Shown here: piece after piece, positions 1 through 64,000 of the stretch
How the letters are laid out: each line of letters opens with the position of its first letter
Numbering within the stretch: position 1 is the stretch's first letter
Origin: a virus
DNA: 64,000 nucleotides
IMG/VR virus record: IMGVR_UViG_3300030329_005426
Coordinates: 1-64,000 of that record
Reading direction: 5' to 3' (one strand)
The notes under the pieces: model-generated
What the model saw: the letters and a program-made list of their open reading frames with translations, nothing else
Database searches by the model: none
Told to the model about the DNA's origin: nothing
Translations under genes and position numbers: made by a program

Positions 1-228
1 ATCCTTATTCTCTGACGTAGGTGCCTGTTGATGTACAATACAATAATGGTCTGAAGGAACATCTATTTCATCAACAGGTAATGGTCCTAGTCCTTTTTTC
101 ATATGTTCGATGTGCATTGTATGCTTGTCTATGTAGCAATATGAATAAGAGTGTGTTCCTCTATACTCATTTAGCTTTGCAAGCTCAAGGATCTTATCTG
201 TATAATACGACCCAGAGATACTACACAT
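1..228 (-). CDS. Class II (Ntn) glutamine amidotransferase, Gat-like partner of QueC (truncated by window edge; not in ORF track)
   Basis: Manual translation MCSISGSYYTDKILELAKLNEYRGTHSYS...HYCIVHQQAPT: Cys2 nucleophile, NxxRG and HxxAPT motifs. ATG overlaps the 3' end of queC. Confidence 0.8.
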   Translation of the reverse strand, partial: MCSISGSYYTDKILELAKLNEYRGTHSYSYCYIDKHTMHIEHMKKGLGPLPVDEIDVPSDHYCIVHQQAPTSENKD

Positions 229-973
229 CTATTAATTTATCCCAATCAATATCAATTGAATATGGAATAGGATCTGGAACTCCTACCTTTGCAAAATTTG
301 CAATACGTTCCGCACAAGAAGGACATTTACCACATGACTGTCCTTCCTTATTTGGATCGTAACACGTAAGTGTATGTTGTAACAAATCGAACTGTCCTAA
401 TTCTCTAGCTATAAAAATTTCTTCTGCTTTAGATAGAAGAGAAAACGGCGCTGCAATTTCCACTTTATGTGTTCGATTTTGGACGGCTACTGCATTCATA
501 CTATCAACAAATCGTTGTGATGTATCCCAATAACCATATTCATCGTGCACCTGTAATCCACAAAAGACTACAGATGCACTAGAGGCCTCAGCCTGAGACA
601 AGGTGAGAGAGAGGAGTATCATGTTCCTGAAAGGAACATAAGTCTTAGGCTGAGGGTCCCCTAGTACCTCTTTAATAGTAGGCATATCAATATCAGTGCC
701 TGCTACGTTTGCGCTAATAGGTTTAGCTATTTCTCCAAGGATAGCTAAGTCTAAAACTTTGTGACCAATACCCAAAATACTTGTAAGCTCGGCGGCTTTT
801 TCAAGTTCAATGCGTTGCTTCTGCCCATAATCATATGAGAGTGCTACAACATTTTCTGGGCCGTATCTATGCGTTAAAAGCATAGTAATAATCGACGAAT
901 CAAGACCACCTGATAAGACGGATAATACCTTATCTGCTTCAGGCAGCTGCTTTAATGCTTCCGCTAAATTCAT
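221..973 (-). CDS. queC: 7-cyano-7-deazaguanine (preQ0) synthase QueC
   Basis: SGGLDS PP-loop, YDYGQ, YVPFRN and the C-terminal Zn motif CY...CGKCPSC. Start moved to ATG at 973. Confidence 0.95.
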   Translation of the reverse strand: MNLAEALKQLPEADKVLSVLSGGLDSSIITMLLTHRYGPENVVALSYDYGQKQRIELEKAAELTSILGIGHKVLDLAILGEIAKPISANVAGTDIDMPTIKEVLGDPQPKTYVPFRNMILLSLTLSQAEASSASVVFCGLQVHDEYGYWDTSQRFVDSMNAVAVQNRTHKVEIAAPFSLLSKAEEIFIARELGQFDLLQHTLTCYDPNKEGQSCGKCPSCAERIANFAKVGVPDPIPYSIDIDWDKLIDV

Positions 974-1310
974 TAATTCTTTCCCCACATTCGGCGCAGC
1001 GGGTTTTAAGATCAAGAATATTATGATCTACATTTAACTGGCCTTCATAATTGTAATCATTATCGATAGATTCACATACAATTCTATCAATAGGACTTTT
1101 ATGGTTATAGCCGCGAGCAATCATCTCTGCAACCAACTCTTCATGTCTTTCATAAACATAGCGAGGGTCTAGCTGGCCATAATCAATATATGTCTGAAGT
1201 CGGGTTCCCTTACGATGAGACCCTACAAACATATGTAATTCTACATGTTCACCAAGAAGGTGTTTACGACACAAAAACTTAGGTGGTACTTTCCACATTC
1301 GCATCTGCAA
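939..1310 (-). CDS. denV: Pyrimidine-dimer DNA glycosylase / endonuclease V family protein
   Basis: MRMW-x3-P-x2-LCRKHLLGEHVELH and RHEELVAEMIARGYNH signatures. Confidence 0.8.
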   Translation of the reverse strand: MQMRMWKVPPKFLCRKHLLGEHVELHMFVGSHRKGTRLQTYIDYGQLDPRYVYERHEELVAEMIARGYNHKSPIDRIVCESIDNDYNYEGQLNVDHNILDLKTRCAECGERINEFSGSIKAAA

Positions 1311-1545
1311 TTTCCTCTCTCAATTTTTTAACTTCACGCATTAAATACCAGCCGGCCTTTTCAAGATCTTCAATCTCTTTAGCGAGATCTTCATAACCCT
1401 TTTCATTCTTCCTACCGGCACGCAATACATACTTAATTACATTACCTCGATGGAAATTAAGATCGAAGAATTCGACGATATCAATTACCTCGTAACCCTT
1501 CTTACCCTTATAATGATCAGGATGATTAACTTTATCGGCTGCCAT
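1279..1545 (-). CDS. DUF3310 protein (T7 gp1.7-like nucleotide kinase family)
   Basis: VNHPDHY, EVIDI, GNVIKYVLRAGRK and EDLEKAGWYL motifs. Confidence 0.85.
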   Translation of the reverse strand: MAADKVNHPDHYKGKKGYEVIDIVEFFDLNFHRGNVIKYVLRAGRKNEKGYEDLAKEIEDLEKAGWYLMREVKKLREEIADANVESTT

Positions 1546-2347
1546 GTACGATACTCCTAAATGCTTCTACATTATAATATAACATATCCATGTCTATTTG
1601 GTCAACACTTAAATGGAATGTTGAATCAAACACAGGCTTCGGCTTTACCAAAGGCCCCTCATTAGTGTACTTAGTTCCTTCAAGAGCAGCCATAACTGGA
1701 TTAGATGTGTCAATACTATAAATCCAATTATACTTTTGATATTCTATAAATTCTCTAGGTTGCCATGTACCTAGCAAGTGATGTAGACGATTTTTATCAA
1801 GCGCACATTCATAATCCATCTTATGGAGAAGGTTTATGCGTTCTTCGGCTTGGATTGTAGGATCTTTTTCTGCCCATTTAAAAACAAATGGAATACCTAA
1901 CATGTAGATATCAAGCTCTGCTTCGCCACGATAGTCTCTAAACTCAGCGTAACACTCTATTAGTTCTCGATCTGTACTACCTTGTGCAACAGCCATACCA
2001 TAATTAGAACACTCAGGGTACTTATCTAGATATTCAAATGTGCGATCGAGAGTTGCGTTTTTATCACCGAGAACATCTGGGAGAATGACGACATCAGGTC
2101 GGAGGCGTTGGCAATAATCGTATAGAATATCATTATCCAGAGAAGCGCCCAACTCGTAGCAAGAATTATCCAAATAGACAACACCACCCGCATCTCGATA
2201 GTCATAGGCCAGTTTTGCATAATCATCATCCTCCATAAGTTTATGCAGCAGAACGAACATATAATCATTAACCGCATCTTGGTGTTCTGCGATCATAGAC
2301 TTTGGAATTTCGTGAGATATCAATGGAACCATAATCAAATCCTTCAC
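1532..2347 (-). CDS. dpdA: TGT-fold DNA guanine transglycosylase, DpdA/DpdA2-like
   Basis: TGT-like motif order YLDNS(C)YELG, ILPDV, AVAQG, LGIP, HHLLG, SIDTSNP, inside the fol/que cluster. Probable ATG at 2332. Confidence 0.75.
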   Translation of the reverse strand: MKDLIMVPLISHEIPKSMIAEHQDAVNDYMFVLLHKLMEDDDYAKLAYDYRDAGGVVYLDNSCYELGASLDNDILYDYCQRLRPDVVILPDVLGDKNATLDRTFEYLDKYPECSNYGMAVAQGSTDRELIECYAEFRDYRGEAELDIYMLGIPFVFKWAEKDPTIQAEERINLLHKMDYECALDKNRLHHLLGTWQPREFIEYQKYNWIYSIDTSNPVMAALEGTKYTNEGPLVKPKPVFDSTFHLSVDQIDMDMLYYNVEAFRSIVHGSR

Positions 2348-2751
2348 TAACGTTTATCTAATTCTCCTTTTAGAGAATCAATGAATTCTGTATGCGCTTT
2401 CGGTGTATTCTTATACTGAAAACCGTATTTGCGCTTAGACAAATCCTTATATACCTTTTGCAGATTAGACGTAGAAATTTTAGAGAGATCGCCCGCAGTA
2501 TCTTTAGTGCTGCTATACTTATTTTTATTATTTTCGATCTCAGCAACAGCATTAGCGAATTTATCACGATTATCGCCTTTATAAGCGACACCAGTCATTT
2601 TTAACCAATTATGCACACGCCAATAATTATAGACATTCCGTTCCTTATTTAAAAATTTAAGAACGAAAGCAATCTTTTTATCGACATCCTTAACCGTACG
2701 CGCATCAGTACGTACGATTTGCCAATCTATGTTAAATTTGTTGACTCTCAT
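2347..2751 (-). CDS. Hypothetical basic protein
   Basis: 134 aa Lys-rich ORF tightly coupled to its neighbours. Confidence 0.6.
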   Translation of the reverse strand: MRVNKFNIDWQIVRTDARTVKDVDKKIAFVLKFLNKERNVYNYWRVHNWLKMTGVAYKGDNRDKFANAVAEIENNKNKYSSTKDTAGDLSKISTSNLQKVYKDLSKRKYGFQYKNTPKAHTEFIDSLKGELDKR

Positions 2752-3118
2752 ATTTCTCCTGCCTATGACTATTTATCATAGCGAATACGCGCTGTATCTC
2801 ATCATAATCCCAGACACGCATTTCTGTAATACCAGAAAGCTGATCCTTCTCATACCAATTATGAAACCAGCGCTCACTACCTTTTATATTATCCATTATT
2901 TTTGATTCTAAGGCAAGAGCTTCTTCTTCATTTTCACACCAAATTGATGTCATGACTTTAATATCAGGAAAAGCGCCGACAATAGGAAAAGGCTCATCGT
3001 ATCCTGTGTACGTGAGCCTTGCCATTGCATCTGCAGATTTCGTAATGCCTACTTTATATACACAAGTAGGCTTTACGTTTTTGCGCTTTAACTTAGCGAG
3101 ATATACTTTATATCTCAT
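2732..3118 (-). CDS. GIY-YIG superfamily (T5orf172/MUG113-like) nuclease-domain protein
   Basis: VY...YKVGIT...ARL...ALESKI...GITE pattern. Confidence 0.55.
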   Translation of the reverse strand: MRYKVYLAKLKRKNVKPTCVYKVGITKSADAMARLTYTGYDEPFPIVGAFPDIKVMTSIWCENEEEALALESKIMDNIKGSERWFHNWYEKDQLSGITEMRVWDYDEIQRVFAMINSHRQEKYESQQI

Positions 3119-3330
3119 ACTTTCATACCTTCTCCCGAAAGGACATAATTCGTTGCGAATTTGTCAATATCAGAAGGCTTAAACATGCGCTCCAATTTCA
3201 ATAGAGCAAGAGTCTTGGTTTCAGCCTTAGCATGTGAAACCTTAATGAGCTCTTCCATAGCCGTTTTCTTAACGGCAGGATTTTTGATCTCATAGATCTT
3301 CTGAAGCTCAGTAGTCAAATCTTTAGCCAT
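3115..3330 (-). CDS. Hypothetical protein
   Basis: GGAG RBS, overlapping start/stop with neighbours. Confidence 0.65.
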   Translation of the reverse strand: MAKDLTTELQKIYEIKNPAVKKTAMEELIKVSHAKAETKTLALLKLERMFKPSDIDKFATNYVLSGEGMKV

Positions 3331-3646
3331 TTAACGCAACTCCTTGTTCCTCGGCCGCAAGCTCAATAAACTTCCTAACAATTGGCTCAACGACTCTTTC
3401 CGCAATCTCAAAATGGCCCTGCGTATCGAAAGGATAGCCGATTTCATATGCACTTACACCGAGAAGCTTCAGCTCCCGACCACGGTTCATCAAACCGTTA
3501 TTAAAGATGTCATGAACGATATTTTGACATCTCCGATATCGATCAAGATGCTTATTCTTCGTGTGCTTCAGTTCACACTCGCCTTGGAACGGAATCTTCT
3601 CGTTGAGCTGATTCACAGCGTCTTCCAAATCATTACAAACCCACAT
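3323..3646 (-). CDS. Hypothetical protein
   Basis: TAATG coupling to the upstream ORF. Confidence 0.65.
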   Translation of the reverse strand: MWVCNDLEDAVNQLNEKIPFQGECELKHTKNKHLDRYRRCQNIVHDIFNNGLMNRGRELKLLGVSAYEIGYPFDTQGHFEIAERVVEPIVRKFIELAAEEQGVALNG

Positions 3647-3852
3647 TATAAAGTCTCCTCAATTTTATCTGCTAACTCATCAAAGGTTGTAACATACTCT
3701 TCACCCGGAAACCAGATGCTCATCGTAGGATAGACATCTGCATCAACGAAGTCCCAGTTAATAGAACCATCATCATTGCGGTTTTCAGGCTTTTCCACAG
3801 CGTCTTCCATCTCAGCTGCAAAAATACATTTCGCCATCAGGGAATTTGCCAT
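3646..3852 (-). CDS. Small acidic hypothetical protein
   Basis: GGAGG RBS, TAATG coupling, GSINWDFVDADVY motif. Confidence 0.65.
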   Translation of the reverse strand: MANSLMAKCIFAAEMEDAVEKPENRNDDGSINWDFVDADVYPTMSIWFPGEEYVTTFDELADKIEETL

Positions 3853-4268
3853 TAGTGCACCTCCCCATACTTAGTCTCGAACGAGACAGTGAAGGGCTTA
3901 AAGACCTCCTTCATGTCATAGCTGAGCCCGAGGCAGTAGCAGATGTAACCGGCATCATACTCACTGTCCAGACGCTCTGACAGAAGAATCCAACGAATCG
4001 CATCGTCGCGGCTAGGAGCACCGAGAGCGAGATTGTCGCTAACCATGCTTTCAAACCTGTCGAGAGCTGCCTTCTCAGCGGCTTTCTCAGCAGCAATGGC
4101 TTCATCGCATGCATCTGCAATACGATCAGCTTCGCGCTCGAGCTGCTCACGGCTCATTTGCGCAAAGTCATAATGACGTCCCTTAACGCCATATGCGGTC
4201 TTGTGCTCTTCATAAATGAAGATTTCAAGATCCTTACGGGGGATGTCTTTCAATTCAACGGTGGTCAT
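3852..4268 (-). CDS. Hypothetical early protein
   Basis: AAGGAG RBS before ATG at 4268, directly downstream of a sigma70 promoter. Confidence 0.7.
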   Translation of the reverse strand: MTTVELKDIPRKDLEIFIYEEHKTAYGVKGRHYDFAQMSREQLEREADRIADACDEAIAAEKAAEKAALDRFESMVSDNLALGAPSRDDAIRWILLSERLDSEYDAGYICYCLGLSYDMKEVFKPFTVSFETKYGEVH

Positions 4269-4293
4269 TTCGATCTCCTTATCTCTCATCTTA

Positions 4294-4370
4294 ATTATAA
4301 TAATAAAGCAAAACGAGAAATAAGTCAACCCGGTTTTTTGAAAAAAACGCTTTTTTTTGCATTTTTTTAT
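4294..4370 (-). promoter_or_regulatory. Sigma70-type early promoter with upstream phased A-tracts
   Basis: TTGACT (4328-4323), 17 nt spacer, TATTAT then TATAAT. A/T runs spaced about 10 bp apart at 4334-4368. Confidence 0.75.
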
Positions 4371-4377
4371 GTAATGA

Positions 4378-5055
4378 TTACATAGACTTACAGCATGCTA
4401 GAAATTCATTGCGAATTTGGCCGTATTCTGCGAACTCGCCGCCGGCGGATAATGTGACGGTTGAGCTCCCGGTATCCTGAACACCGCGCGATTTTACGCA
4501 ATAATGCACTGCTTCCATCTGGACTGCCACATCAGGGGTCTCTGTGATAAAGGCTATAGCCTCCTTGATTTGCTCGGTAAGCCTTTCCTGGACCTGAGGT
4601 CGCTTAGCGAAAAATTCCACGATGCGGTTGAGTTTACTGAGCCCCAGAACTTTATCTCGCGGAATATAAGCCACATTAGCCACGCCGTCAATAACAACAA
4701 AATGATGTTCACAATTAGACTGGACATTTATGTTCCTTTCTAAGACGAACGTACCTTTGTAATTCATCTTATTCTCGATTGTGGTACATTTAGGAAATGA
4801 ATCATAATCCAGGCCCCAGAATATTTCGTTAACGTACATCTGCGCTACGCGATTCGGGGTATCCATCAAAGAATCATCGGTCATATCTAATCCGAGCGTT
4901 TCCATAATTTCCTGAAAATGCCCTTTGATTTTAAGAATCTTTTCTTCGCTGTCTAAATTGACTCCGGCTGTCAGTGGTGTTTCTAATCCCACTTCAACTA
5001 AGTGATTATGGACCCTTTGGCCCAACTCTGCATTCTTTTTTCTATCTGCGTACAT
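4378..5055 (-). CDS. folE: GTP cyclohydrolase I
   Basis: DTPNRVA, CEHHF, GLSKLNRIV, RPQVQERLT and HYCVKSRG motifs. GGAG RBS before ATG at 5055. Confidence 0.97.
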   Translation of the reverse strand: MYADRKKNAELGQRVHNHLVEVGLETPLTAGVNLDSEEKILKIKGHFQEIMETLGLDMTDDSLMDTPNRVAQMYVNEIFWGLDYDSFPKCTTIENKMNYKGTFVLERNINVQSNCEHHFVVIDGVANVAYIPRDKVLGLSKLNRIVEFFAKRPQVQERLTEQIKEAIAFITETPDVAVQMEAVHYCVKSRGVQDTGSSTVTLSAGGEFAEYGQIRNEFLACCKSM

Positions 5056-5063
5056 ACCTTCTC

Positions 5064-5867
5064 CTATTTCCAAGGTGGACCTAAATTCCACATAACAATT
5101 GAATATCGCACACCTTCAGTAACTGGTGTGACTTGATGATATAAAAACGATGGGAAGATAATGATACTGCCTCTCGTATCAAGCTCTTTAGCTTCCCAAT
5201 ATCTTTCACCTGCGAAATGAGGCCCCCTGTCAATCTTAAAAGCACCACCTTTAAATGTATCATCGGGTGTTAGATTGACAGAAATACTTAGCTTACGGAT
5301 TTTACCATCATACTCTCTATATGAAGTATAAGGCGGACTTAAAATTTTGTCACCAAAATTATTTAATATGTATTCCCCTTTTTCGTTTTTTCGAAAGACG
5401 TCGCCGTGCTTTTCTGGATCATATGTTTTATATGGTTCTACTGCATCATCACGATGCCAACCGTAAAACTGGTTAGGTGCATATTTAGTAAATTGAATGG
5501 TTTCACTAAAATCTATATCAAAATTCCAATCAGAATCTTCATTGGCTTTTTGTAGATAGCCATGAAGTAAATCATATACCCATTGATCATTTATCCATGA
5601 TACATGAGAGTCACGTTGAAATACATTATCTTGATCTACACCCTCTGCAGCTAATTGCTGATAATCTTTATCTACAGCAGCGACAGATCTTTCTACTCCC
5701 GCTTCATTAACTTTTGATCGATCTCCACCTGCCTGTGCTGATATCCCAGCTTCACCATGTTCAGTAAAATTTGCCTCTAAGCCTTGGAGACCTAGATCCA
5801 TTATATCATCACACTGTTTATCTGTCAATGCAGATTGAAAATACCAATAATAATGACCTTGAATCAT
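5064..5867 (-). CDS. 2OG-Fe(II) oxygenase (prolyl-4-hydroxylase-like)
   Basis: WHRD facial triad, RKLSISVNL, IIFPSF.YHQVTPVT.GVRYSIV.W. Confidence 0.9.
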   Translation of the reverse strand: MIQGHYYWYFQSALTDKQCDDIMDLGLQGLEANFTEHGEAGISAQAGGDRSKVNEAGVERSVAAVDKDYQQLAAEGVDQDNVFQRDSHVSWINDQWVYDLLHGYLQKANEDSDWNFDIDFSETIQFTKYAPNQFYGWHRDDAVEPYKTYDPEKHGDVFRKNEKGEYILNNFGDKILSPPYTSYREYDGKIRKLSISVNLTPDDTFKGGAFKIDRGPHFAGERYWEAKELDTRGSIIIFPSFLYHQVTPVTEGVRYSIVMWNLGPPWK

Positions 5868-6763
5868 ACGCCGATCAAATTCCCCCACAAATAAGTATGT
5901 ACTCTTGATGCTACGCAATAACCTCTTTCAAAAGCCATCTTAGCAACGTCCCCATCAACTAACTTTTGGCCTTCTACAGTAGCACCAACTGGCATAATCC
6001 AAACAGGGTAATTAACACCAGCGTCACGAAAAGCCAGAACTGCGGATTCCAATTCATCCCACGCCTCCTTATGTGGTGTCATGACAAATTTTAATTGGCC
6101 TTTACCGTTCGACAAACGATAATAGTCTTTAACAATATCTGGCTTAATGGCCTTTTCAGGCTTCTCACCTGACACGTGCCAAAGCTTGGGGCTTATGCTA
6201 AAGAACAATTCGCCGTCATACATTCCTTTATTACTATAAAATTCTTTAAAGCCATCTGTTAGTTTTTGTGTCCCATTTGTTTCATATGTAACACTTGCCG
6301 GTACATCACTATTCCATCGAAACACTTTCATCACTTCGACGGAGCACTCTTGGCCATGCTTCATTAGTGGCTCACCACCTGTATAGCACATATGTTGACG
6401 ATACCCGTTAGGATGTTGAAATAATCCTTCAGGATTGTGCTCGTTCTTCATTGAGTCACTAATACGATGAGCTATTTCTTCTGGTGTTCCTTTTCGTTGG
6501 AGTCCTTTAAACTTTTTAGCCCATGAATACGAACTGTCACATCCATATTCGAATACTGGTAGCTCTTCCATTGCATTGTATTGGCTGACATCGATATCTT
6601 TGTATGGTAACTTGTACGTAGATTCATCAGTCGGATCCTCCTGCCCAAAACCATTGCATTGCAAATTACACATAAAGAACCTCAGCCAAGCCGTAGGAAC
6701 TCCGGTGTAGTGCCCTTCACCTTGAACCGAGTAAAAGATCTCACTGTAGTGATAGTCTTTCAA
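5864..6763 (-). CDS. queE: 7-carboxy-7-deazaguanine synthase (radical SAM)
   Basis: YSEIFYSVQGEG, CNLQC...CDS, TGGEP, ETNGT, SPKL and RVHTYLWG motifs. Confidence 0.93.
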   Translation of the reverse strand: MKDYHYSEIFYSVQGEGHYTGVPTAWLRFFMCNLQCNGFGQEDPTDESTYKLPYKDIDVSQYNAMEELPVFEYGCDSSYSWAKKFKGLQRKGTPEEIAHRISDSMKNEHNPEGLFQHPNGYRQHMCYTGGEPLMKHGQECSVEVMKVFRWNSDVPASVTYETNGTQKLTDGFKEFYSNKGMYDGELFFSISPKLWHVSGEKPEKAIKPDIVKDYYRLSNGKGQLKFVMTPHKEAWDELESAVLAFRDAGVNYPVWIMPVGATVEGQKLVDGDVAKMAFERGYCVASRVHTYLWGNLIGV

Positions 6764-6927
6764 AGCGACTCCCTCAATTGCTTAATACGAAACTCCAACA
6801 TCGATATCGTTGTATAGATATGTCCCGTATCGGTTTCCTTTACCAAAGTACGCAAGTGCTCTACTTCGCGTACTAAATGTTCCATATGCGCTAATAGGAA
6901 CCCCCTGTCCTCCCAAACACTACTCAT
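6760..6927 (-). CDS. Small hypothetical protein
   Basis: ETDTGHIYTTIS motif, coupled to both neighbours. Confidence 0.55.
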   Translation of the reverse strand: MSSVWEDRGFLLAHMEHLVREVEHLRTLVKETDTGHIYTTISMLEFRIKQLRESL

Positions 6928-7048
6928 TGAGTAGCATCCTTGAATCGGGTTCAAAAGCTTCTTTTAAAGCACCACAAACAGGGCATTCATCTGGTGCTTC
7001 TTTACCCTCATGCTCATAACCGCAATCCTCGCAAATCCATTTAGTCAT
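6920..7048 (-). CDS. Stand-alone rubredoxin-like protein, 42 aa (not in ORF track)
   Basis: MTKWICEDCGYEHEGKEAPDECPVCGALKEAFE..., matching the rubrerythrin-type rubredoxin pattern WxCxxCGY...APxxCPxCG. Confidence 0.8.
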   Translation of the reverse strand: MTKWICEDCGYEHEGKEAPDECPVCGALKEAFEPDSRMLLNE

Positions 7049-7514
7049 CAAATTCTCCGTCATCTCTATGACCGACTTTCATTGCCATATTACTATCGGT
7101 TTCGCGAACTTCAACCTTAGAACACCAAATACGATCTTGCTCTCCATAATCTTTCAAGAAAATCGTATTAACATATTCGTAAAGGAATGTTGCTAGACCT
7201 TCGCAGCCAGTCTTCTCAACTTCAGTAATCTTAGCTAATCCTAGCTCTCCGAGTTTCAATAGATGTTCTCGGTCTGGATCATCTTCAGCAACGAGCAAGG
7301 TATGATCAAACCAATCTTCGAGCAATTGCTTTAAGGGCCGAAGACCCCCAAAATCCATAACCCAGTTACGAGCATCAAGCGTCTCAGCCTCAAACTCAAA
7401 ATGAAACGATAGCGCATAGCCATGAATCATATTACAGTGTGAATCAGCTCGCCATTGCCTATATGCAACAGGTCCAAGATGGCGATATGTCTTGGTTGAA
7501 ATATATTTGCTCAT
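7041..7514 (-). CDS. queD: 6-carboxy-5,6,7,8-tetrahydropterin synthase
   Basis: HCNMIHGY, WVMDFG, FDHTLL and EVRET T-fold motifs. Confidence 0.92.
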   Translation of the reverse strand: MSKYISTKTYRHLGPVAYRQWRADSHCNMIHGYALSFHFEFEAETLDARNWVMDFGGLRPLKQLLEDWFDHTLLVAEDDPDREHLLKLGELGLAKITEVEKTGCEGLATFLYEYVNTIFLKDYGEQDRIWCSKVEVRETDSNMAMKVGHRDDGEFDD

Positions 7515-7515
7515 A

Positions 7516-8040
7516 TTAATTTCCTCGCTTTAAAATCCGTAAAGCTTTCTTTTGCTTACGGCGGGCCGAATCAAGATGAATCCTATTTGCCCGCTTGGTA
7601 AAAACAATACCGTCAAGGTGATCATACTCATGTTGGAATATCTTAGCTGTCATGCCTTGAAAAACCATTGTATCTATATCTCCATCCCATGTTTGAAATC
7701 GGGTCCGAATACCATCGGCTCTTTTAATTTTAACAAAGAGATGTGGGAAGCTCAAACAACCTTCTTTATTATAAGACATGTTTGAATCAAAGTCAACAAT
7801 TTTCGGATTAAAAACACCAATACCTGATTCCCGGTTTCCAGGATCACCCATAACAAATACAGCATATGGTAATCCTACCTGTGGTGCAGATAGACCAATA
7901 CCCTTATTCTCACACATAAAATCTAGCATCTCATTAAAGAGTTTTTCCGGATCAACTGGTGGATTCGAAAAATCAAATGGCTGTGCCGGTGTTTTTAATA
8001 TTTCTGATTTGCTGTCTACTAATTCCATTTTCAATCTCAT
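7516..8040 (-). CDS. def: Peptide deformylase
   Basis: GIGLSAPQVG, EGCLS and QHEYDHLDG motifs. Confidence 0.97.
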   Translation of the reverse strand: MRLKMELVDSKSEILKTPAQPFDFSNPPVDPEKLFNEMLDFMCENKGIGLSAPQVGLPYAVFVMGDPGNRESGIGVFNPKIVDFDSNMSYNKEGCLSFPHLFVKIKRADGIRTRFQTWDGDIDTMVFQGMTAKIFQHEYDHLDGIVFTKRANRIHLDSARRKQKKALRILKRGN

Positions 8041-8941
8041 ACTCTCTCACTGTTCGTTCAATACCGCGACGTAAATTATATTGAGGTTCAAATTCTAATT
8101 TTTTTAAACGAGATACATCAAGAAGTTTTTGTTGCATACCGTCTGGTTTTTTAGTATTAAAATGAAACTTGCCTTCCCAACCAACTATATCTGCTATCAA
8201 TGTTGCCAGGTCAAGGATGGTTAAATCTTCACCTGATCCAATATTTAGTGGCATTTCACCGCTATATTTTTTAAAGGCTAATATACAAGCATCCGCGCAA
8301 TCATCAACATGTAAAAATTCTCTGCGTGGATTACCTGTACCCCACAAAATAACTTCACCTAAGTTATGTTCTCTCGCATGAATAATCTTTTTAATTAATG
8401 ATGCCATTACATGACCAGATTCAGACCAATCGTCATTAGGGCCATATAAATTACAAGGCAATACACTAATGAAATTATATTCATATTCTCTTTTATAATA
8501 TTCACACAGTTTCATTCCTACTACCTTACCTAATGCGTATCCTTCATTAGTAGGTTCGAAAGGCCCTGTTAATATCATATCCTCTGACATTGGTTGTGTG
8601 CAATATGCAGGATACACACACGATGATCCAATATATATTAATTTTTTAACTTTATATGCAGCAGCTGCGGTAATAACATTTATTGCCATTAAAACATTTT
8701 CACCTAAGAACTCTACTGGATATTGAATATTTTCTCCAATACCACCTACACGAGCTCCTACGTGAAAAACAACCTCAGGGCGAAATGTTGAAAACCACTC
8801 CTGTACATCACCCGCATTACATAAGTCTACTTCTGCTGATGAAGCACCTAACAACTCGTAGTTGTATTTTGTATCATTCTTTAGCGCCCTAACTATAGCA
8901 GAGCCTACCATACCAGAATGACCAAATATTGCTATTTTCAT
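7973..8941 (-). CDS. fcl: GDP-L-fucose/colitose synthase (epimerase-reductase, Fcl/ColC)
   Basis: GHSGMVGSA, ARVGGI, GSSCVYP, EPTNEGYA, PCNLYGPND and REFLHVDD motifs. Confidence 0.92.
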   Translation of the reverse strand: MKIAIFGHSGMVGSAIVRALKNDTKYNYELLGASSAEVDLCNAGDVQEWFSTFRPEVVFHVGARVGGIGENIQYPVEFLGENVLMAINVITAAAAYKVKKLIYIGSSCVYPAYCTQPMSEDMILTGPFEPTNEGYALGKVVGMKLCEYYKREYEYNFISVLPCNLYGPNDDWSESGHVMASLIKKIIHAREHNLGEVILWGTGNPRREFLHVDDCADACILAFKKYSGEMPLNIGSGEDLTILDLATLIADIVGWEGKFHFNTKKPDGMQQKLLDVSRLKKLEFEPQYNLRRGIERTVREYEIENGISRQQIRNIKNTGTAI

Positions 8942-10068
8942 AAATGCTTCTCTAGTAATTGCGCTGTTAATCTAATCTGTGGGACTAGATCAATTGGATT
9001 GTTTCCTAAAAATATACCGTCACTATCAATTTTATCAGCAACAGGTGTGTCACCATGAACTCTGGCTCGCATCTTTTTAAAGACAGGTTGATTAACAAAA
9101 TTACCACAAACAATGGGTCTATGTTCTACGTTATTAGCTGTTAGTAATTCCTGAGCTCTTTCTTTCATTCCTGGTTCACTAAAAACTAATCCGAAACCAA
9201 ACCAGGATGGAGATGCTAAATTAGATACTCTTTGTATAGTACACCAAGACTTATCTTCAAAATTAGCAATGAACTCGTAGGCGTTTCTAGATCGTGTCTC
9301 ATCCATACCATCCCATTTATCTAATTGAGCTAGGCCCACTGCAGCATGTAGTTCACCTGGCCTAACATTATAACCTATAGTTTTAAATGTAAATGGATTA
9401 TCACTTTCCCATATAGTATTTCTAGTCCATCCATGTGATCGCAAACTCTTTAACGTATTAAATGTCTTTGAATCATTACAGGCTATTAGACCACCTTCCA
9501 TTGTTTGGATGTGATGACTAAAAAATGTACTGTATGTTCCCATTGTTCCAAATGATCCAGTAAACTTATTATCATAACCAGATCCTAAACTTTCACAATT
9601 ATCTTCTAAAAGGGTGAGGTCGTGTTTGTTACAAACATCAATCAGCTGATCAAAAGTACAAGGATTACCGAGGAGATTGATTCCTAATACTGCTCGAGTT
9701 TTTGAGGTGATGGCGGCCTCAACTCGATTCACATCAATGTTCCATGTATCATCTACATCAACAAACACGACCTCTAAACCTGCCTGATGGAATGGAAAAT
9801 ATGAAGTACTCCATCCAACCGCAGGAACGATAATTTCAGATCCCTCTTTGAAATAATTTAATTCTAAGCACGCTGCAGCCATTAATAAGTTAGCACTACT
9901 ACCACTATTAACCATCACTGCATATTTAACACCGAATATCTCACAGAATCTAGCTTGAAATTCTTCGACATTATTACCCATAGTAAACATGCCGCTATCA
10001 ATAATTCTATGCATTGCGGTACGCTCAGCGGCGTTCCAAGTATCAACTGCTAATGGCCAATTTATCAT
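8938..10068 (-). CDS. colD: GDP-4-keto-6-deoxy-D-mannose 3-dehydratase (PLP-dependent, DegT family)
   Basis: [12 protein letters not shown] with His replacing the catalytic Lys, EDNCES, SHGWTR, and a ColD-like N-terminus (PLAxxTW...MFTMG). Confidence 0.85.
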
Positions 10069-11038
10069 GTTCTACCATTTCTTTTACCAAATCGGAAAAA
10101 CTATATTTGGGTTGCCAACTTAAAAGGGTTTTAGCTTTCATATTTAAGCCTTCGAGATGATCCACCTCTGCTGGCCTATGATACTTTTCATCGGTAACGA
10201 CAATAACATGACCATATTGATCAACACCGTTATCACCCCACCAATCTAAATCTATATCAGCATACTTAAAAGCCATATTACAAAAATCTCGAACGGTATG
10301 GGCTTCCTGCATTGATATTACAAAATCTTCCGGTTCATCATGCTGTAACATTAACCACATGGCCTCAACATAATCTTTAGCATGACCCCAATCACGCTTT
10401 GCATCAAGATTGCCTAATGTTAATGTTTGTTGTAAGCCGGCTTTTATTCTTACGGCTGCTTCTGTAATCTTTTTAGAAACAAAGGTGCTGCCTCGGCGAG
10501 GGCTTTCATGGTTAAAAAGAATACCATTACAGGCAAACATATCATAAGCCTCTCTATAATTTTTAACAATATGATATGCATATAATTTAGCAACCCCATA
10601 AGGACTTCGCGGCATAAAAGGCGAGTCCTCGTTTTGAGGTGCTGGTGTATTACCATACAGCTCAGAGGTTGATGCTTGGTAAAATTTAATTGTTGGATCG
10701 ATTGACTTGATAGCCTCTAGGATCCGCAGTACTCCAATAGCATCACTCTGAGCTGTATATTCGGGAATCTCAAAACTAACCTTAACATGTGATTGTGCAG
10801 CAAGGTTATAGATTTCATCAGGCCGGATTTTATTTACTAAATCATTAATACATGATGAATCTGTCATATCCCCATAATGGAGCGAAATGTCGGAAAAGAT
10901 ATGATCAATTCTGCCAGTATTAAAAGAACTACTACGACGGATAATGCCGTGAACTTCATAGCCTTTTTCCAATAAGAGTTCCGCGAGATAGCTACCATCT
11001 TGTCCTGTTATCCCTGTAATTAAAGCTTTTTTAATCAT
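10043..11038 (-). CDS. gmd: GDP-mannose 4,6-dehydratase
   Basis: [39 protein letters not shown] and [10 protein letters not shown] motifs. Confidence 0.97.
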
Positions 11039-11298
11039 TGAAGTAAATTACTCCACTTCTTCAATTTTTCGCGTTTCTTTATAGCTCTCTGGTCAATATC
11101 TTCATATGAACATATTCCATTTTCAACTATAAGATCCATCATGCACTGAACATCACCTAATTCTTCTATTAATAGATCATGTGCTAGGTCAGATTTAAAT
11201 GGCGGCTTAGACGCTCGTATTTTTTTAGAGCAAGCTTGAATTAATTCGCCACATTCTTCCATAGTGATAACCATTAATTCTTCAATTTTACTATTCAT
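11035..11298 (-). CDS. MazG-like nucleotide pyrophosphohydrolase
   Basis: EECGELIQA...EELGDV motif. Confidence 0.85.
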
Positions 11299-11909
11299 AC
11301 TTGTAACTGAACGTTCATTGCAATTGAAATACGATGATCATCGTGATCATTTGTTGTAACATAGTGCTGCAGCCAGGCAGGAAAAATAATTAGTTCGCCT
11401 TGTTTTGGATTTAACGTATAATCAGATGAATTAAAATCCGTTTGTTTTATTGGATTACTATTCACCATATGATATTCAATCCGCGAATCTAAAAATGTAA
11501 TCGTACCCGACTGTGGTGGCACATTAACATAATATACAGCAGACATCCACGTGTCAGGATGGATATGTGGTCTATTAATCGCACGTTTGTTATGATTAAA
11601 GTTAATCCATGCACTGGCAATAAATGGTGGGTTGTCTGCCCTCGCCATGCCATGCTGTATGGCAATTCCGCCTGCAGCAGAGCACGTAGCTCCAAAAAGA
11701 CTTTTAAAATTTATATTTGCTATCTGCTCTTTACTTTGCCAACCGTCTGTGTTGGAATATTCCCGACCGGTCGGATCTTCTGTTCTTGCTTCTATACAAT
11801 ATTCTTTGTACACCTTTGCATCGACATCCATATCTAGCATGGAGCCAACATCTATTGTATAGAATGTTGTGGGAAAAATAAACGTTTCATTAATTTTTAT
11901 GTCCACCAT
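11295..11909 (-). CDS. 2OG-Fe(II) oxygenase (TIGR02466-like)
   Basis: PHIHP, SAVYYV, FPAWLQHYV and RISIAMN motifs. Confidence 0.85.
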   Translation of the reverse strand: MVDIKINETFIFPTTFYTIDVGSMLDMDVDAKVYKEYCIEARTEDPTGREYSNTDGWQSKEQIANINFKSLFGATCSAAGGIAIQHGMARADNPPFIASAWINFNHNKRAINRPHIHPDTWMSAVYYVNVPPQSGTITFLDSRIEYHMVNSNPIKQTDFNSSDYTLNPKQGELIIFPAWLQHYVTTNDHDDHRISIAMNVQLQV

Positions 11910-11939
11910 AATATATAATACCCGATCATTAAAATTAAA

Positions 11940-13664
11940 TCAAGCCGCAATCCTACTAAAGTTTTTATGTTTTTCAAATCGCAGTGAACTATAAAACTTA
12001 TCCTGTAGTATATCACCTTTATGACTAATTACAAATACATTTGAATCAAGCCCGATTTCGTGGATTAATTTTAGAAATGCATCCATTCCCTCTGTATCAA
12101 GTGAGCTGTCGAATACTTCATCTAAAACCAGCAAGTTAGTATTTGTAGAATTTTTCATTTTAGCAATAGCGCGCCAGGTAAACAGCAGGGCCAAATCAAT
12201 TCGCATCTTTTCACCTTCACTGAATGAATCATACGAAAAATCATCACGATGACGGGACTTAATAGTTTCTTCAAATTTTTCGTTCAATTCAAATTTAACA
12301 AAAAATTCCATCGCAGCAAGATACTTATTAACCAATTTATTCATAATAGGAACATACTGCTTAACAATACGTTGCTTAATACCTTTATCTCTTAGCAATA
12401 CACTTGCTACATCCAAGACCTGATTATCATCTCTTATTTCTTTTTTCTTGGCAATTAATTTAGCTAATTTCTTATCAAGATCTAGTAGCTTTTTATTTTC
12501 TTTTGCCACATCTTTAAAATTGCTTTGAGTATCCTTTATATTACTTTCGAGAATTTTAACATGGGCCATTAGGGCATTGACATTAGCATTCTCTGTAGTA
12601 GCTACTTCTTGATGTGATTGTATTTGAACGTGAATCTCATATATCTCATTAACACGCGCCTGAACCTTTGTATATTCAGCGCCTAGTTTTTCTAATGCTA
12701 ACTCGACTTCATTTAACTTATCACCCTTCATACCCATATTACGAGCTTTGTGATCTTCCGTTATTTGCTGATGGCATGTGGGGCAGGTATCATTTGTTTC
12801 ATAAAAAACAAGTTCTTTTTTTAAGGTGCTTTTTTTATTCTCTAGCTGATCTTCGAGTTTAGTAATTTTCCTAAGCTGTTTATCAGCCTTGTCTTCATCT
12901 TTAATTTTAGATAATAGATCTTGAGAAGCTATCATAGCCGCGTCAACATTCTCACGATGAAATTTTATTTTATTATTAGCATCATCAATATCAGCCTGCA
13001 TTTTATCAAGCAGCTCTTGCTTATCCGCTTTCAGGGAATCAACCTGTTCTTCGATTAAAAATTTCTTTTCTTCTTCTATTTTAATCTTATAATCTACATC
13101 TGTCATATCATTTTTATTTGTAGATATCTTTTCTTTGAGCAGTGTATTCATAAACGAAAATATTTTAATATCTAATATGTCTTCAATAATTTCCCGCCTG
13201 TCTGCAGCCTTCAACTGCATAAAGGGTACAAACGTACTACTACCTAGTATTACGATCTGTGTAAAAGAATTGTAATTAAGCTTTAAAATATTTTCTTCTA
13301 AGAACTTCTGATAGTCTCTATTTTTTGCTTCTTGATTAAGCAAGACGCCGTTCTTATATAATTCAAAGGGATTAGATCTGTATTTGTTAAATCCCCTGTA
13401 GATCTTATATTCATTGGAACCGATTTTAAACTCGACTTCAACTGTTAAATCTTTTCCGTTGACCGAATTAACCAACTGTGGTATATTCACTTTCCTAAAT
13501 GGTTTTGCGAATAGACCATAACAAAGGGCATCAAGAACTGTAGATTTTCCTGATCCATTTTCTCCAACAATAAGACAGTTGGGGCTACGGTTTAAATCAA
13601 TTTCGGTGAAAACGTTTCCTGTAGATAAGAAATTACGCCAACGCACCTTCTGAAAAATAATCAA
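11940..13664 (-). CDS. 46: Recombination endonuclease ATPase subunit gp46 (Rad50/SbcC-like)
   Basis: Walker A GENGSGKS, CPTC Zn hook, FSEGE signature, LDEVFD. Confidence 0.97.
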   Translation of the reverse strand: MIIFQKVRWRNFLSTGNVFTEIDLNRSPNCLIVGENGSGKSTVLDALCYGLFAKPFRKVNIPQLVNSVNGKDLTVEVEFKIGSNEYKIYRGFNKYRSNPFELYKNGVLLNQEAKNRDYQKFLEENILKLNYNSFTQIVILGSSTFVPFMQLKAADRREIIEDILDIKIFSFMNTLLKEKISTNKNDMTDVDYKIKIEEEKKFLIEEQVDSLKADKQELLDKMQADIDDANNKIKFHRENVDAAMIASQDLLSKIKDEDKADKQLRKITKLEDQLENKKSTLKKELVFYETNDTCPTCHQQITEDHKARNMGMKGDKLNEVELALEKLGAEYTKVQARVNEIYEIHVQIQSHQEVATTENANVNALMAHVKILESNIKDTQSNFKDVAKENKKLLDLDKKLAKLIAKKKEIRDDNQVLDVASVLLRDKGIKQRIVKQYVPIMNKLVNKYLAAMEFFVKFELNEKFEETIKSRHRDDFSYDSFSEGEKMRIDLALLFTWRAIAKMKNSTNTNLLVLDEVFDSSLDTEGMDAFLKLIHEIGLDSNVFVISHKGDILQDKFYSSLRFEKHKNFSRIAA

Positions 13665-14737
13665 ATGTGGTGATCCATATTGATTGCTTCAGTATATAAA
13701 CTGGAAAGCAATCCTGTTAGCTTTTTCTTATCAACATCAACATCCATTCCCTCAACGTAGTTTTGTAGAATGGTCATGGTGTCCTCGGCTTCATCAATTA
13801 TATCTTCCTCAGTTGCTTTATCTAAGTTTTTATGATCATCAACGATAGATACTTGTGACGGATTAGCCTTATATAACTTATCCATGAAAAGATCAAACCA
13901 ATCCGGATTATTTTTATTCTGCACAATAACTTTAATATTGGCGTCGATATAATCATCGAACCGATTTTCATCTTTTAGATAATCATCGTAATTAGTCTGC
14001 TCATCATCATACCAAACTTTATAAAACATTTTATAGGGATTTTGTATAAAAGTCAACTCTCTTGTGGTCGTATCAAAAACATGAAATCCTTTTTGTTGGT
14101 TATAATCAGACCAGTTAATTTCATATGGACAACCGAGATAATGAATATTGTTATCGGAGCTGCGGTGATGGAAGTGACCTGATGCTACTACATCAAAATC
14201 TTTGAATAAATTTTTCTGAAGGCCGCCCTCATGGAATATTCCCGGCATCATAGCAAAGCCATCAATTTCTAAATGACCGAACAAAACCTGTGCTTGTGTT
14301 CCTTTAATCTTTGTCATCGTGTCCTGGTAATTATTGTTATTAATCCAAGGAACGAGTAATATTTTACAACCATCAAAATCAAGCTCTGTGGTCTCGTCAT
14401 AAAACTCAGGGTATCCTGTACCACCAAACAATTCACGCATAGAATTTACTTCGTTTGTATTTCTAAACGGGACATCATGATTTCCAATAATTACATGGAG
14501 AGCCACATCCATTGATTTGAGCTGGAGGATAAACCTGTCTTTAAGAGCACGAAGTATGTTATAATTAATATACTTACGGCGATCAACGATGTCGCCAAGA
14601 TGGATGACTGTCGATATGTTATTTTCCCGAAGATAAGGAAAAAACACATTATCATAAAAGCGATGAAAATACTCCAGAAAAATGAGACTATCATTCCTGG
14701 CCCCCCAATGCGTATCTGTAACTAATGCTATTTTCAC
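13661..14737 (-). CDS. 47: Recombination endonuclease nuclease subunit gp47 (Mre11/SbcD-like)
   Basis: DTHWG, GDIVDRR, GNHD and GHFH phosphoesterase motifs. Confidence 0.96.
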   Translation of the reverse strand: MKIALVTDTHWGARNDSLIFLEYFHRFYDNVFFPYLRENNISTVIHLGDIVDRRKYINYNILRALKDRFILQLKSMDVALHVIIGNHDVPFRNTNEVNSMRELFGGTGYPEFYDETTELDFDGCKILLVPWINNNNYQDTMTKIKGTQAQVLFGHLEIDGFAMMPGIFHEGGLQKNLFKDFDVVASGHFHHRSSDNNIHYLGCPYEINWSDYNQQKGFHVFDTTTRELTFIQNPYKMFYKVWYDDEQTNYDDYLKDENRFDDYIDANIKVIVQNKNNPDWFDLFMDKLYKANPSQVSIVDDHKNLDKATEEDIIDEAEDTMTILQNYVEGMDVDVDKKKLTGLLSSLYTEAINMDHHI

Positions 14738-14739
14738 AT

Positions 14740-15321
14740 TCAGTCCCCAATAATTTGATCTAAGCCCTCTTTGCGTTTTATACGCTTTTTAACTTGCCGA
14801 CGTTTATTGTCCTCGAAATCAGAAATAAAATTACTCATATATTCCTGTGACCACTCGCTAGCTTTAATCTGATCGTTATAGTTTTTACCTATATCATGCG
14901 CCTGCTTCGATGTTGTTTCGTCCATGACATTAGCATTTTCAGTAAGCTTATATTTTGTATATAACAACTTTTTTTCTTTTTGGATACGCCTAAGAAAAGC
15001 ATAATAAATTATTTGTGTAAAATATGCAAATGGATTAGAGCTTTTTTCTGGGTCAAAATTATCAATATATTGTAAGCAATTTTCTATCCCATCACAGATC
15101 ATTTCATCGCGGAACGTATAATTGATAAAATTAGGTTTGTGGGATAAGTGTGTTGCAATTTTCATTATACACTCACCTATATAATTAGGCACGCGTGGAC
15201 GTGTGTTTTTATCCCCACTATTTGTATGTTTCTTCCAATCAGTTACCTTCTCGCGGTATTCAACCATGGCGGCCAGAAACTCTTTATTATTTACATAATG
15301 AGCATTCTTTGTTTTTTTCAT
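14740..15321 (-). CDS. 55: Late-transcription sigma factor gp55
   Basis: HYVNNKEF, YTFRDEMICDGIENC and NPFAYFTQIIYYAFLRRIQKEKK motifs. Confidence 0.97.
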   Translation of the reverse strand: MKKTKNAHYVNNKEFLAAMVEYREKVTDWKKHTNSGDKNTRPRVPNYIGECIMKIATHLSHKPNFINYTFRDEMICDGIENCLQYIDNFDPEKSSNPFAYFTQIIYYAFLRRIQKEKKLLYTKYKLTENANVMDETTSKQAHDIGKNYNDQIKASEWSQEYMSNFISDFEDNKRRQVKKRIKRKEGLDQIIGD

Positions 15322-15336
15322 TTGATCACTTTCCTG

Positions 15337-15365
15337 TTGACACGGTACTAAAAACTTATTATAAT
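15337..15365 (+). promoter_or_regulatory. Perfect-consensus sigma70 promoter, antisense to the operon
   Basis: TTGACA-cggtactaaaaacttat (17 nt)-TATAAT. Confidence 0.7.
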
Positions 15366-15399
15366 AACGTGTAGCGTTTAAGAAATAATATAGTAATTA

Positions 15400-15831
15400 T
15401 TAATGTATGGTTACTGAAGTGTTACCATATAATTCAGATATTTCAGACATTGCTTCGCCTGCAGCTTCTTGCAGGGCTTGTTCAAAAGATTTTCTTTCTT
15501 CCATCCGTCTCTTTAAAAAATCAGGATCATTATAATTACCTATAGCCTCTTTATAATATTGTAAAAGGTCATCTTTCGGTGGTTCCATTGATACTACATT
15601 ATAGTCACGAACCATTATTACTTCACTTTTAACATATGGTTGCCACGGAACTAAATGTACCTGCATCCTGTGATGTGATATAGGATGGGAAAGCACCCTT
15701 AGTGCATCTGCTATAGCTAAACCCTGCTCCTGTGGGAAGCTAAGCTCTGTATCTAGCCGACCTATAATATCTTCTCCGTTAGATAACTTGAAGTAAAATA
15801 TATCGTAATCCGACGGTGCAAAATCTGACAT
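15400..15831 (-). CDS. Conserved T4-like hypothetical protein (Sm-like fold) between uvsW and g55
   Basis: KLSNGEDIIG...LVPWQPY pattern, syntenic position. Confidence 0.7.
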   Translation of the reverse strand: MSDFAPSDYDIFYFKLSNGEDIIGRLDTELSFPQEQGLAIADALRVLSHPISHHRMQVHLVPWQPYVKSEVIMVRDYNVVSMEPPKDDLLQYYKEAIGNYNDPDFLKRRMEERKSFEQALQEAAGEAMSEISELYGNTSVTIH

Positions 15832-17322
15832 CTATTTTAGCCTTATGTTATGAATTCTATACTTAAATTTTTCTTTAGTATAAATCTTCATTCTTTCTAA
15901 GAAATGCTTGAGGGTATAATTGCGATGTGCGCCTATTGACATGTCATCAGCTATATCTAAAAGCGTAGCTGTATGCTTGGTATCTGATCTACGCAATCCG
16001 CGTCCGATTGATTGCAGACTGCGAATCTTGGATTTTGTGGGACTGGCGAACACGATATTACTGAGATTGATAATATTAATACCAGTAGAAAAAGTACCGT
16101 ATGACGCAACGATAATCGCATCTGATTCTTTTTCCATAATAGCCCTAACTTCTTCTCGATCTGTTGCATCTGTACCCCCATAAATGAAAAATACTTTACG
16201 TTCACCCGCTTCCTTCTCAATCATTTCATGTAGAATTTTACCATGCTTTTCAACGAATTGAAAAAGTAATAGCGTATTACCCTTCAATGATAACGTAAGA
16301 TTAGTTATAAATTTGTTACGCTCAGCTGAGCCAACAATATAGTCAATTTCTTCTTGATATGTCTTCCCTCTTAAATCTTTACACACCTGTGTAGGGTGTT
16401 TAAGTACTAAAGCTTTAATTTTAAATTCAGCTAAGTGCTTGGCATCAATAAGTTCTTTGGTTTTAATAACTTGCTTAACTTTTCCAAACAAACCCTCTAA
16501 AACCAGTTGATGTGTTTCCATTCCATCAAGGGTACCTGTTGTACCAAACCGGTATTTGCAATTCACCAATTTAGTCATTATAGACGTTAATGACTTTGCT
16601 TTAAATTGATGTGCTTCGTCGCCTATACACAATTCATATTGTGCGAAGTACTTTTTATTTAGGTTGTATATACTCTGCCATGTACTGATAACAATCGGGG
16701 CGTCAGAATCTTTTTCTTTCCCGGCCATGACGATATGGATATCATCAGGATTAGCGCCATATGATATCAGGTCTTTTTGCATCTGTAATACCAATGATGT
16801 GGTAGGTACTATTACCAGTGATTTAACGCCATACCATTGTAACAGCAGATGAATAATGAGACTCTTACCAGATGCTGTAGGAGATAAGAGCATCGCCCTA
16901 TTATTCCGCACTGCATGTATGAAAGCATCAACCTGGTAACCTCTTGGCGTTAAAGGTAAGTTTAGGGTACCAATCCATTCAGATGCGTCATTTTGCGCAA
17001 AAACCTCTTCTTTATCAACAGTGTCATCAAATGTGACAGAATAGTTCCTTTCTTTAGCAAATTGGTCTACATATGGTACTAAACCGGCATATAATTGTTT
17101 GTTTTTGTTGTTATACAGGCGAATTTTACCATCCCACATTTTATTACGATAACTAGGCATAAACTTAGCGCCCGGTACCATAAATGTAAAGTACTCGGTT
17201 AGCTCCTGGCGTATACCGAACTCGGCATTTACCTTAATATAGACGTCATCTATCTTCGAAACATACACTTTATTGCTGTCCAAATTGAGTGAGTCGTCTC
17301 CAATCAATAGCGGCGCGTACAT
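15832..17322 (-). CDS. uvsW: UvsW DNA/RNA helicase
   Basis: SPTASGKS, DEAH, TGT and QSIGRGLR SF2 motifs. True start probably near 17286. Confidence 0.95.
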   Translation of the reverse strand: MYAPLLIGDDSLNLDSNKVYVSKIDDVYIKVNAEFGIRQELTEYFTFMVPGAKFMPSYRNKMWDGKIRLYNNKNKQLYAGLVPYVDQFAKERNYSVTFDDTVDKEEVFAQNDASEWIGTLNLPLTPRGYQVDAFIHAVRNNRAMLLSPTASGKSLIIHLLLQWYGVKSLVIVPTTSLVLQMQKDLISYGANPDDIHIVMAGKEKDSDAPIVISTWQSIYNLNKKYFAQYELCIGDEAHQFKAKSLTSIMTKLVNCKYRFGTTGTLDGMETHQLVLEGLFGKVKQVIKTKELIDAKHLAEFKIKALVLKHPTQVCKDLRGKTYQEEIDYIVGSAERNKFITNLTLSLKGNTLLLFQFVEKHGKILHEMIEKEAGERKVFFIYGGTDATDREEVRAIMEKESDAIIVASYGTFSTGINIINLSNIVFASPTKSKIRSLQSIGRGLRRSDTKHTATLLDIADDMSIGAHRNYTLKHFLERMKIYTKEKFKYRIHNIRLK

Positions 17323-17713
17323 GAAAACCCCGTGAGTTTATTGCTTTTATAATTTCCTCACAGACGGCAACCATTTCTTCTTGATATGCAAGTTTAGTGG
17401 TAACCTTTACATAATCTTCGTCGGCCTCTACATAACTATTAAGATCTGCTTTCAACACTGTCTTAGGCCACGGTTCACGACCAATACGTTCCAGATCTTC
17501 AGGGTTGTTTAATTCACCCCTATAATACTCAGACAAATCCTTAACACTACGTTTCAATTGTAATTTAATTGAGCGTAGTTTTAAACGTTCGTCAGACAAA
17601 ATTTTGAGATATTTAGCGTGGAGAAGAGGTATATTCAAGCTCTCATTATCCAAGTCAATATCATCAATTTTAGCGTCTGCACGCCACATATCAACTACGT
17701 CTTCAATTTTCAT
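17270..17713 (-). CDS. uvsY: UvsY recombination mediator
   Basis: DAKIDDIDLD.ESL.IP.LHAKY and AIDWRR motifs, synteny. Confidence 0.9.
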   Translation of the reverse strand: MKIEDVVDMWRADAKIDDIDLDNESLNIPLLHAKYLKILSDERLKLRSIKLQLKRSVKDLSEYYRGELNNPEDLERIGREPWPKTVLKADLNSYVEADEDYVKVTTKLAYQEEMVAVCEEIIKAINSRGFHVRAAIDWRRLTQFGQQ

Positions 17714-17740
17714 TACAAACCTCACTTACGAAATAATCTA

Positions 17741-17769
17741 ATTATATCACAAAACTAAAATTTATTCAA
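17741..17769 (-). promoter_or_regulatory. Sigma70 promoter for the uvsY-uvsW-g55-g47-g46 operon
   Basis: TTGAAT, 17 nt spacer, TATAAT with an extended -10 TG. Confidence 0.75.
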
Positions 17770-18280
17770 TCTTAAAAGAGCGATATCCAAATGTTACTGT
17801 TGCTTCCAAATGTTCAACATCCATGCCTGTGGAATCGAATTCAAGTGGAGTACAATTTATAGGAAACATATCTTCAAAGAAGACTTGCCTATTAGCGTTC
17901 ATATTACTAGTTAATACGATCAAAGTACCATCCGATACTACTGTTTGGGCCGGAGATGTACTACGACGATCTGCCAATTTCCTGTGTTGATCTAAATCTT
18001 CTGGATGGCCCAGTCCTTCAAGCCAGTTTAGAATTTCCAGATAGTTTTTCATATCTTCATCGACCTTAAACCTTAATATAAAAGGCTCATATGTCAATCT
18101 ATCACCAGGAATAGGATACCGCAATAGTGGCGTTTCTCTGTCAACTTGGCCGAATGTAATGCTAGGTAACGTACAAGCCTGAGAGAAGTATATTACATTA
18201 GGTGCCCGTTGCATTACAAAGCGAAATCCTAGTGGCGATAGGAAATTCTTATTTTCGGGTTGTGATTGAGCGTTCGCCAT
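17762..18280 (-). CDS. 3: Tail tube terminator / tail completion protein gp3
   Basis: NFLSPLGFRF, PGDRLTYEP and FKVDEDMKNY motifs. Confidence 0.88.
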   Translation of the reverse strand: MANAQSQPENKNFLSPLGFRFVMQRAPNVIYFSQACTLPSITFGQVDRETPLLRYPIPGDRLTYEPFILRFKVDEDMKNYLEILNWLEGLGHPEDLDQHRKLADRRSTSPAQTVVSDGTLIVLTSNMNANRQVFFEDMFPINCTPLEFDSTGMDVEHLEATVTFGYRSFKIE

Positions 18281-18512
18281 ATCGTATATAATCCTTTGCG
18301 TTCCGATACTCCGTAATAGGACTATCAGCAATTTGAACCTCAGCTATTACAGCGTCAATATTTTCTTTCCAGAAGGTCAAGAATTTATGGACCCGTGGAT
18401 AGTAAGGTTTTATATCTTCCGTCTGCCACATGAACTCTTGCAGAATGTCGGTATAATCAGGCATCCAATACAAGACATCAACTGTAGCAATGATCTTTTG
18501 CCGTATTATCAT
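18249..18512 (-). CDS. Usg-like protein
   Basis: LYWMPDY..ILQEFMWQ..D..P.YPRVHKFLTFW..NI matches the Usg family pattern. Confidence 0.7.
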   Translation of the reverse strand: MIIRQKIIATVDVLYWMPDYTDILQEFMWQTEDIKPYYPRVHKFLTFWKENIDAVIAEVQIADSPITEYRNAKDYIRYGERSITTRK

Positions 18513-18540
18513 ATATTTATTTATGCGGATTAAAAACAAT

Positions 18541-18569
18541 AAAAAAGGAGAGACCGAAGTCTCTCCTTT
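18541..18569 (-). terminator. Rho-independent terminator after g23
   Basis: GGAGAGAC-TTCG-GTCTCTCC followed by T6, with a C(UUCG)G tetraloop. Confidence 0.92.
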
Positions 18570-18599
18570 AGTTTCACTCGGGTATGTTTATGTTTATTA

Positions 18600-19973
18600 T
18601 TACATAAGGTTGGAAATTTCAACCATGCGATAGTAGATGTTCTTCTTAGCGAAGGCAATTGCACCATCAGCATTTGTCGTAGCAAATGGGTTAGCTACCA
18701 TGCCATATCGGGTTTTAAAGCCGATCTTTGGCTGGAAGGTGTTTTCCCCAACTGCACGGACCATCTGCAGAGGTACGTATGGGCAGTAGAACAAGCCCGC
18801 ATCAAACGCACTGGAACCCTTATAACCGATCGTAGCATACTGCTTCCCGCTTGAGCTGGTGAAGTAAGGATCGATGTACACTTTAACCCGGCCGTTTGCA
18901 ACACCAGCGAATGTATTGCCTGTGTCATCAACGTTAAGGTTATTGGAAAGTGCTGGGGTGTAATCAAGTACGCCAGCCATCTGAAGAGCAGAAGCAACAT
19001 CAGATCCGCAGATCATTACGTTACCTTTACCCCTACGAGTCGACTTAGCAATTTGGTTAGCTTCACGCTCGATTTGGAAGATAAGTCCCTTGAAGCGCTC
19101 AACTGACCAACGGCCATTAGCATCTGTGTCAAGATCAAATGTACCCGCTGTGGTAGTATTGTCCTGAGCACCAGCTGTCGCGGTGTAGTTGATTGTGCGA
19201 ATTACTTCGCGGTTGATTTCGGAAAGAATTTCTGCCGAAAGGATGTTAGCTAGTTCAGTTTCAGCATCCAAACCGTGGATAGCTTTAAGATCCTGAGCAA
19301 GCTCCATCGTATACTCAGCTTTCAGAGCCCGGCTAACGGCTGTTACAGAAACCTTCTCGATGCTGAATGCCATTTCTTGGAAAGCATTCGTGGAAGCATC
19401 GCCAAGAGCTTCAGCCTCAGCAGTTGTCATACCTTGCGTAACGGTATATCCGGAACCAGAAGCACGATCCGTTGGATCATTTCCTGTTGCAGCAGTACCT
19501 GCACTACCGTCAACGGCCGCAATAGAAGCTGTATTACCAGCGGCGCTACCAGCGTGTGAAGTATTAGCTTCATTAAAGAGAGCTTCTGTACCACTCTGAT
19601 TAGTATAACGAGAGCGCATTGCAAAGATAAGTCCGGTTGGACCTGTCATTGGTTGCACACCGCATACGTCATAAGCGATGAGGTTTGGCATAGAACGGCG
19701 AACAAGCGAAATCAGCACTGGATCGAAGATGTCTACAGAACCATCACCTGCAGTCGAAGAAGAAGCACCCATAGCATTTGTGGGAGCCGCCTCACCGAGT
19801 AGGGATGGCATCTGATATCCACCAGAACCACTGGCTGCTTCAGCTGACGCACGTTCCTGGTTTTCTAAAAGAGTGGCGGTGACGGTGCGGCGATGAGCGT
19901 CGCCAATCTCAGGAAGATCGGGGTGCTCGAGCACTGGCTGCCACTTCTTTTGTAGTTCTTCAGTAACATACAT
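18600..19973 (-). CDS. 23: Major capsid protein gp23
   Basis: VQPMTGPTGLIFAMR, RALKAEYTMELAQDLKAIHGLDAE and FQPKIGFKTRYG motifs. Confidence 0.99.
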   Translation of the reverse strand: MYVTEELQKKWQPVLEHPDLPEIGDAHRRTVTATLLENQERASAEAASGSGGYQMPSLLGEAAPTNAMGASSSTAGDGSVDIFDPVLISLVRRSMPNLIAYDVCGVQPMTGPTGLIFAMRSRYTNQSGTEALFNEANTSHAGSAAGNTASIAAVDGSAGTAATGNDPTDRASGSGYTVTQGMTTAEAEALGDASTNAFQEMAFSIEKVSVTAVSRALKAEYTMELAQDLKAIHGLDAETELANILSAEILSEINREVIRTINYTATAGAQDNTTTAGTFDLDTDANGRWSVERFKGLIFQIEREANQIAKSTRRGKGNVMICGSDVASALQMAGVLDYTPALSNNLNVDDTGNTFAGVANGRVKVYIDPYFTSSSGKQYATIGYKGSSAFDAGLFYCPYVPLQMVRAVGENTFQPKIGFKTRYGMVANPFATTNADGAIAFAKKNIYYRMVEISNLM

Positions 19974-20015
19974 TTGATTTCTCCTTGTACTTTATATGAT
20001 CAGCCTTTGTCATAT

Positions 20016-20023
20016 TATTTATA
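20016..20023 (-). promoter_or_regulatory. gp55 late promoter TATAAATA (g23)
   Basis: Exact T4 late consensus upstream of g23. Further exact copies at 21215-21222, 22963-22970, 29335-29342, 35169-35176, 53025-53032, 57630-57637 and 63654-63661. Confidence 0.9.
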
Positions 20024-20026
20024 AAA

Positions 20027-21172
20027 TTACTTCTTTACAGACCTAGAAATGGTGTTTAAATATACAGCCATCGATCCTTGGGGTTGTTCTGTTGTTTCTT
20101 CGTCAAGATCTACGGCCTCATCATCAGCCTCAATAGGAGACGTGAGTTCCTCTGTTTCCTCGCCATTGAAATATTGTTCTTTGACAATGGAAAGTTTATT
20201 TTCGTAATCTTCTGGTGCCTCAAACTCAATACCAGCCGCTAATTGACGAAGTTTTTCAACCTCAGTATCAGCGAGACCATCACTCACTTTACGAAGAATA
20301 TCATCTTTAGATGATTCTGCTACAACCTTTTTAAGCTCAACATTTTTTTCGATTTCCTTGTTAAGGTTATCTTCGAGCTCTTCTACCTTAGCAGCAAGCT
20401 CTTCAACAACATCAACTTTTTCTTCTGGAACATCGACATAATGCTCAGCAAACAGGTCGTGTAGTCCGCGGAGGAAGTCTTCAGTTAATTCGGACTTGAG
20501 ACCACGATCAATTGCGATCTGATTGTCTTTTGTCCATTCCTCTACGACATAATCCAGATAAGAGTCAACCTTTTCGGTCATCTCTTGATCGTAAGCAGCT
20601 TTTGCCGCCTCAATCTCTGCGTCTGTTTCTGTGGAAATTTTAGCCAACTGCTCGTTGATTTTAGAAACAACAGCTGCGCTAAAAATAGTTGCTGCCTTTT
20701 CTTTAAAGTCTTCGGAAAGATCTTCGTCACCAAACATGGCTTTTACGTCATCAGAAACATCAATGTCATCAGCTGTAATAGCTGCAACATCGCGAATATC
20801 GACTGTTTCGTCTGTAGCTTCTTCCTGCTCAACAACTTCCTCACTCATAAATGCATCGTGCATTGCAAGAAGATCTTCTTTCTTCATGCTGTGGAGTTTA
20901 GTCATCATAGCATTAATAGCAGCTACTTTTGTTTTAGGAGGAGTCGAACCGGGTGTAGTTACAGCCGTTTTTTCGCCACCATCCTTGGAACCTTTTAGCT
21001 TCTTAGCTTTTTTGTTAACGGGCTCAGGAACTTCTGAAGGATCACCCATAGAAGCCTTGAACTCATCAAGCTGCTCCTCATTCTCGTTATCCTCCGAGGC
21101 CTCAACCACATCCACAGTAGCTTCGGTTTCTTCAACCTCTGTTACTGTATCTTGAATATCTTGTTCGGACAT
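20027..21172 (-). CDS. 22: Prohead core scaffold protein gp22
   Basis: Acidic coiled coil with LSEDFKEKAATIF and VDSYLDYVVEEW motifs. Confidence 0.93.
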   Translation of the reverse strand: MSEQDIQDTVTEVEETEATVDVVEASEDNENEEQLDEFKASMGDPSEVPEPVNKKAKKLKGSKDGGEKTAVTTPGSTPPKTKVAAINAMMTKLHSMKKEDLLAMHDAFMSEEVVEQEEATDETVDIRDVAAITADDIDVSDDVKAMFGDEDLSEDFKEKAATIFSAAVVSKINEQLAKISTETDAEIEAAKAAYDQEMTEKVDSYLDYVVEEWTKDNQIAIDRGLKSELTEDFLRGLHDLFAEHYVDVPEEKVDVVEELAAKVEELEDNLNKEIEKNVELKKVVAESSKDDILRKVSDGLADTEVEKLRQLAAGIEFEAPEDYENKLSIVKEQYFNGEETEELTSPIEADDEAVDLDEETTEQPQGSMAVYLNTISRSVKK

Positions 21173-21234
21173 TTGGTTATCTCCTCGCTAATACGATTGT
21201 GTTTACTATACGATTATTTATAATTTTCGCGCCT

Positions 21235-21888
21235 TTAGAGCCTAGAAATGAAATTCTTGAAAACATCTAATTTAGCTTGCTCTAAATCTTTCTTTGATGC
21301 TTTCGATATAACATCACGATGACTGGCAATTATGCTTTCTTTAAAAATTCCATTTTCCCAAACCCACTCTTTACCTTCCATAACACCATTTACATATGCA
21401 TCTGGTGCTGATGGATCAGCAACAATATCAGCAGCTGTTGCTAGATAAAAATCTTTTTGAACTTCTTGACTACCGTCTTTTCCGGGTCGCAATGTTCCCA
21501 TACCGCGCGATGAAACACCAAGTGAAGCTCCTTCATCCATAAGATTTTTAACAATATTACCGTATGGAGTTTCCATAATTTTTGCTTTGCCGATAAAATT
21601 ATTTCCATCTTCTTTTAATTCTTTAATCATATGGCTGCAGCGTTCTAGATTAATTGTAGGACCTGCAGGATGACCTAACTCGCCATATGCACGATTCTTA
21701 CCAACATATTCTTGATTATATCGCGCAACTTCTTTCATAAGAACAGGCTTCGGATAAATCCGACCATTCTTATTTTTCATTTCGGATTGCATGAAAACGC
21801 CTTCGATAAAATAATTTTTTTTACCGTTTTTGTCTTCAACGAGATTGTATTGAAATCCCTCTTCTATGACTTCGGTTATTAGTTTCAT
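21235..21888 (-). CDS. 21: Prohead protease gp21
   Basis: GELGHP, GVSSRGMG and DIVADPSAP motifs. Confidence 0.97.
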   Translation of the reverse strand: MKLITEVIEEGFQYNLVEDKNGKKNYFIEGVFMQSEMKNKNGRIYPKPVLMKEVARYNQEYVGKNRAYGELGHPAGPTINLERCSHMIKELKEDGNNFIGKAKIMETPYGNIVKNLMDEGASLGVSSRGMGTLRPGKDGSQEVQKDFYLATAADIVADPSAPDAYVNGVMEGKEWVWENGIFKESIIASHRDVISKASKKDLEQAKLDVFKNFISRL

Positions 21889-22190
21889 TAGTCGGTACTC
21901 CTCGCTACTGCAAATCCACGTGCGTCAGTACCAGCATCGATGGCTATTTTATCTTTTGGCTTTTTATTAATAACTACGTATTGACCTTGTCGCAGATATA
22001 CCTGTGCTTGACCAGCATCTCTTGCAATACCAAATGCAGAACCTCCATTTGTAGGTCCAGCGGTATTAGAAACCGTTATAGTGCGATCTGTTGTGCCCGT
22101 AAGGATACATGCAATCGACGTAGCCCCGTTGAAAGTGGAGCCACCCGTTACAAGGGTTTCTACATTTGAAATGGGGCGAAATGTTGTCAT
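21888..22190 (-). CDS. Hypothetical virion protein
   Basis: TAATG-coupled within the head operon. Confidence 0.65.
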   Translation of the reverse strand: MTTFRPISNVETLVTGGSTFNGATSIACILTGTTDRTITVSNTAGPTNGGSAFGIARDAGQAQVYLRQGQYVVINKKPKDKIAIDAGTDARGFAVARSTD

Positions 22191-22726
22191 TACGCTGCTC
22201 CTTGTTCCATATTGAGCCAGCTACTAGTCATTTGAAAAGATGTCATATCCTTCGTGAGGTGAAGCATAAGTTGCTCCTGATGACTGTCATCCAAATCATT
22301 GGCAAACTCGTGAATTTTTTGTGCTAATTCTGCGGAAATATTTACTACTTTACCATCACCTAATTTAAGGTCCCCTTCTTTAATGGGTTTGATAACAGCA
22401 GTTTCACCACCCTTTGACGCAGTAGCCTTACTTGTATCCCGCGACTTACTTCCGTCGTGCGTGTTTTTAACATCACTTGAGCCCTGCTTAACGGGTGCTC
22501 GCTCGCCATTCATTGGCTGCTTAGGCTTTGCATGACTAACGTGTGATGCTACATGTTGTTTATCGTCTGCGACAGGATGATCGGTTTTCTTTACGGTATG
22601 AGAATCCCTAAAATCCTGTTCACCTTTAGCTCGAGATTTAATATCATCGACCTCGTCATCCTTATCCTTAGGAGCGACGTAATCCTGTGCTACGCTTGCT
22701 TCACGTAGTTCCCTAAACGTTTTCAT
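22190..22726 (-). CDS. Prohead core protein (gp68-position)
   Basis: MKTFRELRE start, charged composition, synteny. Confidence 0.55.
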   Translation of the reverse strand: MKTFRELREASVAQDYVAPKDKDDEVDDIKSRAKGEQDFRDSHTVKKTDHPVADDKQHVASHVSHAKPKQPMNGERAPVKQGSSDVKNTHDGSKSRDTSKATASKGGETAVIKPIKEGDLKLGDGKVVNISAELAQKIHEFANDLDDSHQEQLMLHLTKDMTSFQMTSSWLNMEQGAA

Positions 22727-22937
22727 CAGCTGGCTCCTCTACTGAAATTGGTTCATCTGTTTCTGGAGAAATTTCTACTTCAGGTTCTTCCTCATGGAAA
22801 AGATTCATACCAATTTCACGTTTACGAAGGTTTAAAGCATCACTAACTTTACCATACAGTGCATCTGATACAGATGTTTTAAACTGCTGGCCGTCATTGT
22901 CACCTAGACCCTTAATTGCATTTTCAAGTTCAGACAT
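22713..22937 (-). CDS. Prohead core protein (gp67-like)
   Basis: Small acidic protein with its own TATAAATA promoter, synteny. Confidence 0.6.
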   Translation of the reverse strand: MSELENAIKGLGDNDGQQFKTSVSDALYGKVSDALNLRKREIGMNLFHEEEPEVEISPETDEPISVEEPADENV

Positions 22938-22977
22938 AAAATATCTCCTGTTTATTCCCTATTATTTATAAAAATCT

Positions 22978-24864
22978 TTACGTAAAGTATGGTACTTTAT
23001 ATGCAGTACCACCTATTGTTAGTACCAAATGACCGGCCGGATTAGCTACTACCGCGGCATTTAATGGCACAGAACCCTGTGCCGTAGTAACATCTGCTGT
23101 ATTACCTGACTTAACAGCTGTTGCAATAACACCATTTGCGACTTGAATTCTGTCTGATACGAGCAATCTGATAGCTGTATTAGTTGAAGTTAGATTAGTA
23201 TTGAGGTTACTAATAGCAGAATTAGTATTAGCTAATCCTTGGTTACTTAATAACCTAACCGCAGTATTAGTTGCCAATAGATTAGTATTGAGGTTACTAA
23301 TAGCAGAATTAGTATTAGCTAATCCTTGATTACTTAATAATCGTATTGCTGTGTTAGTTGCCAATAGATTAGTATTGAGATTACTAATTGCTAAGTTAGT
23401 ATTAGCCAACTGTACATCTGTTGACATCGATGCGATATAAGAATTGGTGTTAGCTAAAGCTGCTCTTTCTCTAGCACTAACTGTAGCGATATAAGAATTG
23501 GTGTTAGCTAAATTACTGGCTTGTTTTGCTTCTTGCGTATCAAGAGCAGATTGTGTATTTGTATTTAATAACCTGATTGCAGTATTAGTCGCAGTTAGGT
23601 TTGTATTAAGATTACTGATAGCCGCGTTAGTATTAGCTAATCCAGTATCTCCTCCTCCAGAAGAGGCAGCAATATAAGCGTTAGTATTAGCTAAAGCTGC
23701 TCTTTCTCTAGCGCTAACTGTAGCGATATAAGAATTGGTATTAGCTAAAGCTGATTGATGTGCAGAATTTGCAACTAAATTTGATGAAATCCAGGATCTT
23801 CCATAACCCCAATCATCAGTCCATTCTCTAGAAGCGAGTTGTTCAGTTGTATTTGAAAATAAACCAGTCGCATTTGCCGAAAGTGTAGTACTACCAAGTT
23901 TAATAGTAGCACCGGATAGATATAAATCTTTCCATTGTCTAGTAGAAGAACCTAAATCAAATGTATTGCCTGAAGCGGGGATAATAGCCTTTGTTTGGAG
24001 TGTAGTTGTGATATTATTACTTGAACCACCACCACCTTCGGCGTCTGCACCAATCCATTTACCTGTTGATGCTTGAAATTGTAAATACTTACCATCAACT
24101 TTAGCTGAGTCTCTATTTACATCATCAAGAAATTCGAGTCTTACTTCACCACCACCGCTTCCACCAGTAGCTACTATTCCTCGTTGGACTTGACGTCTAA
24201 TTTCAGTTTTAAATTTTTCGTGTTGTTCTATTATAGGTGTGATATCTGGAGAATTGCCGGGTTCGCCATCCATTCCAGGGCGACCGGGCTGTCCTTTTTC
24301 TCCCTTTGGTCCTACAGGACCTTGTTTACCAGCCGGCCCTTGATCACCCTTAGGGCCAACTTCTCCTCGTAGGCCAGGCACACCGTCGTTGCCCTTTTCT
24401 CCTTGTTCCCCTCTAGGGCCGCGAATTCCTTGTTCTCCCTTACTACCCGGTAATCCTTGAACACCAATGGGGCCGCGATCTCCTTTTTCTCCTTGCTGTC
24501 CTTGCTCTCCGAGTAATCCTCTTGGGCCGGGTTCTCCTTGCGATCCTTGTTCACCTTGTGGACCGGCAATACCTTCTGGCCCCTGAGGCCCGACAGGTCC
24601 AATTTCACCGATAAGTCCGTCATTACCCTTTTCTCCTTGAAGACCAATAGGCCCTTGTTCTCCTATAGGGCCTCTTTTTCCAATCTCACCTTGTATACCC
24701 CGTTCACCAGGAGTACCTTGAGGACCAATAGGTCCTTCTACAAGTGGTGGAATAATTATAGAATCTTCTAGTTCCGAAAGCAACTCTTTTTTTTGCTCTT
24801 TGAGTCGTTTTTCGGTAACACCAAGAACGGTAGCTAGAAGTTTTGCCTCATCTATCGTCTTCAT
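22978..24864 (-). CDS. Collagen triple-helix and ANTN coiled-coil fibre protein
   Basis: 54 uninterrupted Gly-X-Y triplets, [13 protein letters not shown] linker, LANTN repeats, C-terminal YKVPYF. Confidence 0.9.
23160..23760 (-). repeat. Intragenic repeats encoding LANTN modules (87-nt / 29-aa period)
   Basis: 23191-23253 is nearly identical to 23278-23340, and 23450-23510 to 23687-23750. Confidence 0.85.
24250..24735 (-). repeat. Collagen Gly-X-Y repeat (54 triplets)
   Basis: Counted directly from the translation, GPI through GNS. Confidence 0.95.
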
Positions 24865-26590
24865 CGTCGCTCTCGATCTCTGCCATACTGTCCATGAAGC
24901 GGCTCATGCTTTCCAAAAGCTCTTTTTCTTCTTTGGATGGTTTAGACGGAGGCTCGAAAGGTACCGTATTCGCTGCTTCTTGAACGGGCGGCACTGGTGC
25001 ATCAGGCGTCTGAGGCTGTGCTGCAGGACTTCGTGGCTCAGGCGGAGCTCCTTGGCTCTGATCCTGGCCTTGATCCTCATCGTCACCTTCATATTCACCT
25101 GCGTTTTGCTCTTTCTTTATTTCTTGATCTATTAGCTTGATATCATCATCATTCATTCGAAGAATATTTCGTTTTACCCATGCCTTGGAGAAATAATCTT
25201 CTGTAAATTGTGCTACCTCGCCAAGCATACGTAAACGTGATTCCAAAACCTCTGTTTCTTTAAGCTCTTGGTAATGATTATCTTCAAGAAAATCGTAATA
25301 GATATGTTCTTTTATTTCTTTCCAATCTTGTTTAGTTGTAATACCTTTAAGAATTAATTGTGTTTCTAAAAGTGTATCAAATAGAATTGAAAATCGTTTT
25401 CGCAGACGATTAATAAACTTTGCAAATTTAACTTCATCTCGTGTTATCTCACTAGCACGACCTATGTTAAATTGATTATCTGCTTCCATTCGTGTTGACG
25501 GTACATTTAAAGCCTTATAAAGCTTCTTTTTAAAATATTCAACATCTTCCATTTCACCTAAATTTTGTCCACCTGGAAGTGTTGTAATTTCTGTTCCCCT
25601 ACCACCTTCACGTCTCGGTAACCAAAAGTCTTCGAGCATGGTCATAAATTTTCGATCATCTCGTACTTCACCTGTAGCGGCGTCGTAGACGAGTCTATTT
25701 TTATGTTTGACCATCATATCACGAAGATATTGTTCTGCTTTAGCTTTTGGCAGATTGCCTACGTCAATATAGAATATACGCCTCTCTGGGGCTCTTGCTA
25801 ATCGGTAGATGACCGTTGCGTCTTCTAACATGCGTAGCTGGTTAAGTGGTTTAATGGCTTTATGCAAGTAACCTAATACAAGTTTACTCCGTTGATCCAT
25901 TTGACCACTAGTAACGTGACAAACACTGTCTTTAGATACCTTAAGGCCCTGCTGTGAAGATTGCAAGCCTTTAGGATTATAAAGAAAGTATTCGTTATAT
26001 CCTAAGTGAACCTCATTCTTTTTTCCAGCAGGAGTATTTTGACCTAATTGTCCTTGCTTCTTTTTAGGTTCACGTACTTTTCTAATTTTTCGGGGATCAA
26101 TATACCTTAATTCCTTGATACCAGCACGAGGTTTTTTAACATCAATCATAATATGGTAATAGAGCCTACCATCTACATACCATCTTTTAAATATATCATA
26201 GGAATTGTTATTGAAATTAAGTAGTTTGAGAATTTCCGTAAATTCACTGTGAATAGATTTTTTAATATTAGCGGGGAGTTTACTTCGGTCAAGTTTAACC
26301 TGTACAGAAGGAACTTCTACATCATCGCTAAAAATAATTGCATCATTAACGATATCATCGACGGCTAATTCAGCTTCAGGCTGCATTGCCATTTCGCGAT
26401 ATCGAGTTACTAATTCAGCTTCGGTTTTTGCAGTACCTTCCAAATCTACGTAGGTGCCATATACACCTCCTGGAGCAATTTCCATAGCTCCATCTTCTGA
26501 TGGCGGTGGTGCAAAAGAAGGGACTGCGACCGCTTCCTTGGTCTCATCCTCTTTTTTACCGATCTGAAATCCGAACAATTCAATGGCCAT
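24848..26590 (-). CDS. 20: Portal protein gp20
   Basis: YRLARAPERRIFYIDVGNLP and EDFWLPRREGGRGTEITTLPGG motifs. Confidence 0.98.
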   Translation of the reverse strand: MAIELFGFQIGKKEDETKEAVAVPSFAPPPSEDGAMEIAPGGVYGTYVDLEGTAKTEAELVTRYREMAMQPEAELAVDDIVNDAIIFSDDVEVPSVQVKLDRSKLPANIKKSIHSEFTEILKLLNFNNNSYDIFKRWYVDGRLYYHIMIDVKKPRAGIKELRYIDPRKIRKVREPKKKQGQLGQNTPAGKKNEVHLGYNEYFLYNPKGLQSSQQGLKVSKDSVCHVTSGQMDQRSKLVLGYLHKAIKPLNQLRMLEDATVIYRLARAPERRIFYIDVGNLPKAKAEQYLRDMMVKHKNRLVYDAATGEVRDDRKFMTMLEDFWLPRREGGRGTEITTLPGGQNLGEMEDVEYFKKKLYKALNVPSTRMEADNQFNIGRASEITRDEVKFAKFINRLRKRFSILFDTLLETQLILKGITTKQDWKEIKEHIYYDFLEDNHYQELKETEVLESRLRMLGEVAQFTEDYFSKAWVKRNILRMNDDDIKLIDQEIKKEQNAGEYEGDDEDQGQDQSQGAPPEPRSPAAQPQTPDAPVPPVQEAANTVPFEPPSKPSKEEKELLESMSRFMDSMAEIESDDEDDR

Positions 26591-26610
26591 TTTTTCTTCC
26601 TTTATCAAAT

Positions 26611-26646
26611 AAAAAGGGGCTACCTATATTTATGGCAACCCCTTTT
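26611..26646 (-). terminator. g19 terminator with a late-promoter-like ATAAATA in its loop
   Basis: GGGGTTGCC-ATAAATATA-GGTAGCCCC-TTTTT. Confidence 0.8.
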
Positions 26647-26683
26647 AACACATTTTAAAAATACAGTGTAAAACGAATAGCGA

Positions 26684-27298
26684 TTAAGTTGAGACCGTAA
26701 CCGCAAAGTCTGCTTCAACTTGACCCTTATCGGAAAGTGCCTGAACTGTATCGCGATGCCAATAATCTATATTAAATGTCACAGTAAACTCTTGAATTGC
26801 ATCTGCTGTTGCCCAATCCAAGTCCATAGCTGCTACTTCTGTTGGGAATAATCCAACAACACGATACGTAGCTATAGCATTACCGCGTTTTCCATATTGT
26901 GTAATCTGCCCATCGGTTTTATATGCGCCTTCGGTTGTGCCACCACCGATAACTCCAGGAGCACCTGATCCAGGACCAATTGCTCTTTGGTTACCAATAG
27001 GTTTATTGACTATATCAGCCCAACCTTCTAGTACATTTCGGATTGCAAAATCTTCATCATTGATGACTGTTACCGTCCATGTATCGAACTGCTGAACACC
27101 ACCGAATCTAATTGTACGGCCAAAGTATTGGGTTTCGACCGTAGTTAGAGTCTTAGGAGGCGTCTGAGTTGCCCGACACAAGAATGGAAGATCTTGCATA
27201 CCGGCTGAATTAGGTGCCGTAAAGTTACATTCGAAAAGTGCTGGACGAGCACCGCCAAATTGCAACCTACCGGCGAAATCTCTAATATTAAACGACAT
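26684..27298 (-). CDS. 19: Tail tube protein gp19
   Basis: GARPALF, WTVTVINDEDF and FPTEVAAMDLDW motifs. Confidence 0.93.
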   Translation of the reverse strand: MSFNIRDFAGRLQFGGARPALFECNFTAPNSAGMQDLPFLCRATQTPPKTLTTVETQYFGRTIRFGGVQQFDTWTVTVINDEDFAIRNVLEGWADIVNKPIGNQRAIGPGSGAPGVIGGGTTEGAYKTDGQITQYGKRGNAIATYRVVGLFPTEVAAMDLDWATADAIQEFTVTFNIDYWHRDTVQALSDKGQVEADFAVTVST

Positions 27299-27328
27299 GT
27301 TTTCTTCTCCTCGTTATATGTTTATTTA

Positions 27329-29275
27329 TTAGAATTGTCCAACAACTTCAGAAAATTCTACACCAGTTCTTACCGCAACAAAGTTCAATTGAATAAAGTT
27401 AATTGAACGGGCAGGTTTAATGTAGATATCTCCTACAAATTCATTCCGGTCGATAATTTCGCCTGTGTTATTCGATTCATCACAAACAACCTTAAAGTCT
27501 GTAATGCCTCGGCGACCTTGTACATCCCTAAGGAAAGGCTCAACCATGTTACGGAATTGTGCACGGGTAAATGCATCGTTGAACTCGAAGAGAGTAAACT
27601 TCGCAGCTGTACTAATTGCTTTTTCGAGTACAATGAACAACCGGCGGACGTTAATCCGGTCGAATGCACTGGGTTTAGCTAACATTGTTTTATCACCGAA
27701 GAGGACTGTTCCTTGTCCTGCAAACGCGACAACTGGGTTAACACCCTTTTTATAAAGTTGATCTCGATGTGCTTTCTTTGGATTATATGCTAGTTTAACA
27801 ACGTTTTTAACATTACCGCGGTTATAACCAGCTGGCGACCACCATGCATCTCGGAGAAGATCAGTAGCAACCATTAAACCGGCTGTATCACCGTTTAGCG
27901 GTACATAGCGGTACAAATCGTTATATTTGTCATATTGGTATTTCCATCCAGAATCCATTACTGCGTAAGAGCTACTTGGAAGCAGATCTCGGAAGGCAAT
28001 AACATCATCTAGTTCCGCTGTTGCATATCCGCTATTGTTAACAACGTCTGCTCTGCGGGGTGAAATGCAAGCGACGCAGTCTTTACGGACTTCTGCGACA
28101 TTATTAATAACATCGAGAGCCAATGTCTGGTTAACTGTACCGAGAACCAGAAGCGAAACATCAACTTCTTCAGCATTCACAAACTTCTTATATCCGTTGA
28201 TATAATCAGCATTGCGTGGTGTATCTCCATCTTGGCCATTTACCAATGAACCACCTTGTGGAGCGGTTGCTGAAGCACCAAATGTAGTTCCTTTAGCAGC
28301 AGAACCAGCATTTGTCAGTTGTGTATCGTGGGCTGTCCACCAAAGATATTTAGACTGTTGGTTGACAACTTCTTTATAGTAATTTACAGAACCATCAGCG
28401 GTTTTTGCATCAGATGCCATAGAAAGTTTATAGTAGCGCTCAACAACTGTATTAGCTGTTCCTGTCCACTCACCATCTTCATCGGCTACAATAAGATGCA
28501 TTTCGTCATTAGATCCGCCACGGTTAGATACGAAATCGGATGTGCCTGGAGCATCATCAAATTCATTGTAGAACTCCCAGCGACGCTCACCGTGCCCGCC
28601 TGCTGCAGCTTCGGCATTATGAGAATTGCCTGAATATGCTTCTGACAATGTTAATTGACTTGAGTTAGCAACTGCACTAACAGTTCGTACTTCTTTATCG
28701 GGTCCTAGGACAATCTGATCCCCAACCGTTAGCTCTGTGTTAAATGTGGAGCTATTTAGACCTGTTACAGTTGCACTGTTTGCAGTAACAACAACATTAC
28801 CTGTTAATGCTGACGACCATGCTGCTGAACTACCACACATAGAAACGCGCAATGAATTACCCAACAATCCTGGATACTTAGCCGCAAACTCACCTACACC
28901 GCTAATTCCGGTAGCGTGATTTTCATTATAATCGTCTTCATCAGTAATAAGTGTAGTAGCGTTATTTGCTGAGGCCATATGAGCATTTTTAGCTTCCTGG
29001 GCGGCAGTGCCACTACGGTTTACTACACGTACAACGTGAAGAGCGTTGCCGTAAGACAGGAAGTTTTTGGCAGTAAAAAAGTCATTTGCTGTATTAGCGT
29101 TAGGCGATTGGAATTGGGATACCAATGTATCCTCAGAATCAATGAGAACCCGCTTTTCTACAGGACCCCAGCGAAAGTGCCCGGCAATGCCGCCTTCGGT
29201 TGTAGAAACGGCAGGAACAATCGTAGTAAGATCGATTTCACTTACATTGACTCCTGGTGAAACTTGAAAAGCCAT
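27329..29275 (-). CDS. 18: Tail sheath protein gp18
   Basis: SPGVNVSEIDLT, FDRINVRRLF and IKPARSINFIQLNF motifs. Confidence 0.98.
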   Translation of the reverse strand: MAFQVSPGVNVSEIDLTTIVPAVSTTEGGIAGHFRWGPVEKRVLIDSEDTLVSQFQSPNANTANDFFTAKNFLSYGNALHVVRVVNRSGTAAQEAKNAHMASANNATTLITDEDDYNENHATGISGVGEFAAKYPGLLGNSLRVSMCGSSAAWSSALTGNVVVTANSATVTGLNSSTFNTELTVGDQIVLGPDKEVRTVSAVANSSQLTLSEAYSGNSHNAEAAAGGHGERRWEFYNEFDDAPGTSDFVSNRGGSNDEMHLIVADEDGEWTGTANTVVERYYKLSMASDAKTADGSVNYYKEVVNQQSKYLWWTAHDTQLTNAGSAAKGTTFGASATAPQGGSLVNGQDGDTPRNADYINGYKKFVNAEEVDVSLLVLGTVNQTLALDVINNVAEVRKDCVACISPRRADVVNNSGYATAELDDVIAFRDLLPSSSYAVMDSGWKYQYDKYNDLYRYVPLNGDTAGLMVATDLLRDAWWSPAGYNRGNVKNVVKLAYNPKKAHRDQLYKKGVNPVVAFAGQGTVLFGDKTMLAKPSAFDRINVRRLFIVLEKAISTAAKFTLFEFNDAFTRAQFRNMVEPFLRDVQGRRGITDFKVVCDESNNTGEIIDRNEFVGDIYIKPARSINFIQLNFVAVRTGVEFSEVVGQF

Positions 29276-29359
29276 CGTTATTCTCCTCGTTCTTATAAGA
29301 TAAGTTAATTATCAGCTTCTTTAGGTTATGCAATTATTTATAAAAAATGCGCTTTAACG

Positions 29360-31021
29360 TCAAAGATCACCAAATGTATACCATCGTTCTGTTGGTTCTA
29401 GATTCTTATCTTCTCCCGCAATATCCCATCGCTGGCCGGTATTATCTACAATATGATTTTGTTGACCATCATCAATAATACCAAACGGCAGAATATCATC
29501 TTCTAACATGCGTAACTTCTCATTATATATCTTCTCACGGATGTCTATGTCGGTCATTTCCTTAAAGTACTCCTGGCGGACCAACCAAGAAAACAAAACT
29601 AAACACATAACCAAATCATCATGATGTCCTTCATCGGCCTCGTATGAAGAACCTTTTTGGATAAAACTAGATAATTCTGCAATAGTGTCAAAATCGTTAA
29701 CAATTAACTTATCATTTTCAATAAGATCTTTAAGATTTGAACATCCAGTTGATTTAACTGATTTTGTTGTCTTAACACCCATCTGAGTGCCTTTACCGAA
29801 ACCACCACCGACTTTTTGTCCAGCCCTTCCACGCATAGATGTAGAAAGAACGTTTTCATATTCTAAATCATGATGTAATATGTCAGCGACCTGCTGTCCT
29901 ATATCATTTAATTCAATCATAACAAACGCCTGATTATAAGCCAATCCAACATCTTTAATAGTGCTGGGATATATCATAGGCGAAATTTCATTAGATCTAA
30001 ATTTAGCCACTACTTTATATGGAAGGTTAGTAATATCAACAACAACAAAAGCACTATAATCTATTCCAACACCTCTTGATGTATCGGCAATAAGGCAGTA
30101 TACCCTATCTTTAATAGGCTCTTCATATATGTCAAAACTCCCTTGCCTTCTTATAGGATTCCAGAATGCCAGGCGCCTCAATATAGTTGAATTAATTAAT
30201 GTGTGTTGGCTACCTAAAAACTCACACTCAAATTCCTGAAGAAATTGTTCTTCTGATGTGTTAGCAATTGTCTGCTTTTTCCACTCTTCATTGCGATTAG
30301 GAACTTGTGTCCAATGAACTTCGATAGGAGTATATTCATTCCTACCTTCAGAAGCATCTATCCATAACTTATAAAAATGATTCATCCCATTTGGGGTTGA
30401 AACTATAATAACCTTTGATGTTTGGCCCGATGATATAGTAGGATAAACTGAACTAAAAAATTCATCCGCCATATTATTGCCAACGAATGCAAATTCGTCG
30501 AGAAAAATAAGATTATATGAACCACCTCGAATAGCACTTGATGAGGTAGCAGCAGCGACTATTTTAGATCCATTTTCGAGTTCTATATTACCTTTATTCC
30601 AAGTAACTACACCTTGCTGTAGCCACTTCGGTAAATATTCATAGGCCATCGTAATTTTAGATAATAGATCTCGTGCTAACGCTCCCTTATTAGCCAAAAT
30701 AGCAATATTTTGATTATCATGAAATAGTACCAACCATAGCATATACGCAGTAACGGTTGTACTTTTTCCTGACTGTCTCGGTAATTTACATATAGAAAAT
30801 CGTTTATTGACAAAGGTTGTAACCATATCCGATTGAAAATCATATAAATCGAATGGAATTAAGCCTTGATCAACATTAACAATTTGTATATACTGTCGAA
30901 TAAAATATTCACAATCATTAGCACATTTAATATATTCTTCTATCTGCTCTTGATCATATTCAACAGGAACATTAGTTCGTTTTAAATTGGGATTACCTAA
31001 GTAATTAACGCTTTCCACCAT
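29360..31021 (-). CDS. 17: Terminase large subunit gp17
   Basis: PRQSGKST, LDEFAF, STPNG and HDDLVM motifs. Confidence 0.98.
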   Translation of the reverse strand: MVESVNYLGNPNLKRTNVPVEYDQEQIEEYIKCANDCEYFIRQYIQIVNVDQGLIPFDLYDFQSDMVTTFVNKRFSICKLPRQSGKSTTVTAYMLWLVLFHDNQNIAILANKGALARDLLSKITMAYEYLPKWLQQGVVTWNKGNIELENGSKIVAAATSSSAIRGGSYNLIFLDEFAFVGNNMADEFFSSVYPTISSGQTSKVIIVSTPNGMNHFYKLWIDASEGRNEYTPIEVHWTQVPNRNEEWKKQTIANTSEEQFLQEFECEFLGSQHTLINSTILRRLAFWNPIRRQGSFDIYEEPIKDRVYCLIADTSRGVGIDYSAFVVVDITNLPYKVVAKFRSNEISPMIYPSTIKDVGLAYNQAFVMIELNDIGQQVADILHHDLEYENVLSTSMRGRAGQKVGGGFGKGTQMGVKTTKSVKSTGCSNLKDLIENDKLIVNDFDTIAELSSFIQKGSSYEADEGHHDDLVMCLVLFSWLVRQEYFKEMTDIDIREKIYNEKLRMLEDDILPFGIIDDGQQNHIVDNTGQRWDIAGEDKNLEPTERWYTFGDL

Positions 31022-31367
31022 GATACTCTACTGCATGCCCTTCCCGAATTAACATTTGATTAATCGTAGATTCTTGATCTAGTTTTGAATCAAATACAAT
31101 AATTTCACCTAAAATTCGTCCAAACTTTCCACGGTCGTGAGATCGTAATTTAACTACTTGCCCTTCCTGACAAAATGCTTTAACAAATTCTTTTGCAGCC
31201 AGGCCACGTTTCTTTTCTTCTAAATCCCTAGTTCTGCTCTCGGGTGCATTAACACCCATTAAGCGAACGCGCTGTTTTTTTAACCAGACACCAAAACCAA
31301 GATCAATGTCAACATCAACGGTGTCGCCGTCAACTACGCGGGTTACAACACACTTGTATTCAAACAT
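31005..31367 (-). CDS. Staphylococcal nuclease (thermonuclease)-like protein
   Basis: RVVDGDT, RVRLMGVNAPE and GKFGRILG motifs. Confidence 0.9.
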   Translation of the reverse strand: MFEYKCVVTRVVDGDTVDVDIDLGFGVWLKKQRVRLMGVNAPESRTRDLEEKKRGLAAKEFVKAFCQEGQVVKLRSHDRGKFGRILGEIIVFDSKLDQESTINQMLIREGHAVEYHGGKR

Positions 31368-31755
31368 TTTTTAACTCCTCAATTTCACTTGAATTTTTCT
31401 CGATATTCGATGCATTCTTTGTGGGCATATGATCAAAGATTACCTTTTCTAACTTGAGAAACGGAATTCTATCATTGGGTACATATCTCCACACATAATC
31501 CCCATCCCAAATACCTTCACTCTTTGTTACACCAAATACTGTTTGTGTCATTCCTATCTTAACGATCAAAGCTTCCTCACCATCAAGAATAACTTTGTCA
31601 CCCTCTTGGAATGACTTATTCATAGAGAACATAATGCCCTTAGCTAGCTTTGCCGCAAAGTCTTTAATCCATAACGTAATAACAAGCATGACAAGCACGC
31701 CAACAAATGGCATGAGTAACGCGTCAACTGTTTCTTGTAGTCCGAACGGATCCAT
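31360..31755 (-). CDS. Minimal MscS-like membrane protein
   Basis: One hydrophobic helix followed by KDF...GI.F...F.EGD.V.LDG...I.KIG...T...VPN, the MscS TM3/middle-domain pattern. Confidence 0.65.
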   Translation of the reverse strand: MDPFGLQETVDALLMPFVGVLVMLVITLWIKDFAAKLAKGIMFSMNKSFQEGDKVILDGEEALIVKIGMTQTVFGVTKSEGIWDGDYVWRYVPNDRIPFLKLEKVIFDHMPTKNASNIEKNSSEIEELKNV

Positions 31756-31888
31756 TTTCAGCCTCGATTATTTCCTCTATATGTCTATGACATCCAACAC
31801 AGATATCTTGTTCATTGAGTGTACATGTTCCTATACATTGCGAATCATTCCGAACCTGTTCTATCGTCCGCTTCAATGGTGTTAACAT
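31724..31888 (-). CDS. DUF1289-like Cys-rich protein (not in ORF track)
   Basis: Manual translation ...SQCIGTCTLNEQDICVGCHRHIEEI... Confidence 0.65.
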   Translation of the reverse strand: MLTPLKRTIEQVRNDSQCIGTCTLNEQDICVGCHRHIEEIIEAENGSVRTTRNS

Positions 31889-32330
31889 CTTTTCTCTGCT
31901 TTATCAGTTTTTGCAATTCGGCGGTATTTCCAACAAACAAAGCGTTTGTTACACTATTTGGTCCTTTTATTTCCGTTCCTTTTAAGTCTTTAACATCTTT
32001 TTGTAGCTTCATTAAATTTTGGTTTGTTTCAGATAGTGTTTTAATCAATTGTCCTAATACTTCAAAGGCTCTAGGTGACTGACTAGCCATAGCTAATTGT
32101 TTTAATGTATCTAGCGAGTCCATTCCATTGTCTATAATATTTTTTAAATTACCACGCGCATAATTATAGTCTTCGTCAATAGCTGCGTTATTATCATCTA
32201 TTACAGCTGGAATAGGCGCAGCAGCAGGCACCATCGACCCAATCTGCATATTCATAACTTCTTCGACTGTATTAGCTGGTTCAATATCTAAAATTTTATT
32301 TAGATTATCTTCAGTGTTTGTCTTTGTCAT
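31845..32330 (-). CDS. 16: Terminase small subunit gp16
   Basis: DYNYARGNL, SPRAFEVLGQLIK and NALFVGNTAELQK motifs. Confidence 0.92.
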   Translation of the reverse strand: MTKTNTEDNLNKILDIEPANTVEEVMNMQIGSMVPAAAPIPAVIDDNNAAIDEDYNYARGNLKNIIDNGMDSLDTLKQLAMASQSPRAFEVLGQLIKTLSETNQNLMKLQKDVKDLKGTEIKGPNSVTNALFVGNTAELQKLIKQRKDVNTIEADDRTGSE

Positions 32331-32460
32331 TACAATTCTCGCATCTACATTGTTTACATACTTGTATTTGGCCTTGAATACCTTTGCCTGGTGGCCTAAA
32401 TTCTTTCCAAAGAGGAACTCCACAATGGCTCTCATGACCACAATTTTGACAATTTATCAT
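32311..32460 (-). CDS. Small Cys/His-rich metal-binding protein
   Basis: CQNCGHESHCG...VCKQCRCENC. Confidence 0.65.
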   Translation of the reverse strand: MINCQNCGHESHCGVPLWKEFRPPGKGIQGQIQVCKQCRCENCNDKDKH

Positions 32461-32699
32461 TCGAATTGTCCTGTCTCTAGGCCTTGTCTTTCGGAAGACG
32501 ATTTCCATTTATCACATACATGATCTACACGACATTCAAAATCAAATAATGTACATATATTCGGCTCATGCCAATATGAACATCCTTTGTCGCAACGCCG
32601 GTCGGCATCTTCAATCGTCGCTTTACGATAGTTATGTTTTAAAGCGTCCTGCACTGCTTCATGTATTTTAAATCGTTTCATCTTATGGCTCCGAATCAT
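32457..32699 (-). CDS. HiPIP-like 4-Cys protein
   Basis: Y...CDKGCSYW....CTLF....V...VCDKW spacing resembles a high-potential iron-sulfur protein. Confidence 0.45.
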   Translation of the reverse strand: MIRSHKMKRFKIHEAVQDALKHNYRKATIEDADRRCDKGCSYWHEPNICTLFDFECRVDHVCDKWKSSSERQGLETGQFE

Positions 32700-33555
32700 A
32701 ATGGAACATGTCTATAGCAAAACCATAATCATCATTAGCAGTTATCTGTGACGTAGCAACTGATGCTGCGCTATTAGTTGTAGCAAATCTACCTGTACTA
32801 TTTACTATTAAACCAGGCGTTAATTTTATTTTTTCAGATACTGTTGCTTTATTTGTTTGTGCTTGAGTTATAGTAGTATTAGAAACACCACTTTCCCAAT
32901 CAGTTCTTGGTATTAGGAAGTTGATATCTGATCTCTTAATAATACCCGACTTGGTAGTAGGTCCAAATATCCATGCTTTGACTAAGAAATCTAAAGTCCA
33001 TATCAATGCCCGACGTGTATCAAAATCACCCTCATATGTATCTTCTAAAGATATACCGTTTAAAACAGTTGCAATATCATAATTTAATGACATTTCTGGA
33101 ATCAATCTAACTGTATTTGTCCATTCTGGTGTAAAAAACGGGAGTATTTGTTCTAGAATTTGAGTTCCATCATCAGCATTTTTAACAAAAATACCTAATT
33201 GAAAATTTAAATCATATGGAACAGGGACGTATTGTTGCTTTACTTTATCTCCATCAGCAGTTTGAATTAATATATTTTTCTGCATCGTATTTAATTTACG
33301 CTGAGGATTATAATTCATACCATTCATTTCAAAACCTATTCGTGGTAATGAAATAGCAACATCTTGGTCAAGATTTGGATCTTGAGCTAGTCTGACTAGA
33401 AATTTTTCTTTAGGACCATATGCGATAGGTACTTTAATTGCCTGAACGCGCTGCCCGGCATTATTTAATCGCTGGACAACTATATCATTAAACATGTTAC
33501 CAAACATGATAACATATTTACGCAAAACTCCGTTATAATATTGATGTCCAAACAT
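32683..33555 (-). CDS. 15: Tail sheath stabiliser / completion protein gp15
   Basis: VPIAYGPKEKFL, LPRIGFE and QILEQILPFF motifs. Confidence 0.93.
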   Translation of the reverse strand: MFGHQYYNGVLRKYVIMFGNMFNDIVVQRLNNAGQRVQAIKVPIAYGPKEKFLVRLAQDPNLDQDVAISLPRIGFEMNGMNYNPQRKLNTMQKNILIQTADGDKVKQQYVPVPYDLNFQLGIFVKNADDGTQILEQILPFFTPEWTNTVRLIPEMSLNYDIATVLNGISLEDTYEGDFDTRRALIWTLDFLVKAWIFGPTTKSGIIKRSDINFLIPRTDWESGVSNTTITQAQTNKATVSEKIKLTPGLIVNSTGRFATTNSAASVATSQITANDDYGFAIDMFHYDSEP

Positions 33556-34397
33556 TAGTATCTATCCACTTCTGAAAATGGGTTACCTTCACTGAAATCT
33601 AAAATACTATCAGCTTCTAGACCATAAAATTCATTATTCGCTGATGCATCTGTCGTTTCGATTCTAAATGATTCCTGTACAATTGAATCGCCATCCTCAC
33701 TAACCAATTTATCACCTGATTCAAGTAACATTTCATAAAATAACATATCGCCGCTATATCTAGTTTCAATAGCATCAATTTCTGTGTTACCAGTATCAAG
33801 CTGCTCATGACTATATTGAAATAACTCACAACGTAAATCATAAGTTTGAAGTCTTCCTGTTTGATAAAATACTTCTTCATGCTCAACAAATTTTATTTCA
33901 AATATTTTATCATTTAACGGAAAATATATTAAATCCCCTTCTAGAGGCCGGGAGCTGGATATACTATAACTATTAACACCAGCGGACCCAGCCTCTAGCA
34001 TCAGCATGTGACTGTTTGCGGGGGCGGATGTATTAGCAGTCTCAAGCTGATATGTATAACCTACTTCATCTTGTAAACTTTCGCCTTGACTTATCTGATC
34101 AAATCTTTTGCGAGCAACGGTTAATGTCAGTTGGTCTCTAATTTCTAGATTAAATCGAGATAAAAAATCTCCTTCACCTTCAAAACCTTCGACATTTTTA
34201 ATATACATTTCCACAGGAACAGCAAGATTAAACTGTGAAAGAGTATCTTCTCCGAATAAATTATCTTCTTTAACAAGAGTACGGGGCATATACCTTACGT
34301 CATGACCATAGATTTTAATAGCCTCTATAGTCAAGTCTTCGACTAAATCTTGCTCACCAGCATAGGAGAAATTATTAAAATACTTATTAATAGCCAT
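33555..34397 (-). CDS. 14: Neck protein gp14
   Basis: EAIKIYG, PLEGDLIYFP, FEIKFVEHE and DFSEGNPF motifs. Confidence 0.93.
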   Translation of the reverse strand: MAINKYFNNFSYAGEQDLVEDLTIEAIKIYGHDVRYMPRTLVKEDNLFGEDTLSQFNLAVPVEMYIKNVEGFEGEGDFLSRFNLEIRDQLTLTVARKRFDQISQGESLQDEVGYTYQLETANTSAPANSHMLMLEAGSAGVNSYSISSSRPLEGDLIYFPLNDKIFEIKFVEHEEVFYQTGRLQTYDLRCELFQYSHEQLDTGNTEIDAIETRYSGDMLFYEMLLESGDKLVSEDGDSIVQESFRIETTDASANNEFYGLEADSILDFSEGNPFSEVDRY

Positions 34398-34401
34398 CTG
34401 A

Positions 34402-35145
34402 TTATCCAATCATATCTGAGACTGGCAAGCTATATGAACCTATCATTTCTTCTTCTAGCTTGTTTACCTCTTCGACAGCTTCCTCCCATATTTTTTGTCC
34501 GTTAAATGTTAAACCACCAGGCATTTGCATACCTTCGAATTTTTTAAGATTTTCCCCCCATTGCTTTTTAAATAAAGCGGTGGTATATTGTCTAAGCCAC
34601 CTATCACCATATACTGATGTATAGGTATCTGGATCTAGAACACGATATGCCTCGATAACCAGATATTCACCTAACGTTACATCATCATCCCAATCCATAT
34701 CAATATATAATCTATCTGTATGACGATTAAATCTAATAGGTTGTTTGCCTACAAATAACTCTTCTAATTGTTCAACGTGTCGCATAGCAGTTACATACGG
34801 AACATATGTAGAGCTAGTAAAGTCAAACAAATCATTTAAATGAATTTGATATCGAATATTGAATAGATTTGATGCATTAATGGCATCGCCTATATCAAAT
34901 ATACGGACAACGCCCATAATATTATCTGGGACGGTAATATATTGATTATCTTTATCTGTTTGTGTTATTGCATGTTTAAGGTATGTGCGCTCACTGCCAT
35001 CGAAATGATAATCTCGATAGTATGAAATAGCGTCGTCAATACGATCCTCAAGCTGGCCAGCATCAACATTAATGTCAACAACTGGATAGCCAAGGCGGCG
35101 CAAACAGTAATCTTTTAACTCAGTACGGGAAGCTGGTGTCGCCAT
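34402..35145 (-). CDS. 13: Neck protein gp13
   Basis: YCLRRLGYPVVDINV and KKQWGENL.KF.G..MPGG motifs. Confidence 0.93.
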   Translation of the reverse strand: MATPASRTELKDYCLRRLGYPVVDINVDAGQLEDRIDDAISYYRDYHFDGSERTYLKHAITQTDKDNQYITVPDNIMGVVRIFDIGDAINASNLFNIRYQIHLNDLFDFTSSTYVPYVTAMRHVEQLEELFVGKQPIRFNRHTDRLYIDMDWDDDVTLGEYLVIEAYRVLDPDTYTSVYGDRWLRQYTTALFKKQWGENLKKFEGMQMPGGLTFNGQKIWEEAVEEVNKLEEEMIGSYSLPVSDMIG

Positions 35146-35150
35146 TATTG

Positions 35151-35183
35151 ATCTCCTTGTTATGTTCTTATTTATAAGGAGAT
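35151..35183 (-). promoter_or_regulatory. Late promoter inside an RBS-sequestering hairpin upstream of g13
   Basis: ATCTCCTT-ATAAATAAGAACATAAC-AAGGAGAT, with TATAAATA at 35176-35169. Confidence 0.7.
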
Positions 35184-35194
35184 TGTATGTAGCT

Positions 35195-36208
35195 TTACAA
35201 CAAGGCTTTGAATTCCTCGGTAAATTGAATACACCATTTTTTAGGAACGCTAGTTGTTACCTTAAAGAACTGCCTTTCAGGATTATCTAGCGACTTATAA
35301 TAGATACCATCTCTGACCAAAATGCCCTTTTCAGATAAACTTTTCCATAAATCTGTCGAATTATGTTGAGGCAAGTCAATCCACAAACTATTCCCAAAAT
35401 TAAATTCATATGGAAATTCTACAGGCATATCTTTCAAATTATCTATAATATAATCTCTGTTCGCAATAGTAGTTTTCTTTAATTTAGGTAGCCATTCTGA
35501 TTTAGTATGTAAGGAAGCACCTGCAGCAAGTTGTCCAATGCTACTGCTCCCTAACTGGTTACCTCTTAATCCAAATACCGCTTTCATATTATCGGGGCTA
35601 CATACAACTGCTCCGGTTCTTAGACCAGCTAAACCTGGTGATTTGGAATAACTAAGAGTAATAAATGTTTTCTCTGGATAATCTTGGTATATTGCATAAT
35701 ATTCATTTAAAAAATCTTTGTAGGTGCAATCATATAATATCCATGCACCGTTTTCTTTTGCCGCGTCTTTAATTTCAATTAATTCATCTACCATATAGGT
35801 ATGCCCTATGGGATTTTGTGGATTAACAATATTAATAACATCAGCGCCTTGAATATGTTTAGGCTTTATCTTTCCAGGAACCAAAAACTGAGGCATTTCT
35901 TTAACATATTCGCGCGGCCATTTCCAAGCTGGATCAGAATCGATAAATCGACCGTTAGAATTTTTTAGAAACATTAATATTTGATATATCGCTGGGCCAG
36001 CGCCATCAGTGATACAAACCTTTGCATCTGTATCGGACAATCCAATATCATCTAATATTTGTTCATGTAGCCAATCATAGCCCATCGGTGGTGGATAATT
36101 TTGAAATAAATTATCTCTTATTCCGGCTCTAATAGTTCTTTTCATAAAACTAGGAGCAGGAAGATGACATGTATTTTGATCCATTGTAAGCATTACGGAA
36201 CCCTCCAT
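35195..36208 (-). CDS. PLP-dependent class I/II aminotransferase (HisC-like)
   Basis: NPQNPIG, DCTY and SYSK..GLAGLRTG motifs. Confidence 0.88.
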   Translation of the reverse strand: MEGSVMLTMDQNTCHLPAPSFMKRTIRAGIRDNLFQNYPPPMGYDWLHEQILDDIGLSDTDAKVCITDGAGPAIYQILMFLKNSNGRFIDSDPAWKWPREYVKEMPQFLVPGKIKPKHIQGADVINIVNPQNPIGHTYMVDELIEIKDAAKENGAWILYDCTYKDFLNEYYAIYQDYPEKTFITLSYSKSPGLAGLRTGAVVCSPDNMKAVFGLRGNQLGSSSIGQLAAGASLHTKSEWLPKLKKTTIANRDYIIDNLKDMPVEFPYEFNFGNSLWIDLPQHNSTDLWKSLSEKGILVRDGIYYKSLDNPERQFFKVTTSVPKKWCIQFTEEFKALL

Positions 36209-37329
36209 TCAATACCACGGTGTTGCCATTCATTGCTTACAACTAGTTGAGCCCAATCTGCTATCTGACCATATATGTCACTACATACCTCGCCCATTAC
36301 GTGAAAGCAATCTTCATACATCCATACATCACCATGTGGAATATTTTCTTTTACAAATGATATAGCTTGTTCAGGTGGGCATAATTCATCCATCTCACCA
36401 CCTACTAATAGATAAGGCATTTTTATTTTTTTAGCTCTTGCTATTAGTTGCTTATCAATTGCATTACAGTACTTATCAAATTTCTTTTCATCATGTATAT
36501 TAGCCATTTCCATAAAAATACGTCTAAAATTAGGCTGTGCTTGATTAAAGATTATCTCTGTATTTCCAACATTTGACATCTGGCCTATACATGCAACTAC
36601 ACTGGAATTTTTAGCAGCCGCTTCAATTACCCAACGTGTACCAAAGCTCATCCCAAATAATACTACTTGTTTCGAGCGGCCTGGTACACCCAATCCCTTA
36701 ATCATTGTATCTATAGCTTCGGACATATTATCAATTTTAATATAATTTTCATCCATCATTTGACTTACGTGTCCAGGGCCTTCAATTACAACTACATTAA
36801 AACCTCTATTATACCACGGGTTATTATACGGAAATAATACCTCTTCTTTAAATTGATCCATGCCGGGTACTATTACAACATAGGGAACATGAGGATCGTG
36901 TTCCATCACTAAAGCACTATAACCATTACCTCTGATTGTTCTAGCCTTTTCGAAATGTTGTTCGAAATGGGCCCAACAAATTTTTAATTGGCCATAATAT
37001 TCTATCTTTTTAGGATGCCGAATACCTTTAATGGTATGTTGAGCACGGCCGTAACACATAGCAGCTCTATGATAAAATTCGGCTTTTGTTGTAGATGAAA
37101 TAGCACTTCTAGCCATAAGTTCTAATTTATGACCTTGCTTCGCCCAGCTTTTAGAGTAAGAGCGACGACCAGTAATTCTACTATATACTTGTTGTAGATC
37201 ACTATACTTATATCCACGCTCTAATCGTTGAGCTAGAACGCCAGGATGAAGTGTATCCTCATTTTCACTTAATTTTAAAAAATTATCGAATACCCAATTC
37301 TGGTCGTTTCTGGATTTGGTCAGACTCAT
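36193..37329 (-). CDS. Alpha/beta hydrolase (FrsA / dihydropseudooxynicotine hydrolase-like)
   Basis: PGMDQFKEE, EGPG, GMSFG nucleophile elbow, Asp (DELC) and His (FHV). Confidence 0.8.
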   Translation of the reverse strand: MSLTKSRNDQNWVFDNFLKLSENEDTLHPGVLAQRLERGYKYSDLQQVYSRITGRRSYSKSWAKQGHKLELMARSAISSTTKAEFYHRAAMCYGRAQHTIKGIRHPKKIEYYGQLKICWAHFEQHFEKARTIRGNGYSALVMEHDPHVPYVVIVPGMDQFKEEVLFPYNNPWYNRGFNVVVIEGPGHVSQMMDENYIKIDNMSEAIDTMIKGLGVPGRSKQVVLFGMSFGTRWVIEAAAKNSSVVACIGQMSNVGNTEIIFNQAQPNFRRIFMEMANIHDEKKFDKYCNAIDKQLIARAKKIKMPYLLVGGEMDELCPPEQAISFVKENIPHGDVWMYEDCFHVMGEVCSDIYGQIADWAQLVVSNEWQHRGIEWRVP

Positions 37330-37840
37330 TTACCATCCACCCTTTCTCATAAAAGTTCACGAGTTCATCGAATGTAAAACCACTACCATCATGTGCTTTG
37401 TCATAGAAACTAATTGTCAAAAGATAACGATGTAAATTAGGATGATCATTCTCAATCTTATGTGGATTCATTGTATTAAAGATTAGAGGTACGTTTGGTT
37501 GATAAGGTACTTCATATCTTTCAAACGTATTAGGTTCAACCATCCAACAACGCTGTGTATCGTTTTGCGCTGTTAGTAACATATTAATCGCACATGTACG
37601 CCTACCATCTTTATGCCAATTAAACCAACTATTAGCATAGAATTTCCCGACATAGGCATAATCAATCTTAACATAGAATAGATTTTTAAGATATGTCATA
37701 TATTCATCAGGTAAAGGAATAGCATATAACCCATAATCATTTGGATTATCATTATCCTCCTTGCCCAACCATTCAAAGATAGGTCCTGTGTTAATATTTA
37801 CTTTTGGAATGTGGTGCCACATTCCCTTCATATTTTCCAT
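37283..37840 (-). CDS. Cupin / 2OG-Fe(II) oxygenase-like protein
   Basis: WHKD...CAIN...FNT..PH....RY.L pattern. Confidence 0.65.
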   Translation of the reverse strand: MENMKGMWHHIPKVNINTGPIFEWLGKEDNDNPNDYGLYAIPLPDEYMTYLKNLFYVKIDYAYVGKFYANSWFNWHKDGRRTCAINMLLTAQNDTQRCWMVEPNTFERYEVPYQPNVPLIFNTMNPHKIENDHPNLHRYLLTISFYDKAHDGSGFTFDELVNFYEKGWMVNESDQIQKRPELGIR

Positions 37841-38199
37841 TATGTCTCCTTCGGATAGATCAAAAACACTACATGGGCATACTCAGGTACTACCCAGTTG
37901 TGCATTGTGTCGTGATCTAATATCATATCGCCCTTCTTGAAAACTAACAATTCAAAAGAGCGCTCTTTCTCTACTTGCATATGTATTTCACCATCGATAA
38001 CAACACCGAAAGTTAAACCACCCTTATGCCAGCTAGGTTCAACCGGCCCGTGATATACACAAGAACGCCACAGTCCAGTTAGCTCTCTGTCTGTTACATC
38101 CTTCCAACTATTTACGTACTCGAAACCAGGCCGGCCCTCCTTATATGTATGTGCTTCTTCCGCATATCTATCTTGCCACACCTCTGTAAACTTACTCAT
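37840..38199 (-). CDS. Cupin-fold protein
   Basis: WH...VIDGEI...KGD...MHNW pattern. Confidence 0.5.
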   Translation of the reverse strand: MSKFTEVWQDRYAEEAHTYKEGRPGFEYVNSWKDVTDRELTGLWRSCVYHGPVEPSWHKGGLTFGVVIDGEIHMQVEKERSFELLVFKKGDMILDHDTMHNWVVPEYAHVVFLIYPKET

Positions 38200-39199
38200 T
38201 ATGCCATCTCCCAAATCCGCCCATGTTCCAATCTTCGTCAATCCAAGCACCATAAGGAGACCCGTGATTAGGTCGTCCTGTCTTGGCTAAATGTTTGTGA
38301 ACATCAAATAATCTTTTACCTTTATGTCCGAAAAGATTCTTTGGTGTAGATTCTTGTTTAGTCCATTCAAATACGTCATCTGTTCTATAATATTCACGTA
38401 TACTTTCTTTTATTTGAAATTTGTGTATAGAATCATGGCACGTAGCTACAGGATTATTCATCGACCATAATTGAATAAGTGGATGTTCATAAAAATGAAT
38501 TAAATTGTTTATGCGTTTTCTTGCGATACAATGATATCTAGTAGCATTTAATTGCCACTTCATTGTCCAAAATAACCACCAAAATTCATCTGCATTTGAT
38601 TCCAAATCAAAAGGACATGCATCTAATACTGGTTGTAAAAATTCTTTGCGGCTATCAGGAATACCGTCATCAACATCCCATATAAAGCCAGTCCCTTCAA
38701 CCCAACCTTTTTTATTTGCTATACCCACTTCTCTAGTACAGTAATCACCAAACTCACCACTGATTAATGTTACCGGCTTTTCAGATAATTCAGATAACAT
38801 AAGATAAAAATCTTTAAATTTAAATCTTGGTGCTTTTCTAACAATATTTTTATAAAAATATGGATTTTCTTCTATACTCGTATCAGAATATACAATAGTA
38901 AAAAAGGCCCCTATCTTTAAAAGACTCGTAACAATATTAGTACTATCAATACCACCAGACCAAAGAACGTATAAAGGATCATCTGAGTTATTCCAGATAT
39001 CCTCAGCAACGCTTTGTGATACGTCACTAAATGAATCGTTTATTTGTTTGTATTTGGGAATAGGGGATATATCTACCTGATCATATGGTAGATCAATGCT
39101 GTGCGTTCTATCATAAATTCGTTTGTCTGTAAATTCGTGGCTGAGCTGGTTCCAGAATTCATCTTCAAACTCCGCCATAGGCGGCATAATATATTTCAT
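38192..39199 (-). CDS. Asparagine-synthetase-like ATP pyrophosphatase (amide ligase domain, no GATase domain)
   Basis: LWSGGIDST PP-loop and ISGEFGD motif. Confidence 0.7.
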   Translation of the reverse strand: MKYIMPPMAEFEDEFWNQLSHEFTDKRIYDRTHSIDLPYDQVDISPIPKYKQINDSFSDVSQSVAEDIWNNSDDPLYVLWSGGIDSTNIVTSLLKIGAFFTIVYSDTSIEENPYFYKNIVRKAPRFKFKDFYLMLSELSEKPVTLISGEFGDYCTREVGIANKKGWVEGTGFIWDVDDGIPDSRKEFLQPVLDACPFDLESNADEFWWLFWTMKWQLNATRYHCIARKRINNLIHFYEHPLIQLWSMNNPVATCHDSIHKFQIKESIREYYRTDDVFEWTKQESTPKNLFGHKGKRLFDVHKHLAKTGRPNHGSPYGAWIDEDWNMGGFGRWHNE

Positions 39200-39217
39200 A
39201 GTTTACATCACTTTATA

Positions 39218-39844
39218 TTATTCAGAAAAGATAGCAACTCGCTTTGTTAGAATTGTATTGATACGATCTTTTTCTTCATCAAGAATTTTAGCTGTAGATA
39301 CAGTCGCTGTTGATGCTACGTTGGATGAAGGCCAACCGGAACCGGTATTATAATTCTCAGCATTAGCAACCGCAGTCATATTTGTAATTTCAAGTAACTT
39401 TGAATCAGCTGTTGATCGAATAGACTGACGATAATTAAGAAGGGATTGAGACACAGTAGTATTAGAGGTATTAGCATTTAATTGAGTTTCATAGGCACGG
39501 ACAACTTGCCAATCACTCTGAACCAAAATAGCATAAGCTCTTTCATTAACTTCCATTGAAAGAGTATTTTTAACACTAGCAAGACTAGCAGCTGTTTTAG
39601 TTCCTGGATGTTTTACCACAGTTCCTGCATCATCATCTACAGTATATGTAGGTGAATCCCAGTTAACTGTATAAAAACGCTCATCGATACTTTCCAGTGT
39701 CATACTGTAAATACCAATATCCTTTAACTCGGAAGCTGTCCACGCAGAAAAAATCTGCGAAGAATGTTTAGTTCCGTCAATAGTAATATCTACAGGATTT
39801 AGTAACTCCTGTGATACTGACGATGATTCTACTAATGCCCACAT
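39218..39844 (-). CDS. Tail-fibre assembly chaperone-like protein
   Basis: IFSAWT..EL..IGIY and L..SDWQVVR..E...YRQSIR motifs. Confidence 0.65.
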   Translation of the reverse strand: MWALVESSSVSQELLNPVDITIDGTKHSSQIFSAWTASELKDIGIYSMTLESIDERFYTVNWDSPTYTVDDDAGTVVKHPGTKTAASLASVKNTLSMEVNERAYAILVQSDWQVVRAYETQLNANTSNTTVSQSLLNYRQSIRSTADSKLLEITNMTAVANAENYNTGSGWPSSNVASTATVSTAKILDEEKDRINTILTKRVAIFSE

Positions 39845-39845
39845 A

Positions 39846-40631
39846 TCATTCGATCCCCAATATTTGATTTGTTGTCCGTTTATCTATCCATTTATGCCAT
39901 GGAGGTAAGTATTTATACGTTTTGTACATAGCAAATTCATGTTGTTCATCTTCATTTAGCTTATTAGTTATATCTTCTGGTAAAGGCTCATACTTACCGC
40001 TTTGATACATACCTTCTACTTTTCTGGCACATCCTACACAGTTTCTGCAATCTTTAAGTCCATCATCTGTCTTAATTGGATAATGACAAGATGTAGTTAG
40101 CTGAACTAATTCAGGTGGTAACATTTGTATAATATCACGTTTACACATATGATTAACCGGTCTCAACCACTGAACATTATTATCAGTTGCTGCTTTAAAT
40201 ATTTTTAAAGCCTTATTAAATAAAGCAGAACCTGTTGTTGTTTCATCAGTTGCTATTCTCCCAGTCGCAATAGCCCTTGTATGATTTTCCCATTCAATAG
40301 GAATATGATCAGGAAGTACCATACATGCACCCAACATTGCATATAATAAATGATCTGGTGGCGCGCCTGTCCCATTAAAGGAAAAGCGTGACCATGTAAA
40401 TCGCTCTATCCATTTAGGCCCGTCACCTGTATTAGCAGGATCCCGTAACCAATTAACTACATTTTGTGCTGCTTGAAATTCTGAGGAATGCTTATGAGAA
40501 CCCCAACGATCCATAATAAGATGATGAATATGAACCGTATATCCATCTTGTATCATTTTATAAATCATTCCAGTAGAATCTAATCCACCAGACAGAAAAG
40601 CAACCACCTTCACGTGATTTGATCTTGCCAT
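39846..40631 (-). CDS. Second, divergent QueC-like PP-loop ATPase
   Basis: FLSGGLDST, P..HMCK.DI and TSC...DCRNCVGC. Lacks the QueC YVPxRN motif. Confidence 0.7.
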   Translation of the reverse strand: MARSNHVKVVAFLSGGLDSTGMIYKMIQDGYTVHIHHLIMDRWGSHKHSSEFQAAQNVVNWLRDPANTGDGPKWIERFTWSRFSFNGTGAPPDHLLYAMLGACMVLPDHIPIEWENHTRAIATGRIATDETTTGSALFNKALKIFKAATDNNVQWLRPVNHMCKRDIIQMLPPELVQLTTSCHYPIKTDDGLKDCRNCVGCARKVEGMYQSGKYEPLPEDITNKLNEDEQHEFAMYKTYKYLPPWHKWIDKRTTNQILGIE

Positions 40632-40632
40632 A

Positions 40633-41568
40633 TTAACTTACTATATCAATCCCTAATAGTAAATGAGATTTCCATGCCACAACGGGTTCAAATTTCGTAC
40701 TACAATGTAAGAAATCGGGTCTAAACATAATCATATTACCTATATACCATGGCATAACTTCTTTAATACTTAAACCCTGCTTCATTGCATTACTATGCTT
40801 ATCCCAATTAGGCGGTCCAAGGACAGCGTTAAAATTAGTACTTTTACTTCTTGTATCCTGCTCTGTAACACCTGTTAGGTCAGTTTTAATTACCATTCCG
40901 CCTGCAGTATTAGCTCTACCGTTAGCAAGGGCAGATGGTAAAAATACAACATTATTACCATATCGTTGTTCAAAAATAACTAATCCGGGACCAACTTCAG
41001 GAGATGAATTTGCGGCTGAAACCCAATGTCCATTTGCATTATATCCCGAACCAGAACCCCCAACAGCTACTGATAGGCCGTTGGCATATAACTGATTTGT
41101 TTTGCCTGAATTACCAACTGGTAAACCAAATTTATCCTTTTCTTCACCTTTCGTCGAAGTATCCGATCCCCAACCACTTGACATATAGGCTGGTTTAATA
41201 CGTAACTTAATTGGAATAATTACCGAATAATCATAATCAGAACCATCGGAATGAATTCTAGACGGGAAGGACCATGTTTTAACAGAACACGAATGTATTT
41301 TAATTTTTGTGCCTAATGAAGTCTCTATATCAGATTGTATTGCAGATTGAAGATCTGCGGGCACCGATACAGTTGATCCTAATAAGCGTTGTCTGCTTCC
41401 TGAAGTTGAACCTATAAGATTGTTTGCAGCTTGTTGATTAGTAGCAGATAAAACATTTTCTTTATAGATTATATCATACTTTTCCGGATTATAAACAGCA
41501 TCTCTGATCCAGTAATCAGATTCTGCTGCGCGAGATACAGTATTAGATATAGCGGATTTAACTTCCAT
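40633..41568 (-). CDS. Divergent 2OG-Fe(II) oxygenase-like protein
   Basis: RIHSD...IIPI...W.IG....F....LHCS DSBH motifs with Gly/Asn-rich inserts. Confidence 0.55.
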   Translation of the reverse strand: MEVKSAISNTVSRAAESDYWIRDAVYNPEKYDIIYKENVLSATNQQAANNLIGSTSGSRQRLLGSTVSVPADLQSAIQSDIETSLGTKIKIHSCSVKTWSFPSRIHSDGSDYDYSVIIPIKLRIKPAYMSSGWGSDTSTKGEEKDKFGLPVGNSGKTNQLYANGLSVAVGGSGSGYNANGHWVSAANSSPEVGPGLVIFEQRYGNNVVFLPSALANGRANTAGGMVIKTDLTGVTEQDTRSKSTNFNAVLGPPNWDKHSNAMKQGLSIKEVMPWYIGNMIMFRPDFLHCSTKFEPVVAWKSHLLLGIDIVS

Positions 41569-42254
41569 TAACTTGCACTCCCACGCCGAGTTCCTGTCGC
41601 AGACCAAGTAATAGTATTACCATTTGAAACAATATAATAACCCGCAGCACCTCCTGATCCCTGTGGTGAAGGTTGACCTGCTGTACCAAGCCCGCCACCA
41701 GTACCAGCATTATGCCCAGCGGGACCACCAGCAGATGTACTAGCACCCGGATTACCCGGAGCATATCCTGCACCACCACCACCGGCACCTCCAGGATGTG
41801 TTGTGGGAGGGGTCGGATTAGGCGGATCATTTTCACCACCTGGTTGGTTTGGATTCGGACTAGATGTAGGATTACCTTGACGTCCTGCACCACCACCACC
41901 AGATACAGCACTATTATTTTGAATAGTCATTGGATATTGTGCACTAATAGCAGTACCACCGGCGACATGAGGTGCATTACCACCAGCACCCATAATATCA
42001 CCGTTATTAATAACAGTAATTTTGGAGCCAGGTGGAAATGGGTTCCCGGTAAGGAAGGCCGCGTTTGGTGAATTTGGGGCACCTTGAATTACACCAGAAT
42101 TGATTGTTACCGTAACATCTATAGGCCGGTTGGGATTCCAGTTTGAATTAGCAAGTATATAAGTGCGCATGTTGTGTTGGGTAGTTGTAGAACTTGTTAT
42201 ACTATATGAGTATAAAAAAGTTCCTCCACCGAACCATGGATTTCCTAACGCCAT
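41568..42254 (-). CDS. Glycine-rich tail-fibre tip adhesin (T2/S16 gp38-like)
   Basis: TINSGV, NNG.I.GAGG, GGTAI and I.N...VSGGGGAG motifs with poly-Gly repeats. Confidence 0.8.
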   Translation of the reverse strand: MALGNPWFGGGTFLYSYSITSSTTTQHNMRTYILANSNWNPNRPIDVTVTINSGVIQGAPNSPNAAFLTGNPFPPGSKITVINNGDIMGAGGNAPHVAGGTAISAQYPMTIQNNSAVSGGGGAGRQGNPTSSPNPNQPGGENDPPNPTPPTTHPGGAGGGGAGYAPGNPGASTSAGGPAGHNAGTGGGLGTAGQPSPQGSGGAAGYYIVSNGNTITWSATGTRRGSAS

Positions 42255-42320
42255 ATCATAAACCCTTCGTAGAATGCTTTATGAATATTATAAGGCATCT
42301 TAAACATAATATCAACCCTT

Positions 42321-43493
42321 TTAACTAAATGTCTTATTAACATCGCCAAGTAGAATTCTACCAGGTGCTAATACAAAATAAGGAATCAAGTCAGTTGCAC
42401 CTGCGGCTGTTGAAAGTGTAATTCCAGATCCACTCGTAGTTTCGTAATCTGTACCAAGCGAAAGTGTTCTGCTTCCTGAGCCATCTTGAATAATAACAAT
42501 CGTCCCTGTACAACCAGATACTTCTGTTGATGGATTAGCTAATGTAATATTACCAGTTGCGGTTAATCTAAAGTGCTGATAACTTCCGAAATCAAGTGTA
42601 ACAGAACCAGTTGCACTGGTATTCGTATTAATAGCTGAGTTTGCGGTGCCCTTTACTTGAACACCAATGCTCGTCGTCGCAAACTTATTAACATTATTAT
42701 GGTAAAGATCAACAGCACCATTCAACGTAGTGGTAATAGCATTTTCACTTGTTGAGGAAGTTCTGAAATAGAAGTTATCGGCTTGCACATAGAAGTCACC
42801 AGTTCCACTATGAGACAATGCTGAATTATTTCCATCGTGGTAAATTGACAAGTCATTAGCATTACCAAAATTAACCCTATGGCTATCTTCGAATCTAGTG
42901 TTTGCTTGCATTACAATCTGACCAGTTACTGTACCACCTGCTTTTGGTAGTGCGGCAGACGCGGTCGTTGCAGTTGCAGCAATATAAGAGTTCGTATTAG
43001 CTAGGTTACTAGCTTGCTTAGCCTCTTGTGTATCAAGAGCAGACTGTGTATTCGTATTTAATAGTCGTATTGCTGTATTAGTAGCTAATAAGTTTGTATT
43101 AAGATTGCCAATTGCTAAGTTAGTATTAGCCAACTGTACGTCTGTTGACATTGATGCAATATAGGCATTAGTATTGGCCAGCGCTGCAAGATGATCTGCT
43201 TGGCTTGCCTTTGTAGCAATGTATGTGTTTGTATTTGCTAGGTTACTAGCTTGTTTTGCTTCTTGAGTATCTAGATCAGCTTGACTTGCTTTTAGTGCTA
43301 GTTGAGTCGAATTGGCATAACGTGAATCAGAATCTTGACCCTTTACGTTCAAGGCGACGTTCGCAGATATTGTATTTGCATACAGTGCAGACTCTGAGAC
43401 AGCAAACTGATTCAGTCTAACATACGACTTATTTGCCGATGATAACCAGTCTGTGAATGTCTGGGATGAAACTATTTCAGATATCTGTGTCAT
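42321..43493 (-). CDS. Tail fibre protein with LANTN coiled coil
   Basis: TFTDW N-terminus, LPKAGGTVTG, FGNANDLSIYHDG, C-terminal QDGSGSRTL domain. Confidence 0.85.
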   Translation of the reverse strand: MTQISEIVSSQTFTDWLSSANKSYVRLNQFAVSESALYANTISANVALNVKGQDSDSRYANSTQLALKASQADLDTQEAKQASNLANTNTYIATKASQADHLAALANTNAYIASMSTDVQLANTNLAIGNLNTNLLATNTAIRLLNTNTQSALDTQEAKQASNLANTNSYIAATATTASAALPKAGGTVTGQIVMQANTRFEDSHRVNFGNANDLSIYHDGNNSALSHSGTGDFYVQADNFYFRTSSTSENAITTTLNGAVDLYHNNVNKFATTSIGVQVKGTANSAINTNTSATGSVTLDFGSYQHFRLTATGNITLANPSTEVSGCTGTIVIIQDGSGSRTLSLGTDYETTSGSGITLSTAAGATDLIPYFVLAPGRILLGDVNKTFS

Positions 43494-43511
43494 GTCTTTA
43501 TTTATCCTTTA

Positions 43512-45002
43512 TTAAGCATATGCCTGAGTGACCGGCGCAAGTAAAATTCGTCCAGGGCCTACTATATAATAAGGAACAACATCGGTTGCACTTGCAGCTG
43601 TTGATAAAGTAATTCCACCTCCATTTTCAGTTTCGTAATCAGTGCCGAGTGAAAGAGTTCGGCTTCCTGTACCATCTTGTTTAAATACAATCAATCCACT
43701 CTGTCCTGTTCTTTCTGTTGTTGGATTGGCTAATGTTACAGCACCTGAAAGAGTGAGATAAAAATTTTGATATGTTTCAAAATCTAGTGTAACAGATCCG
43801 GATGTTGTAACAGTATACTGAGAGCAATTAGCTGATTTAGTAACCCATGTAGTACCTAAAGATGTTGATCCACCTGTCATACTCGTCGTACCATTAACAG
43901 TCAGCGCGGTTAATGTACCTACCGAAGTAATATTCGGTTGAGCAGCTGTGCCTAACGTACCATAAACATTATCGGCATACAATGTTTGCCATTCGTTCCC
44001 AGAGGCACCTAGATCATATGTACTATCTGTTCCAGGAACCACATTGGCTGTTGCTTTAATACTTTGAGAAAGAATTTGTACTTTAGTCGCACCATTCGCA
44101 ACAAAGCTTATTTCATCAGCAGCACCATCTATCCGCGTATCAGCATCCCATCTTATATGTTGTCCTGTATCAATCGCAATATTACCACCGGAGATGTGTA
44201 ATTTTTGTGTAGGAGAAGTCTGACCTATACCTACATTTTTCGATGAGTTAATTGTTACTACTTCAGTACCACCCGAATACCACGATGCTGTATTAGCTGA
44301 TGTTTGTTTAATTTCAACATTAGCTCCGAAACGAACACCCTTACCTGATGATAATGTAAGTCCATCACCACCAAAGTCTAGGATTTCTGTTGTCGATCCA
44401 CTACTTAAAGCTTTGACAACAATCTTACCATCTTCTGTTCCTGCCGATTGATCGACAATTTCACCAATCAGTGAGGCGTAATCTTTTACAACAGCAGCGT
44501 TATTTTTTCCTCTAAAGTTCATTTGGCCGAGTAAATCAGTACCAGCAGGTGTTGCACTATTTCTATAAAGAGTAAATAGTGGTGCAGCCGAGGCGCCTGA
44601 GTTACTATTTTCTATTACTGCTTCATCTGTAACAGCGTCAAGATAGACATGAAACTTTTCCGTTGGCGTTGCATGGAACCCGACATTAGCTCCCTTCAAA
44701 ATTAATCTATCATTACCAGCAATAGTAAATTTAACAATATCATCAACACCTGCTGACAAAGTACTATCTTGATCAGCATCAAGCATAATGGTTTGGCCAT
44801 TAGCATTAAAGGCTGACTGTAGAATTGTATTACCCGATGATTTAAAACTTGAAGCAATAAAATTTACATTTGCTACAATTGTATTAGCATATAATGTTGA
44901 TTCATTTACGGCAAACTGATTGAGCCGAGAGAAAGCCTGATTAGACCGTATTCTCCACGCGTCAAATGTATCTGTTAAATTGACGTTTGCAATAGCTGCC
45001 AT
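43512..45002 (-). CDS. Tail fibre protein
   Basis: DTFDAWR N-terminus, NVGIGQTSP.QKLHI repeat, P.TD.TYDLG, and a QDGTGSRTL C-terminal domain paralogous to that of 42321..43493. Confidence 0.85.
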   Translation of the reverse strand: MAAIANVNLTDTFDAWRIRSNQAFSRLNQFAVNESTLYANTIVANVNFIASSFKSSGNTILQSAFNANGQTIMLDADQDSTLSAGVDDIVKFTIAGNDRLILKGANVGFHATPTEKFHVYLDAVTDEAVIENSNSGASAAPLFTLYRNSATPAGTDLLGQMNFRGKNNAAVVKDYASLIGEIVDQSAGTEDGKIVVKALSSGSTTEILDFGGDGLTLSSGKGVRFGANVEIKQTSANTASWYSGGTEVVTINSSKNVGIGQTSPTQKLHISGGNIAIDTGQHIRWDADTRIDGAADEISFVANGATKVQILSQSIKATANVVPGTDSTYDLGASGNEWQTLYADNVYGTLGTAAQPNITSVGTLTALTVNGTTSMTGGSTSLGTTWVTKSANCSQYTVTTSGSVTLDFETYQNFYLTLSGAVTLANPTTERTGQSGLIVFKQDGTGSRTLSLGTDYETENGGGITLSTAASATDVVPYYIVGPGRILLAPVTQAYA

Positions 45003-45004
45003 GG

Positions 45005-45238
45005 TTATTTCCCTGCCTTATCTATTAATTGATGAAGCAAGCCTTTAATATCGGAAATCTCTGTTTTCAATTCTTCGACTTCTTCTAATACATTATTTAC
45101 CCGTTGACTATACTTCTTCTTCTTTTTATATTGCGCTAAAGCGTCTAAATCTGTATTAACAATAGCAGTAGAATCTACTCTCCTGTACCAGCCGACAGCA
45201 TCTTCTACTTTCAAAAAATTTGCATTTTCTCTTCCCAT
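45005..45238 (-). CDS. Small conserved coiled-coil protein
   Basis: AIVNTD...LK.EISDIK.LL pattern, follows the DUF4815 gene. Confidence 0.65.
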   Translation of the reverse strand: MGRENANFLKVEDAVGWYRRVDSTAIVNTDLDALAQYKKKKKYSQRVNNVLEEVEELKTEISDIKGLLHQLIDKAGK

Positions 45239-45242
45239 GATA

Positions 45243-48200
45243 TTATACCAATAACGCTATAGCTCGAATATCTTTCATTCGAGGTGGATTTGTTTTAGTA
45301 GAAGATAACATTACAACCTTAAGTCTAAAACGCTTATATCCTTTAAATGAAACACCTTGACTATTAGTATACTCTACTTCACCACCAGCTCCAGTTAATT
45401 TTGCTTCAGGAAAACTATACGTGTATTCTTTAAAGTCTGTTGTATCTTCATTGTCCGATACAATTGCTGAATTAGTATCTTGTTCTAATGCTTGCCAAGA
45501 TGCATCTTCCATTGTATCACTATCATCAGCATTAATTACTTTTGCATATACTTCAATTGTCGCTGATGCGTTTTTATATGCTGTGATATAAACTTTTAGA
45601 TCATCGCTATCTTGACCATCATCAAGTGTAACTGTCTTAGTAATATACCTGCATTGTGCATTACCGCCTGCCGTATTAGCTTCGCCGGTTGAATCGTTAT
45701 TGATAAGATTTTTAACAGTTGTTAAATCAAATCTTTCAACATCAACCGCAGGTGATACAGATACATCTTGACTGCTTAATGTTAGTTTATATTCAGCTGA
45801 TTTTTCACTATTGAGCGTTGCAATTTCATTACTTCTACTTAGAATATATCGTGCTCTGGCAGGAAAATGTGTATTCTCGTTTGCATTCATTGTTATAAAG
45901 TTTGCATCACGTGCTGATACTGATGTCGCCCATTTTGCAGCTGTAGTTAACGTCGCACCTTTAGGTACAAGTGCTTGTTGTTTTGTATGAACAGAATGAA
46001 CGGACAAATTATCTATTGTCGTAATTCTCGATGTTGCTTGAGAAACGCCCTGACCTTTAATCCATGTATTAGCCGCAAATGAACCTGATGTGTTTGCAAG
46101 ATGTAGATAATTATTACCTGCTGTCACTGTATCATAGAAATACACTTTACCTGTTGGTGTTGTAGTACTACTTAATGTTCCAGTAACGCCAGTTGTTAAA
46201 TTATTAGAATGTTTAAATGTAATAGTTTCACCATCACTAAACATTGTTGATGTAACGTTTGATACTCTTACAGTTGAAGATGATACATTTGTTACAAAAC
46301 CGTTCGCACCAGAGCTTCCGCCACTAGCATAAATTGTATTAGCTGCCGTATCCAATCCAGAAACGGTAGCGCCCATAGTCATGGTTGTTTCACCACGAAC
46401 CTCTTCGCCTGATGCATAAAACCCTGTTGATACATTATCGACGGATAGGTATTCTTTATTGGCGTTCTTAAGAATAGCTGTTCCATTTGTATTCTGGAAT
46501 GAGCAATAATATAGATTAAATTTAAGATCTTCTTCTTGGATAGGTGACCAAGTTTTATTATTCGATGAAGCATATAAGATACCCGAAAACGGCCTTTTTG
46601 AAATGCGTTCACCTGTGATTGTATCTTTACCACCTAGCCGTGCCACATAAGCTCTATAATCTGGGTTTTGGCCACCTGGCCTTACTACAAAAGCATATTC
46701 CATATTATTAAGTAAGAATACGGGTGTAGTGAAATAAACCGGTGTTGGTGCCGAACCATCTTCACTAATATTAACGTGTTCTGGTTCCACACCGATAATT
46801 CCGAAAGGAAGAATCTTATTTGTAATCGCTTGTGCAGATTGATCTACTTCTCGAATTTCACACCATACAGGTAATGTTTTATGTTTGGTTCTAAAGAACA
46901 AATCAATTTTAGATAAGAACACTCCACCGGCACTAAATGATCCCATTTGATCCCATGAATTAACATGGAATGTTTGAGCGAGTGGTTCATCACCACCATC
47001 ATCACCACAACCGTCACCGTCGCCATCCCAATCATCAAAAAATTGAGGAGGAGGTGGAAATGGAGTAAACGAAGATGATGTAGAACTAGATACTAATGTT
47101 CTCTGCTCTCGTACATCTTGGAAACCTAATGTTGCTTGTCGTGTTGATAGAACAGTTTCCTGTTTCTCTTGATGTAATCCCTGTGCTGTATATTGTGATT
47201 GTGCTGATGTTACAACCTGGCCTTCTTCATTACCATTATTAAATGAATCGGTTAACCTAAACATTTTTGTTCCGGTACGAAATTTTAGATTATCATCATT
47301 TGGCAATCTGAATATACCATAGAAGTTACCATCATCATCAGTTTGAAGTCTAGATCCCTCACTGCCTGTATTAGCATATTCACTATTAGCAGGGGTAATA
47401 TAAGCATTTACATCTACACTATCGAAGAAACCGTATATCCTAGTACTAGGCTTCATGCCACGCGCGGCAATTAAAACTGGCCGTGAGCGCATATAACCCA
47501 CAATATTCATATTAACTACTTTACTGCCTAATCTAGTTGTTTCTGTAGATTCATTAACCGTTGCAGTTACACCCGAACGTGTTTGATTTTGTGTAGTAGT
47601 TGTTGTTGTACTTGTAGTAATACCGGCTCCACTTGTAGATGAAGATGTGGATGAAGTTGATCCAGACCAAACCGTTTCCCAACTATTCCATTGAGTACCC
47701 CAAGCATTTGCCAAGTTAACCCAGTTCTGTGAGTTGTTATCAAAATCAACGGTAAGATCAGGTTTTGTAGTAGTATCAACCCATGTGTCTCCATCAGGTG
47801 AAAGAACTAATTGTCCGTTCCATCTCCACATTAAACCTGCTGTGTTTCGAATAGTCGAAGCATATTTTTGATTAATAACCTGATCATGAGAATATGGTAA
47901 TGTAATTAACTTGCCAGTCGTACCACTCATATCCATTGCAGTTTTCACTTCAGAGATTGTAGATGATGTGCTACTTGCACCTCCGACAGCACTTGCACCT
48001 GCAATAAATGTGCCGGTCACATCTTCGATATAAAGTCTTGTTCCGACCTGATACGTTAGTTTACCAGAAGCAGCACCGGCTGTAATTGTTTCGCCATTAG
48101 TATATGTACCTGAAGCTATTTCAATTCGAACATCCGATGGGTTAATCACAGTACCTGCACTATTAGCAGAATGATAAACCATATCAGAATTATCGATTTT

Positions 48201-51200
48201 AAAAGTAGGTCTAGCCTCACCGGCTGTAGGATCAATAGCGACCGCATAGTCTACATCAACAGTGTCGCCCACTCTATGCCCCGAGAAATTATCGACAAGG
48301 ATGCCATTTTTAAATCTATTATTACCAGCGACATCAGAAATAGCAAGATCACTTGCTTCTTTTTCAAGCAATGATAATGAAGTATAATATTCAAGACGTC
48401 CAATTCTACGATCAAGATCACCAATATCTCTCATTGTATATCGACGTTGATCCAGCTTTTCTAGTGTAATACCAAGATCCGCTCGGCCCGCTTTAGTAGC
48501 TTCAAGCATCGGTAATGACGGATATGGTGTAAGTCTTAGTTTAGCCAATACAATTGCATCACCAGGCTCTGGCGGGCCTGCCGGATGCAGTGAGGGTGAT
48601 CCCTTAACAACTTGTAATGACCCTGACTTGTTAAGACAAATTAAATCAACGCGTTTTAGATAATAAGAAAGGTCAACTGTAAAGCTTTCATTCGGTGGCA
48701 TAAAATATACACCGCCGCTTGGTTGATCTATACTTGTACTTGTTGCTGGGTTAACCGAGGCTGAACCGACTGATTGTGTAGCAGTAGCTGTATCAGCAAT
48801 ACGTGGCCTGATATCAAAGCTGTCTCGTAAACTAAATGATTTACCATCAGTTGGTGAAATATAAACTGGTATCTGTTCTGTCTGAATAGCATTTGTATTA
48901 GCACTATTGTTATCATCTATTGGATAACTATCAACACTAAAGTATCCAACACCTGTTGCAGTACTATGGGTAAAGTAACATAACTCTACCAAAAATACAT
49001 CATTAGATCCAACGGTATGTGTTCCTGTTCCCTTCTTCTTTAATTTAGCATGATCATAGAAATTGTCATTCTGCCCTGTAATTAATTCAAAAGAAGATGT
49101 AACATCGGTTCCTTGAGACGCCGATGTAAATAATGTATCATCTGTTCTAGCACGTACCGAAATAATTTTAAAAACATCTGAAAGGCCGAGATTCCAAGGG
49201 CCTGTGGTAGTCGCTGAATGCGATGAACATCTGATTTGAACATAATAACTTTTCCTAACAGTCTTAGCTTTTTCACGCCCGTCAACCTTTTTAAGCTCGG
49301 TCGTTACTGTAGCAGACATTGTACTATTAAGTGTTTCTTGGATATCAAAAGAAGCTGATGTGGTAGATCCAATGGTTACTGACCTATTACCATCTGCACC
49401 AACACCACCCATATCAATTACTTGTCCTGGCGTAAATTGTTTAGTAGCAGCTGCACCTGATACCGCACCAGATGGTTGCTGATGCAATGTCATACTAGTT
49501 GTACTTGCGATAGAATTAACAGTATACGTCGTTGCGTCGCCGACAAATTTAATTCGATCTCCAGTATTTAATTGGGTTGACATTGCAGTACCTGAACCAG
49601 TAACAGTAGTGCTACTAGCAGATGTTGTAAATGTTCCTGTTAATGTCGAGTTATTATTTCCAGAGGCATTTGTAACAACCCAAAAACCACCGCGCTTCTG
49701 TGTCGCATTCAGTGCACCTGTAGAAAACGGCCATTGCTCATCTGAGTTATCCGTAGTAATAGTAAAGGTACCATCTGTTGCAATAGTAACATCAAATTTG
49801 TAATGAAATTTAAAATTATTATCAAGTGAACCACCCGCGTCTCGTAATGTTTTAATATAAGAAGCAGGAATTGGATAAATGGCTCTATTAAAACTTGTCT
49901 CGTTTAATTTTGCAACACTATTTGTGAGAACGATATCGGCTCGAGCGTCAGCAGTAGATGATTGATTATAAACAATAGAACGTGTATTACTAAAAGCGGC
50001 ATTAGACATTTTGATATCATATAGATATGCAGATGCCGATCCATCATTCGATCCTTTAGTACCGGAAGAATGTTGTAATGATCTTATCCGTGCATGACCA
50101 ATAACAGCACCGGCTGGTCCTGTTGTACTAACTTCTCCATTACTAACTGCATTCGAGGGAGCGTTTCTAAGCTCAACCTGTGCATGTGAATCTGTTGGAA
50201 AGTTACCTACTACTTCATCAACGGTTACATAGTTACCGTAGTTAGCAGGAATAGTAAGTGCTTCAATATCTTCGGTGCTATTTGCTTTTTCAACCCTAAC
50301 TCTGCGTGTTGAAATAAGTTCTAAATCATATCCGCTAACATATGCTTTACCTGGTTCGACAGATACTGCAAGTAAGTTTGTATTACCTGGATTAGTTGAA
50401 TCAGTAGAAAGAAATAACCCACCATTGTTTCCATCTTTAAGATGTTCGGAAACCTTTACTTGTAATCCACGAACAACATAATCACCGGATTCGTCAAATG
50501 TTCTTCCAGCCATATAATCTCTAATCTTATTATATGGTGGTTTTATTGTATCGTTACTTACTATTTTACCATTTCGTAATTCTGCGATCTGAATAAATGT
50601 ATTAGCGGCTGTATTAGCCTCATCATATGTCATTAACTTGGTAGATAGTTTTAATCGGTTAGCACCTGGTGCTGCATAGTTATATGCGCCTTGTGCGGGA
50701 TCAAGTAACGTAGTATCTAATTCAGATGATACGATATCTTCGACAACTTTAAAACCAACACGGCCTGTATAATGTCGTCCGTATTTTTGAAGAATAATTG
50801 TTTGTTCTTCTGATCTAATAAAGTGATCTTTGGCATATAGAACACCTTCACCAACGGTCATCATTATACCATTACCAGTGGCCTGCGAAACTGTACTAAT
50901 TAAATTTGCCTGATACACTGGCGATGTATTAGATGAAATCTGTTCCCCAGCATTAAATACATTAGAAGCACCATTTGAGCTGCCTTTAGTGTATCTAATA
51001 TACATTGTTTTAAAATCAGGATCAGATGCTTCGGCACCTTCAACTACTCTAGTAACTTCTGCTTGTGCGCCTGAAGTTCCGCCTGTAATTAATGAACCTA
51101 CGAAATTACTTAATGTAACTGTTGATCCGTTTGATGAAGTATCTCTGACTCGAACAAATTGAATCTGAGGTTCCAGAACTGTCTCACCACCACTTATAAA

Positions 51201-51401
51201 TTTACCTTCCTTGAACATATGTGAACCAAAGCGATCGATCTGATTCTGCAAAATAGATTGCATCTGCGTAAGCTCACGAGCCTGCACAGCCATTCCGGGA
51301 CGGAATAACATTCGATGGAAGTTTTTCGACTCATCAAAATCATCATAATATGGGTCGACGTTAAAGTCGGTACTGAGCGAAGAATTATTAGATTGAGACA
51401 T
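45243..51401 (-). CDS. Large baseplate/fibre-anchor structural protein (DUF4815 / VrlC-like)
   Basis: PYYDDFD...FRPG.AVQARELTQ.Q, RTFDESGDY, RYTMRDIG, RFKNGILVDNF and PLAQTF motifs. Confidence 0.85.
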   Translation of the reverse strand: MSQSNNSSLSTDFNVDPYYDDFDESKNFHRMLFRPGMAVQARELTQMQSILQNQIDRFGSHMFKEGKFISGGETVLEPQIQFVRVRDTSSNGSTVTLSNFVGSLITGGTSGAQAEVTRVVEGAEASDPDFKTMYIRYTKGSSNGASNVFNAGEQISSNTSPVYQANLISTVSQATGNGIMMTVGEGVLYAKDHFIRSEEQTIILQKYGRHYTGRVGFKVVEDIVSSELDTTLLDPAQGAYNYAAPGANRLKLSTKLMTYDEANTAANTFIQIAELRNGKIVSNDTIKPPYNKIRDYMAGRTFDESGDYVVRGLQVKVSEHLKDGNNGGLFLSTDSTNPGNTNLLAVSVEPGKAYVSGYDLELISTRRVRVEKANSTEDIEALTIPANYGNYVTVDEVVGNFPTDSHAQVELRNAPSNAVSNGEVSTTGPAGAVIGHARIRSLQHSSGTKGSNDGSASAYLYDIKMSNAAFSNTRSIVYNQSSTADARADIVLTNSVAKLNETSFNRAIYPIPASYIKTLRDAGGSLDNNFKFHYKFDVTIATDGTFTITTDNSDEQWPFSTGALNATQKRGGFWVVTNASGNNNSTLTGTFTTSASSTTVTGSGTAMSTQLNTGDRIKFVGDATTYTVNSIASTTSMTLHQQPSGAVSGAAATKQFTPGQVIDMGGVGADGNRSVTIGSTTSASFDIQETLNSTMSATVTTELKKVDGREKAKTVRKSYYVQIRCSSHSATTTGPWNLGLSDVFKIISVRARTDDTLFTSASQGTDVTSSFELITGQNDNFYDHAKLKKKGTGTHTVGSNDVFLVELCYFTHSTATGVGYFSVDSYPIDDNNSANTNAIQTEQIPVYISPTDGKSFSLRDSFDIRPRIADTATATQSVGSASVNPATSTSIDQPSGGVYFMPPNESFTVDLSYYLKRVDLICLNKSGSLQVVKGSPSLHPAGPPEPGDAIVLAKLRLTPYPSLPMLEATKAGRADLGITLEKLDQRRYTMRDIGDLDRRIGRLEYYTSLSLLEKEASDLAISDVAGNNRFKNGILVDNFSGHRVGDTVDVDYAVAIDPTAGEARPTFKIDNSDMVYHSANSAGTVINPSDVRIEIASGTYTNGETITAGAASGKLTYQVGTRLYIEDVTGTFIAGASAVGGASSTSSTISEVKTAMDMSGTTGKLITLPYSHDQVINQKYASTIRNTAGLMWRWNGQLVLSPDGDTWVDTTTKPDLTVDFDNNSQNWVNLANAWGTQWNSWETVWSGSTSSTSSSTSGAGITTSTTTTTTQNQTRSGVTATVNESTETTRLGSKVVNMNIVGYMRSRPVLIAARGMKPSTRIYGFFDSVDVNAYITPANSEYANTGSEGSRLQTDDDGNFYGIFRLPNDDNLKFRTGTKMFRLTDSFNNGNEEGQVVTSAQSQYTAQGLHQEKQETVLSTRQATLGFQDVREQRTLVSSSTSSSFTPFPPPPQFFDDWDGDGDGCGDDGGDEPLAQTFHVNSWDQMGSFSAGGVFLSKIDLFFRTKHKTLPVWCEIREVDQSAQAITNKILPFGIIGVEPEHVNISEDGSAPTPVYFTTPVFLLNNMEYAFVVRPGGQNPDYRAYVARLGGKDTITGERISKRPFSGILYASSNNKTWSPIQEEDLKFNLYYCSFQNTNGTAILKNANKEYLSVDNVSTGFYASGEEVRGETTMTMGATVSGLDTAANTIYASGGSSGANGFVTNVSSSTVRVSNVTSTMFSDGETITFKHSNNLTTGVTGTLSSTTTPTGKVYFYDTVTAGNNYLHLANTSGSFAANTWIKGQGVSQATSRITTIDNLSVHSVHTKQQALVPKGATLTTAAKWATSVSARDANFITMNANENTHFPARARYILSRSNEIATLNSEKSAEYKLTLSSQDVSVSPAVDVERFDLTTVKNLINNDSTGEANTAGGNAQCRYITKTVTLDDGQDSDDLKVYITAYKNASATIEVYAKVINADDSDTMEDASWQALEQDTNSAIVSDNEDTTDFKEYTYSFPEAKLTGAGGEVEYTNSQGVSFKGYKRFRLKVVMLSSTKTNPPRMKDIRAIALLV

Positions 51402-51421
51402 TTACAACGAGCTCCGCTAAT

Positions 51422-52969
51422 TTAGAATTTTACTACAATCTTGATGTCTTCAGTCTGATCCGAAGCCCTCTGAATAGATCCCCTGTTTTCTACGTATAAG
51501 ATTTTACCCGTATACGGTTTAAGTGATCCAGACGATACGGAAGCTACAGTAGCTGTAATACTCGAACCGCCCCCTGTAATTGTTTCCGTCGGTGAATATG
51601 TTCCGTCCACATTCGTTACTTTCAATGTGCCAGCTGTGTTTGCTGAATTAGTATTGGCGAAACTTACTACTCGACCTTTTGCATTAGAGGTACCACCGGT
51701 TAGAAGTTCATCTGATGTAAATTTACCTGAACCGGAAACACCGGTTAATGTTAAAGTTGTTGCTTGGTTATATGCTGAAGCTGTTGCTGCGCTACCGTTA
51801 GCTAACATTGGATCTTTAACGATACCAAAGACTCGGAAATCCTGTGCTGTTGGGAATGTATCACCCTCAGAACCAGACAACTGGATATTGAGCATGACAT
51901 TATATCCAAACAATTCGCTGACAGCGTTTGAACCGTGACCACCTGGAGGTGATATACGTGGCGAGGCAGTGGCACCTGTTCCATGAGAGCTATTCGCACT
52001 TATAGTTACGTTAGCTGTTGCATATCCAGAGCCAGTTGATATCATTGAAATCTTATTAACCGTATTTCCGATACCACCTTCTACCACGTTAGCATATGCT
52101 TCGGCACCCGACCCACTACCATTAACAGTAATTTTAGGTCCAATTACATATGTTGAATCAGCATCTGGTGAAACTGAATATCCAGATGTTAATGTAACCG
52201 TTCTGGAAGATCCTGTATAATCAACAATCTCTTTAGCCTGACCGGATCCAGTACCACCTGAAATATACATAACACTGCCGTTGTAAATATTATCTGTCGA
52301 ACTTGCATTAGTATTAACAACCATGACTGAAGTATTCGTTACAGAGAACATTGTTCCTACATGACCGGCATAACTATTACCTCTTGCATCCATATCAATT
52401 ACGTCAATGGCTCCGTTCGAGGCTGCTGTTGCAACAGTCGAGTCCGTCTTAACAGGAATATAACCGGTTGTTAGGAATTTAAGAATATCAGCAGTGGAAA
52501 TGGAATACATATATTTCCATTGATATCCATCAGCTGTGGCTAGTGTACTTGTTGATGTACCCGTTGGTTGAACGGTACTATTCGCACCGTGCACAGAACT
52601 ATTCGCACCATTATTATATAAACACTTATAAACATTATAATCACTAGAAACAACAAAGAAAGTATTAGATACCAAGCTGGCATTAGTGTTATCATAGTCG
52701 GTATAAAAGGTATTATTAGCCCAATCAGTACGGGGGACGGCGTAAGTGATATCAGCTGTTTGAACCTTTTTCATCGCAAGCATTGTTTTCCAAATATCAT
52801 ATTCAGTCGCTTGAACCGAATCAACCGGTACATCTGGATTAGCTTCATCGCCCCATGCTACGGAACGACCTATGAAAAAATACATACGAGTTTCATCAGA
52901 TTCACTGAATGCCTCGTAAAATTGTTCCGCATTATGCTTACGGAAATTGGATGTGACTATACCGGCCAT
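51422..52969 (-). CDS. 8: Baseplate wedge protein gp8
   Basis: YNVYKCL.N, DGYQWKYMY and ENR..I.R..DQTEDIKIVVKF motifs. Confidence 0.88.
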   Translation of the reverse strand: MAGIVTSNFRKHNAEQFYEAFSESDETRMYFFIGRSVAWGDEANPDVPVDSVQATEYDIWKTMLAMKKVQTADITYAVPRTDWANNTFYTDYDNTNASLVSNTFFVVSSDYNVYKCLYNNGANSSVHGANSTVQPTGTSTSTLATADGYQWKYMYSISTADILKFLTTGYIPVKTDSTVATAASNGAIDVIDMDARGNSYAGHVGTMFSVTNTSVMVVNTNASSTDNIYNGSVMYISGGTGSGQAKEIVDYTGSSRTVTLTSGYSVSPDADSTYVIGPKITVNGSGSGAEAYANVVEGGIGNTVNKISMISTGSGYATANVTISANSSHGTGATASPRISPPGGHGSNAVSELFGYNVMLNIQLSGSEGDTFPTAQDFRVFGIVKDPMLANGSAATASAYNQATTLTLTGVSGSGKFTSDELLTGGTSNAKGRVVSFANTNSANTAGTLKVTNVDGTYSPTETITGGGSSITATVASVSSGSLKPYTGKILYVENRGSIQRASDQTEDIKIVVKF

Positions 52970-53038
52970 TGCTTGATATCCCCTTCATATTCGAATAGTT
53001 CGAAATTTATTTGTTCTACATTGTTATTTATAATAATT

Positions 53039-55327
53039 TTACCTATGTCCTGTGTGATCAAGTGTACTTACTGCTGCCATTATGTTATTTGAGGCCCCTG
53101 TTTGACCCGGCATATTATTAGCAATATACATTGTTCCGAGGAATACATCACCTTCCTGGAAGTCTCTAGTAAGGAACAATTTAGTATTACTGACGACGTT
53201 ATTAACAGTGTAAATTGTCGAATTACCAATCGCAGTCTGTGATAACATGCCACGAATGATAATAGATTGACCAGCGGTAGGTCTTCGACTACCGAAGGTA
53301 AACGTAACATTTGGATTAGATGTATTAGAAGCCAATACCATATCCATATCTTTTGTCAGGCTGCTAATTGAACTAGTAAGATAATTACTGATTGTATTAG
53401 TACCTGTACTGCTAATTAAGAATGTATTCTTAATTAATATACTATGTCGCAGAGGTCGTCCTGCTCTATGATGTGCAGTCCAAAGCATACTATTACTTGA
53501 ATCAATTGTGCTTACTGTTGTATCAATTGTCTTAGCAATTTGTAAGTTAACACCTGTAGCAGATGTTCGGCTAAAGTATGTTGCTGGAACTGTAACAGGT
53601 ACAGTATTAGCAATCTGCTGAAGATTGACAAATGATACATCACTAACAATAGCACCAATTTGTGATTGTGTATATGTTTCAACACTATCAGATACAATAA
53701 CAGGTACGTTGAGTGTATTTTCATATACAAGTTCTAGGTCTGGTCCATAAACTTGTGTTGATATTGTAGAAGCATCAAGCTCAGCTTCAACCTGTAATTG
53801 ACCAAATATTTTTTGGCCAGCAGGATGAATTAATTCTTTAACTAAATTTTTATAAGTATCTACAAATTGTGTGCTCTTAACAACATAACTATATTCTTGA
53901 TAATAGAAGTTATCTTGTAGTTTATTATTATAAGACAAAAATCCTTTGGTATCTACATATCTACCCGGATGAGTTATCAAACCAGTAACAAGTGGTAATC
54001 CTTTTCCGGCTTGGGTTCCGGCGCGATCACTATTAGCAATTGATGCAGTATTGTACTTATCATACGAGGAGCCCACGGAATTAAGACGTATGGCTGTAAT
54101 AGCACCCGGAATATTTGCAACAGTTACAACAGCATTTTGTCCTTTAATGCCTCCGTTAGGATCTTGCAATTCTTTATCAGCAATCTCTTGGTCAACTATA
54201 GTCGCTGTCGGTAAATAATTATATCCAAACCCGACATCAGTAACGGTAATTCCACTTATAGTTCCTGTTTCTATTTCTGCAAACTGCAATGCAGATGCTA
54301 ATGTAGAAGATACATTTGCCGCGGCTATATTAGCTTCTAAAACTTGTGTGTTAGATACACCTGAAGCAAATACTGGCCCGGAATTTAATGGTACATCTTT
54401 AACTGCTTCGATTGTTGTTGTTCCAAAAGTTACATTTGATGTATTTGAAATTCCATTAATTGTAAACGATGCCCCGAGACCACTACCACCAGCAATTGTA
54501 ATTACGCTATTACCTAATCTATACCCACTACCACCTGCGCGCAAAGTAAAATTAATAGATGATGTATCAGATGTTCTTATAACGACACCATTAGCACCAG
54601 TACCAGATGTATCACTTACTATTTGAATAACATCCCCAACCTGATGATAACCACCGCCTTGTGTAACATTAAATCCGCTTAAAGGGCCTGTTGTTGAAAA
54701 TACTGTTCCGTTAATAGTATTTGAAGCATTGCGAACTAACTCACCATCATTAAATGTTCCGTTAATAGCAGATAGAAACATTTCATCAACCTGCACACCA
54801 AGTTCAGATGTTTTTTCCACGCGCTCTACTTTAGCATGGGCACCTGATTCAGCACCGTATATAATAAGACCATCTAATTCAGCGCGATCACCTGTTCCCG
54901 GTGATGATACACGAATAGATGTTTCTTGAATCCATCGACCGTCACTTGTCCGAAGCATATCAACACCCGGATAATAAAAATCGATCTCCTCATTATAAAT
55001 CATTCTAAACAATAATCTATAAGCGGCTTGTGTGCCCTTAGCACGATACAAATCTTTAATATGCTTAACGAGTAATCGTTTATCTGCTAATGCAGTTTGG
55101 GGTATTCTATCCATTACTTCTGATTTGAAATATTGGATAAATTGATCTAAAGTATTATCGATATCTCTATAATCTAATAAATTTTTGGCACGTTCAGTGG
55201 CATTACCGCTTTGTTCCATCCATTCATAATACGCTTCTATAAACTTTTGAAATTTAGGAGCGTCTTCTTGGATGAAATCAGGTAGCTGTTCTGCAATCAG
55301 TGCTGACGTGATATTATTAGTAGCCAT
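53039..55327 (-). CDS. 7: Baseplate wedge initiator gp7-like
   Basis: F.EAYYEWME, Y.AKGT, LQDNFYYQEYSY and HPAG motifs. Confidence 0.8.
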   Translation of the reverse strand: MATNNITSALIAEQLPDFIQEDAPKFQKFIEAYYEWMEQSGNATERAKNLLDYRDIDNTLDQFIQYFKSEVMDRIPQTALADKRLLVKHIKDLYRAKGTQAAYRLLFRMIYNEEIDFYYPGVDMLRTSDGRWIQETSIRVSSPGTGDRAELDGLIIYGAESGAHAKVERVEKTSELGVQVDEMFLSAINGTFNDGELVRNASNTINGTVFSTTGPLSGFNVTQGGGYHQVGDVIQIVSDTSGTGANGVVIRTSDTSSINFTLRAGGSGYRLGNSVITIAGGSGLGASFTINGISNTSNVTFGTTTIEAVKDVPLNSGPVFASGVSNTQVLEANIAAANVSSTLASALQFAEIETGTISGITVTDVGFGYNYLPTATIVDQEIADKELQDPNGGIKGQNAVVTVANIPGAITAIRLNSVGSSYDKYNTASIANSDRAGTQAGKGLPLVTGLITHPGRYVDTKGFLSYNNKLQDNFYYQEYSYVVKSTQFVDTYKNLVKELIHPAGQKIFGQLQVEAELDASTISTQVYGPDLELVYENTLNVPVIVSDSVETYTQSQIGAIVSDVSFVNLQQIANTVPVTVPATYFSRTSATGVNLQIAKTIDTTVSTIDSSNSMLWTAHHRAGRPLRHSILIKNTFLISSTGTNTISNYLTSSISSLTKDMDMVLASNTSNPNVTFTFGSRRPTAGQSIIIRGMLSQTAIGNSTIYTVNNVVSNTKLFLTRDFQEGDVFLGTMYIANNMPGQTGASNNIMAAVSTLDHTGHR

Positions 55328-57198
55328 TAGATTATTACCGTATTAACACCTGTTTCGTTTATCTGGGTAGTAGTTCCGGTAGTTGTTATTTCTTTTACAA
55401 TACTTTCAGTCTTTTTTGTAACATTATTAATAATTGTTATTTCTGAATCAGCAAATAAAGGTATTTGATTTCGTACAGTAAATATATCCGATAAATTAGG
55501 TTTTACATCAACCTTAAGATCCGAACCCGAAATAGCAGTGATTAAGATACTTTCAAGTGTAATTAATCCGCTACTATAATCAACCAAGCCGGCTGCTTCA
55601 TTAGTAACTACTTTTGTAGATCCAGTAGAGAAATAATAAAAATTAATAATACCGTTACCATCATCTTCAAGATATGTTCCCGACCTACCATTATAAGTAA
55701 AGCTTGAAGAAACAACAGCACCTAAGTGCCCCGCATGTGGATTTGAAATAGAATTATTAAAAGGTAATTTATATGTTGATGTCAATTCTGCTGATGGTTG
55801 GAAACGCTTCTGTATTTTTAGATCTACTGCAACGGATACAATACTTGTTTCTTTATCTTCTAACGTTCTCATAAAATCAGATTTATAAAAAGCATCACCG
55901 AAATTACCTAGCTTATCTGTTTCATAATCTTGAATTGCTGTTTGTAGTCTAGTAGATATTTCACCTGCAGATAGCGCTGTCTGTTCCGGATTATATCTAA
56001 TTGTTACTTGAGGAACAATATAAACATAAGATGGATCCACAAATTCTGGATCAATCGACATAACATTTCTTTCTTCTAACCAAATTTTAAGGGCATCTTT
56101 ACGTGCAGAAGATAGTTCGTTACCTATTTTTGGCTTAGCACTGATATAAACTTTACCGTAGATTGGCGGATCATTTTCTTCACCACCCCATACCCTAACG
56201 GTTTGAAAATCTGGATTGGCATTAAGAATTAATTGTTTATAATCATTTGCCGTAACTGCTCGATTCTGTGTTTCATAATTCTTAGGTGCATTAAATTTAA
56301 TTGAAGAAACTGTCTCAACATTTGCACCTCCCTCAGCCGCAGTATTAACCGTTATATCATAATTAGAAAACCCAGTTCCTGTTACAGGATTTAATCCGAT
56401 AAGATCTGGACCGGTAAAGACAGCAGCACCGTTTGTTTCTGTACCAGCACAAATTCTATATGAAGCCTGGATAATATTACCATCAGATGGCTTTTTACCT
56501 AATACACCATCACCGAAATTAATTTCATACTGTCCGTCTAAATTTTCCTGAAGGAAAAATACGGTACTAGAGGCCCCAACGCGCGTTAAATCATTAGCTG
56601 TTTTATATAATTCGAAAGCACTATTACTACTAGATTCAATTACTTTGACTACAATACTTCTTGTATCAACCATCTTATTAGGAATAATATATCTTTCTGG
56701 GGTCGTAGAATTAACTTCCCATTCATGAGCAAAGTGTCTTCCTTCTACTACATCAATTGTAGCCGTATACCCTGCAGCGGCATTTACATTATATGATTGT
56801 TCGGTGACAAAAATATAATCATTACCATCGATCGTAGAAGTAAAAGAAGTATTAGCTGGTATAGTAACCGAGTCTGGTGTACCTGGCGGATTGATATCAA
56901 TTAATAGCTGTGCTGTAGCTCCTTGTGCCGATGTAGGAGTATAACCCAACATCTTAGCCCGTGAAACAACATTATTACGAATCAGAGCGCTATCCAAATA
57001 CATTTCATTCGCCACTTGATTTAGATAGACGGAATTATAATAAGTATTGTAAGCCAGGACATCTAACAATTGAGCCATGGCAGAACCTTCAAAATCATAA
57101 TCTAAGAACTCCGTCTGCGCTGACAGAAAGGATTTTAGATTACTTTTAATAGACGGAAAGTTCGTACTAGTTATTTTTAATGCTGCGTTCGCTGCCAT
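55327..57198 (-). CDS. 6: Baseplate wedge protein gp6
   Basis: DYDFEGS, LAYNTYY, FGDGVLG, QNRAVTANDY and WGGEENDPP motifs. Confidence 0.95.
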   Translation of the reverse strand: MAANAALKITSTNFPSIKSNLKSFLSAQTEFLDYDFEGSAMAQLLDVLAYNTYYNSVYLNQVANEMYLDSALIRNNVVSRAKMLGYTPTSAQGATAQLLIDINPPGTPDSVTIPANTSFTSTIDGNDYIFVTEQSYNVNAAAGYTATIDVVEGRHFAHEWEVNSTTPERYIIPNKMVDTRSIVVKVIESSSNSAFELYKTANDLTRVGASSTVFFLQENLDGQYEINFGDGVLGKKPSDGNIIQASYRICAGTETNGAAVFTGPDLIGLNPVTGTGFSNYDITVNTAAEGGANVETVSSIKFNAPKNYETQNRAVTANDYKQLILNANPDFQTVRVWGGEENDPPIYGKVYISAKPKIGNELSSARKDALKIWLEERNVMSIDPEFVDPSYVYIVPQVTIRYNPEQTALSAGEISTRLQTAIQDYETDKLGNFGDAFYKSDFMRTLEDKETSIVSVAVDLKIQKRFQPSAELTSTYKLPFNNSISNPHAGHLGAVVSSSFTYNGRSGTYLEDDGNGIINFYYFSTGSTKVVTNEAAGLVDYSSGLITLESILITAISGSDLKVDVKPNLSDIFTVRNQIPLFADSEITIINNVTKKTESIVKEITTTGTTTQINETGVNTVII

Positions 57199-57602
57199 TA
57201 TCTTGTTCTCTCTACTGATACGGTTACTTCAGTTGGCTCGATTTGGTTAATCGTTGTAAACTTTACAGTTATATCAAGAGTATTTTCATCTTCTTTAGCA
57301 TCAATTTTAACTTCTTCTAGATCTACACGAGGCTCATAGTTACCAATAGCCTCCTCAATCCTCTTTCGAAGAACTTGTTCCGTCATTGGATCAAAGTTCT
57401 CGAATAGCATAGCACGAATATTTCCACCATAATCAGGTTTATAAGGTCGTTCAAACATATTAGATAGAAGAATGTTCTTGACCGACTGCTTAACAGCATT
57501 GTCATTCTTCTTCAAAGATAAGCTTTTCTTAATAGGATGACGAGAAAACGCTATATCGAAATCCTGAAAAGTTATATTTGGGGCAACCCGACCTTGAGCC
57601 AT
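57198..57602 (-). CDS. 25: Baseplate wedge protein gp25
   Basis: AVKQSVKNI, ERP..P..G and YEPRV motifs. Confidence 0.93.
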   Translation of the reverse strand: MAQGRVAPNITFQDFDIAFSRHPIKKSLSLKKNDNAVKQSVKNILLSNMFERPYKPDYGGNIRAMLFENFDPMTEQVLRKRIEEAIGNYEPRVDLEEVKIDAKEDENTLDITVKFTTINQIEPTEVTVSVERTR

Positions 57603-57643
57603 CTGTTTATTCCTTTGGTATGATTATACTATTTATAATCAAT

Positions 57644-57823
57644 CTATACCGCTTCTGTTTTCTTAGCTTGAATTTCCGCTCGTCTTAGCTTACACACCTT
57701 CGCTATCTCGGACAATAACTTCCGAGCTCTAGTTCCAGCACTCTTATTTCCAGAGGTCTCGAATTTCTCGTTTTCCTCTTTATACTTTTCGAACAGTTCA
57801 GCTATTAATTCATCGTTTTCCAT
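57644..57823 (-). CDS. Hc1 (histone H1-like) family small protein (not in ORF track)
   Basis: MENDEL...GNKSAGTRARKLLSEIAKVCKLRRAEIQ, with GGAG RBS. Confidence 0.7.
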   Translation of the reverse strand: MENDELIAELFEKYKEENEKFETSGNKSAGTRARKLLSEIAKVCKLRRAEIQAKKTEAV

Positions 57824-57848
57824 TATTCTTCTCCATAAGGTCTAAAAA

Positions 57849-58145
57849 TTAGGGACCAGCGTAACAATTATCGGAGCCGGTAGCAACCGAAGTACACCCA
57901 GATATCGCATCTCCTATTCTACCACATCCTAAACCATTAACAAATACGGTAGGAGAGCCAGTAGCGATTGGGGCAGTATGAGTAGGACAAGGAACTCCGG
58001 GTAACAAATGAGGAGTATTATCGTCAGTCTCTCTACTAATACCTATTCCATTAACGAAGACATTATCAGAACATACATCTCTCCTAGGTACAGAGCAGTG
58101 GACAATATCGGCATCTACGGAATCGCCTCTACAAATTGCTGGCAT
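57849..58145 (-). CDS. PAAR spike-tip protein (gp5.4-like)
   Basis: MPAICR, TGSPTVFVNG..CGRIGD, His/Cys metal ligands. Confidence 0.9.
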   Translation of the reverse strand: MPAICRGDSVDADIVHCSVPRRDVCSDNVFVNGIGISRETDDNTPHLLPGVPCPTHTAPIATGSPTVFVNGLGCGRIGDAISGCTSVATGSDNCYAGP

Positions 58146-58359
58146 GATTAGCCCTTTCGTGTGCCATTAATAGTTGTAGCTTATCATTCCATCCATCTAT
58201 TACGGAATGATCCTCTTCAGAATGTCCATCATCAGGCATGTCACCGAGGTCGGGAAGAAATCTTATGACATGAGCTATTTGATTCACTGGAATACTATCA
58301 TAGTCATTATATGTTACAATACTTCCATCAAGTTTTTTGATTCTGAATTCATGTGCCAT
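58129..58359 (-). CDS. Small conserved hypothetical protein
   Basis: HVIRFLP...H.EEDH..I..W motif, GGAG RBS. Confidence 0.6.
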   Translation of the reverse strand: MAHEFRIKKLDGSIVTYNDYDSIPVNQIAHVIRFLPDLGDMPDDGHSEEDHSVIDGWNDKLQLLMAHERANHASNL

Positions 58360-58486
58360 TCTTGACTCTCCATCGTTTCTCCTTTGCATTCCAATAGACT
58401 TCGTCAGGGGATGCATGGGAATTGCCGTGAGACATCTTCTTACCCTTAGACCTAACAGTCTTACCTTTCATTAACTTCTTACCCAT
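58349..58486 (-). CDS. Small basic hypothetical protein (not in ORF track)
   Basis: MGKKLMKGKTVRSKGKK..., fills the gap exactly, GGAGG upstream. Confidence 0.45.
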   Translation of the reverse strand: MGKKLMKGKTVRSKGKKMSHGNSHASPDEVYWNAKEKRWRVKNGT

Positions 58487-60448
58487 TTAACTAAATCCTC
58501 CTGTATCAATATCTTCCGCATTATCGGCATCTCGTCTGGCTCTATTCTGTAATTGTAACATAGTTAATCCCTGTGTAGAAGGTAGAGACTTGGCTAGATT
58601 ACCTTTATCATTAGCCTTGGCTATAACTGATGGAGAATTTGCACCCGTCCCCTCAATATTAGAGCCACCGATATCCTCACCTGTCTTATGTAGATTCATA
58701 AAGCTATCAGCATGTAATTCAGCTTCTGCAAGATTATTCTTAGAATCTTCCCATTTAGTTACTTCTTTTTCTATAATAGGAGAACCACCAACAGTTTCAC
58801 TATGTGAGGCCTTAGCCGTTATCTTAGGTGTAGATACGGGAATAGTAATCTCAGTAGGTAAGTTTACTGTAGTAACATCACCTTCAAGCATATTCTTTTC
58901 TGTATGATTACCTTCCTGTGATTGTATTTCTCCTCCACCCCCCGAGCCGGGCCAATCTGGTTTATTGCCGCCAATAAAGATTTCACCGTCCTTATATGGT
59001 TGTTTACGTAATTTCAATCTTTCTAGGGATACTACCTTCTCTATACTATTATTAGTCTGGGCTAATCCAGGATCGGTAACAAATGGAGGAATAGTAACTA
59101 CTGCTTCTTTGGCATCTTTAGCCGTTCCGGGATTAGATTTACCTGCGGTATTCAGGTGAATATCAGAACCCCCTTCGACAGCTATATCGCCGCCTGCTTT
59201 AATATCGGCCTTGCCCCCCACGTCGGTATCCCAAACCCCCCCCACCCCGGTTGTCCAGGCGCCGCCGGTCTTCAGGTCGAATGTCTTGCCTATACCCTGG
59301 ACCATCTCTTTGCCTACCTTGAGGTTGAGCGACTCGGCTACGTTGGCTGCGTGGTGGCCGGCTGTTACTATATCTACGTTGGCTCCGTATTTAAACCTGG
59401 CGCGACCCTTCGTTACTGTATAGTCGTGGGTATTGGCTACTAGATAGATGCTGCTATTACCTATCGTTCTATTATGATCAACCCTTATATCTTCTTCGTG
59501 CCATCCGTATATGAGACTGTGTACATTAGAGCGGTTCTCATTATCTCCTACTTGTATACGACGATTGCCCTTGACATATAGATAGTCGTTGCCCTGGATC
59601 TCTGTGTATCTATTCCCTTGTACCTGGATACGCGCGTCACCGGCAACGGTTATATTATGTCCCTTCATTATATACATATGGTTATTCGCAAACACCACGT
59701 CATAGTTATTACCTACTACACGTGTCTGCTTATCACCGCTATCATCTATCTGATAATACGTGCCACTCTTATGATATTCGTGTATACGTGCGTGGCCTGG
59801 TGTATCATCTACCTCGAATACATGACCGGCCTCATACTCGCGGACGTGATTGCGTGGGTAGGATGCCTTATACGTCGAGACGGGTTGGTCATAGGATAGA
59901 CTATTATTAGAGGACGAAATGGGGTTGCTATTTGATAGGGCCAGGGGTATCCTCGTACGACCCGTCTCGTTAAAGCCCTCGTGATGAGACTGCTTAATAC
60001 GCCGTGTACCGTTATTCCCAGGTTCTATGTAGTCTTCATTACGGGCCAGGCGAGAGACATCTGGTTCATCGAAACGACCAGTATCCTTATCCGGCTTCAT
60101 GTCTGCACCATAAGTCCACTCAGGTATTCCAGGGACTGCGCCAAGGACCATAGGACGTTGCGCTTCGATCGCATCCATAAAGAAGCCGAGTACCATAGAA
60201 CCAACTATAAGTCCCGTGGGTGATGTACCTATATCCGCTTTCTGTCCCGACGTTACCGGCATAATAACTTGGGCCCACGGTAAGGCTTCGGTTGGTAATG
60301 ACTTAGGATCTTGATCATGGACTCCGTATATACGAACACGTACACGACCAGTCTTCAAAGGATCATCACGATCCTCGACTAATCCAAACCACCATTTAAA
60401 GCTATTACCGACATCATTAGGATGTCTAGAGTCCATCGTTTCGGCCAT
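58487..60448 (-). CDS. 5: Baseplate central spike gp5 (OB fold + beta-helix, no lysozyme domain)
   Basis: VEDRDDP...GRVRVR, LPWA, YPRNHV, GHVFEVDDTPG..RI...H.SG, 8-aa beta-helix repeats. Confidence 0.92.
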   Translation of the reverse strand: MAETMDSRHPNDVGNSFKWWFGLVEDRDDPLKTGRVRVRIYGVHDQDPKSLPTEALPWAQVIMPVTSGQKADIGTSPTGLIVGSMVLGFFMDAIEAQRPMVLGAVPGIPEWTYGADMKPDKDTGRFDEPDVSRLARNEDYIEPGNNGTRRIKQSHHEGFNETGRTRIPLALSNSNPISSSNNSLSYDQPVSTYKASYPRNHVREYEAGHVFEVDDTPGHARIHEYHKSGTYYQIDDSGDKQTRVVGNNYDVVFANNHMYIMKGHNITVAGDARIQVQGNRYTEIQGNDYLYVKGNRRIQVGDNENRSNVHSLIYGWHEEDIRVDHNRTIGNSSIYLVANTHDYTVTKGRARFKYGANVDIVTAGHHAANVAESLNLKVGKEMVQGIGKTFDLKTGGAWTTGVGGVWDTDVGGKADIKAGGDIAVEGGSDIHLNTAGKSNPGTAKDAKEAVVTIPPFVTDPGLAQTNNSIEKVVSLERLKLRKQPYKDGEIFIGGNKPDWPGSGGGGEIQSQEGNHTEKNMLEGDVTTVNLPTEITIPVSTPKITAKASHSETVGGSPIIEKEVTKWEDSKNNLAEAELHADSFMNLHKTGEDIGGSNIEGTGANSPSVIAKANDKGNLAKSLPSTQGLTMLQLQNRARRDADNAEDIDTGGFS

Positions 60449-62001
60449 TAAAGATCTCCTACATTATAATCACATACATTAAAGTCAAACGGAGACCTAG
60501 CGAAAGCGTTCTTAGTCACAGAGACAGTAGTATGTAACTCATCATTCTCAGATGAATACTTATGCTTGACTGCGGTCACTAGGAAAGTCGATCCATCTAG
60601 ACTATTAGACCATAACCTATTAAGCTCAGCCAATCGAGCCCCATTGTCTTGGTCGTTAGTTTGCGGTATATGGACTTCAACAGTCTGTCCTACCATAGTA
60701 TTCGTATGTCCTGGCACAGTTATATTCAATACAATCTTATCTTCTGAAGCCCAAGAAGCCACAGCCTTATGCAGTTGTGTGTGCCTATTACGGTCCCAAT
60801 ACATCTGCCTATCGTTGATCTTTTCTGTGCCATCATCCCTCTCTTCACTCACACGACCCTTTAAATAAACGGCATTTTTATAGGACCCTTCTAATTTCGG
60901 GGTTTCGGTTGAGATAATGTATCTTCCCTTAGAACTCCCATCAAACTTAGCCTTATCCATCTCATCTGCCTCTGGGTGTATGTCCTTAAACTTCTCTCCT
61001 AAACCTATAGTTACAAGGTTTCCCTTATCAAAGTCTGTTCCATAGTGCCATTTACGCTTTGTATATGTCTTTCTCAGTGGATCTAGAGTAGATACTGTAT
61101 TATCATAGTAGCCTTCATTGATATCATATACCATATCTTTATTATTAATGATGGATATACCTTCTATTACCGTGGCTTCACTCTGTTTCTTACCTGTGCC
61201 CATATCTTGTACATTCATATCACCTGTATACATATCGTCACAGTGTATGTTCTGCATGCTTTTATACCACGATTCTCCGTATCCTCCATAGCCTTTTCTT
61301 AGTTGAGCAAGTGAAGTAAAGTGAAATCCATCCGATCTCTCGAAGAATAGGTAATCGCATACTGGCATTGTCGACCCAGTCTCTTCGTCTACAATGGATG
61401 TTACACTCTCTTTACACACCTGATTGATAAGATCTATTGGACTTCTGCCATTTGCAATGATATGCAGTGGTCTCTCAGGAGTAAAGACTTTGGTATCGAA
61501 GCAGATGTGTAGGGGTTTGTCTCGGTATCCTGGAAGTTTCTGTAGACGATCATCTGGGTTCTGAAGGTAATTACTGTAAACTCTCTGTATGATCTTTCCA
61601 GCACTGAGACCTTGATATGCACCTTTAACGGAAGTATGGAGATCCCTAATAAATTCTTGGGAAACACACTCTAAGATATAGACTTCATCTCTTTCTTTAT
61701 ACCAAGATCTCTCTTGTATACCTTGAACTCTAAACCAATGTCGGGTATACTCGAAGTCTTCTCCACCGGTTTTATATGAAATATAGATATACTCTTGTCC
61801 GACAATCGGAAACCTCTCTACCAAACCCTGAGCATCCATAATACCCAGACCCATCTTCATAGTCGGAGCATAGAGATCTTCGTATATCGAGAACTCCATA
61901 ACCATTTGTTTGATGTCGATTACGTTCTTTAACGTAAAGTCTATAAGGTTTATGAACTCGATATCGACTCGAGTTGGTTTAGATATTGCTGCTCCAGCCA
62001 T
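60448..62001 (-). CDS. Baseplate hub protein (gp27-like)
   Basis: IYEDL, PIVGQE, YLFFE...GFHF, I.VPG and FLVTAVKH motifs, synteny. Confidence 0.7.
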   Translation of the reverse strand: MAGAAISKPTRVDIEFINLIDFTLKNVIDIKQMVMEFSIYEDLYAPTMKMGLGIMDAQGLVERFPIVGQEYIYISYKTGGEDFEYTRHWFRVQGIQERSWYKERDEVYILECVSQEFIRDLHTSVKGAYQGLSAGKIIQRVYSNYLQNPDDRLQKLPGYRDKPLHICFDTKVFTPERPLHIIANGRSPIDLINQVCKESVTSIVDEETGSTMPVCDYLFFERSDGFHFTSLAQLRKGYGGYGESWYKSMQNIHCDDMYTGDMNVQDMGTGKKQSEATVIEGISIINNKDMVYDINEGYYDNTVSTLDPLRKTYTKRKWHYGTDFDKGNLVTIGLGEKFKDIHPEADEMDKAKFDGSSKGRYIISTETPKLEGSYKNAVYLKGRVSEERDDGTEKINDRQMYWDRNRHTQLHKAVASWASEDKIVLNITVPGHTNTMVGQTVEVHIPQTNDQDNGARLAELNRLWSNSLDGSTFLVTAVKHKYSSENDELHTTVSVTKNAFARSPFDFNVCDYNVGDL

Positions 62002-62564
62002 TATTCAAACACAGTCCTGACTTGAGCGATAACTTCCGGTACAAACTCGGTATCTAATATGGAAATCTCGCGGAGTTTCTCGTTCTCTTCGTCTTCATAC
62101 TCATACTTTGTCTTAATCTTCTTATGGGTAGATGATACGGTATTATAGGTTTTCAAGTCTATGTTGATCCATTTCTCTTTTACGATCGTTCCATCTGTCA
62201 GAACCTGATGATCGGTGATCCTTTGCATATATTGATGTACGGTTTCTCTGGCTGCTGCAGTCGAACCATACTTGTTTTTAATATACTTGTCAAGCAAAGG
62301 CTGAGACTTTGGCCATTCCCAGTGGGGATCTACCATTACATTTACGAGTATGATGATCCAATCCAGACGTGAATCATCATAATAGTTATGAGCAATGCTC
62401 TCTGGTGTATCTGATGGAGTGATTTGATGTCTATAATAGATAGCCTGCCTCTCAGTTAGGAATTGTTTTATTGAAAACCCCGCTGTAAGATCCATCATTT
62501 CCAGAGGCAAATTATTCTTATGGAGATCATAGGAGATGATTGGATAGTTTTTAAATAAATGCAT
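62001..62564 (-). CDS. 53: Baseplate wedge protein gp53
   Basis: DTPESIA..YY.D..L.WIIIL.N...DP..EWP and YEYE...NE motifs. Confidence 0.9.
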   Translation of the reverse strand: MHLFKNYPIISYDLHKNNLPLEMMDLTAGFSIKQFLTERQAIYYRHQITPSDTPESIAHNYYDDSRLDWIIILVNVMVDPHWEWPKSQPLLDKYIKNKYGSTAAARETVHQYMQRITDHQVLTDGTIVKEKWINIDLKTYNTVSSTHKKIKTKYEYEDEENEKLREISILDTEFVPEVIAQVRTVFE

Positions 62565-62569
62565 TATCT

Positions 62570-63562
62570 TTACCTATGCTCGCTGACAATATCATCACGC
62601 GTCGTGATGGTTGTTTCTGTAAATGACATAGAAATAGTTATCGAAGCAGGAGAGGGTGAATCACCACCGTTCTTATGGTACAATGGAACACCTTCACCAT
62701 GATAGTCTACATCAAATGTTGTTAGAACCGATGGAGCAATATTAAATAGATACTTAGGATGGTTAAAGTCTATGTCAAACTCGTTAGGATATTTGAATAG
62801 GTGCTTATTGCTGCTCATGTCGGGATGCATATGTATCTTGAAAATCCTAATAATCTCGTTTAGCTTATCGGTTTCGGGCTTGTCTTTTGGCATAAACTTA
62901 TAGCTGAACGAATGTGATCTAAAGCCTGTTCCTGTGAATAGCTGAGCCATATGAGGGTTTATAGCATGTCCAGCACCTGCAGCCATACCACCTTTAACGG
63001 CATTCTGGGCGCCAACACCAGCGACAGCACCGGTGATTGTTCCTACGGTTCCTCCTATTTTATTACCAAGCGCAGCAGCACCCAATGGAGCTAATTCATT
63101 TTGTAGAAGACCCAATCCAGCTGCGGCAACAGCATCGCCAGTGGCCGCCTTGTTAAATGCACCTTGAATCCCTGCCTTGACCTGATCTACTATACCGGCG
63201 CCTTCGACTCCAGCATCGATACCGGCAGCCGTCGCCATACCCATAATACCAAGACCTTCCTGAGCATAGTTTGCTTTATACCCTGTTTTAAGAGTACTCG
63301 GCAACGGTAAAGCGATACTATTTAATATCTTAGTTATCTCTCTTTCACGTCTCTGAAGTTTGTTTCGCTCATATGCATGAAAGACTATCCAGTGACCTTG
63401 AGATGATAGATCATCTGGAAAATTAGACATTAACCCAAACTCTTTACCAGAATTTGAACCAAAAGCCTTGTTAAATTTATTAACCCTACTATTAGACGGG
63501 TTGCGGGCTCCTGGTCGTGTGGCGGATGCTGGTCCTTTTGTTGTCTGTGAAGCTGTTGCCAT
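62570..63562 (-). CDS. 48: Baseplate tail-tube cap gp48-like
   Basis: NP....LF.G..FRSHSF.YKF.PK...E and YPNEF motifs. Confidence 0.8.
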   Translation of the reverse strand: MATASQTTKGPASATRPGARNPSNSRVNKFNKAFGSNSGKEFGLMSNFPDDLSSQGHWIVFHAYERNKLQRREREITKILNSIALPLPSTLKTGYKANYAQEGLGIMGMATAAGIDAGVEGAGIVDQVKAGIQGAFNKAATGDAVAAAGLGLLQNELAPLGAAALGNKIGGTVGTITGAVAGVGAQNAVKGGMAAGAGHAINPHMAQLFTGTGFRSHSFSYKFMPKDKPETDKLNEIIRIFKIHMHPDMSSNKHLFKYPNEFDIDFNHPKYLFNIAPSVLTTFDVDYHGEGVPLYHKNGGDSPSPASITISMSFTETTITTRDDIVSEHR

Positions 63563-63588
63563 TGGTATATCTGTTCCTAAATAGTGTT

Positions 63589-64000
63589 ATGGCTTATAGA
63601 GGTAAATTCAAACCCCGCAACCCGGCAAAATACGTCGGTGATCCTACTTCTATTATTTATAGAAGTTCGTGGGAGCTTCGCTGCATGAATTACTTTGATT
63701 TGACAGAAGATATCATACAATGGGCTTCTGAAGAAGTCGCTATACCTTATAAAAGCCCTATCGATGGCCGTATCCATAGATATTACCCCGATTTCATCCT
63801 AAAAGTCAAGACCAAATCTGGTAAAGAAGAAACACATATGTGGGAGGTTAAACCATATAAACAATCGATTCCTCCTACTGTTCAAACGAAGAAAACTAAG
63901 CGATATATCAATGAAGTTAGAACATATGCCATAAATAAGTATAAATGGGATGCAGCACAACTATATTGTAAAGAACAAGGCTGGCATTTTAAAGTTATCA
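63589..64000 (+). CDS. 4: Head completion nuclease gp4 (runs off window; not in ORF track)
   Basis: MAYRGKFKPRNPAKYVGDPTSIIYRSSWE...WASEE...HRYYPDF...EVKP, preceded by CTAAATA. Confidence 0.92.
   Translation, partial: MAYRGKFKPRNPAKYVGDPTSIIYRSSWELRCMNYFDLTEDIIQWASEEVAIPYKSPIDGRIHRYYPDFILKVKTKSGKEETHMWEVKPYKQSIPPTVQTKKTKRYINEVRTYAINKYKWDAAQLYCKEQGWHFKVI

Follow-up and report, generated by a model that had tools for sequence, protein, structure and literature searches.

Genes and motif sites of the structural region

The window analysed here, the first 64,000 nucleotides of a 154-kb viral record (IMGVR_UViG_3300030329_005426), carries between positions 18600 and 57198 genes for T4-like head, neck, tail, baseplate and fibre proteins, many of which contain the tripeptide Ala-Asn-Thr (ANT) or a close variant of it (Table 1). 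Genes were called as a greedy longest-ORF set, so that some starts may lie too far upstream. An original prediction made from the sequence had described a virion-wide [A/S]-N-[T/S] motif, and all peptides that it quoted are present in the genes to which it assigned them. The collagen-like fibre gene at 22978-24864 (Pfam Collagen, PHROG tail fibre) and the fibre gene at 42321-43493 hold 12 LANTN sites, the only ones for which a tandem-repeat register holds, and these copies represent repeat paralogy rather than independent sites.

Table 1. Features that carry, or were considered in connection with, the Ala-Asn tag
Feature	Coordinates	Strand	Motif sites and family
Epimerase/reductase, DegT-family enzyme, Gmd (GDP-6-deoxyhexose genes)	7973..11038	-	Pfam
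gp23 major capsid protein	18600..19973	-	one ANT, aa 136
Tandem LANTN(S/A)(Y/A)I(A/S)	23215..23772	-	8 copies, within collagen-like fibre gene
gp18 tail sheath	27329..29275	-	ANT aa 60, 274; ANS aa 165, 203; PHROG tail sheath
TerL and TerS	29360..32441	-	one ANT each; judged background
gp14 neck protein	33555..34409	-	ANT 125; ANS 131
Three non-structural or unknown proteins, fibre-module enzyme cassette	39218..41607	-	one ANT each
Fibre protein	42321..43493	-	4 more LANTN repeats; dispersed ANT 39, 197; ANS 60, 284
Fibre protein	43512..45002	-	ANT 39, 236; N-terminus paralogous to that of 42321-43493
Giant DUF4815 baseplate or fibre-network protein	45243..51401	-	2052 aa; 8 ANT, 4 ANS; Pfam DUF4815
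gp8 baseplate wedge	51422..52969	-	SNT 101; ANS 122, 129, 325; ANT 438, 443; Pfam Phage-Gp8
gp7-like baseplate wedge protein	53039..55327	-	8 [AS]N[ST], one of them ANT; Pfam Baseplate_wedge
gp6-like wedge protein	55327..57198	-	ANT aa 115; Pfam Gp6-like
Divergent GT4-family glycosyltransferase, leading candidate tag reader	91469-92488 of the 154-kb record, outside the window

The marked set consists of the sheath, neck, gp8, DUF4815 giant, gp7, gp6 and fibre proteins, and is not virion-wide. The tube, scaffold, protease, gp15, gp25, gp5, hub and terminase were checked and have no excess, the tube showing 0 sites versus 7.9 expected across 72 homologues. The site in TerL is an old conserved x-N-T that reads KNT or RNT in other phages, and neither TerL nor TerS has an excess across the genomes that encode the GT4-family glycosyltransferase described below (GT-positive genomes). 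The capsid excess is shared by the motif-rich clade and its sister (2.7x versus 2.1x) and hence is not clade-specific; together with the unmarked inner parts, it speaks against the glycan shield over the whole virion that had been envisaged. Non-virion proteins inside the region also carry ANT (5 versus 0.7), and its presence in the cassette proteins counts against a strictly surface-bound tag.

Excess and specificity of the motif

Within 18600-57198 we counted 70 [AS]N[ST] sites against 24.1 expected from the composition of each protein, compared with 25 against 27.0 in the 177 ORFs elsewhere in the genome, which bears out the recurrence originally described. ANT itself occurs 38 times versus 6.2 expected (z = 12.7), ranking first of the 8000 tripeptides in the region and also first in the whole genome. 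One paralogous LANTN fibre repeat accounts for 12 of the 38, leaving 26 dispersed sites; with LANTN masked, these 26 compare with 5.5 in whole-protein shuffles, 7.4 +/- 2.5 in shuffles within 6-residue blocks (none above 15) and 14.2 under a first-order Markov expectation. The excess survives whole-protein and local shuffles alike, a correction suggested with the original prediction, and is real beyond composition. AN is the top dipeptide of the region (103 versus 60), with NT at 89 versus 65. Sites tend to cluster, with six pairs at most 10 aa apart where 1.6 are expected, and the 26 dispersed ANT share no extended sequence context.

Enrichment in the region is 4.8x for ANT, 3.0x for ANS and 2.3x for SNT, while SNS is depleted (3 versus 6); ANV reaches 3.6x across 10 other motif-rich lineages. 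Tripeptides with another residue in place of Asn show no enrichment (ADT 0.7-0.8x, AQT 1.0x, AGT not enriched), the reversed TNA stands at 0.7-1.7x, and the permuted orders NAT, ATN and TNA are all enriched to a lesser degree than ANT. The classical sequon N-x-[ST] is not enriched in the region, with 118 observed against 121-125 in shuffles. The motif is therefore specific for both order and Asn; at its core is an Ala-Asn pair with Thr, Val or Ser after it. The predicted [A/S]-N-[T/S] holds for its Ala-Asn-Thr core, with Ser at the first or last position proving a weak member. In this uncultured T4-like phage, AN[TVS] is about four times as frequent as expected in proteins of the outer tail, the baseplate and the fibres.

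Position, conservation and turnover of the sites

The tag sites show 0.25-0.33 identity to relatives, versus 0.42 on average, in agreement with the earlier impression that they fall in variable segments. In three of four reference sets, conservation of the motif residues nonetheless exceeds that of their flanks by 0.10-0.17, whereas control xNx sites differ from theirs by 0.00-0.01. In gp18, the AN[TS] sites of 73 homologues all lie within the variable part at aa 60-330, and all four sites of this phage are retained in relatives of 80% and 76% identity despite changed flanks. All six gp8 sites are likewise retained in a 72% identical relative (L179), and in the AlphaFold model of gp8 (pLDDT 85.7) all six are in loops or at strand ends, two of them within a low-confidence flexible loop. 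Both gp14 sites are inside an insertion that T4, S-SSM5, Syn9 and HTVC008M lack. At greater depth, an alignment of the DUF4815 giant places the tag in different columns in this phage, DLP6 and phiM12, and inheritance of fixed sites was rejected because the columns differ among lineages. Near relatives keep the tag better than the residues around it, and at depth it turns over. The excess is selected, and the signal is at the protein level.

Distribution across T4-like phages

Orthologues of gp8, gp7, gp6 and the giant contain 234 sites versus 67.5 expected (3.5x) in motif-rich lineages and 26 versus 42 (0.6x) in a motif-poor sister group. This difference, with the specificity for order and Asn and the conservation above flanks, supports the original proposal that an Asn-centred site is under selection in proteins of the particle. 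T4, S-SSM5, Syn9, HTVC008M, Mosig and Melnitz have no tag excess, and we rejected the possibility that the tag is a general property of T4-like virions. Among the genomes compared, it is restricted to one T4-like branch infecting mainly Proteobacteria, with cultured carriers in Stenotrophomonas phage DLP6, Sinorhizobium phage phiM12, Caulobacter phage Cr30, Rhizobium phage RHph_I1_18 and Ochrobactrum phage OC.

Among 16 complete T4-like genomes, five of them called before counting, the seven motif-rich genomes all encode the GT4-family glycosyltransferase and the nine others all lack it. In the family of the DUF4815 giant, AN[TVS] counts are 87 against 23.2 in GT-positive and 20 against 21.3 in GT-negative genomes. 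The motif-poor fragments L202 and L208 are nested among rich contigs and are uninformative on glycosyltransferase status. On the core tree two changes are needed, because the GT-positive genomes are paraphyletic; with only two transitions linking tag and enzyme, shared ancestry stays a rival to a functional link. The co-occurrence with glycosyltransferase and sugar genes suggested earlier thus holds for this one glycosyltransferase (7/7 motif-rich genomes, 0/9 others) and fails for the sugar genes.

Candidate glycosyltransferase and other enzymes

The GT4-family gene neighbours rnh, some 34 kb away from the structural module. In phiM12 and DLP6 it adjoins nrdC/rnh in the early and DNA-metabolism region, a location also compatible with an enzyme that modifies DNA or the envelope. 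GT4 enzymes are mostly polysaccharide builders, which counts against a role in protein glycosylation. Four genes of this phage, and no more, show a tag-like distribution across genomes, and among the genomes compared no partner besides the glycosyltransferase and its neighbour has the right distribution. The neighbour, a protein of 310 aa, is co-distributed with the glycosyltransferase and adjoins it in three genomes. It belongs to no Pfam or NCBIfam family, an Atlas search returned nothing, a sequence search of the PDB gave nothing meaningful beyond a marginal hit to phosphoglycerate kinase (3uwd_A, E = 0.0086), and its structural model is poor (pLDDT 62.7).

The phage encodes, besides the GT4-family enzyme, a Capsule_synth-like protein, KdsA and the Gmd/DegT/epimerase genes, of which only the GT4-family enzyme is common to other motif-rich phages. 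For epimerase/reductase, DegT and Gmd the 10 compared genomes hold no comparable homologue, a single weak DegT-family match (24%) being found in the GT-negative Mosig. The proposed supply of sugar from this operon, originally read as a GDP-colitose pathway, is not supported, as its genes lack homologues in all the other motif-rich genomes compared. KdsA and the KpsS-like gene were rejected as clade-wide partners on the same ground of missing counterparts in other rich genomes. The fibre-module cassette was also rejected as tag reader; it is not common to other rich genomes, and its homologues are absent from four genomes and from the listed genes shared with DLP6, phiM12, G006 and OC. A supposed Maf-like transferase at 88010-88579 has no Pfam match at E <= 0.01, and no GT2 enzyme was found.

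A tentative reading and its alternatives

The explanation that we favour, tentatively and at less than even odds, is that AN[TVS] is a selected exposed-loop tag that is read by the GT4-family glycosyltransferase, giving sugar-decorated tails and fibres. On this explanation, the tag would mark exposed loops of the sheath, the baseplate periphery, the neck and the fibres. Its reader would be encoded by the phage lineage, since orthologues in the sister branch lack the tag. The glycosyltransferase would modify the tag Asn in the cytoplasm, before or during assembly, and the outcome would be sugar on tails and fibres. We infer all three of its components, namely action of the enzyme on the tagged proteins, Asn as the acceptor, and attachment of a sugar. 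Glycosylation is the leading, still hypothetical reading, and it fits the co-distribution seen in the 16 genomes. Whether it extends to a new branch-wide system of sequon-directed, cytoplasmic Asn-glycosylation of AN[TVS] loops by a divergent GT4 enzyme, with sister clades using other tags, is doubtful. Should the tag be a site of modification, tailed phages of Gram-negative hosts would possess a sequon-directed coating of tails and fibres through an enzyme-sequon pair that would be new. Such a coating would matter for how the phages recognise hosts and withstand proteases and antibodies, and also for phage therapy, the host of DLP6 being Stenotrophomonas maltophilia.

An alternative only a little less probable is that Ala-Asn with a beta-branched residue forms an unmodified folding or stability motif of loops and strand ends, inherited and renewed through the ordinary evolution of fibrous, beta-rich domains. 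Two fibres indeed contain a genuine structural repeat, LANTN, built around ANT, the gp8 model places the tag at strand ends and in hairpin loops, and the capsid excess is common to both clades. The hydroxyl is also dispensable because ANV is enriched as much as ANT, and non-structural proteins of this phage, HTVC008M and DLP6 show an excess of ANV too. Orthologues of the same fold in the sister clade, however, lack the tag, and two gp8 sites fall in the flexible loop. Moreover, Asp does not substitute for Asn, and Gly replaces the tag Asn no more often than it replaces other Asn (9.4% versus 9.8%), so that simple Asx-turn or left-handed-turn roles do not fit; Asn as a stand-in for Gly at left-handed turns is suggested by a few columns and is unsupported overall. 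Even if purely structural, a three-residue idiom that toggles from one sister clade to the other on unchanged folds would be unexplained and easily testable, and the tag is present in five cultured phages.

It is unlikely that the tag serves some other lineage-specific partner, by a different Asn modification (such as hydroxylation by a phage 2OG-Fe(II) oxygenase, or deamidation), by docking of a decoration or assembly protein, or by contact with host glycans. The evidence for selection and clade restriction applies here equally, several 2OG-Fe(II) oxygenases are encoded by the phage genome, and an enzyme cassette sits inside the fibre module. Against this, 2OG oxygenases are abundant in motif-poor pelagiphages too (Mosig annotation), the other genomes compared contain no counterpart of the cassette, and the glycosyltransferase and its neighbour are the sole candidate partners found with the right distribution.

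Very improbable is a nucleotide-level signal, in which selection would act on the 8-mer GCTAATAC itself, as a DNA or mRNA site in the sense strand across the late region, and ANT would be its translation. There are 27 in-frame copies of GCTAATAC in the region, including some in its non-virion genes, compared with one in the sense frame and four on the other strand elsewhere, and Ala is encoded by GCT at 20 of the 26 dispersed ANT versus a background of 43% (P = 4e-4). Out-of-frame or intergenic copies, on the other hand, number at most one, and GCTAATAC shows no excess in T4, S-SSM5, Syn9, P-SSM2 or HTVC008M. The ANT codons track background in ten relative groups, including GCC-AAC-ACC in a GC-rich lineage, and relatives from 31% to 54% GC encode ANT with their own usual codons. 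As a DNA or RNA motif, GCTAATAC was largely rejected for the clade and is real in this genome alone. Chance in structural proteins rich in Ala, Asn, Ser and Thr, in whose loops of such composition the sites cluster, has a negligible claim, given that shuffles within blocks of 6, 12 or 30 residues always fall short of the observed ANT count and that NAT, ATN and TNA are less enriched.

Comparison with known glycosylation systems

HMW1C/ApNGT enzymes (GT41) are cytoplasmic N-glycosyltransferases acting on N-x-S/T in fibrous adhesins. The proposed reading shares with them a cytoplasmic, sequon-directed Asn glycosylation of long surface fibres; unlike in those systems, N-x-[ST] is at expectation here and no GT41 match (PF13844) was found in the 154-kb record, which is estimated to be 85% complete. 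The phage also differs from systems based on the PglB/AglB/STT3 oligosaccharyltransferases in that the record holds no STT3-family match (PF02516). Mycobacteriophage virions are reportedly glycosylated by phage-encoded glycosyltransferases, as Freeman and colleagues are said to have described in Cell Host Microbe in 2023, the modification reportedly being O-linked, on the C-termini of capsid and tail-tube proteins, with the transferase genes beside the structural genes. If glycosylated, the present tailed phage would similarly use a transferase of its own to decorate its particle proteins. It is unlike those phages in that its tube lacks the tag, its candidate glycosyltransferase is in the early region, remote from the structural module, and Val replaces Thr freely.

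In the chlorovirus PBCV-1, non-canonical Asn residues of Vp54 are N-glycosylated by virus-encoded cytoplasmic enzymes (PMC9614988, PMC5408694), and the capsid sequon is NTXT or NIPG (PMC9614988). As in that system, the Asn is directly followed by Thr or another beta-branched residue rather than by the N-x-S/T arrangement, and the phage carries its own glycosyltransferases and sugar-nucleotide genes. Unlike the chlorovirus capsid sites, the tag is Ala-Asn-centred and is located on tail, baseplate and fibres, with no particular preference for the capsid. The likeness to the chlorovirus sequon (NTXT or NIPG) that had been drawn originally is not supported: the 26 dispersed ANT include no case of a second Thr at two residues' distance behind the motif's own Thr (2.1 expected). 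In 10 other rich lineages such a Thr occurs 19 times versus 14.7 expected.

A short Asn-centred motif is enriched in the virion gene region

The source record, an IMG/VR virus sequence of 154,113 bp (estimated completeness 85%) whose first 64 kb form the window, carries nearly all of its genes on the minus strand. Using our own set of 210 ORF calls, we found 70 occurrences of [AS]N[ST] between positions 18600 and 57198 where 24.1 are expected, and 25 against 27.0 outside this region. ANT ranks first among 8000 tripeptides in the region, with 38 occurrences versus 6.2 expected. Twelve of these belong to the LANTN tandem repeat of two fibre genes; with the repeat masked, the remaining 26 dispersed ANT compare with 5.5 in whole-protein shuffles and 5.8, 6.6 and 7.4 in shuffles within blocks of 30, 12 and 6 residues, with a maximum of 15 in any shuffle. 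N-x-[ST], the classical sequon, shows no enrichment. Every peptide string quoted in the original prediction was found and the excess persists after these corrections for composition; the observation is thus confirmed and sharpened.

The dipeptide AN gives the strongest signal of all, ranking first both in this phage (103 versus 60) and in ten other lineages with the motif excess (656 versus 356; hereafter 'rich'); NT comes next at 1.3–1.4-fold. Relative to a first-order Markov expectation, the ANT excess remains 1.8-fold in this phage and 1.4-fold in the other rich lineages. The residue preceding N-T is preferentially Ala (3.4-fold), then Ser (1.7), Gly (1.6), Thr (0.7) and Pro (0.3); SNS is depleted, and ADT, AQT, AST and ANA show no enrichment. 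Because ANV is enriched as much as ANT in the other rich lineages (3.6-fold each), A-N-[T/V/S] describes the tag best, and the hydroxyl group is dispensable. A simple turn role for the tag Asn is unsupported, since Asp does not substitute for it and its replacement by Gly is no commoner than at other Asn.

The tag is a protein feature

In this phage, GCT-AAT-ACA is used for ANT much more frequently than expected from codon usage, with GCT as the Ala codon at 20 of the 26 dispersed sites against a background of 43%. The 8-mer GCTAATAC has 27 in-frame copies in the late region, all read as Ala-Asn-Thr, and one copy in the sense frame elsewhere. A DNA or RNA signal was therefore suspected at first. 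Among 280 dispersed ANT in 80 related loci, however, GCT occurs at its background rate (105 versus 109.6), ten separate lineages with GC contents of 31% to 54% each write ANT in their own usual codons, and five cultured phages show no enrichment of GCTAATAC. This rules out a nucleotide signal as the clade-wide cause. The tag is a protein feature, and the codon bias is peculiar to this one genome.

Distribution among phages and virion proteins

The trait is bimodally distributed. Whole-genome ANT counts exceed expectation in this phage (44/12.8), DLP6 (34/13.3), phiM12 (23/14.1) and OC (26/16.4), in contrast to T4 (16/11), S-SSM5 (19/20), Syn9 (18/18), HTVC008M (13/15), Mosig (14/13) and Melnitz (15/15). 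Among 80 IMG/VR loci surrounding gp8 homologues, we scored 40 as rich (ratio of at least 2) and 26 as poor (at most 1.1). AN[TVS] occurs 234 times versus 67.5 expected in the gp8, gp7, gp6 and giant DUF4815 orthologues of ten rich lineages, whereas it is depleted in those of ten poor ones (26 versus 42). On the gp8 tree the poor loci form a clade with cyanophages, pelagiphages and Melnitz, with three more exceptions (OC and the loci L202 and L208). Baseplate orthologues of this clade (poor loci L207–L258) are enriched in SG (468 versus 288, 1.63-fold) and [ST][GA]S (188 versus 112, 1.69-fold), which fits sister clades favouring different short motifs.

Over 16 complete genomes, AN[TVS] reaches 3.9-fold in rich and 0.5-fold in poor genomes for gp8, 3.8 and 0.9 for the giant protein, 2.5 and 0.8 for the sheath, 1.9 and 1.0 for gp7, and 1.8 and 1.2 for gp6. 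The capsid protein gp23 (2.7 and 2.1) has an excess that is not clade-specific, and the tube, protease, scaffold, gp15, gp25, gp5, TerL and TerS have none in these genomes. The tail tube and its 72 homologues (L001–L080) contain no ANT where composition predicts 7.9. The tag therefore marks the tail exterior, baseplate rim and fibres, and the proposed shield over the whole virion does not hold. In this phage alone, ANT also occurs in non-virion proteins encoded inside the region (five versus 0.7 expected); the one in TerL is an x-N-T conserved from old.

The sites lie in poorly conserved segments, as originally suggested. The gp8 AlphaFold model (pLDDT 85.7) has all six at strand ends or in loops; two of them are in a low-confidence loop and two flank a hairpin. 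Across 73 sheath homologues every site falls within the variable residues 60–330, which in the T4 gp18 structure correspond to the protruding outer domains. Six site pairs lie within 10 residues of each other (1.6 expected). Among relatives of 50–92% identity, motif residues are 0.10–0.17 more conserved than the three flanking residues on either side in three of four independent reference sets; control N-centred tripeptides differ by 0.00–0.01. This conservation does not extend to greater depth, and in the giant protein those of this phage, DLP6 and phiM12 mostly occupy different columns. As density stays high while sites turn over, in lineages of very different base composition, selection for the motif must be continuing.

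A candidate reader and the glycosylation hypothesis

Since both clades share the same folds, a lineage-specific factor reading the tag is the economical explanation. Only four genes of this phage are shared with two or more of DLP6, phiM12, OC and G006 (a complete IMG/VR genome) and missing from six poor genomes: those for a GT4-family glycosyltransferase, the 310-aa protein next to it, a gp7-like paralogue and a protein of 282 aa. The GT4 gene and its Lys-rich neighbour, which belongs to no known family, are adjacent and upstream of rnh in this phage, phiM12 and G006, and are confined to rich genomes. For five further genomes the trait was predicted from GT4 status before counting; Cr30 and RHph_I1_18, which carry the gene, proved rich (ANT 4.7- and 4.1-fold), and ACP17, X1 and V45v66, which lack it, did not (1.1-, 0- and 1.0-fold). 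Overall, all seven GT4-positive genomes are rich (2.6–5.4-fold) and all nine negative ones are not (0–1.5-fold, with T4 at 4 versus 1.4). A tree built from concatenated gp23, gp20, gp18 and gp17 shows the positive genomes as paraphyletic, which requires two changes; two transitions linking tag and gene are better than one, yet few. The enzyme is a divergent GT4 without a close named family, and it lies in the early region adjoining rnh and nrdC, a position also compatible with an enzyme that acts on DNA or the cell envelope.

The record also encodes Gmd, a DegT-family enzyme, an epimerase, KdsA and a Capsule_synth-like protein; STT3, GT41 and GT2 homologues were not found in it. No other rich genome has the colitose-type genes, KdsA or the KpsS-like gene; these cannot be the general sugar source, contrary to the supply originally envisaged. 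The tag matches neither the sequon nor the enzyme of the NGT and OST systems, and mycobacteriophage glycosylation, as reported, differs in targets and gene placement. Chlorovirus capsid glycans are attached to Asn in NTXT or NIPG (PMC9614988). Thr is absent from the fourth position at tag sites of this phage, so the likeness is limited to Asn followed by a beta-branched residue, and a chlorovirus-like sequon is not supported. For the tag as a whole, the leading hypothesis is still a glycosylation sequon, a tentative reading that we consider somewhat unlikely to be correct.

Other features of the genome

PHROG and Pfam searches agreed with the gene names first assigned: gp23, gp22, gp20, gp19, gp18, TerL, TerS, gp15, gp14 and gp13; gp8, a gp7-like wedge protein, gp6, gp25 and gp5; the DUF4815 protein (2052 aa); and a gp38-like adhesin and several fibres. 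psbA was not found. Among cultured phages, those closest in their sheath protein are Ochrobactrum phage OC (54%), Stenotrophomonas DLP6 (53%), pelagiphages (50–51%) and Sinorhizobium phiM12 (49%).

Features of the record (full-length record, G000; the window has the same numbering)
Feature	Position	Position in locus	Remarks
QueC	221-1015		7-deazaguanine (preQ0-type) pathway
GTP cyclohydrolase I	4378-5091		same pathway
QueD-type PTPS	7041-7514		same pathway
2OG-Fe(II) oxygenases	5064-5918, 11295-11909, 118862-119668, 149224-149868
In-frame GCTAATAC copies	19568-56856		minus strand
Fibre gene	22978-24864		collagen (G-X-Y) repeats, then eight LANTN repeats
Tail tube	26684-27298
Fibre-module enzyme cassette	35195-42254		ends at gp38-like adhesin
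TRAP transporter DctP and DctM	72867-75340	L121:8867-11340	outside window; adjoins radical SAM protein and KdsA
KdsA	77359-78171
310-aa protein and GT4	90468-92488	L122:6468-8488
GT4-family glycosyltransferase	91469-92488

The three 7-deazaguanine genes suggest that the phage DNA contains a modified guanine. The collagen-repeat fibre gene has an unusual location between the portal gene and small head genes. The cassette within the fibre module encodes a class I/II aminotransferase, an alpha/beta hydrolase, a PP-loop ATPase with a QueC-like N-terminus and several unknowns, and has no homologues among the other compared genomes. At least four 2OG-Fe(II) oxygenase genes are present, as in pelagiphages.

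Follow-up and report, generated by a model that had tools for sequence, protein, structure and literature searches.

Why should a stretch of nearly two kilobases, lying within two essential structural genes of a phage, contain not a single run of four or more A or T residues? The genome concerned is that of an uncultured marine T4-like phage (154,113 nt), in which 2039 such runs (A4+/T4+) are present at 13.2 per kb; the window, i.e., the whole stretch of 64,000 nt that was analyzed, harbors 782 of them (12.2 per kb). The preliminary description had noted the absence of these runs between 58900 and 60820 and their high frequency elsewhere, and the coordinates proved exact. The gap (58900..60820, unstranded; 1921 nt), referred to here as the desert, covers codons 1–516 of gp5 and codons 395–517 of gp27 and is the longest A4+/T4+-free gap of the whole 154,113-nt genome; the second-longest in the window measures 1115 nt.

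The gp5 central-spike gene (58487..60448, minus strand) codes for a protein of 653 aa with an OB domain, a β-helix, and an orphan C-terminal domain, and contains no lysozyme domain. The gp27-like hub gene (60448..62001, minus strand) codes for 517 aa and belongs to PHROG 350. The effect was described earlier as crossing a gene boundary; it passes the gp27/gp5 border at 60448 and in fact spans all of gp27, such that the wider anomaly comprises the gp27-like gene and the first ∼516 codons of gp5. It ends at the Gly-rich linker of gp5, the border between the strain-invariant body and the strain-variable C-terminal domain, where a G6 run (58938..58943, minus strand) encodes the linker sequence GSGGGG, and codons 501–653 return to the usual low GC3 of the genome. 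A mosaic origin of the C-terminal domain was considered and rejected, as no homologue was found beyond the protein's own cluster. This gp5 cluster comprises 10 members from near-identical strains, with amino acid identities of 93–100%, located on contigs as long as 154 kb in ENA, JGI, and Logan. The genes for gp53 and the gp48-like tube cap (62001..63562, minus strand) show the same shift of NAG over NAA with a milder depletion of runs, which is accounted for by codon usage alone, and the downstream flank with gp25, the PAAR tip protein, and orf95 (57198..58416, minus strand) shows a partial shift. A T4-type late-promoter motif, TATAAATA (63654..63661, minus strand), lies upstream of the gp48-gp53-gp27-gp5-orf95-PAAR block, and the spike transcription unit is bounded downstream by the next such motif (57630..57637, minus strand), which precedes gp25-gp6-gp7. 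When only T4+ runs of the coding strand are counted, the free span extends over 4625 nt (57849..62473, minus strand), covering PAAR, orf95, gp5, gp27, and most of gp53; it is the longest such gap of the genome and 2.7 times the next longest.

The number of runs was compared with expectations under null models, all of which, codon controls and genome-wide randomizations alike, hold the protein sequence fixed. Codons 1–516 of gp5 contained no run against 11.5 expected from the genome codon usage and 7.8 from a within-gene synonymous shuffle, a count reached in none of 5000 draws, and codons 395–517 of gp27 contained none against 4.0 expected (P = 0.004). As whole genes, gp5 (2 runs vs. 17.5 expected, z = −5.6) and gp27 (5 runs vs. 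19.9 expected, z = −4.7, with no T run on the coding strand) were the two strongest run-depletion outliers among about 120 genes. The longest gap genome-wide, a measure free of post hoc choice, was evaluated in 900 randomizations, 300 each by codon-usage resampling, per-gene synonymous shuffle, and dinucleotide-preserving synonymous shuffle. The longest randomized gaps were 1281, 1340, and 1841 nt, respectively, and none of the 900 reached 1921 nt, although under the dinucleotide-preserving shuffle the residual z per gene was only −1.9 to −2.9. Amino acid composition was rejected as the cause, since nulls with the protein fixed still lack such a gap. The preliminary description had proposed codon-shuffled controls, and the depletion survived every codon shuffle. 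The A-tract depletion in gp27/gp5 is confirmed as real.

Analysis of the A/T tetramers showed which DNA is avoided. Tetramers devoid of a TpA step (AAAA/TTTT, AATT, and AAAT/ATTT) numbered 37 against 131.9 expected, with observed/expected ratios of 0.17, 0.30, and 0.38, respectively, whereas the seven classes containing TpA were not depleted (297 vs. 303.6 expected); in the remainder of the genome, every class lay at a ratio of 0.88–1.19. The depletion is confined to the three tetramer classes that satisfy the definition of an A-tract (AnTm, n + m ≥ 4, no TpA step), and TpA steps are enriched in the desert. On the coding strand, AAAA was found 9 times (36 expected), TTTT 0 times (17 expected), AAAT 14 times (32 expected), and ATTT 7 times (23 expected). 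The strand symmetry expected of a duplex property was thus observed, T-runs being somewhat more completely excluded. Low AT content as the cause was rejected, as A/T-only stretches of length 4–6 match expectation, and the 10–11 nt helical periodicity of TA or AA/TT in the desert was within the genome range.

The avoidance is effected by synonymous choice at codon junctions. ATT and GTT are replaced by ATA and GTA/GTC, and AAA and GAA by AAG and GAG, swaps that avoid ApA/TpT. Where a junction risked forming a run, the A-ending synonym was used in 7 of 46 cases and the T-ending synonym in none of 23, as compared with 49% and 40% elsewhere; at junctions without such risk, A- and T-ending usage was nearly normal. 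Of the shift toward AAG, ATA, and TTC described earlier, the first two were borne out (AAG share 0.59 vs. 0.36; ATA share 0.47 vs. 0.27), and TTC was raised only slightly overall (0.35 vs. 0.30), yet was chosen in 6 of 6 cases in which T flanks the Phe codon. Owing to this synonymous avoidance of ApA/TpT steps, structural A-tracts are almost absent, while TpA stretches and G-runs are kept or increased. Three causes at the level of translation or RNA were rejected: expression-linked codon bias, as gp5 (−0.99) and gp27 (+0.05) lie off the main codon-usage axis marked by gp23 (−3.58); matching to phage tRNAs, as the genome encodes only tRNA-Pro(TGG) and tRNA-Thr(TGT); and selection on mRNA structure, the folding z being +0.7 and +0.8 against synonymous shuffles.

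The desert is lineage-specific. Among 101 gp5 and 78 gp27 orthologues, the observed/expected ratio of runs was 0.84 and 0.98, respectively, none had z below −3.5, and an NTA or NAG codon shift was not seen. The desert was absent from all 179 orthologues as well as from T4, and a conserved property of gp5/gp27 was rejected on this account. The proteins, in agreement with the earlier remark that they remain typical, are ordinary and take places in their family trees like that of the neighboring gp6. The identical clade of 22 taxa contains the phage in the gp6 tree (support 99) and in the gp27 tree (support 95), the near kin L085 and L092 are common to the gp6, gp27, and gp5 trees, and the divergence of gp27 and gp5 is proportional to, and as predicted from, that of gp6.

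The best reading of these data, put forward tentatively and at somewhat less than an even chance, is that AA/TT steps are selected against in this lineage at the level of the duplex itself. The pattern would have arisen within the phage's own lineage, and the selection maintaining it would act on the double helix and not on mRNA or translation, so that 2–3.5 kb would lack rigid elements that have a narrow groove and induce bends. Such DNA might give a protein or nuclease recognizing A-tracts or narrow minor grooves nowhere to bind, or the benefit might lie in its remaining straight and flexible. Selection on the duplex is suggested by a gap beyond all 900 randomizations, by the restriction to classes without TpA, and by the involvement of both strands; a native origin is suggested by the congruent trees, the proportional divergence, and the shared near kin. 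Against this reading, most of the effect is a dinucleotide signature, and imported DNA would likewise stand out by a deviant one; the 3′ edge of the segment falls at a protein-domain linker; the depletion of in-frame T_TTA and the weaker avoidance of A|TTT suit a slippage model better; and similar deserts occur in different genes of other phages, which also suits mosaicism or gene-specific translational selection.

The main rival, which is possible but judged less probable, holds that an unsampled close relative was the donor of gp27 and the body of gp5, which homologous recombination carried over together with a signature (low AA/TT, high TA, higher GC) not yet eroded. The segment indeed has the highest dinucleotide deviation of the genome (Karlin δ* 0.142–0.156 vs. 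0.071 ± 0.028; the top three windows), with rhoAA of 0.79–0.83 vs. 1.04, rhoTA of up to 1.28 vs. 0.91, sharp edges, and a GC content of 43–50% vs. 39%. Its codon usage deviates at no-risk sites as well, where GCC and CAC, for example, are raised (gp5 ranks 2nd and gp27 7th of 50 genes), and it contains GGG codons, which are otherwise rare in the genome. The position of the 3′ edge at the Gly-rich linker adjoining the strain-variable domain is also consistent with import, as is the occurrence of the same signature over gp6-gp7 (rhoAA 0.82–0.87, rhoTA 1.13–1.28) in L002, the closest relative by gp6 (53%). Overall run usage differs more than 3-fold among related phages, and their run-poor genes are often exchange-prone ones, coding for spike-tip or giant baseplate proteins. 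On the other hand, the agreement of the gp6, gp27, and gp5 trees, along with the proportional divergence, leaves no distant donor visible, and the recent transfer from a high-GC donor that the preliminary description had named as its refutation does not appear in them, though tree congruence is unable to reveal a donor from unsampled close kin. None of about 180 loci (1.67 Mb) carried the signature throughout or had a gap larger than 1679 nt, no close homologue was found in three collections (viral, metagenome, and genome contigs), no mobility genes or flanking repeats were found at the segment, and the gap still exceeds those of the dinucleotide-preserving shuffles.

An unlikely explanation is error avoidance, by which slip-prone A/U runs are shunned so that frameshifts in transcription or translation yield no truncated subunits poisoning the trimeric hub, of which a virion requires only a single copy. 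In-frame Z_ZZN slip motifs were depleted (23 vs. 66.4 expected, z = −7.0), as was in-frame T_TTA (2 vs. 9.2 expected), and A|TTT was less strongly avoided, which fits slippage better than selection on the duplex. A milder, context-specific avoidance of runs is seen in the abundant UvsX, gp23, and gp18, and codon pairs are documented to avoid mononucleotide repeats generally (Tats et al., 2008; PMC2585594). However, the non-slippery ATTT and AATT are equally depleted (14 vs. 46.8 expected) and TAAA and TTAA are not; GGGG is enriched (16 vs. 6.3 expected), with G8, G6, G6, and G5 runs in gp5 and several C4 runs in the desert genes, which would be at least as slip-prone. Off-frame stops were not enriched, reaching at most z = 2.1 in one frame, a result that also rejected selection for hidden ("ambush") stops. 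No depletion is seen in the other long structural genes (22978–24864 and 24848–26590), which lie between those for the sheath and the major capsid protein, and the orthologues in relatives lack the pattern.

A more specific and similarly doubtful proposal concerns the canonical G-quadruplex motif GGGGTGGGGGGGGTTTGGG (59230..59248, minus strand), formed by GGG glycine codons of the gp5 β-helix, which is the only such motif in the 154-kb genome and lies within the gap, on the non-template strand. The TpA-rich stretch free of A-tracts, together with the G-quadruplex at its downstream end, might constitute a cis-acting DNA element in the central-spike genes, either as a zone free of a minor-groove-reading protein or nuclease or as a flexible segment where the G-quadruplex sets off recombination or replication immediately upstream of the part of gp5 that codes for its strain-variable tip domain. 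Marine T4-like phages may have further shape deserts of this kind, embedded in different genes.

It is improbable that the pattern has no function at all and reflects a peculiarity of mutation or gene conversion at this locus, or drift in the two genes. Its occurrence in one lineage only, the searches for function that returned no match, and the share of the pattern captured by dinucleotide bias are consistent with this; the biased choice at risk sites (0/23 and 7/46 vs. 40–49% elsewhere) and the failure of all 900 randomizations to reach the gap argue against it. No mutational process is known that strips AA, TT, and AATT yet spares TAAA and TTAA over a coding stretch of 3.5 kb. A reverse transcriptase or diversity-generating retroelement is an unlikely cause, given that the loss extends to T-runs besides A-runs.

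The least probable reading, and a very improbable one, is the start site suggested in the preliminary description, i.e., an origin of replication comparable to T4 oriE, or a packaging start. The location given there agrees with the T4 annotation, in which oriE lies within gene 5 together with the antisense repEA and repEB (Kreuzer and Brister, 2010; PMC3016281; NC_000866); the sole G-quadruplex motif of the genome, on the non-template strand, and one antisense frame of gp5 with 20 stops vs. 30 expected would also suit such a site. Nevertheless, no iterons or other repeats of this kind were found among the repeats of 57000–63000, no Rfam match was found in the desert region, and the five antisense ORFs had no PHROG family match. 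Promoter-like sites were at chance (28 vs. 30.3 expected), and spurious promoters or terminators, likewise at chance level, were rejected as a cause of the desert. The duplex, by nearest-neighbor values, is more stable than average (−1.32 to −1.39 kcal per bp over 58750–60250 vs. −1.289 ± 0.044 for the genome), and hence an unwinding element is not indicated. GC skew, which had been proposed as a check, showed no inflection at the desert; the strand switch and the only skew reversal lie at about 64–70 kb, 3 kb off. T4 gene 5 itself has 19 runs vs. 17.7 expected, so that oriE is not characterized by a lack of A-tracts; the desert is not conserved in the 179 orthologues, and the greater part of it is upstream of the G-cluster, on the side into which an R-loop would not extend. 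Of the DNA-shape element earlier suggested as an origin or packaging start, the shape part was supported, the depletion being confined to A-tract classes and seen on both strands, and the functions were not. The nucleoid-protein-free zone also suggested there is a possibility, although known silencers such as H-NS, MvaT, and Rok favor the TpA steps that are enriched in the desert (PMC8476142).

Codon usage and mosaic ancestry are usually held to be all that shapes synonymous sites in phage structural genes. In the two essential genes described here, a strong signal follows the textbook structural definition of an A-tract and not codon preference, expression, or slippage. Should DNA shape prove to be what is selected, phage coding DNA can hold mechanical or protein-exclusion information on the kilobase scale, and the comparison of tetramer classes with and without TpA offers a simple way to find further cases. 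If import is the true explanation, the stretch was left by a phage lineage that is unsampled and whose genomic signature is very unusual, and the gp27-gp5 body is exchangeable separately from the tip domain of gp5.

Compositional islands of horizontally acquired DNA are recognized by Karlin's dinucleotide relative abundance. The segment resembles them in having the strongest local dinucleotide deviation, raised GC, and sharp edges, but differs in that phylogenetic incongruence, a donor, and mobility genes were not found and in that the deviation follows the A-tract/TpA split and exceeds dinucleotide-preserving controls. With T4 oriE, the desert shares the presence of a DNA-level feature in the gp5 gene of a T4-type phage and open antisense frames within it, whereas it has no iterons, RepEA/RepEB relatives, or early promoter, and T4 gene 5 is undepleted; the desert does not look like a T4 oriE-type origin. 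The R-loop origins oriF and oriG of T4 consist of a promoter followed by an easily unwound AT-rich element, whereas the duplex here is more stable. As in the general avoidance of repeats in codon pairs (PMC2585594), the choice of synonyms at junctions suppresses A/U runs, and in-frame slip motifs are depleted; however, G-runs and nnUAnn junctions, generally avoided there, are enriched or favored here, AATT and ATTT are equally depleted, only two genes are involved, and the effect is far stronger (ratio 0.1–0.25). For the xenogeneic silencers H-NS, MvaT, and Rok, TpA steps are the favored target (Duan et al., 2021; PMC8476142), so that the desert would not escape them and only Lsr2-type readers of AATT/A-tracts would be excluded. 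Nonetheless, the distinction between A-tract and TpA that these silencers read is the very axis along which the anomaly of gp27 and gp5 lies.

A stretch without A4 or longer or T4 or longer homopolymers (runs) had been described between positions 58900 and 60820, and all 1921 nt of this desert were confirmed to be run-free. Neither the window nor the complete genome has a longer gap; the runner-up (1115 nt) lies inside gp23. Whole-genome randomisations of three kinds (300 each, one keeping every dinucleotide) gave longest gaps with maxima of 1281, 1340, and 1841 nt, and 1921 nt was reached in none. The depletion persisted under codon shuffling: the gp5 part of the desert holds no run against 11.5 expected from genome codon usage with the protein fixed and 7.8 from a within-gene synonymous shuffle. 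It also crosses the gene boundary, as proposed, with whole-gene counts of 2 against 17.5 expected in gp5 and 5 against 19.9 in gp27, the two strongest run-depletion outliers genome-wide. The coding strand contains no T4+ run over 57849–62473 (4625 nt). Under a dinucleotide-preserving shuffle, per-gene residuals were modest (z −1.9 to −2.9), and 6.0 runs were expected in the desert [P(0) = 0.0007]. The observation is real, and most of it can be expressed by a dinucleotide signature (rhoAA/TT 0.79–0.83 against 1.04 ± 0.08; rhoTA up to 1.28 against 0.91 ± 0.09), which is the most deviant in the genome and has sharp edges near 58.0–58.4 kb and 62.0–62.4 kb. Inside gp5, the anomaly stops at about codon 500–516, at the Gly-rich linker GSGGGG, past which lies an orphan, strain-variable C-terminal domain with the low GC3 usual for the genome. 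A search of 5.8 billion proteins gave residues 440–653 of gp5 (∼214 residues; 58487–59130, minus strand) no homologue beyond the 90% cluster of the protein itself, and these residues are the site of most between-strain amino-acid differences. Context-specific A/T-run avoidance with a z as strong as that of gp5 was also observed in a UvsX/RecA-like gene (genome 132572–133669, i.e., 573–1670 of locus L186, minus strand; 11 runs where about 21 were expected; z −4.0 under local shuffling), and it was milder in gp23 and gp18.

The source virus is an uncultured marine T4-like phage (whole record 154,113 nt, 39% GC). The minus strand carries every gene around the desert, namely, gp7 (53039–55327), gp6 (55327–57198), gp25 (57198–57602), a PAAR tip protein (57849–58145), orf95 (58129–58416), gp5 (58487–60448; OB domain and β-helix, without a lysozyme domain), a gp27-like hub protein (60448–62001), gp53 (62001–62564), and a gp48-like tube cap (62570–63562). 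The gp5 start is ambiguous (60436–60448), being MAETMDSRH..., which overlaps the gp27 stop, or MDSRH..., four codons later, depending on the assembly. The T4-type late-promoter motif TATAAATA occurs nine times in the window, always on the minus (coding) strand, at 20016, 21215, 22963, 29335, 35169, 39910, 53025, 57630, and 63654. The sites at 57630 and 63654 flank the gp48-to-PAAR block, and those compared with gene calls (20016, 21215, 53025, 57630, and 63654) lie immediately upstream of genes. As about ten sites are expected by chance over both strands, the motif appears to be avoided on the non-coding strand across the whole window.

Among the ten strand-symmetric classes of A/T tetramers, depletion was confined to the three without a TpA step: AAAA/TTTT (9 observed, 53.3 expected), AATT (7 and 23.7), and AAAT/ATTT (21 and 54.9). 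The seven TpA-containing classes together were observed 297 times against 303.6 expected, and in the remaining genome every class had a ratio of 0.88–1.19. The depleted classes match A-tracts by structural definition (PMC8476142). AT-richness was rejected as the cause, A/T-only stretches of 4–6 bases being at expectation. Where a run would form, the A-ending synonym was picked at 7 of 46 sites (49% elsewhere) and the T-ending one at none of 23 (40% elsewhere). The shift extends to sites where no run is possible (ATT to ATA, GTT to GTA/GTC, AAA to AAG, and GAA to GAG, with GCC and CAC raised), bearing out the AAG and ATA preference of the preliminary description; its TTC preference held where a T flanks the Phe codon (TTT in 0 of 6) but not without a flanking T (TTT in 22 of 28).

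The best reading, a tentative one, is within-lineage selection on a duplex-level property of the stretch. Its main rival, an imported cassette, is rated less probable. Trees of gp6, gp27, and the gp5 N-terminal part placed the phage consistently: an identical 22-taxon clade includes it for gp6 (support 99) and gp27 (support 95), loci L085 and L092 from related phages are among the nearest rows in all three, and another such locus, L003, is closest to the phage in the gp6 tree and falls in its small clades in the other two. When gp6 identity is matched, the phage and its relatives are as alike in gp27 and gp5 as other pairs are. Therefore, no distant or high-GC donor is visible, and the recent transfer from a high-GC donor considered in the preliminary description was not seen. 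However, the nearest sampled relatives share only 46–53% gp6 identity, so the segment may have been swapped in from a close relative outside the sample. The closest by gp6 (L002, 53%) shares the unusual signature of the desert, with rhoAA 0.82–0.87 and rhoTA 1.13–1.28 across gp6–gp7 (L002:1001–5000), unlike gp6–gp7 of the present phage, which have a normal signature; the low-AA/high-TA signature of L002 would fit either a donor lineage or a clade-wide tendency.

The sample of relatives comprised about 180 loci (1.67 Mb), retrieved with gp6 or gp5 as the anchor. Observed/expected run ratios were 0.84 for 101 gp5 and 0.98 for 78 gp27 orthologues, matching those of gp6 and gp7, and none of these orthologues showed a z below −3.5 or an NTA or NAG codon shift. 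The lowest ratio in 507 genes for which 12 or more runs were expected was 0.30, against 0.11 and 0.25 in adjacent genes here. The feature is specific in kind, to the A-tract class, and to this lineage. Weaker, gp5-only depletion occurs in some near kin (L085, 11 against 22; L087, 5 against 11.5). Strong depletions in other phages, e.g., L057, hit other structural genes, so that gene-level deserts recur in this phage group, though in different genes. A 5.3-kb baseplate-region gene of L057 (L057:14123–19432, plus strand; 22 runs against 54.9, z −6.5, local-shuffle z −7.4) is the most strongly depleted among 831 genes of relatives.

Avoidance of slippage is an improbable cause. In-frame slip motifs are scarce (23 against 66.4 expected), and in-frame T_TTA (2 against 9.2) is the sole detail better suited to it; however, non-slippery ATTT and AATT are equally depleted (14 against 46.8), TAAA and TTAA are not, and G-runs are enriched, so slippage avoidance alone fails. 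Also rejected were expression-linked codon bias (gp5 and gp27 lie off the gp23 axis), match to phage tRNAs (the phage has tRNA-Pro and tRNA-Thr alone), selection on mRNA folding (the same as in shuffled sequences), off-frame stops (not enriched), and helical periodicity of TA or AA/TT (inside the genome range). The gp7 mRNA (53039–55327, minus strand) is predicted to fold more stably than synonymous shuffles (mean MFE −23.2 against −21.2, z −3.3), an excess absent from gp5, gp6, and gp27. The phage encodes a tmRNA with the tag ANDNFASEEFALAA, its two tRNAs being Pro-TGG and Thr-TGT (genome 79062–79498, 82720–83070). That the desert is a neutral quirk is rated less probable than slippage avoidance.

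A replication origin, proposed by analogy with T4 oriE, or a packaging start is very improbable and unsupported, as no iterons, Rfam match, excess of promoter-like sites, or skew inflection was found here, the antisense ORFs are without relatives, and duplex stability exceeds the average. In the T4 record, oriE lies within gene 5, where repEA and repEB run antisense; it carries 12-nt iterons at even spacing and requires an early promoter (PMC3016281). T4 gene 5 has no desert (19 runs against 17.7 expected); therefore, an A-tract desert is no signature of oriE, and the analogy lends no support to the origin reading. Stops are scarce in one antisense frame of gp5 (58487–60448; 20 where 30 were expected, z −3.0, lowest of 50 genes), which gives four same-frame plus-strand ORFs of 80–100 codons without a family match; these ORFs probably arise as a side effect of the TT depletion.

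G-runs show the opposite trend to A/T runs. gp5 holds G8, G6, G6, and G5 runs built from GGG, the rarest Gly codon in the genome, and the desert contains, within 58938–59243, three of the nine genomic G/C runs that are at least 6 bases long. The sole canonical G-quadruplex motif of the 154-kb genome (59230–59248, minus, coding strand) falls in the gp5 β-helix coding region, and five of its six neighboring glycines use GGG. G-runs and nnUAnn junctions are generally avoided in codon-pair studies (PMC2585594), whereas both are favored in this desert.
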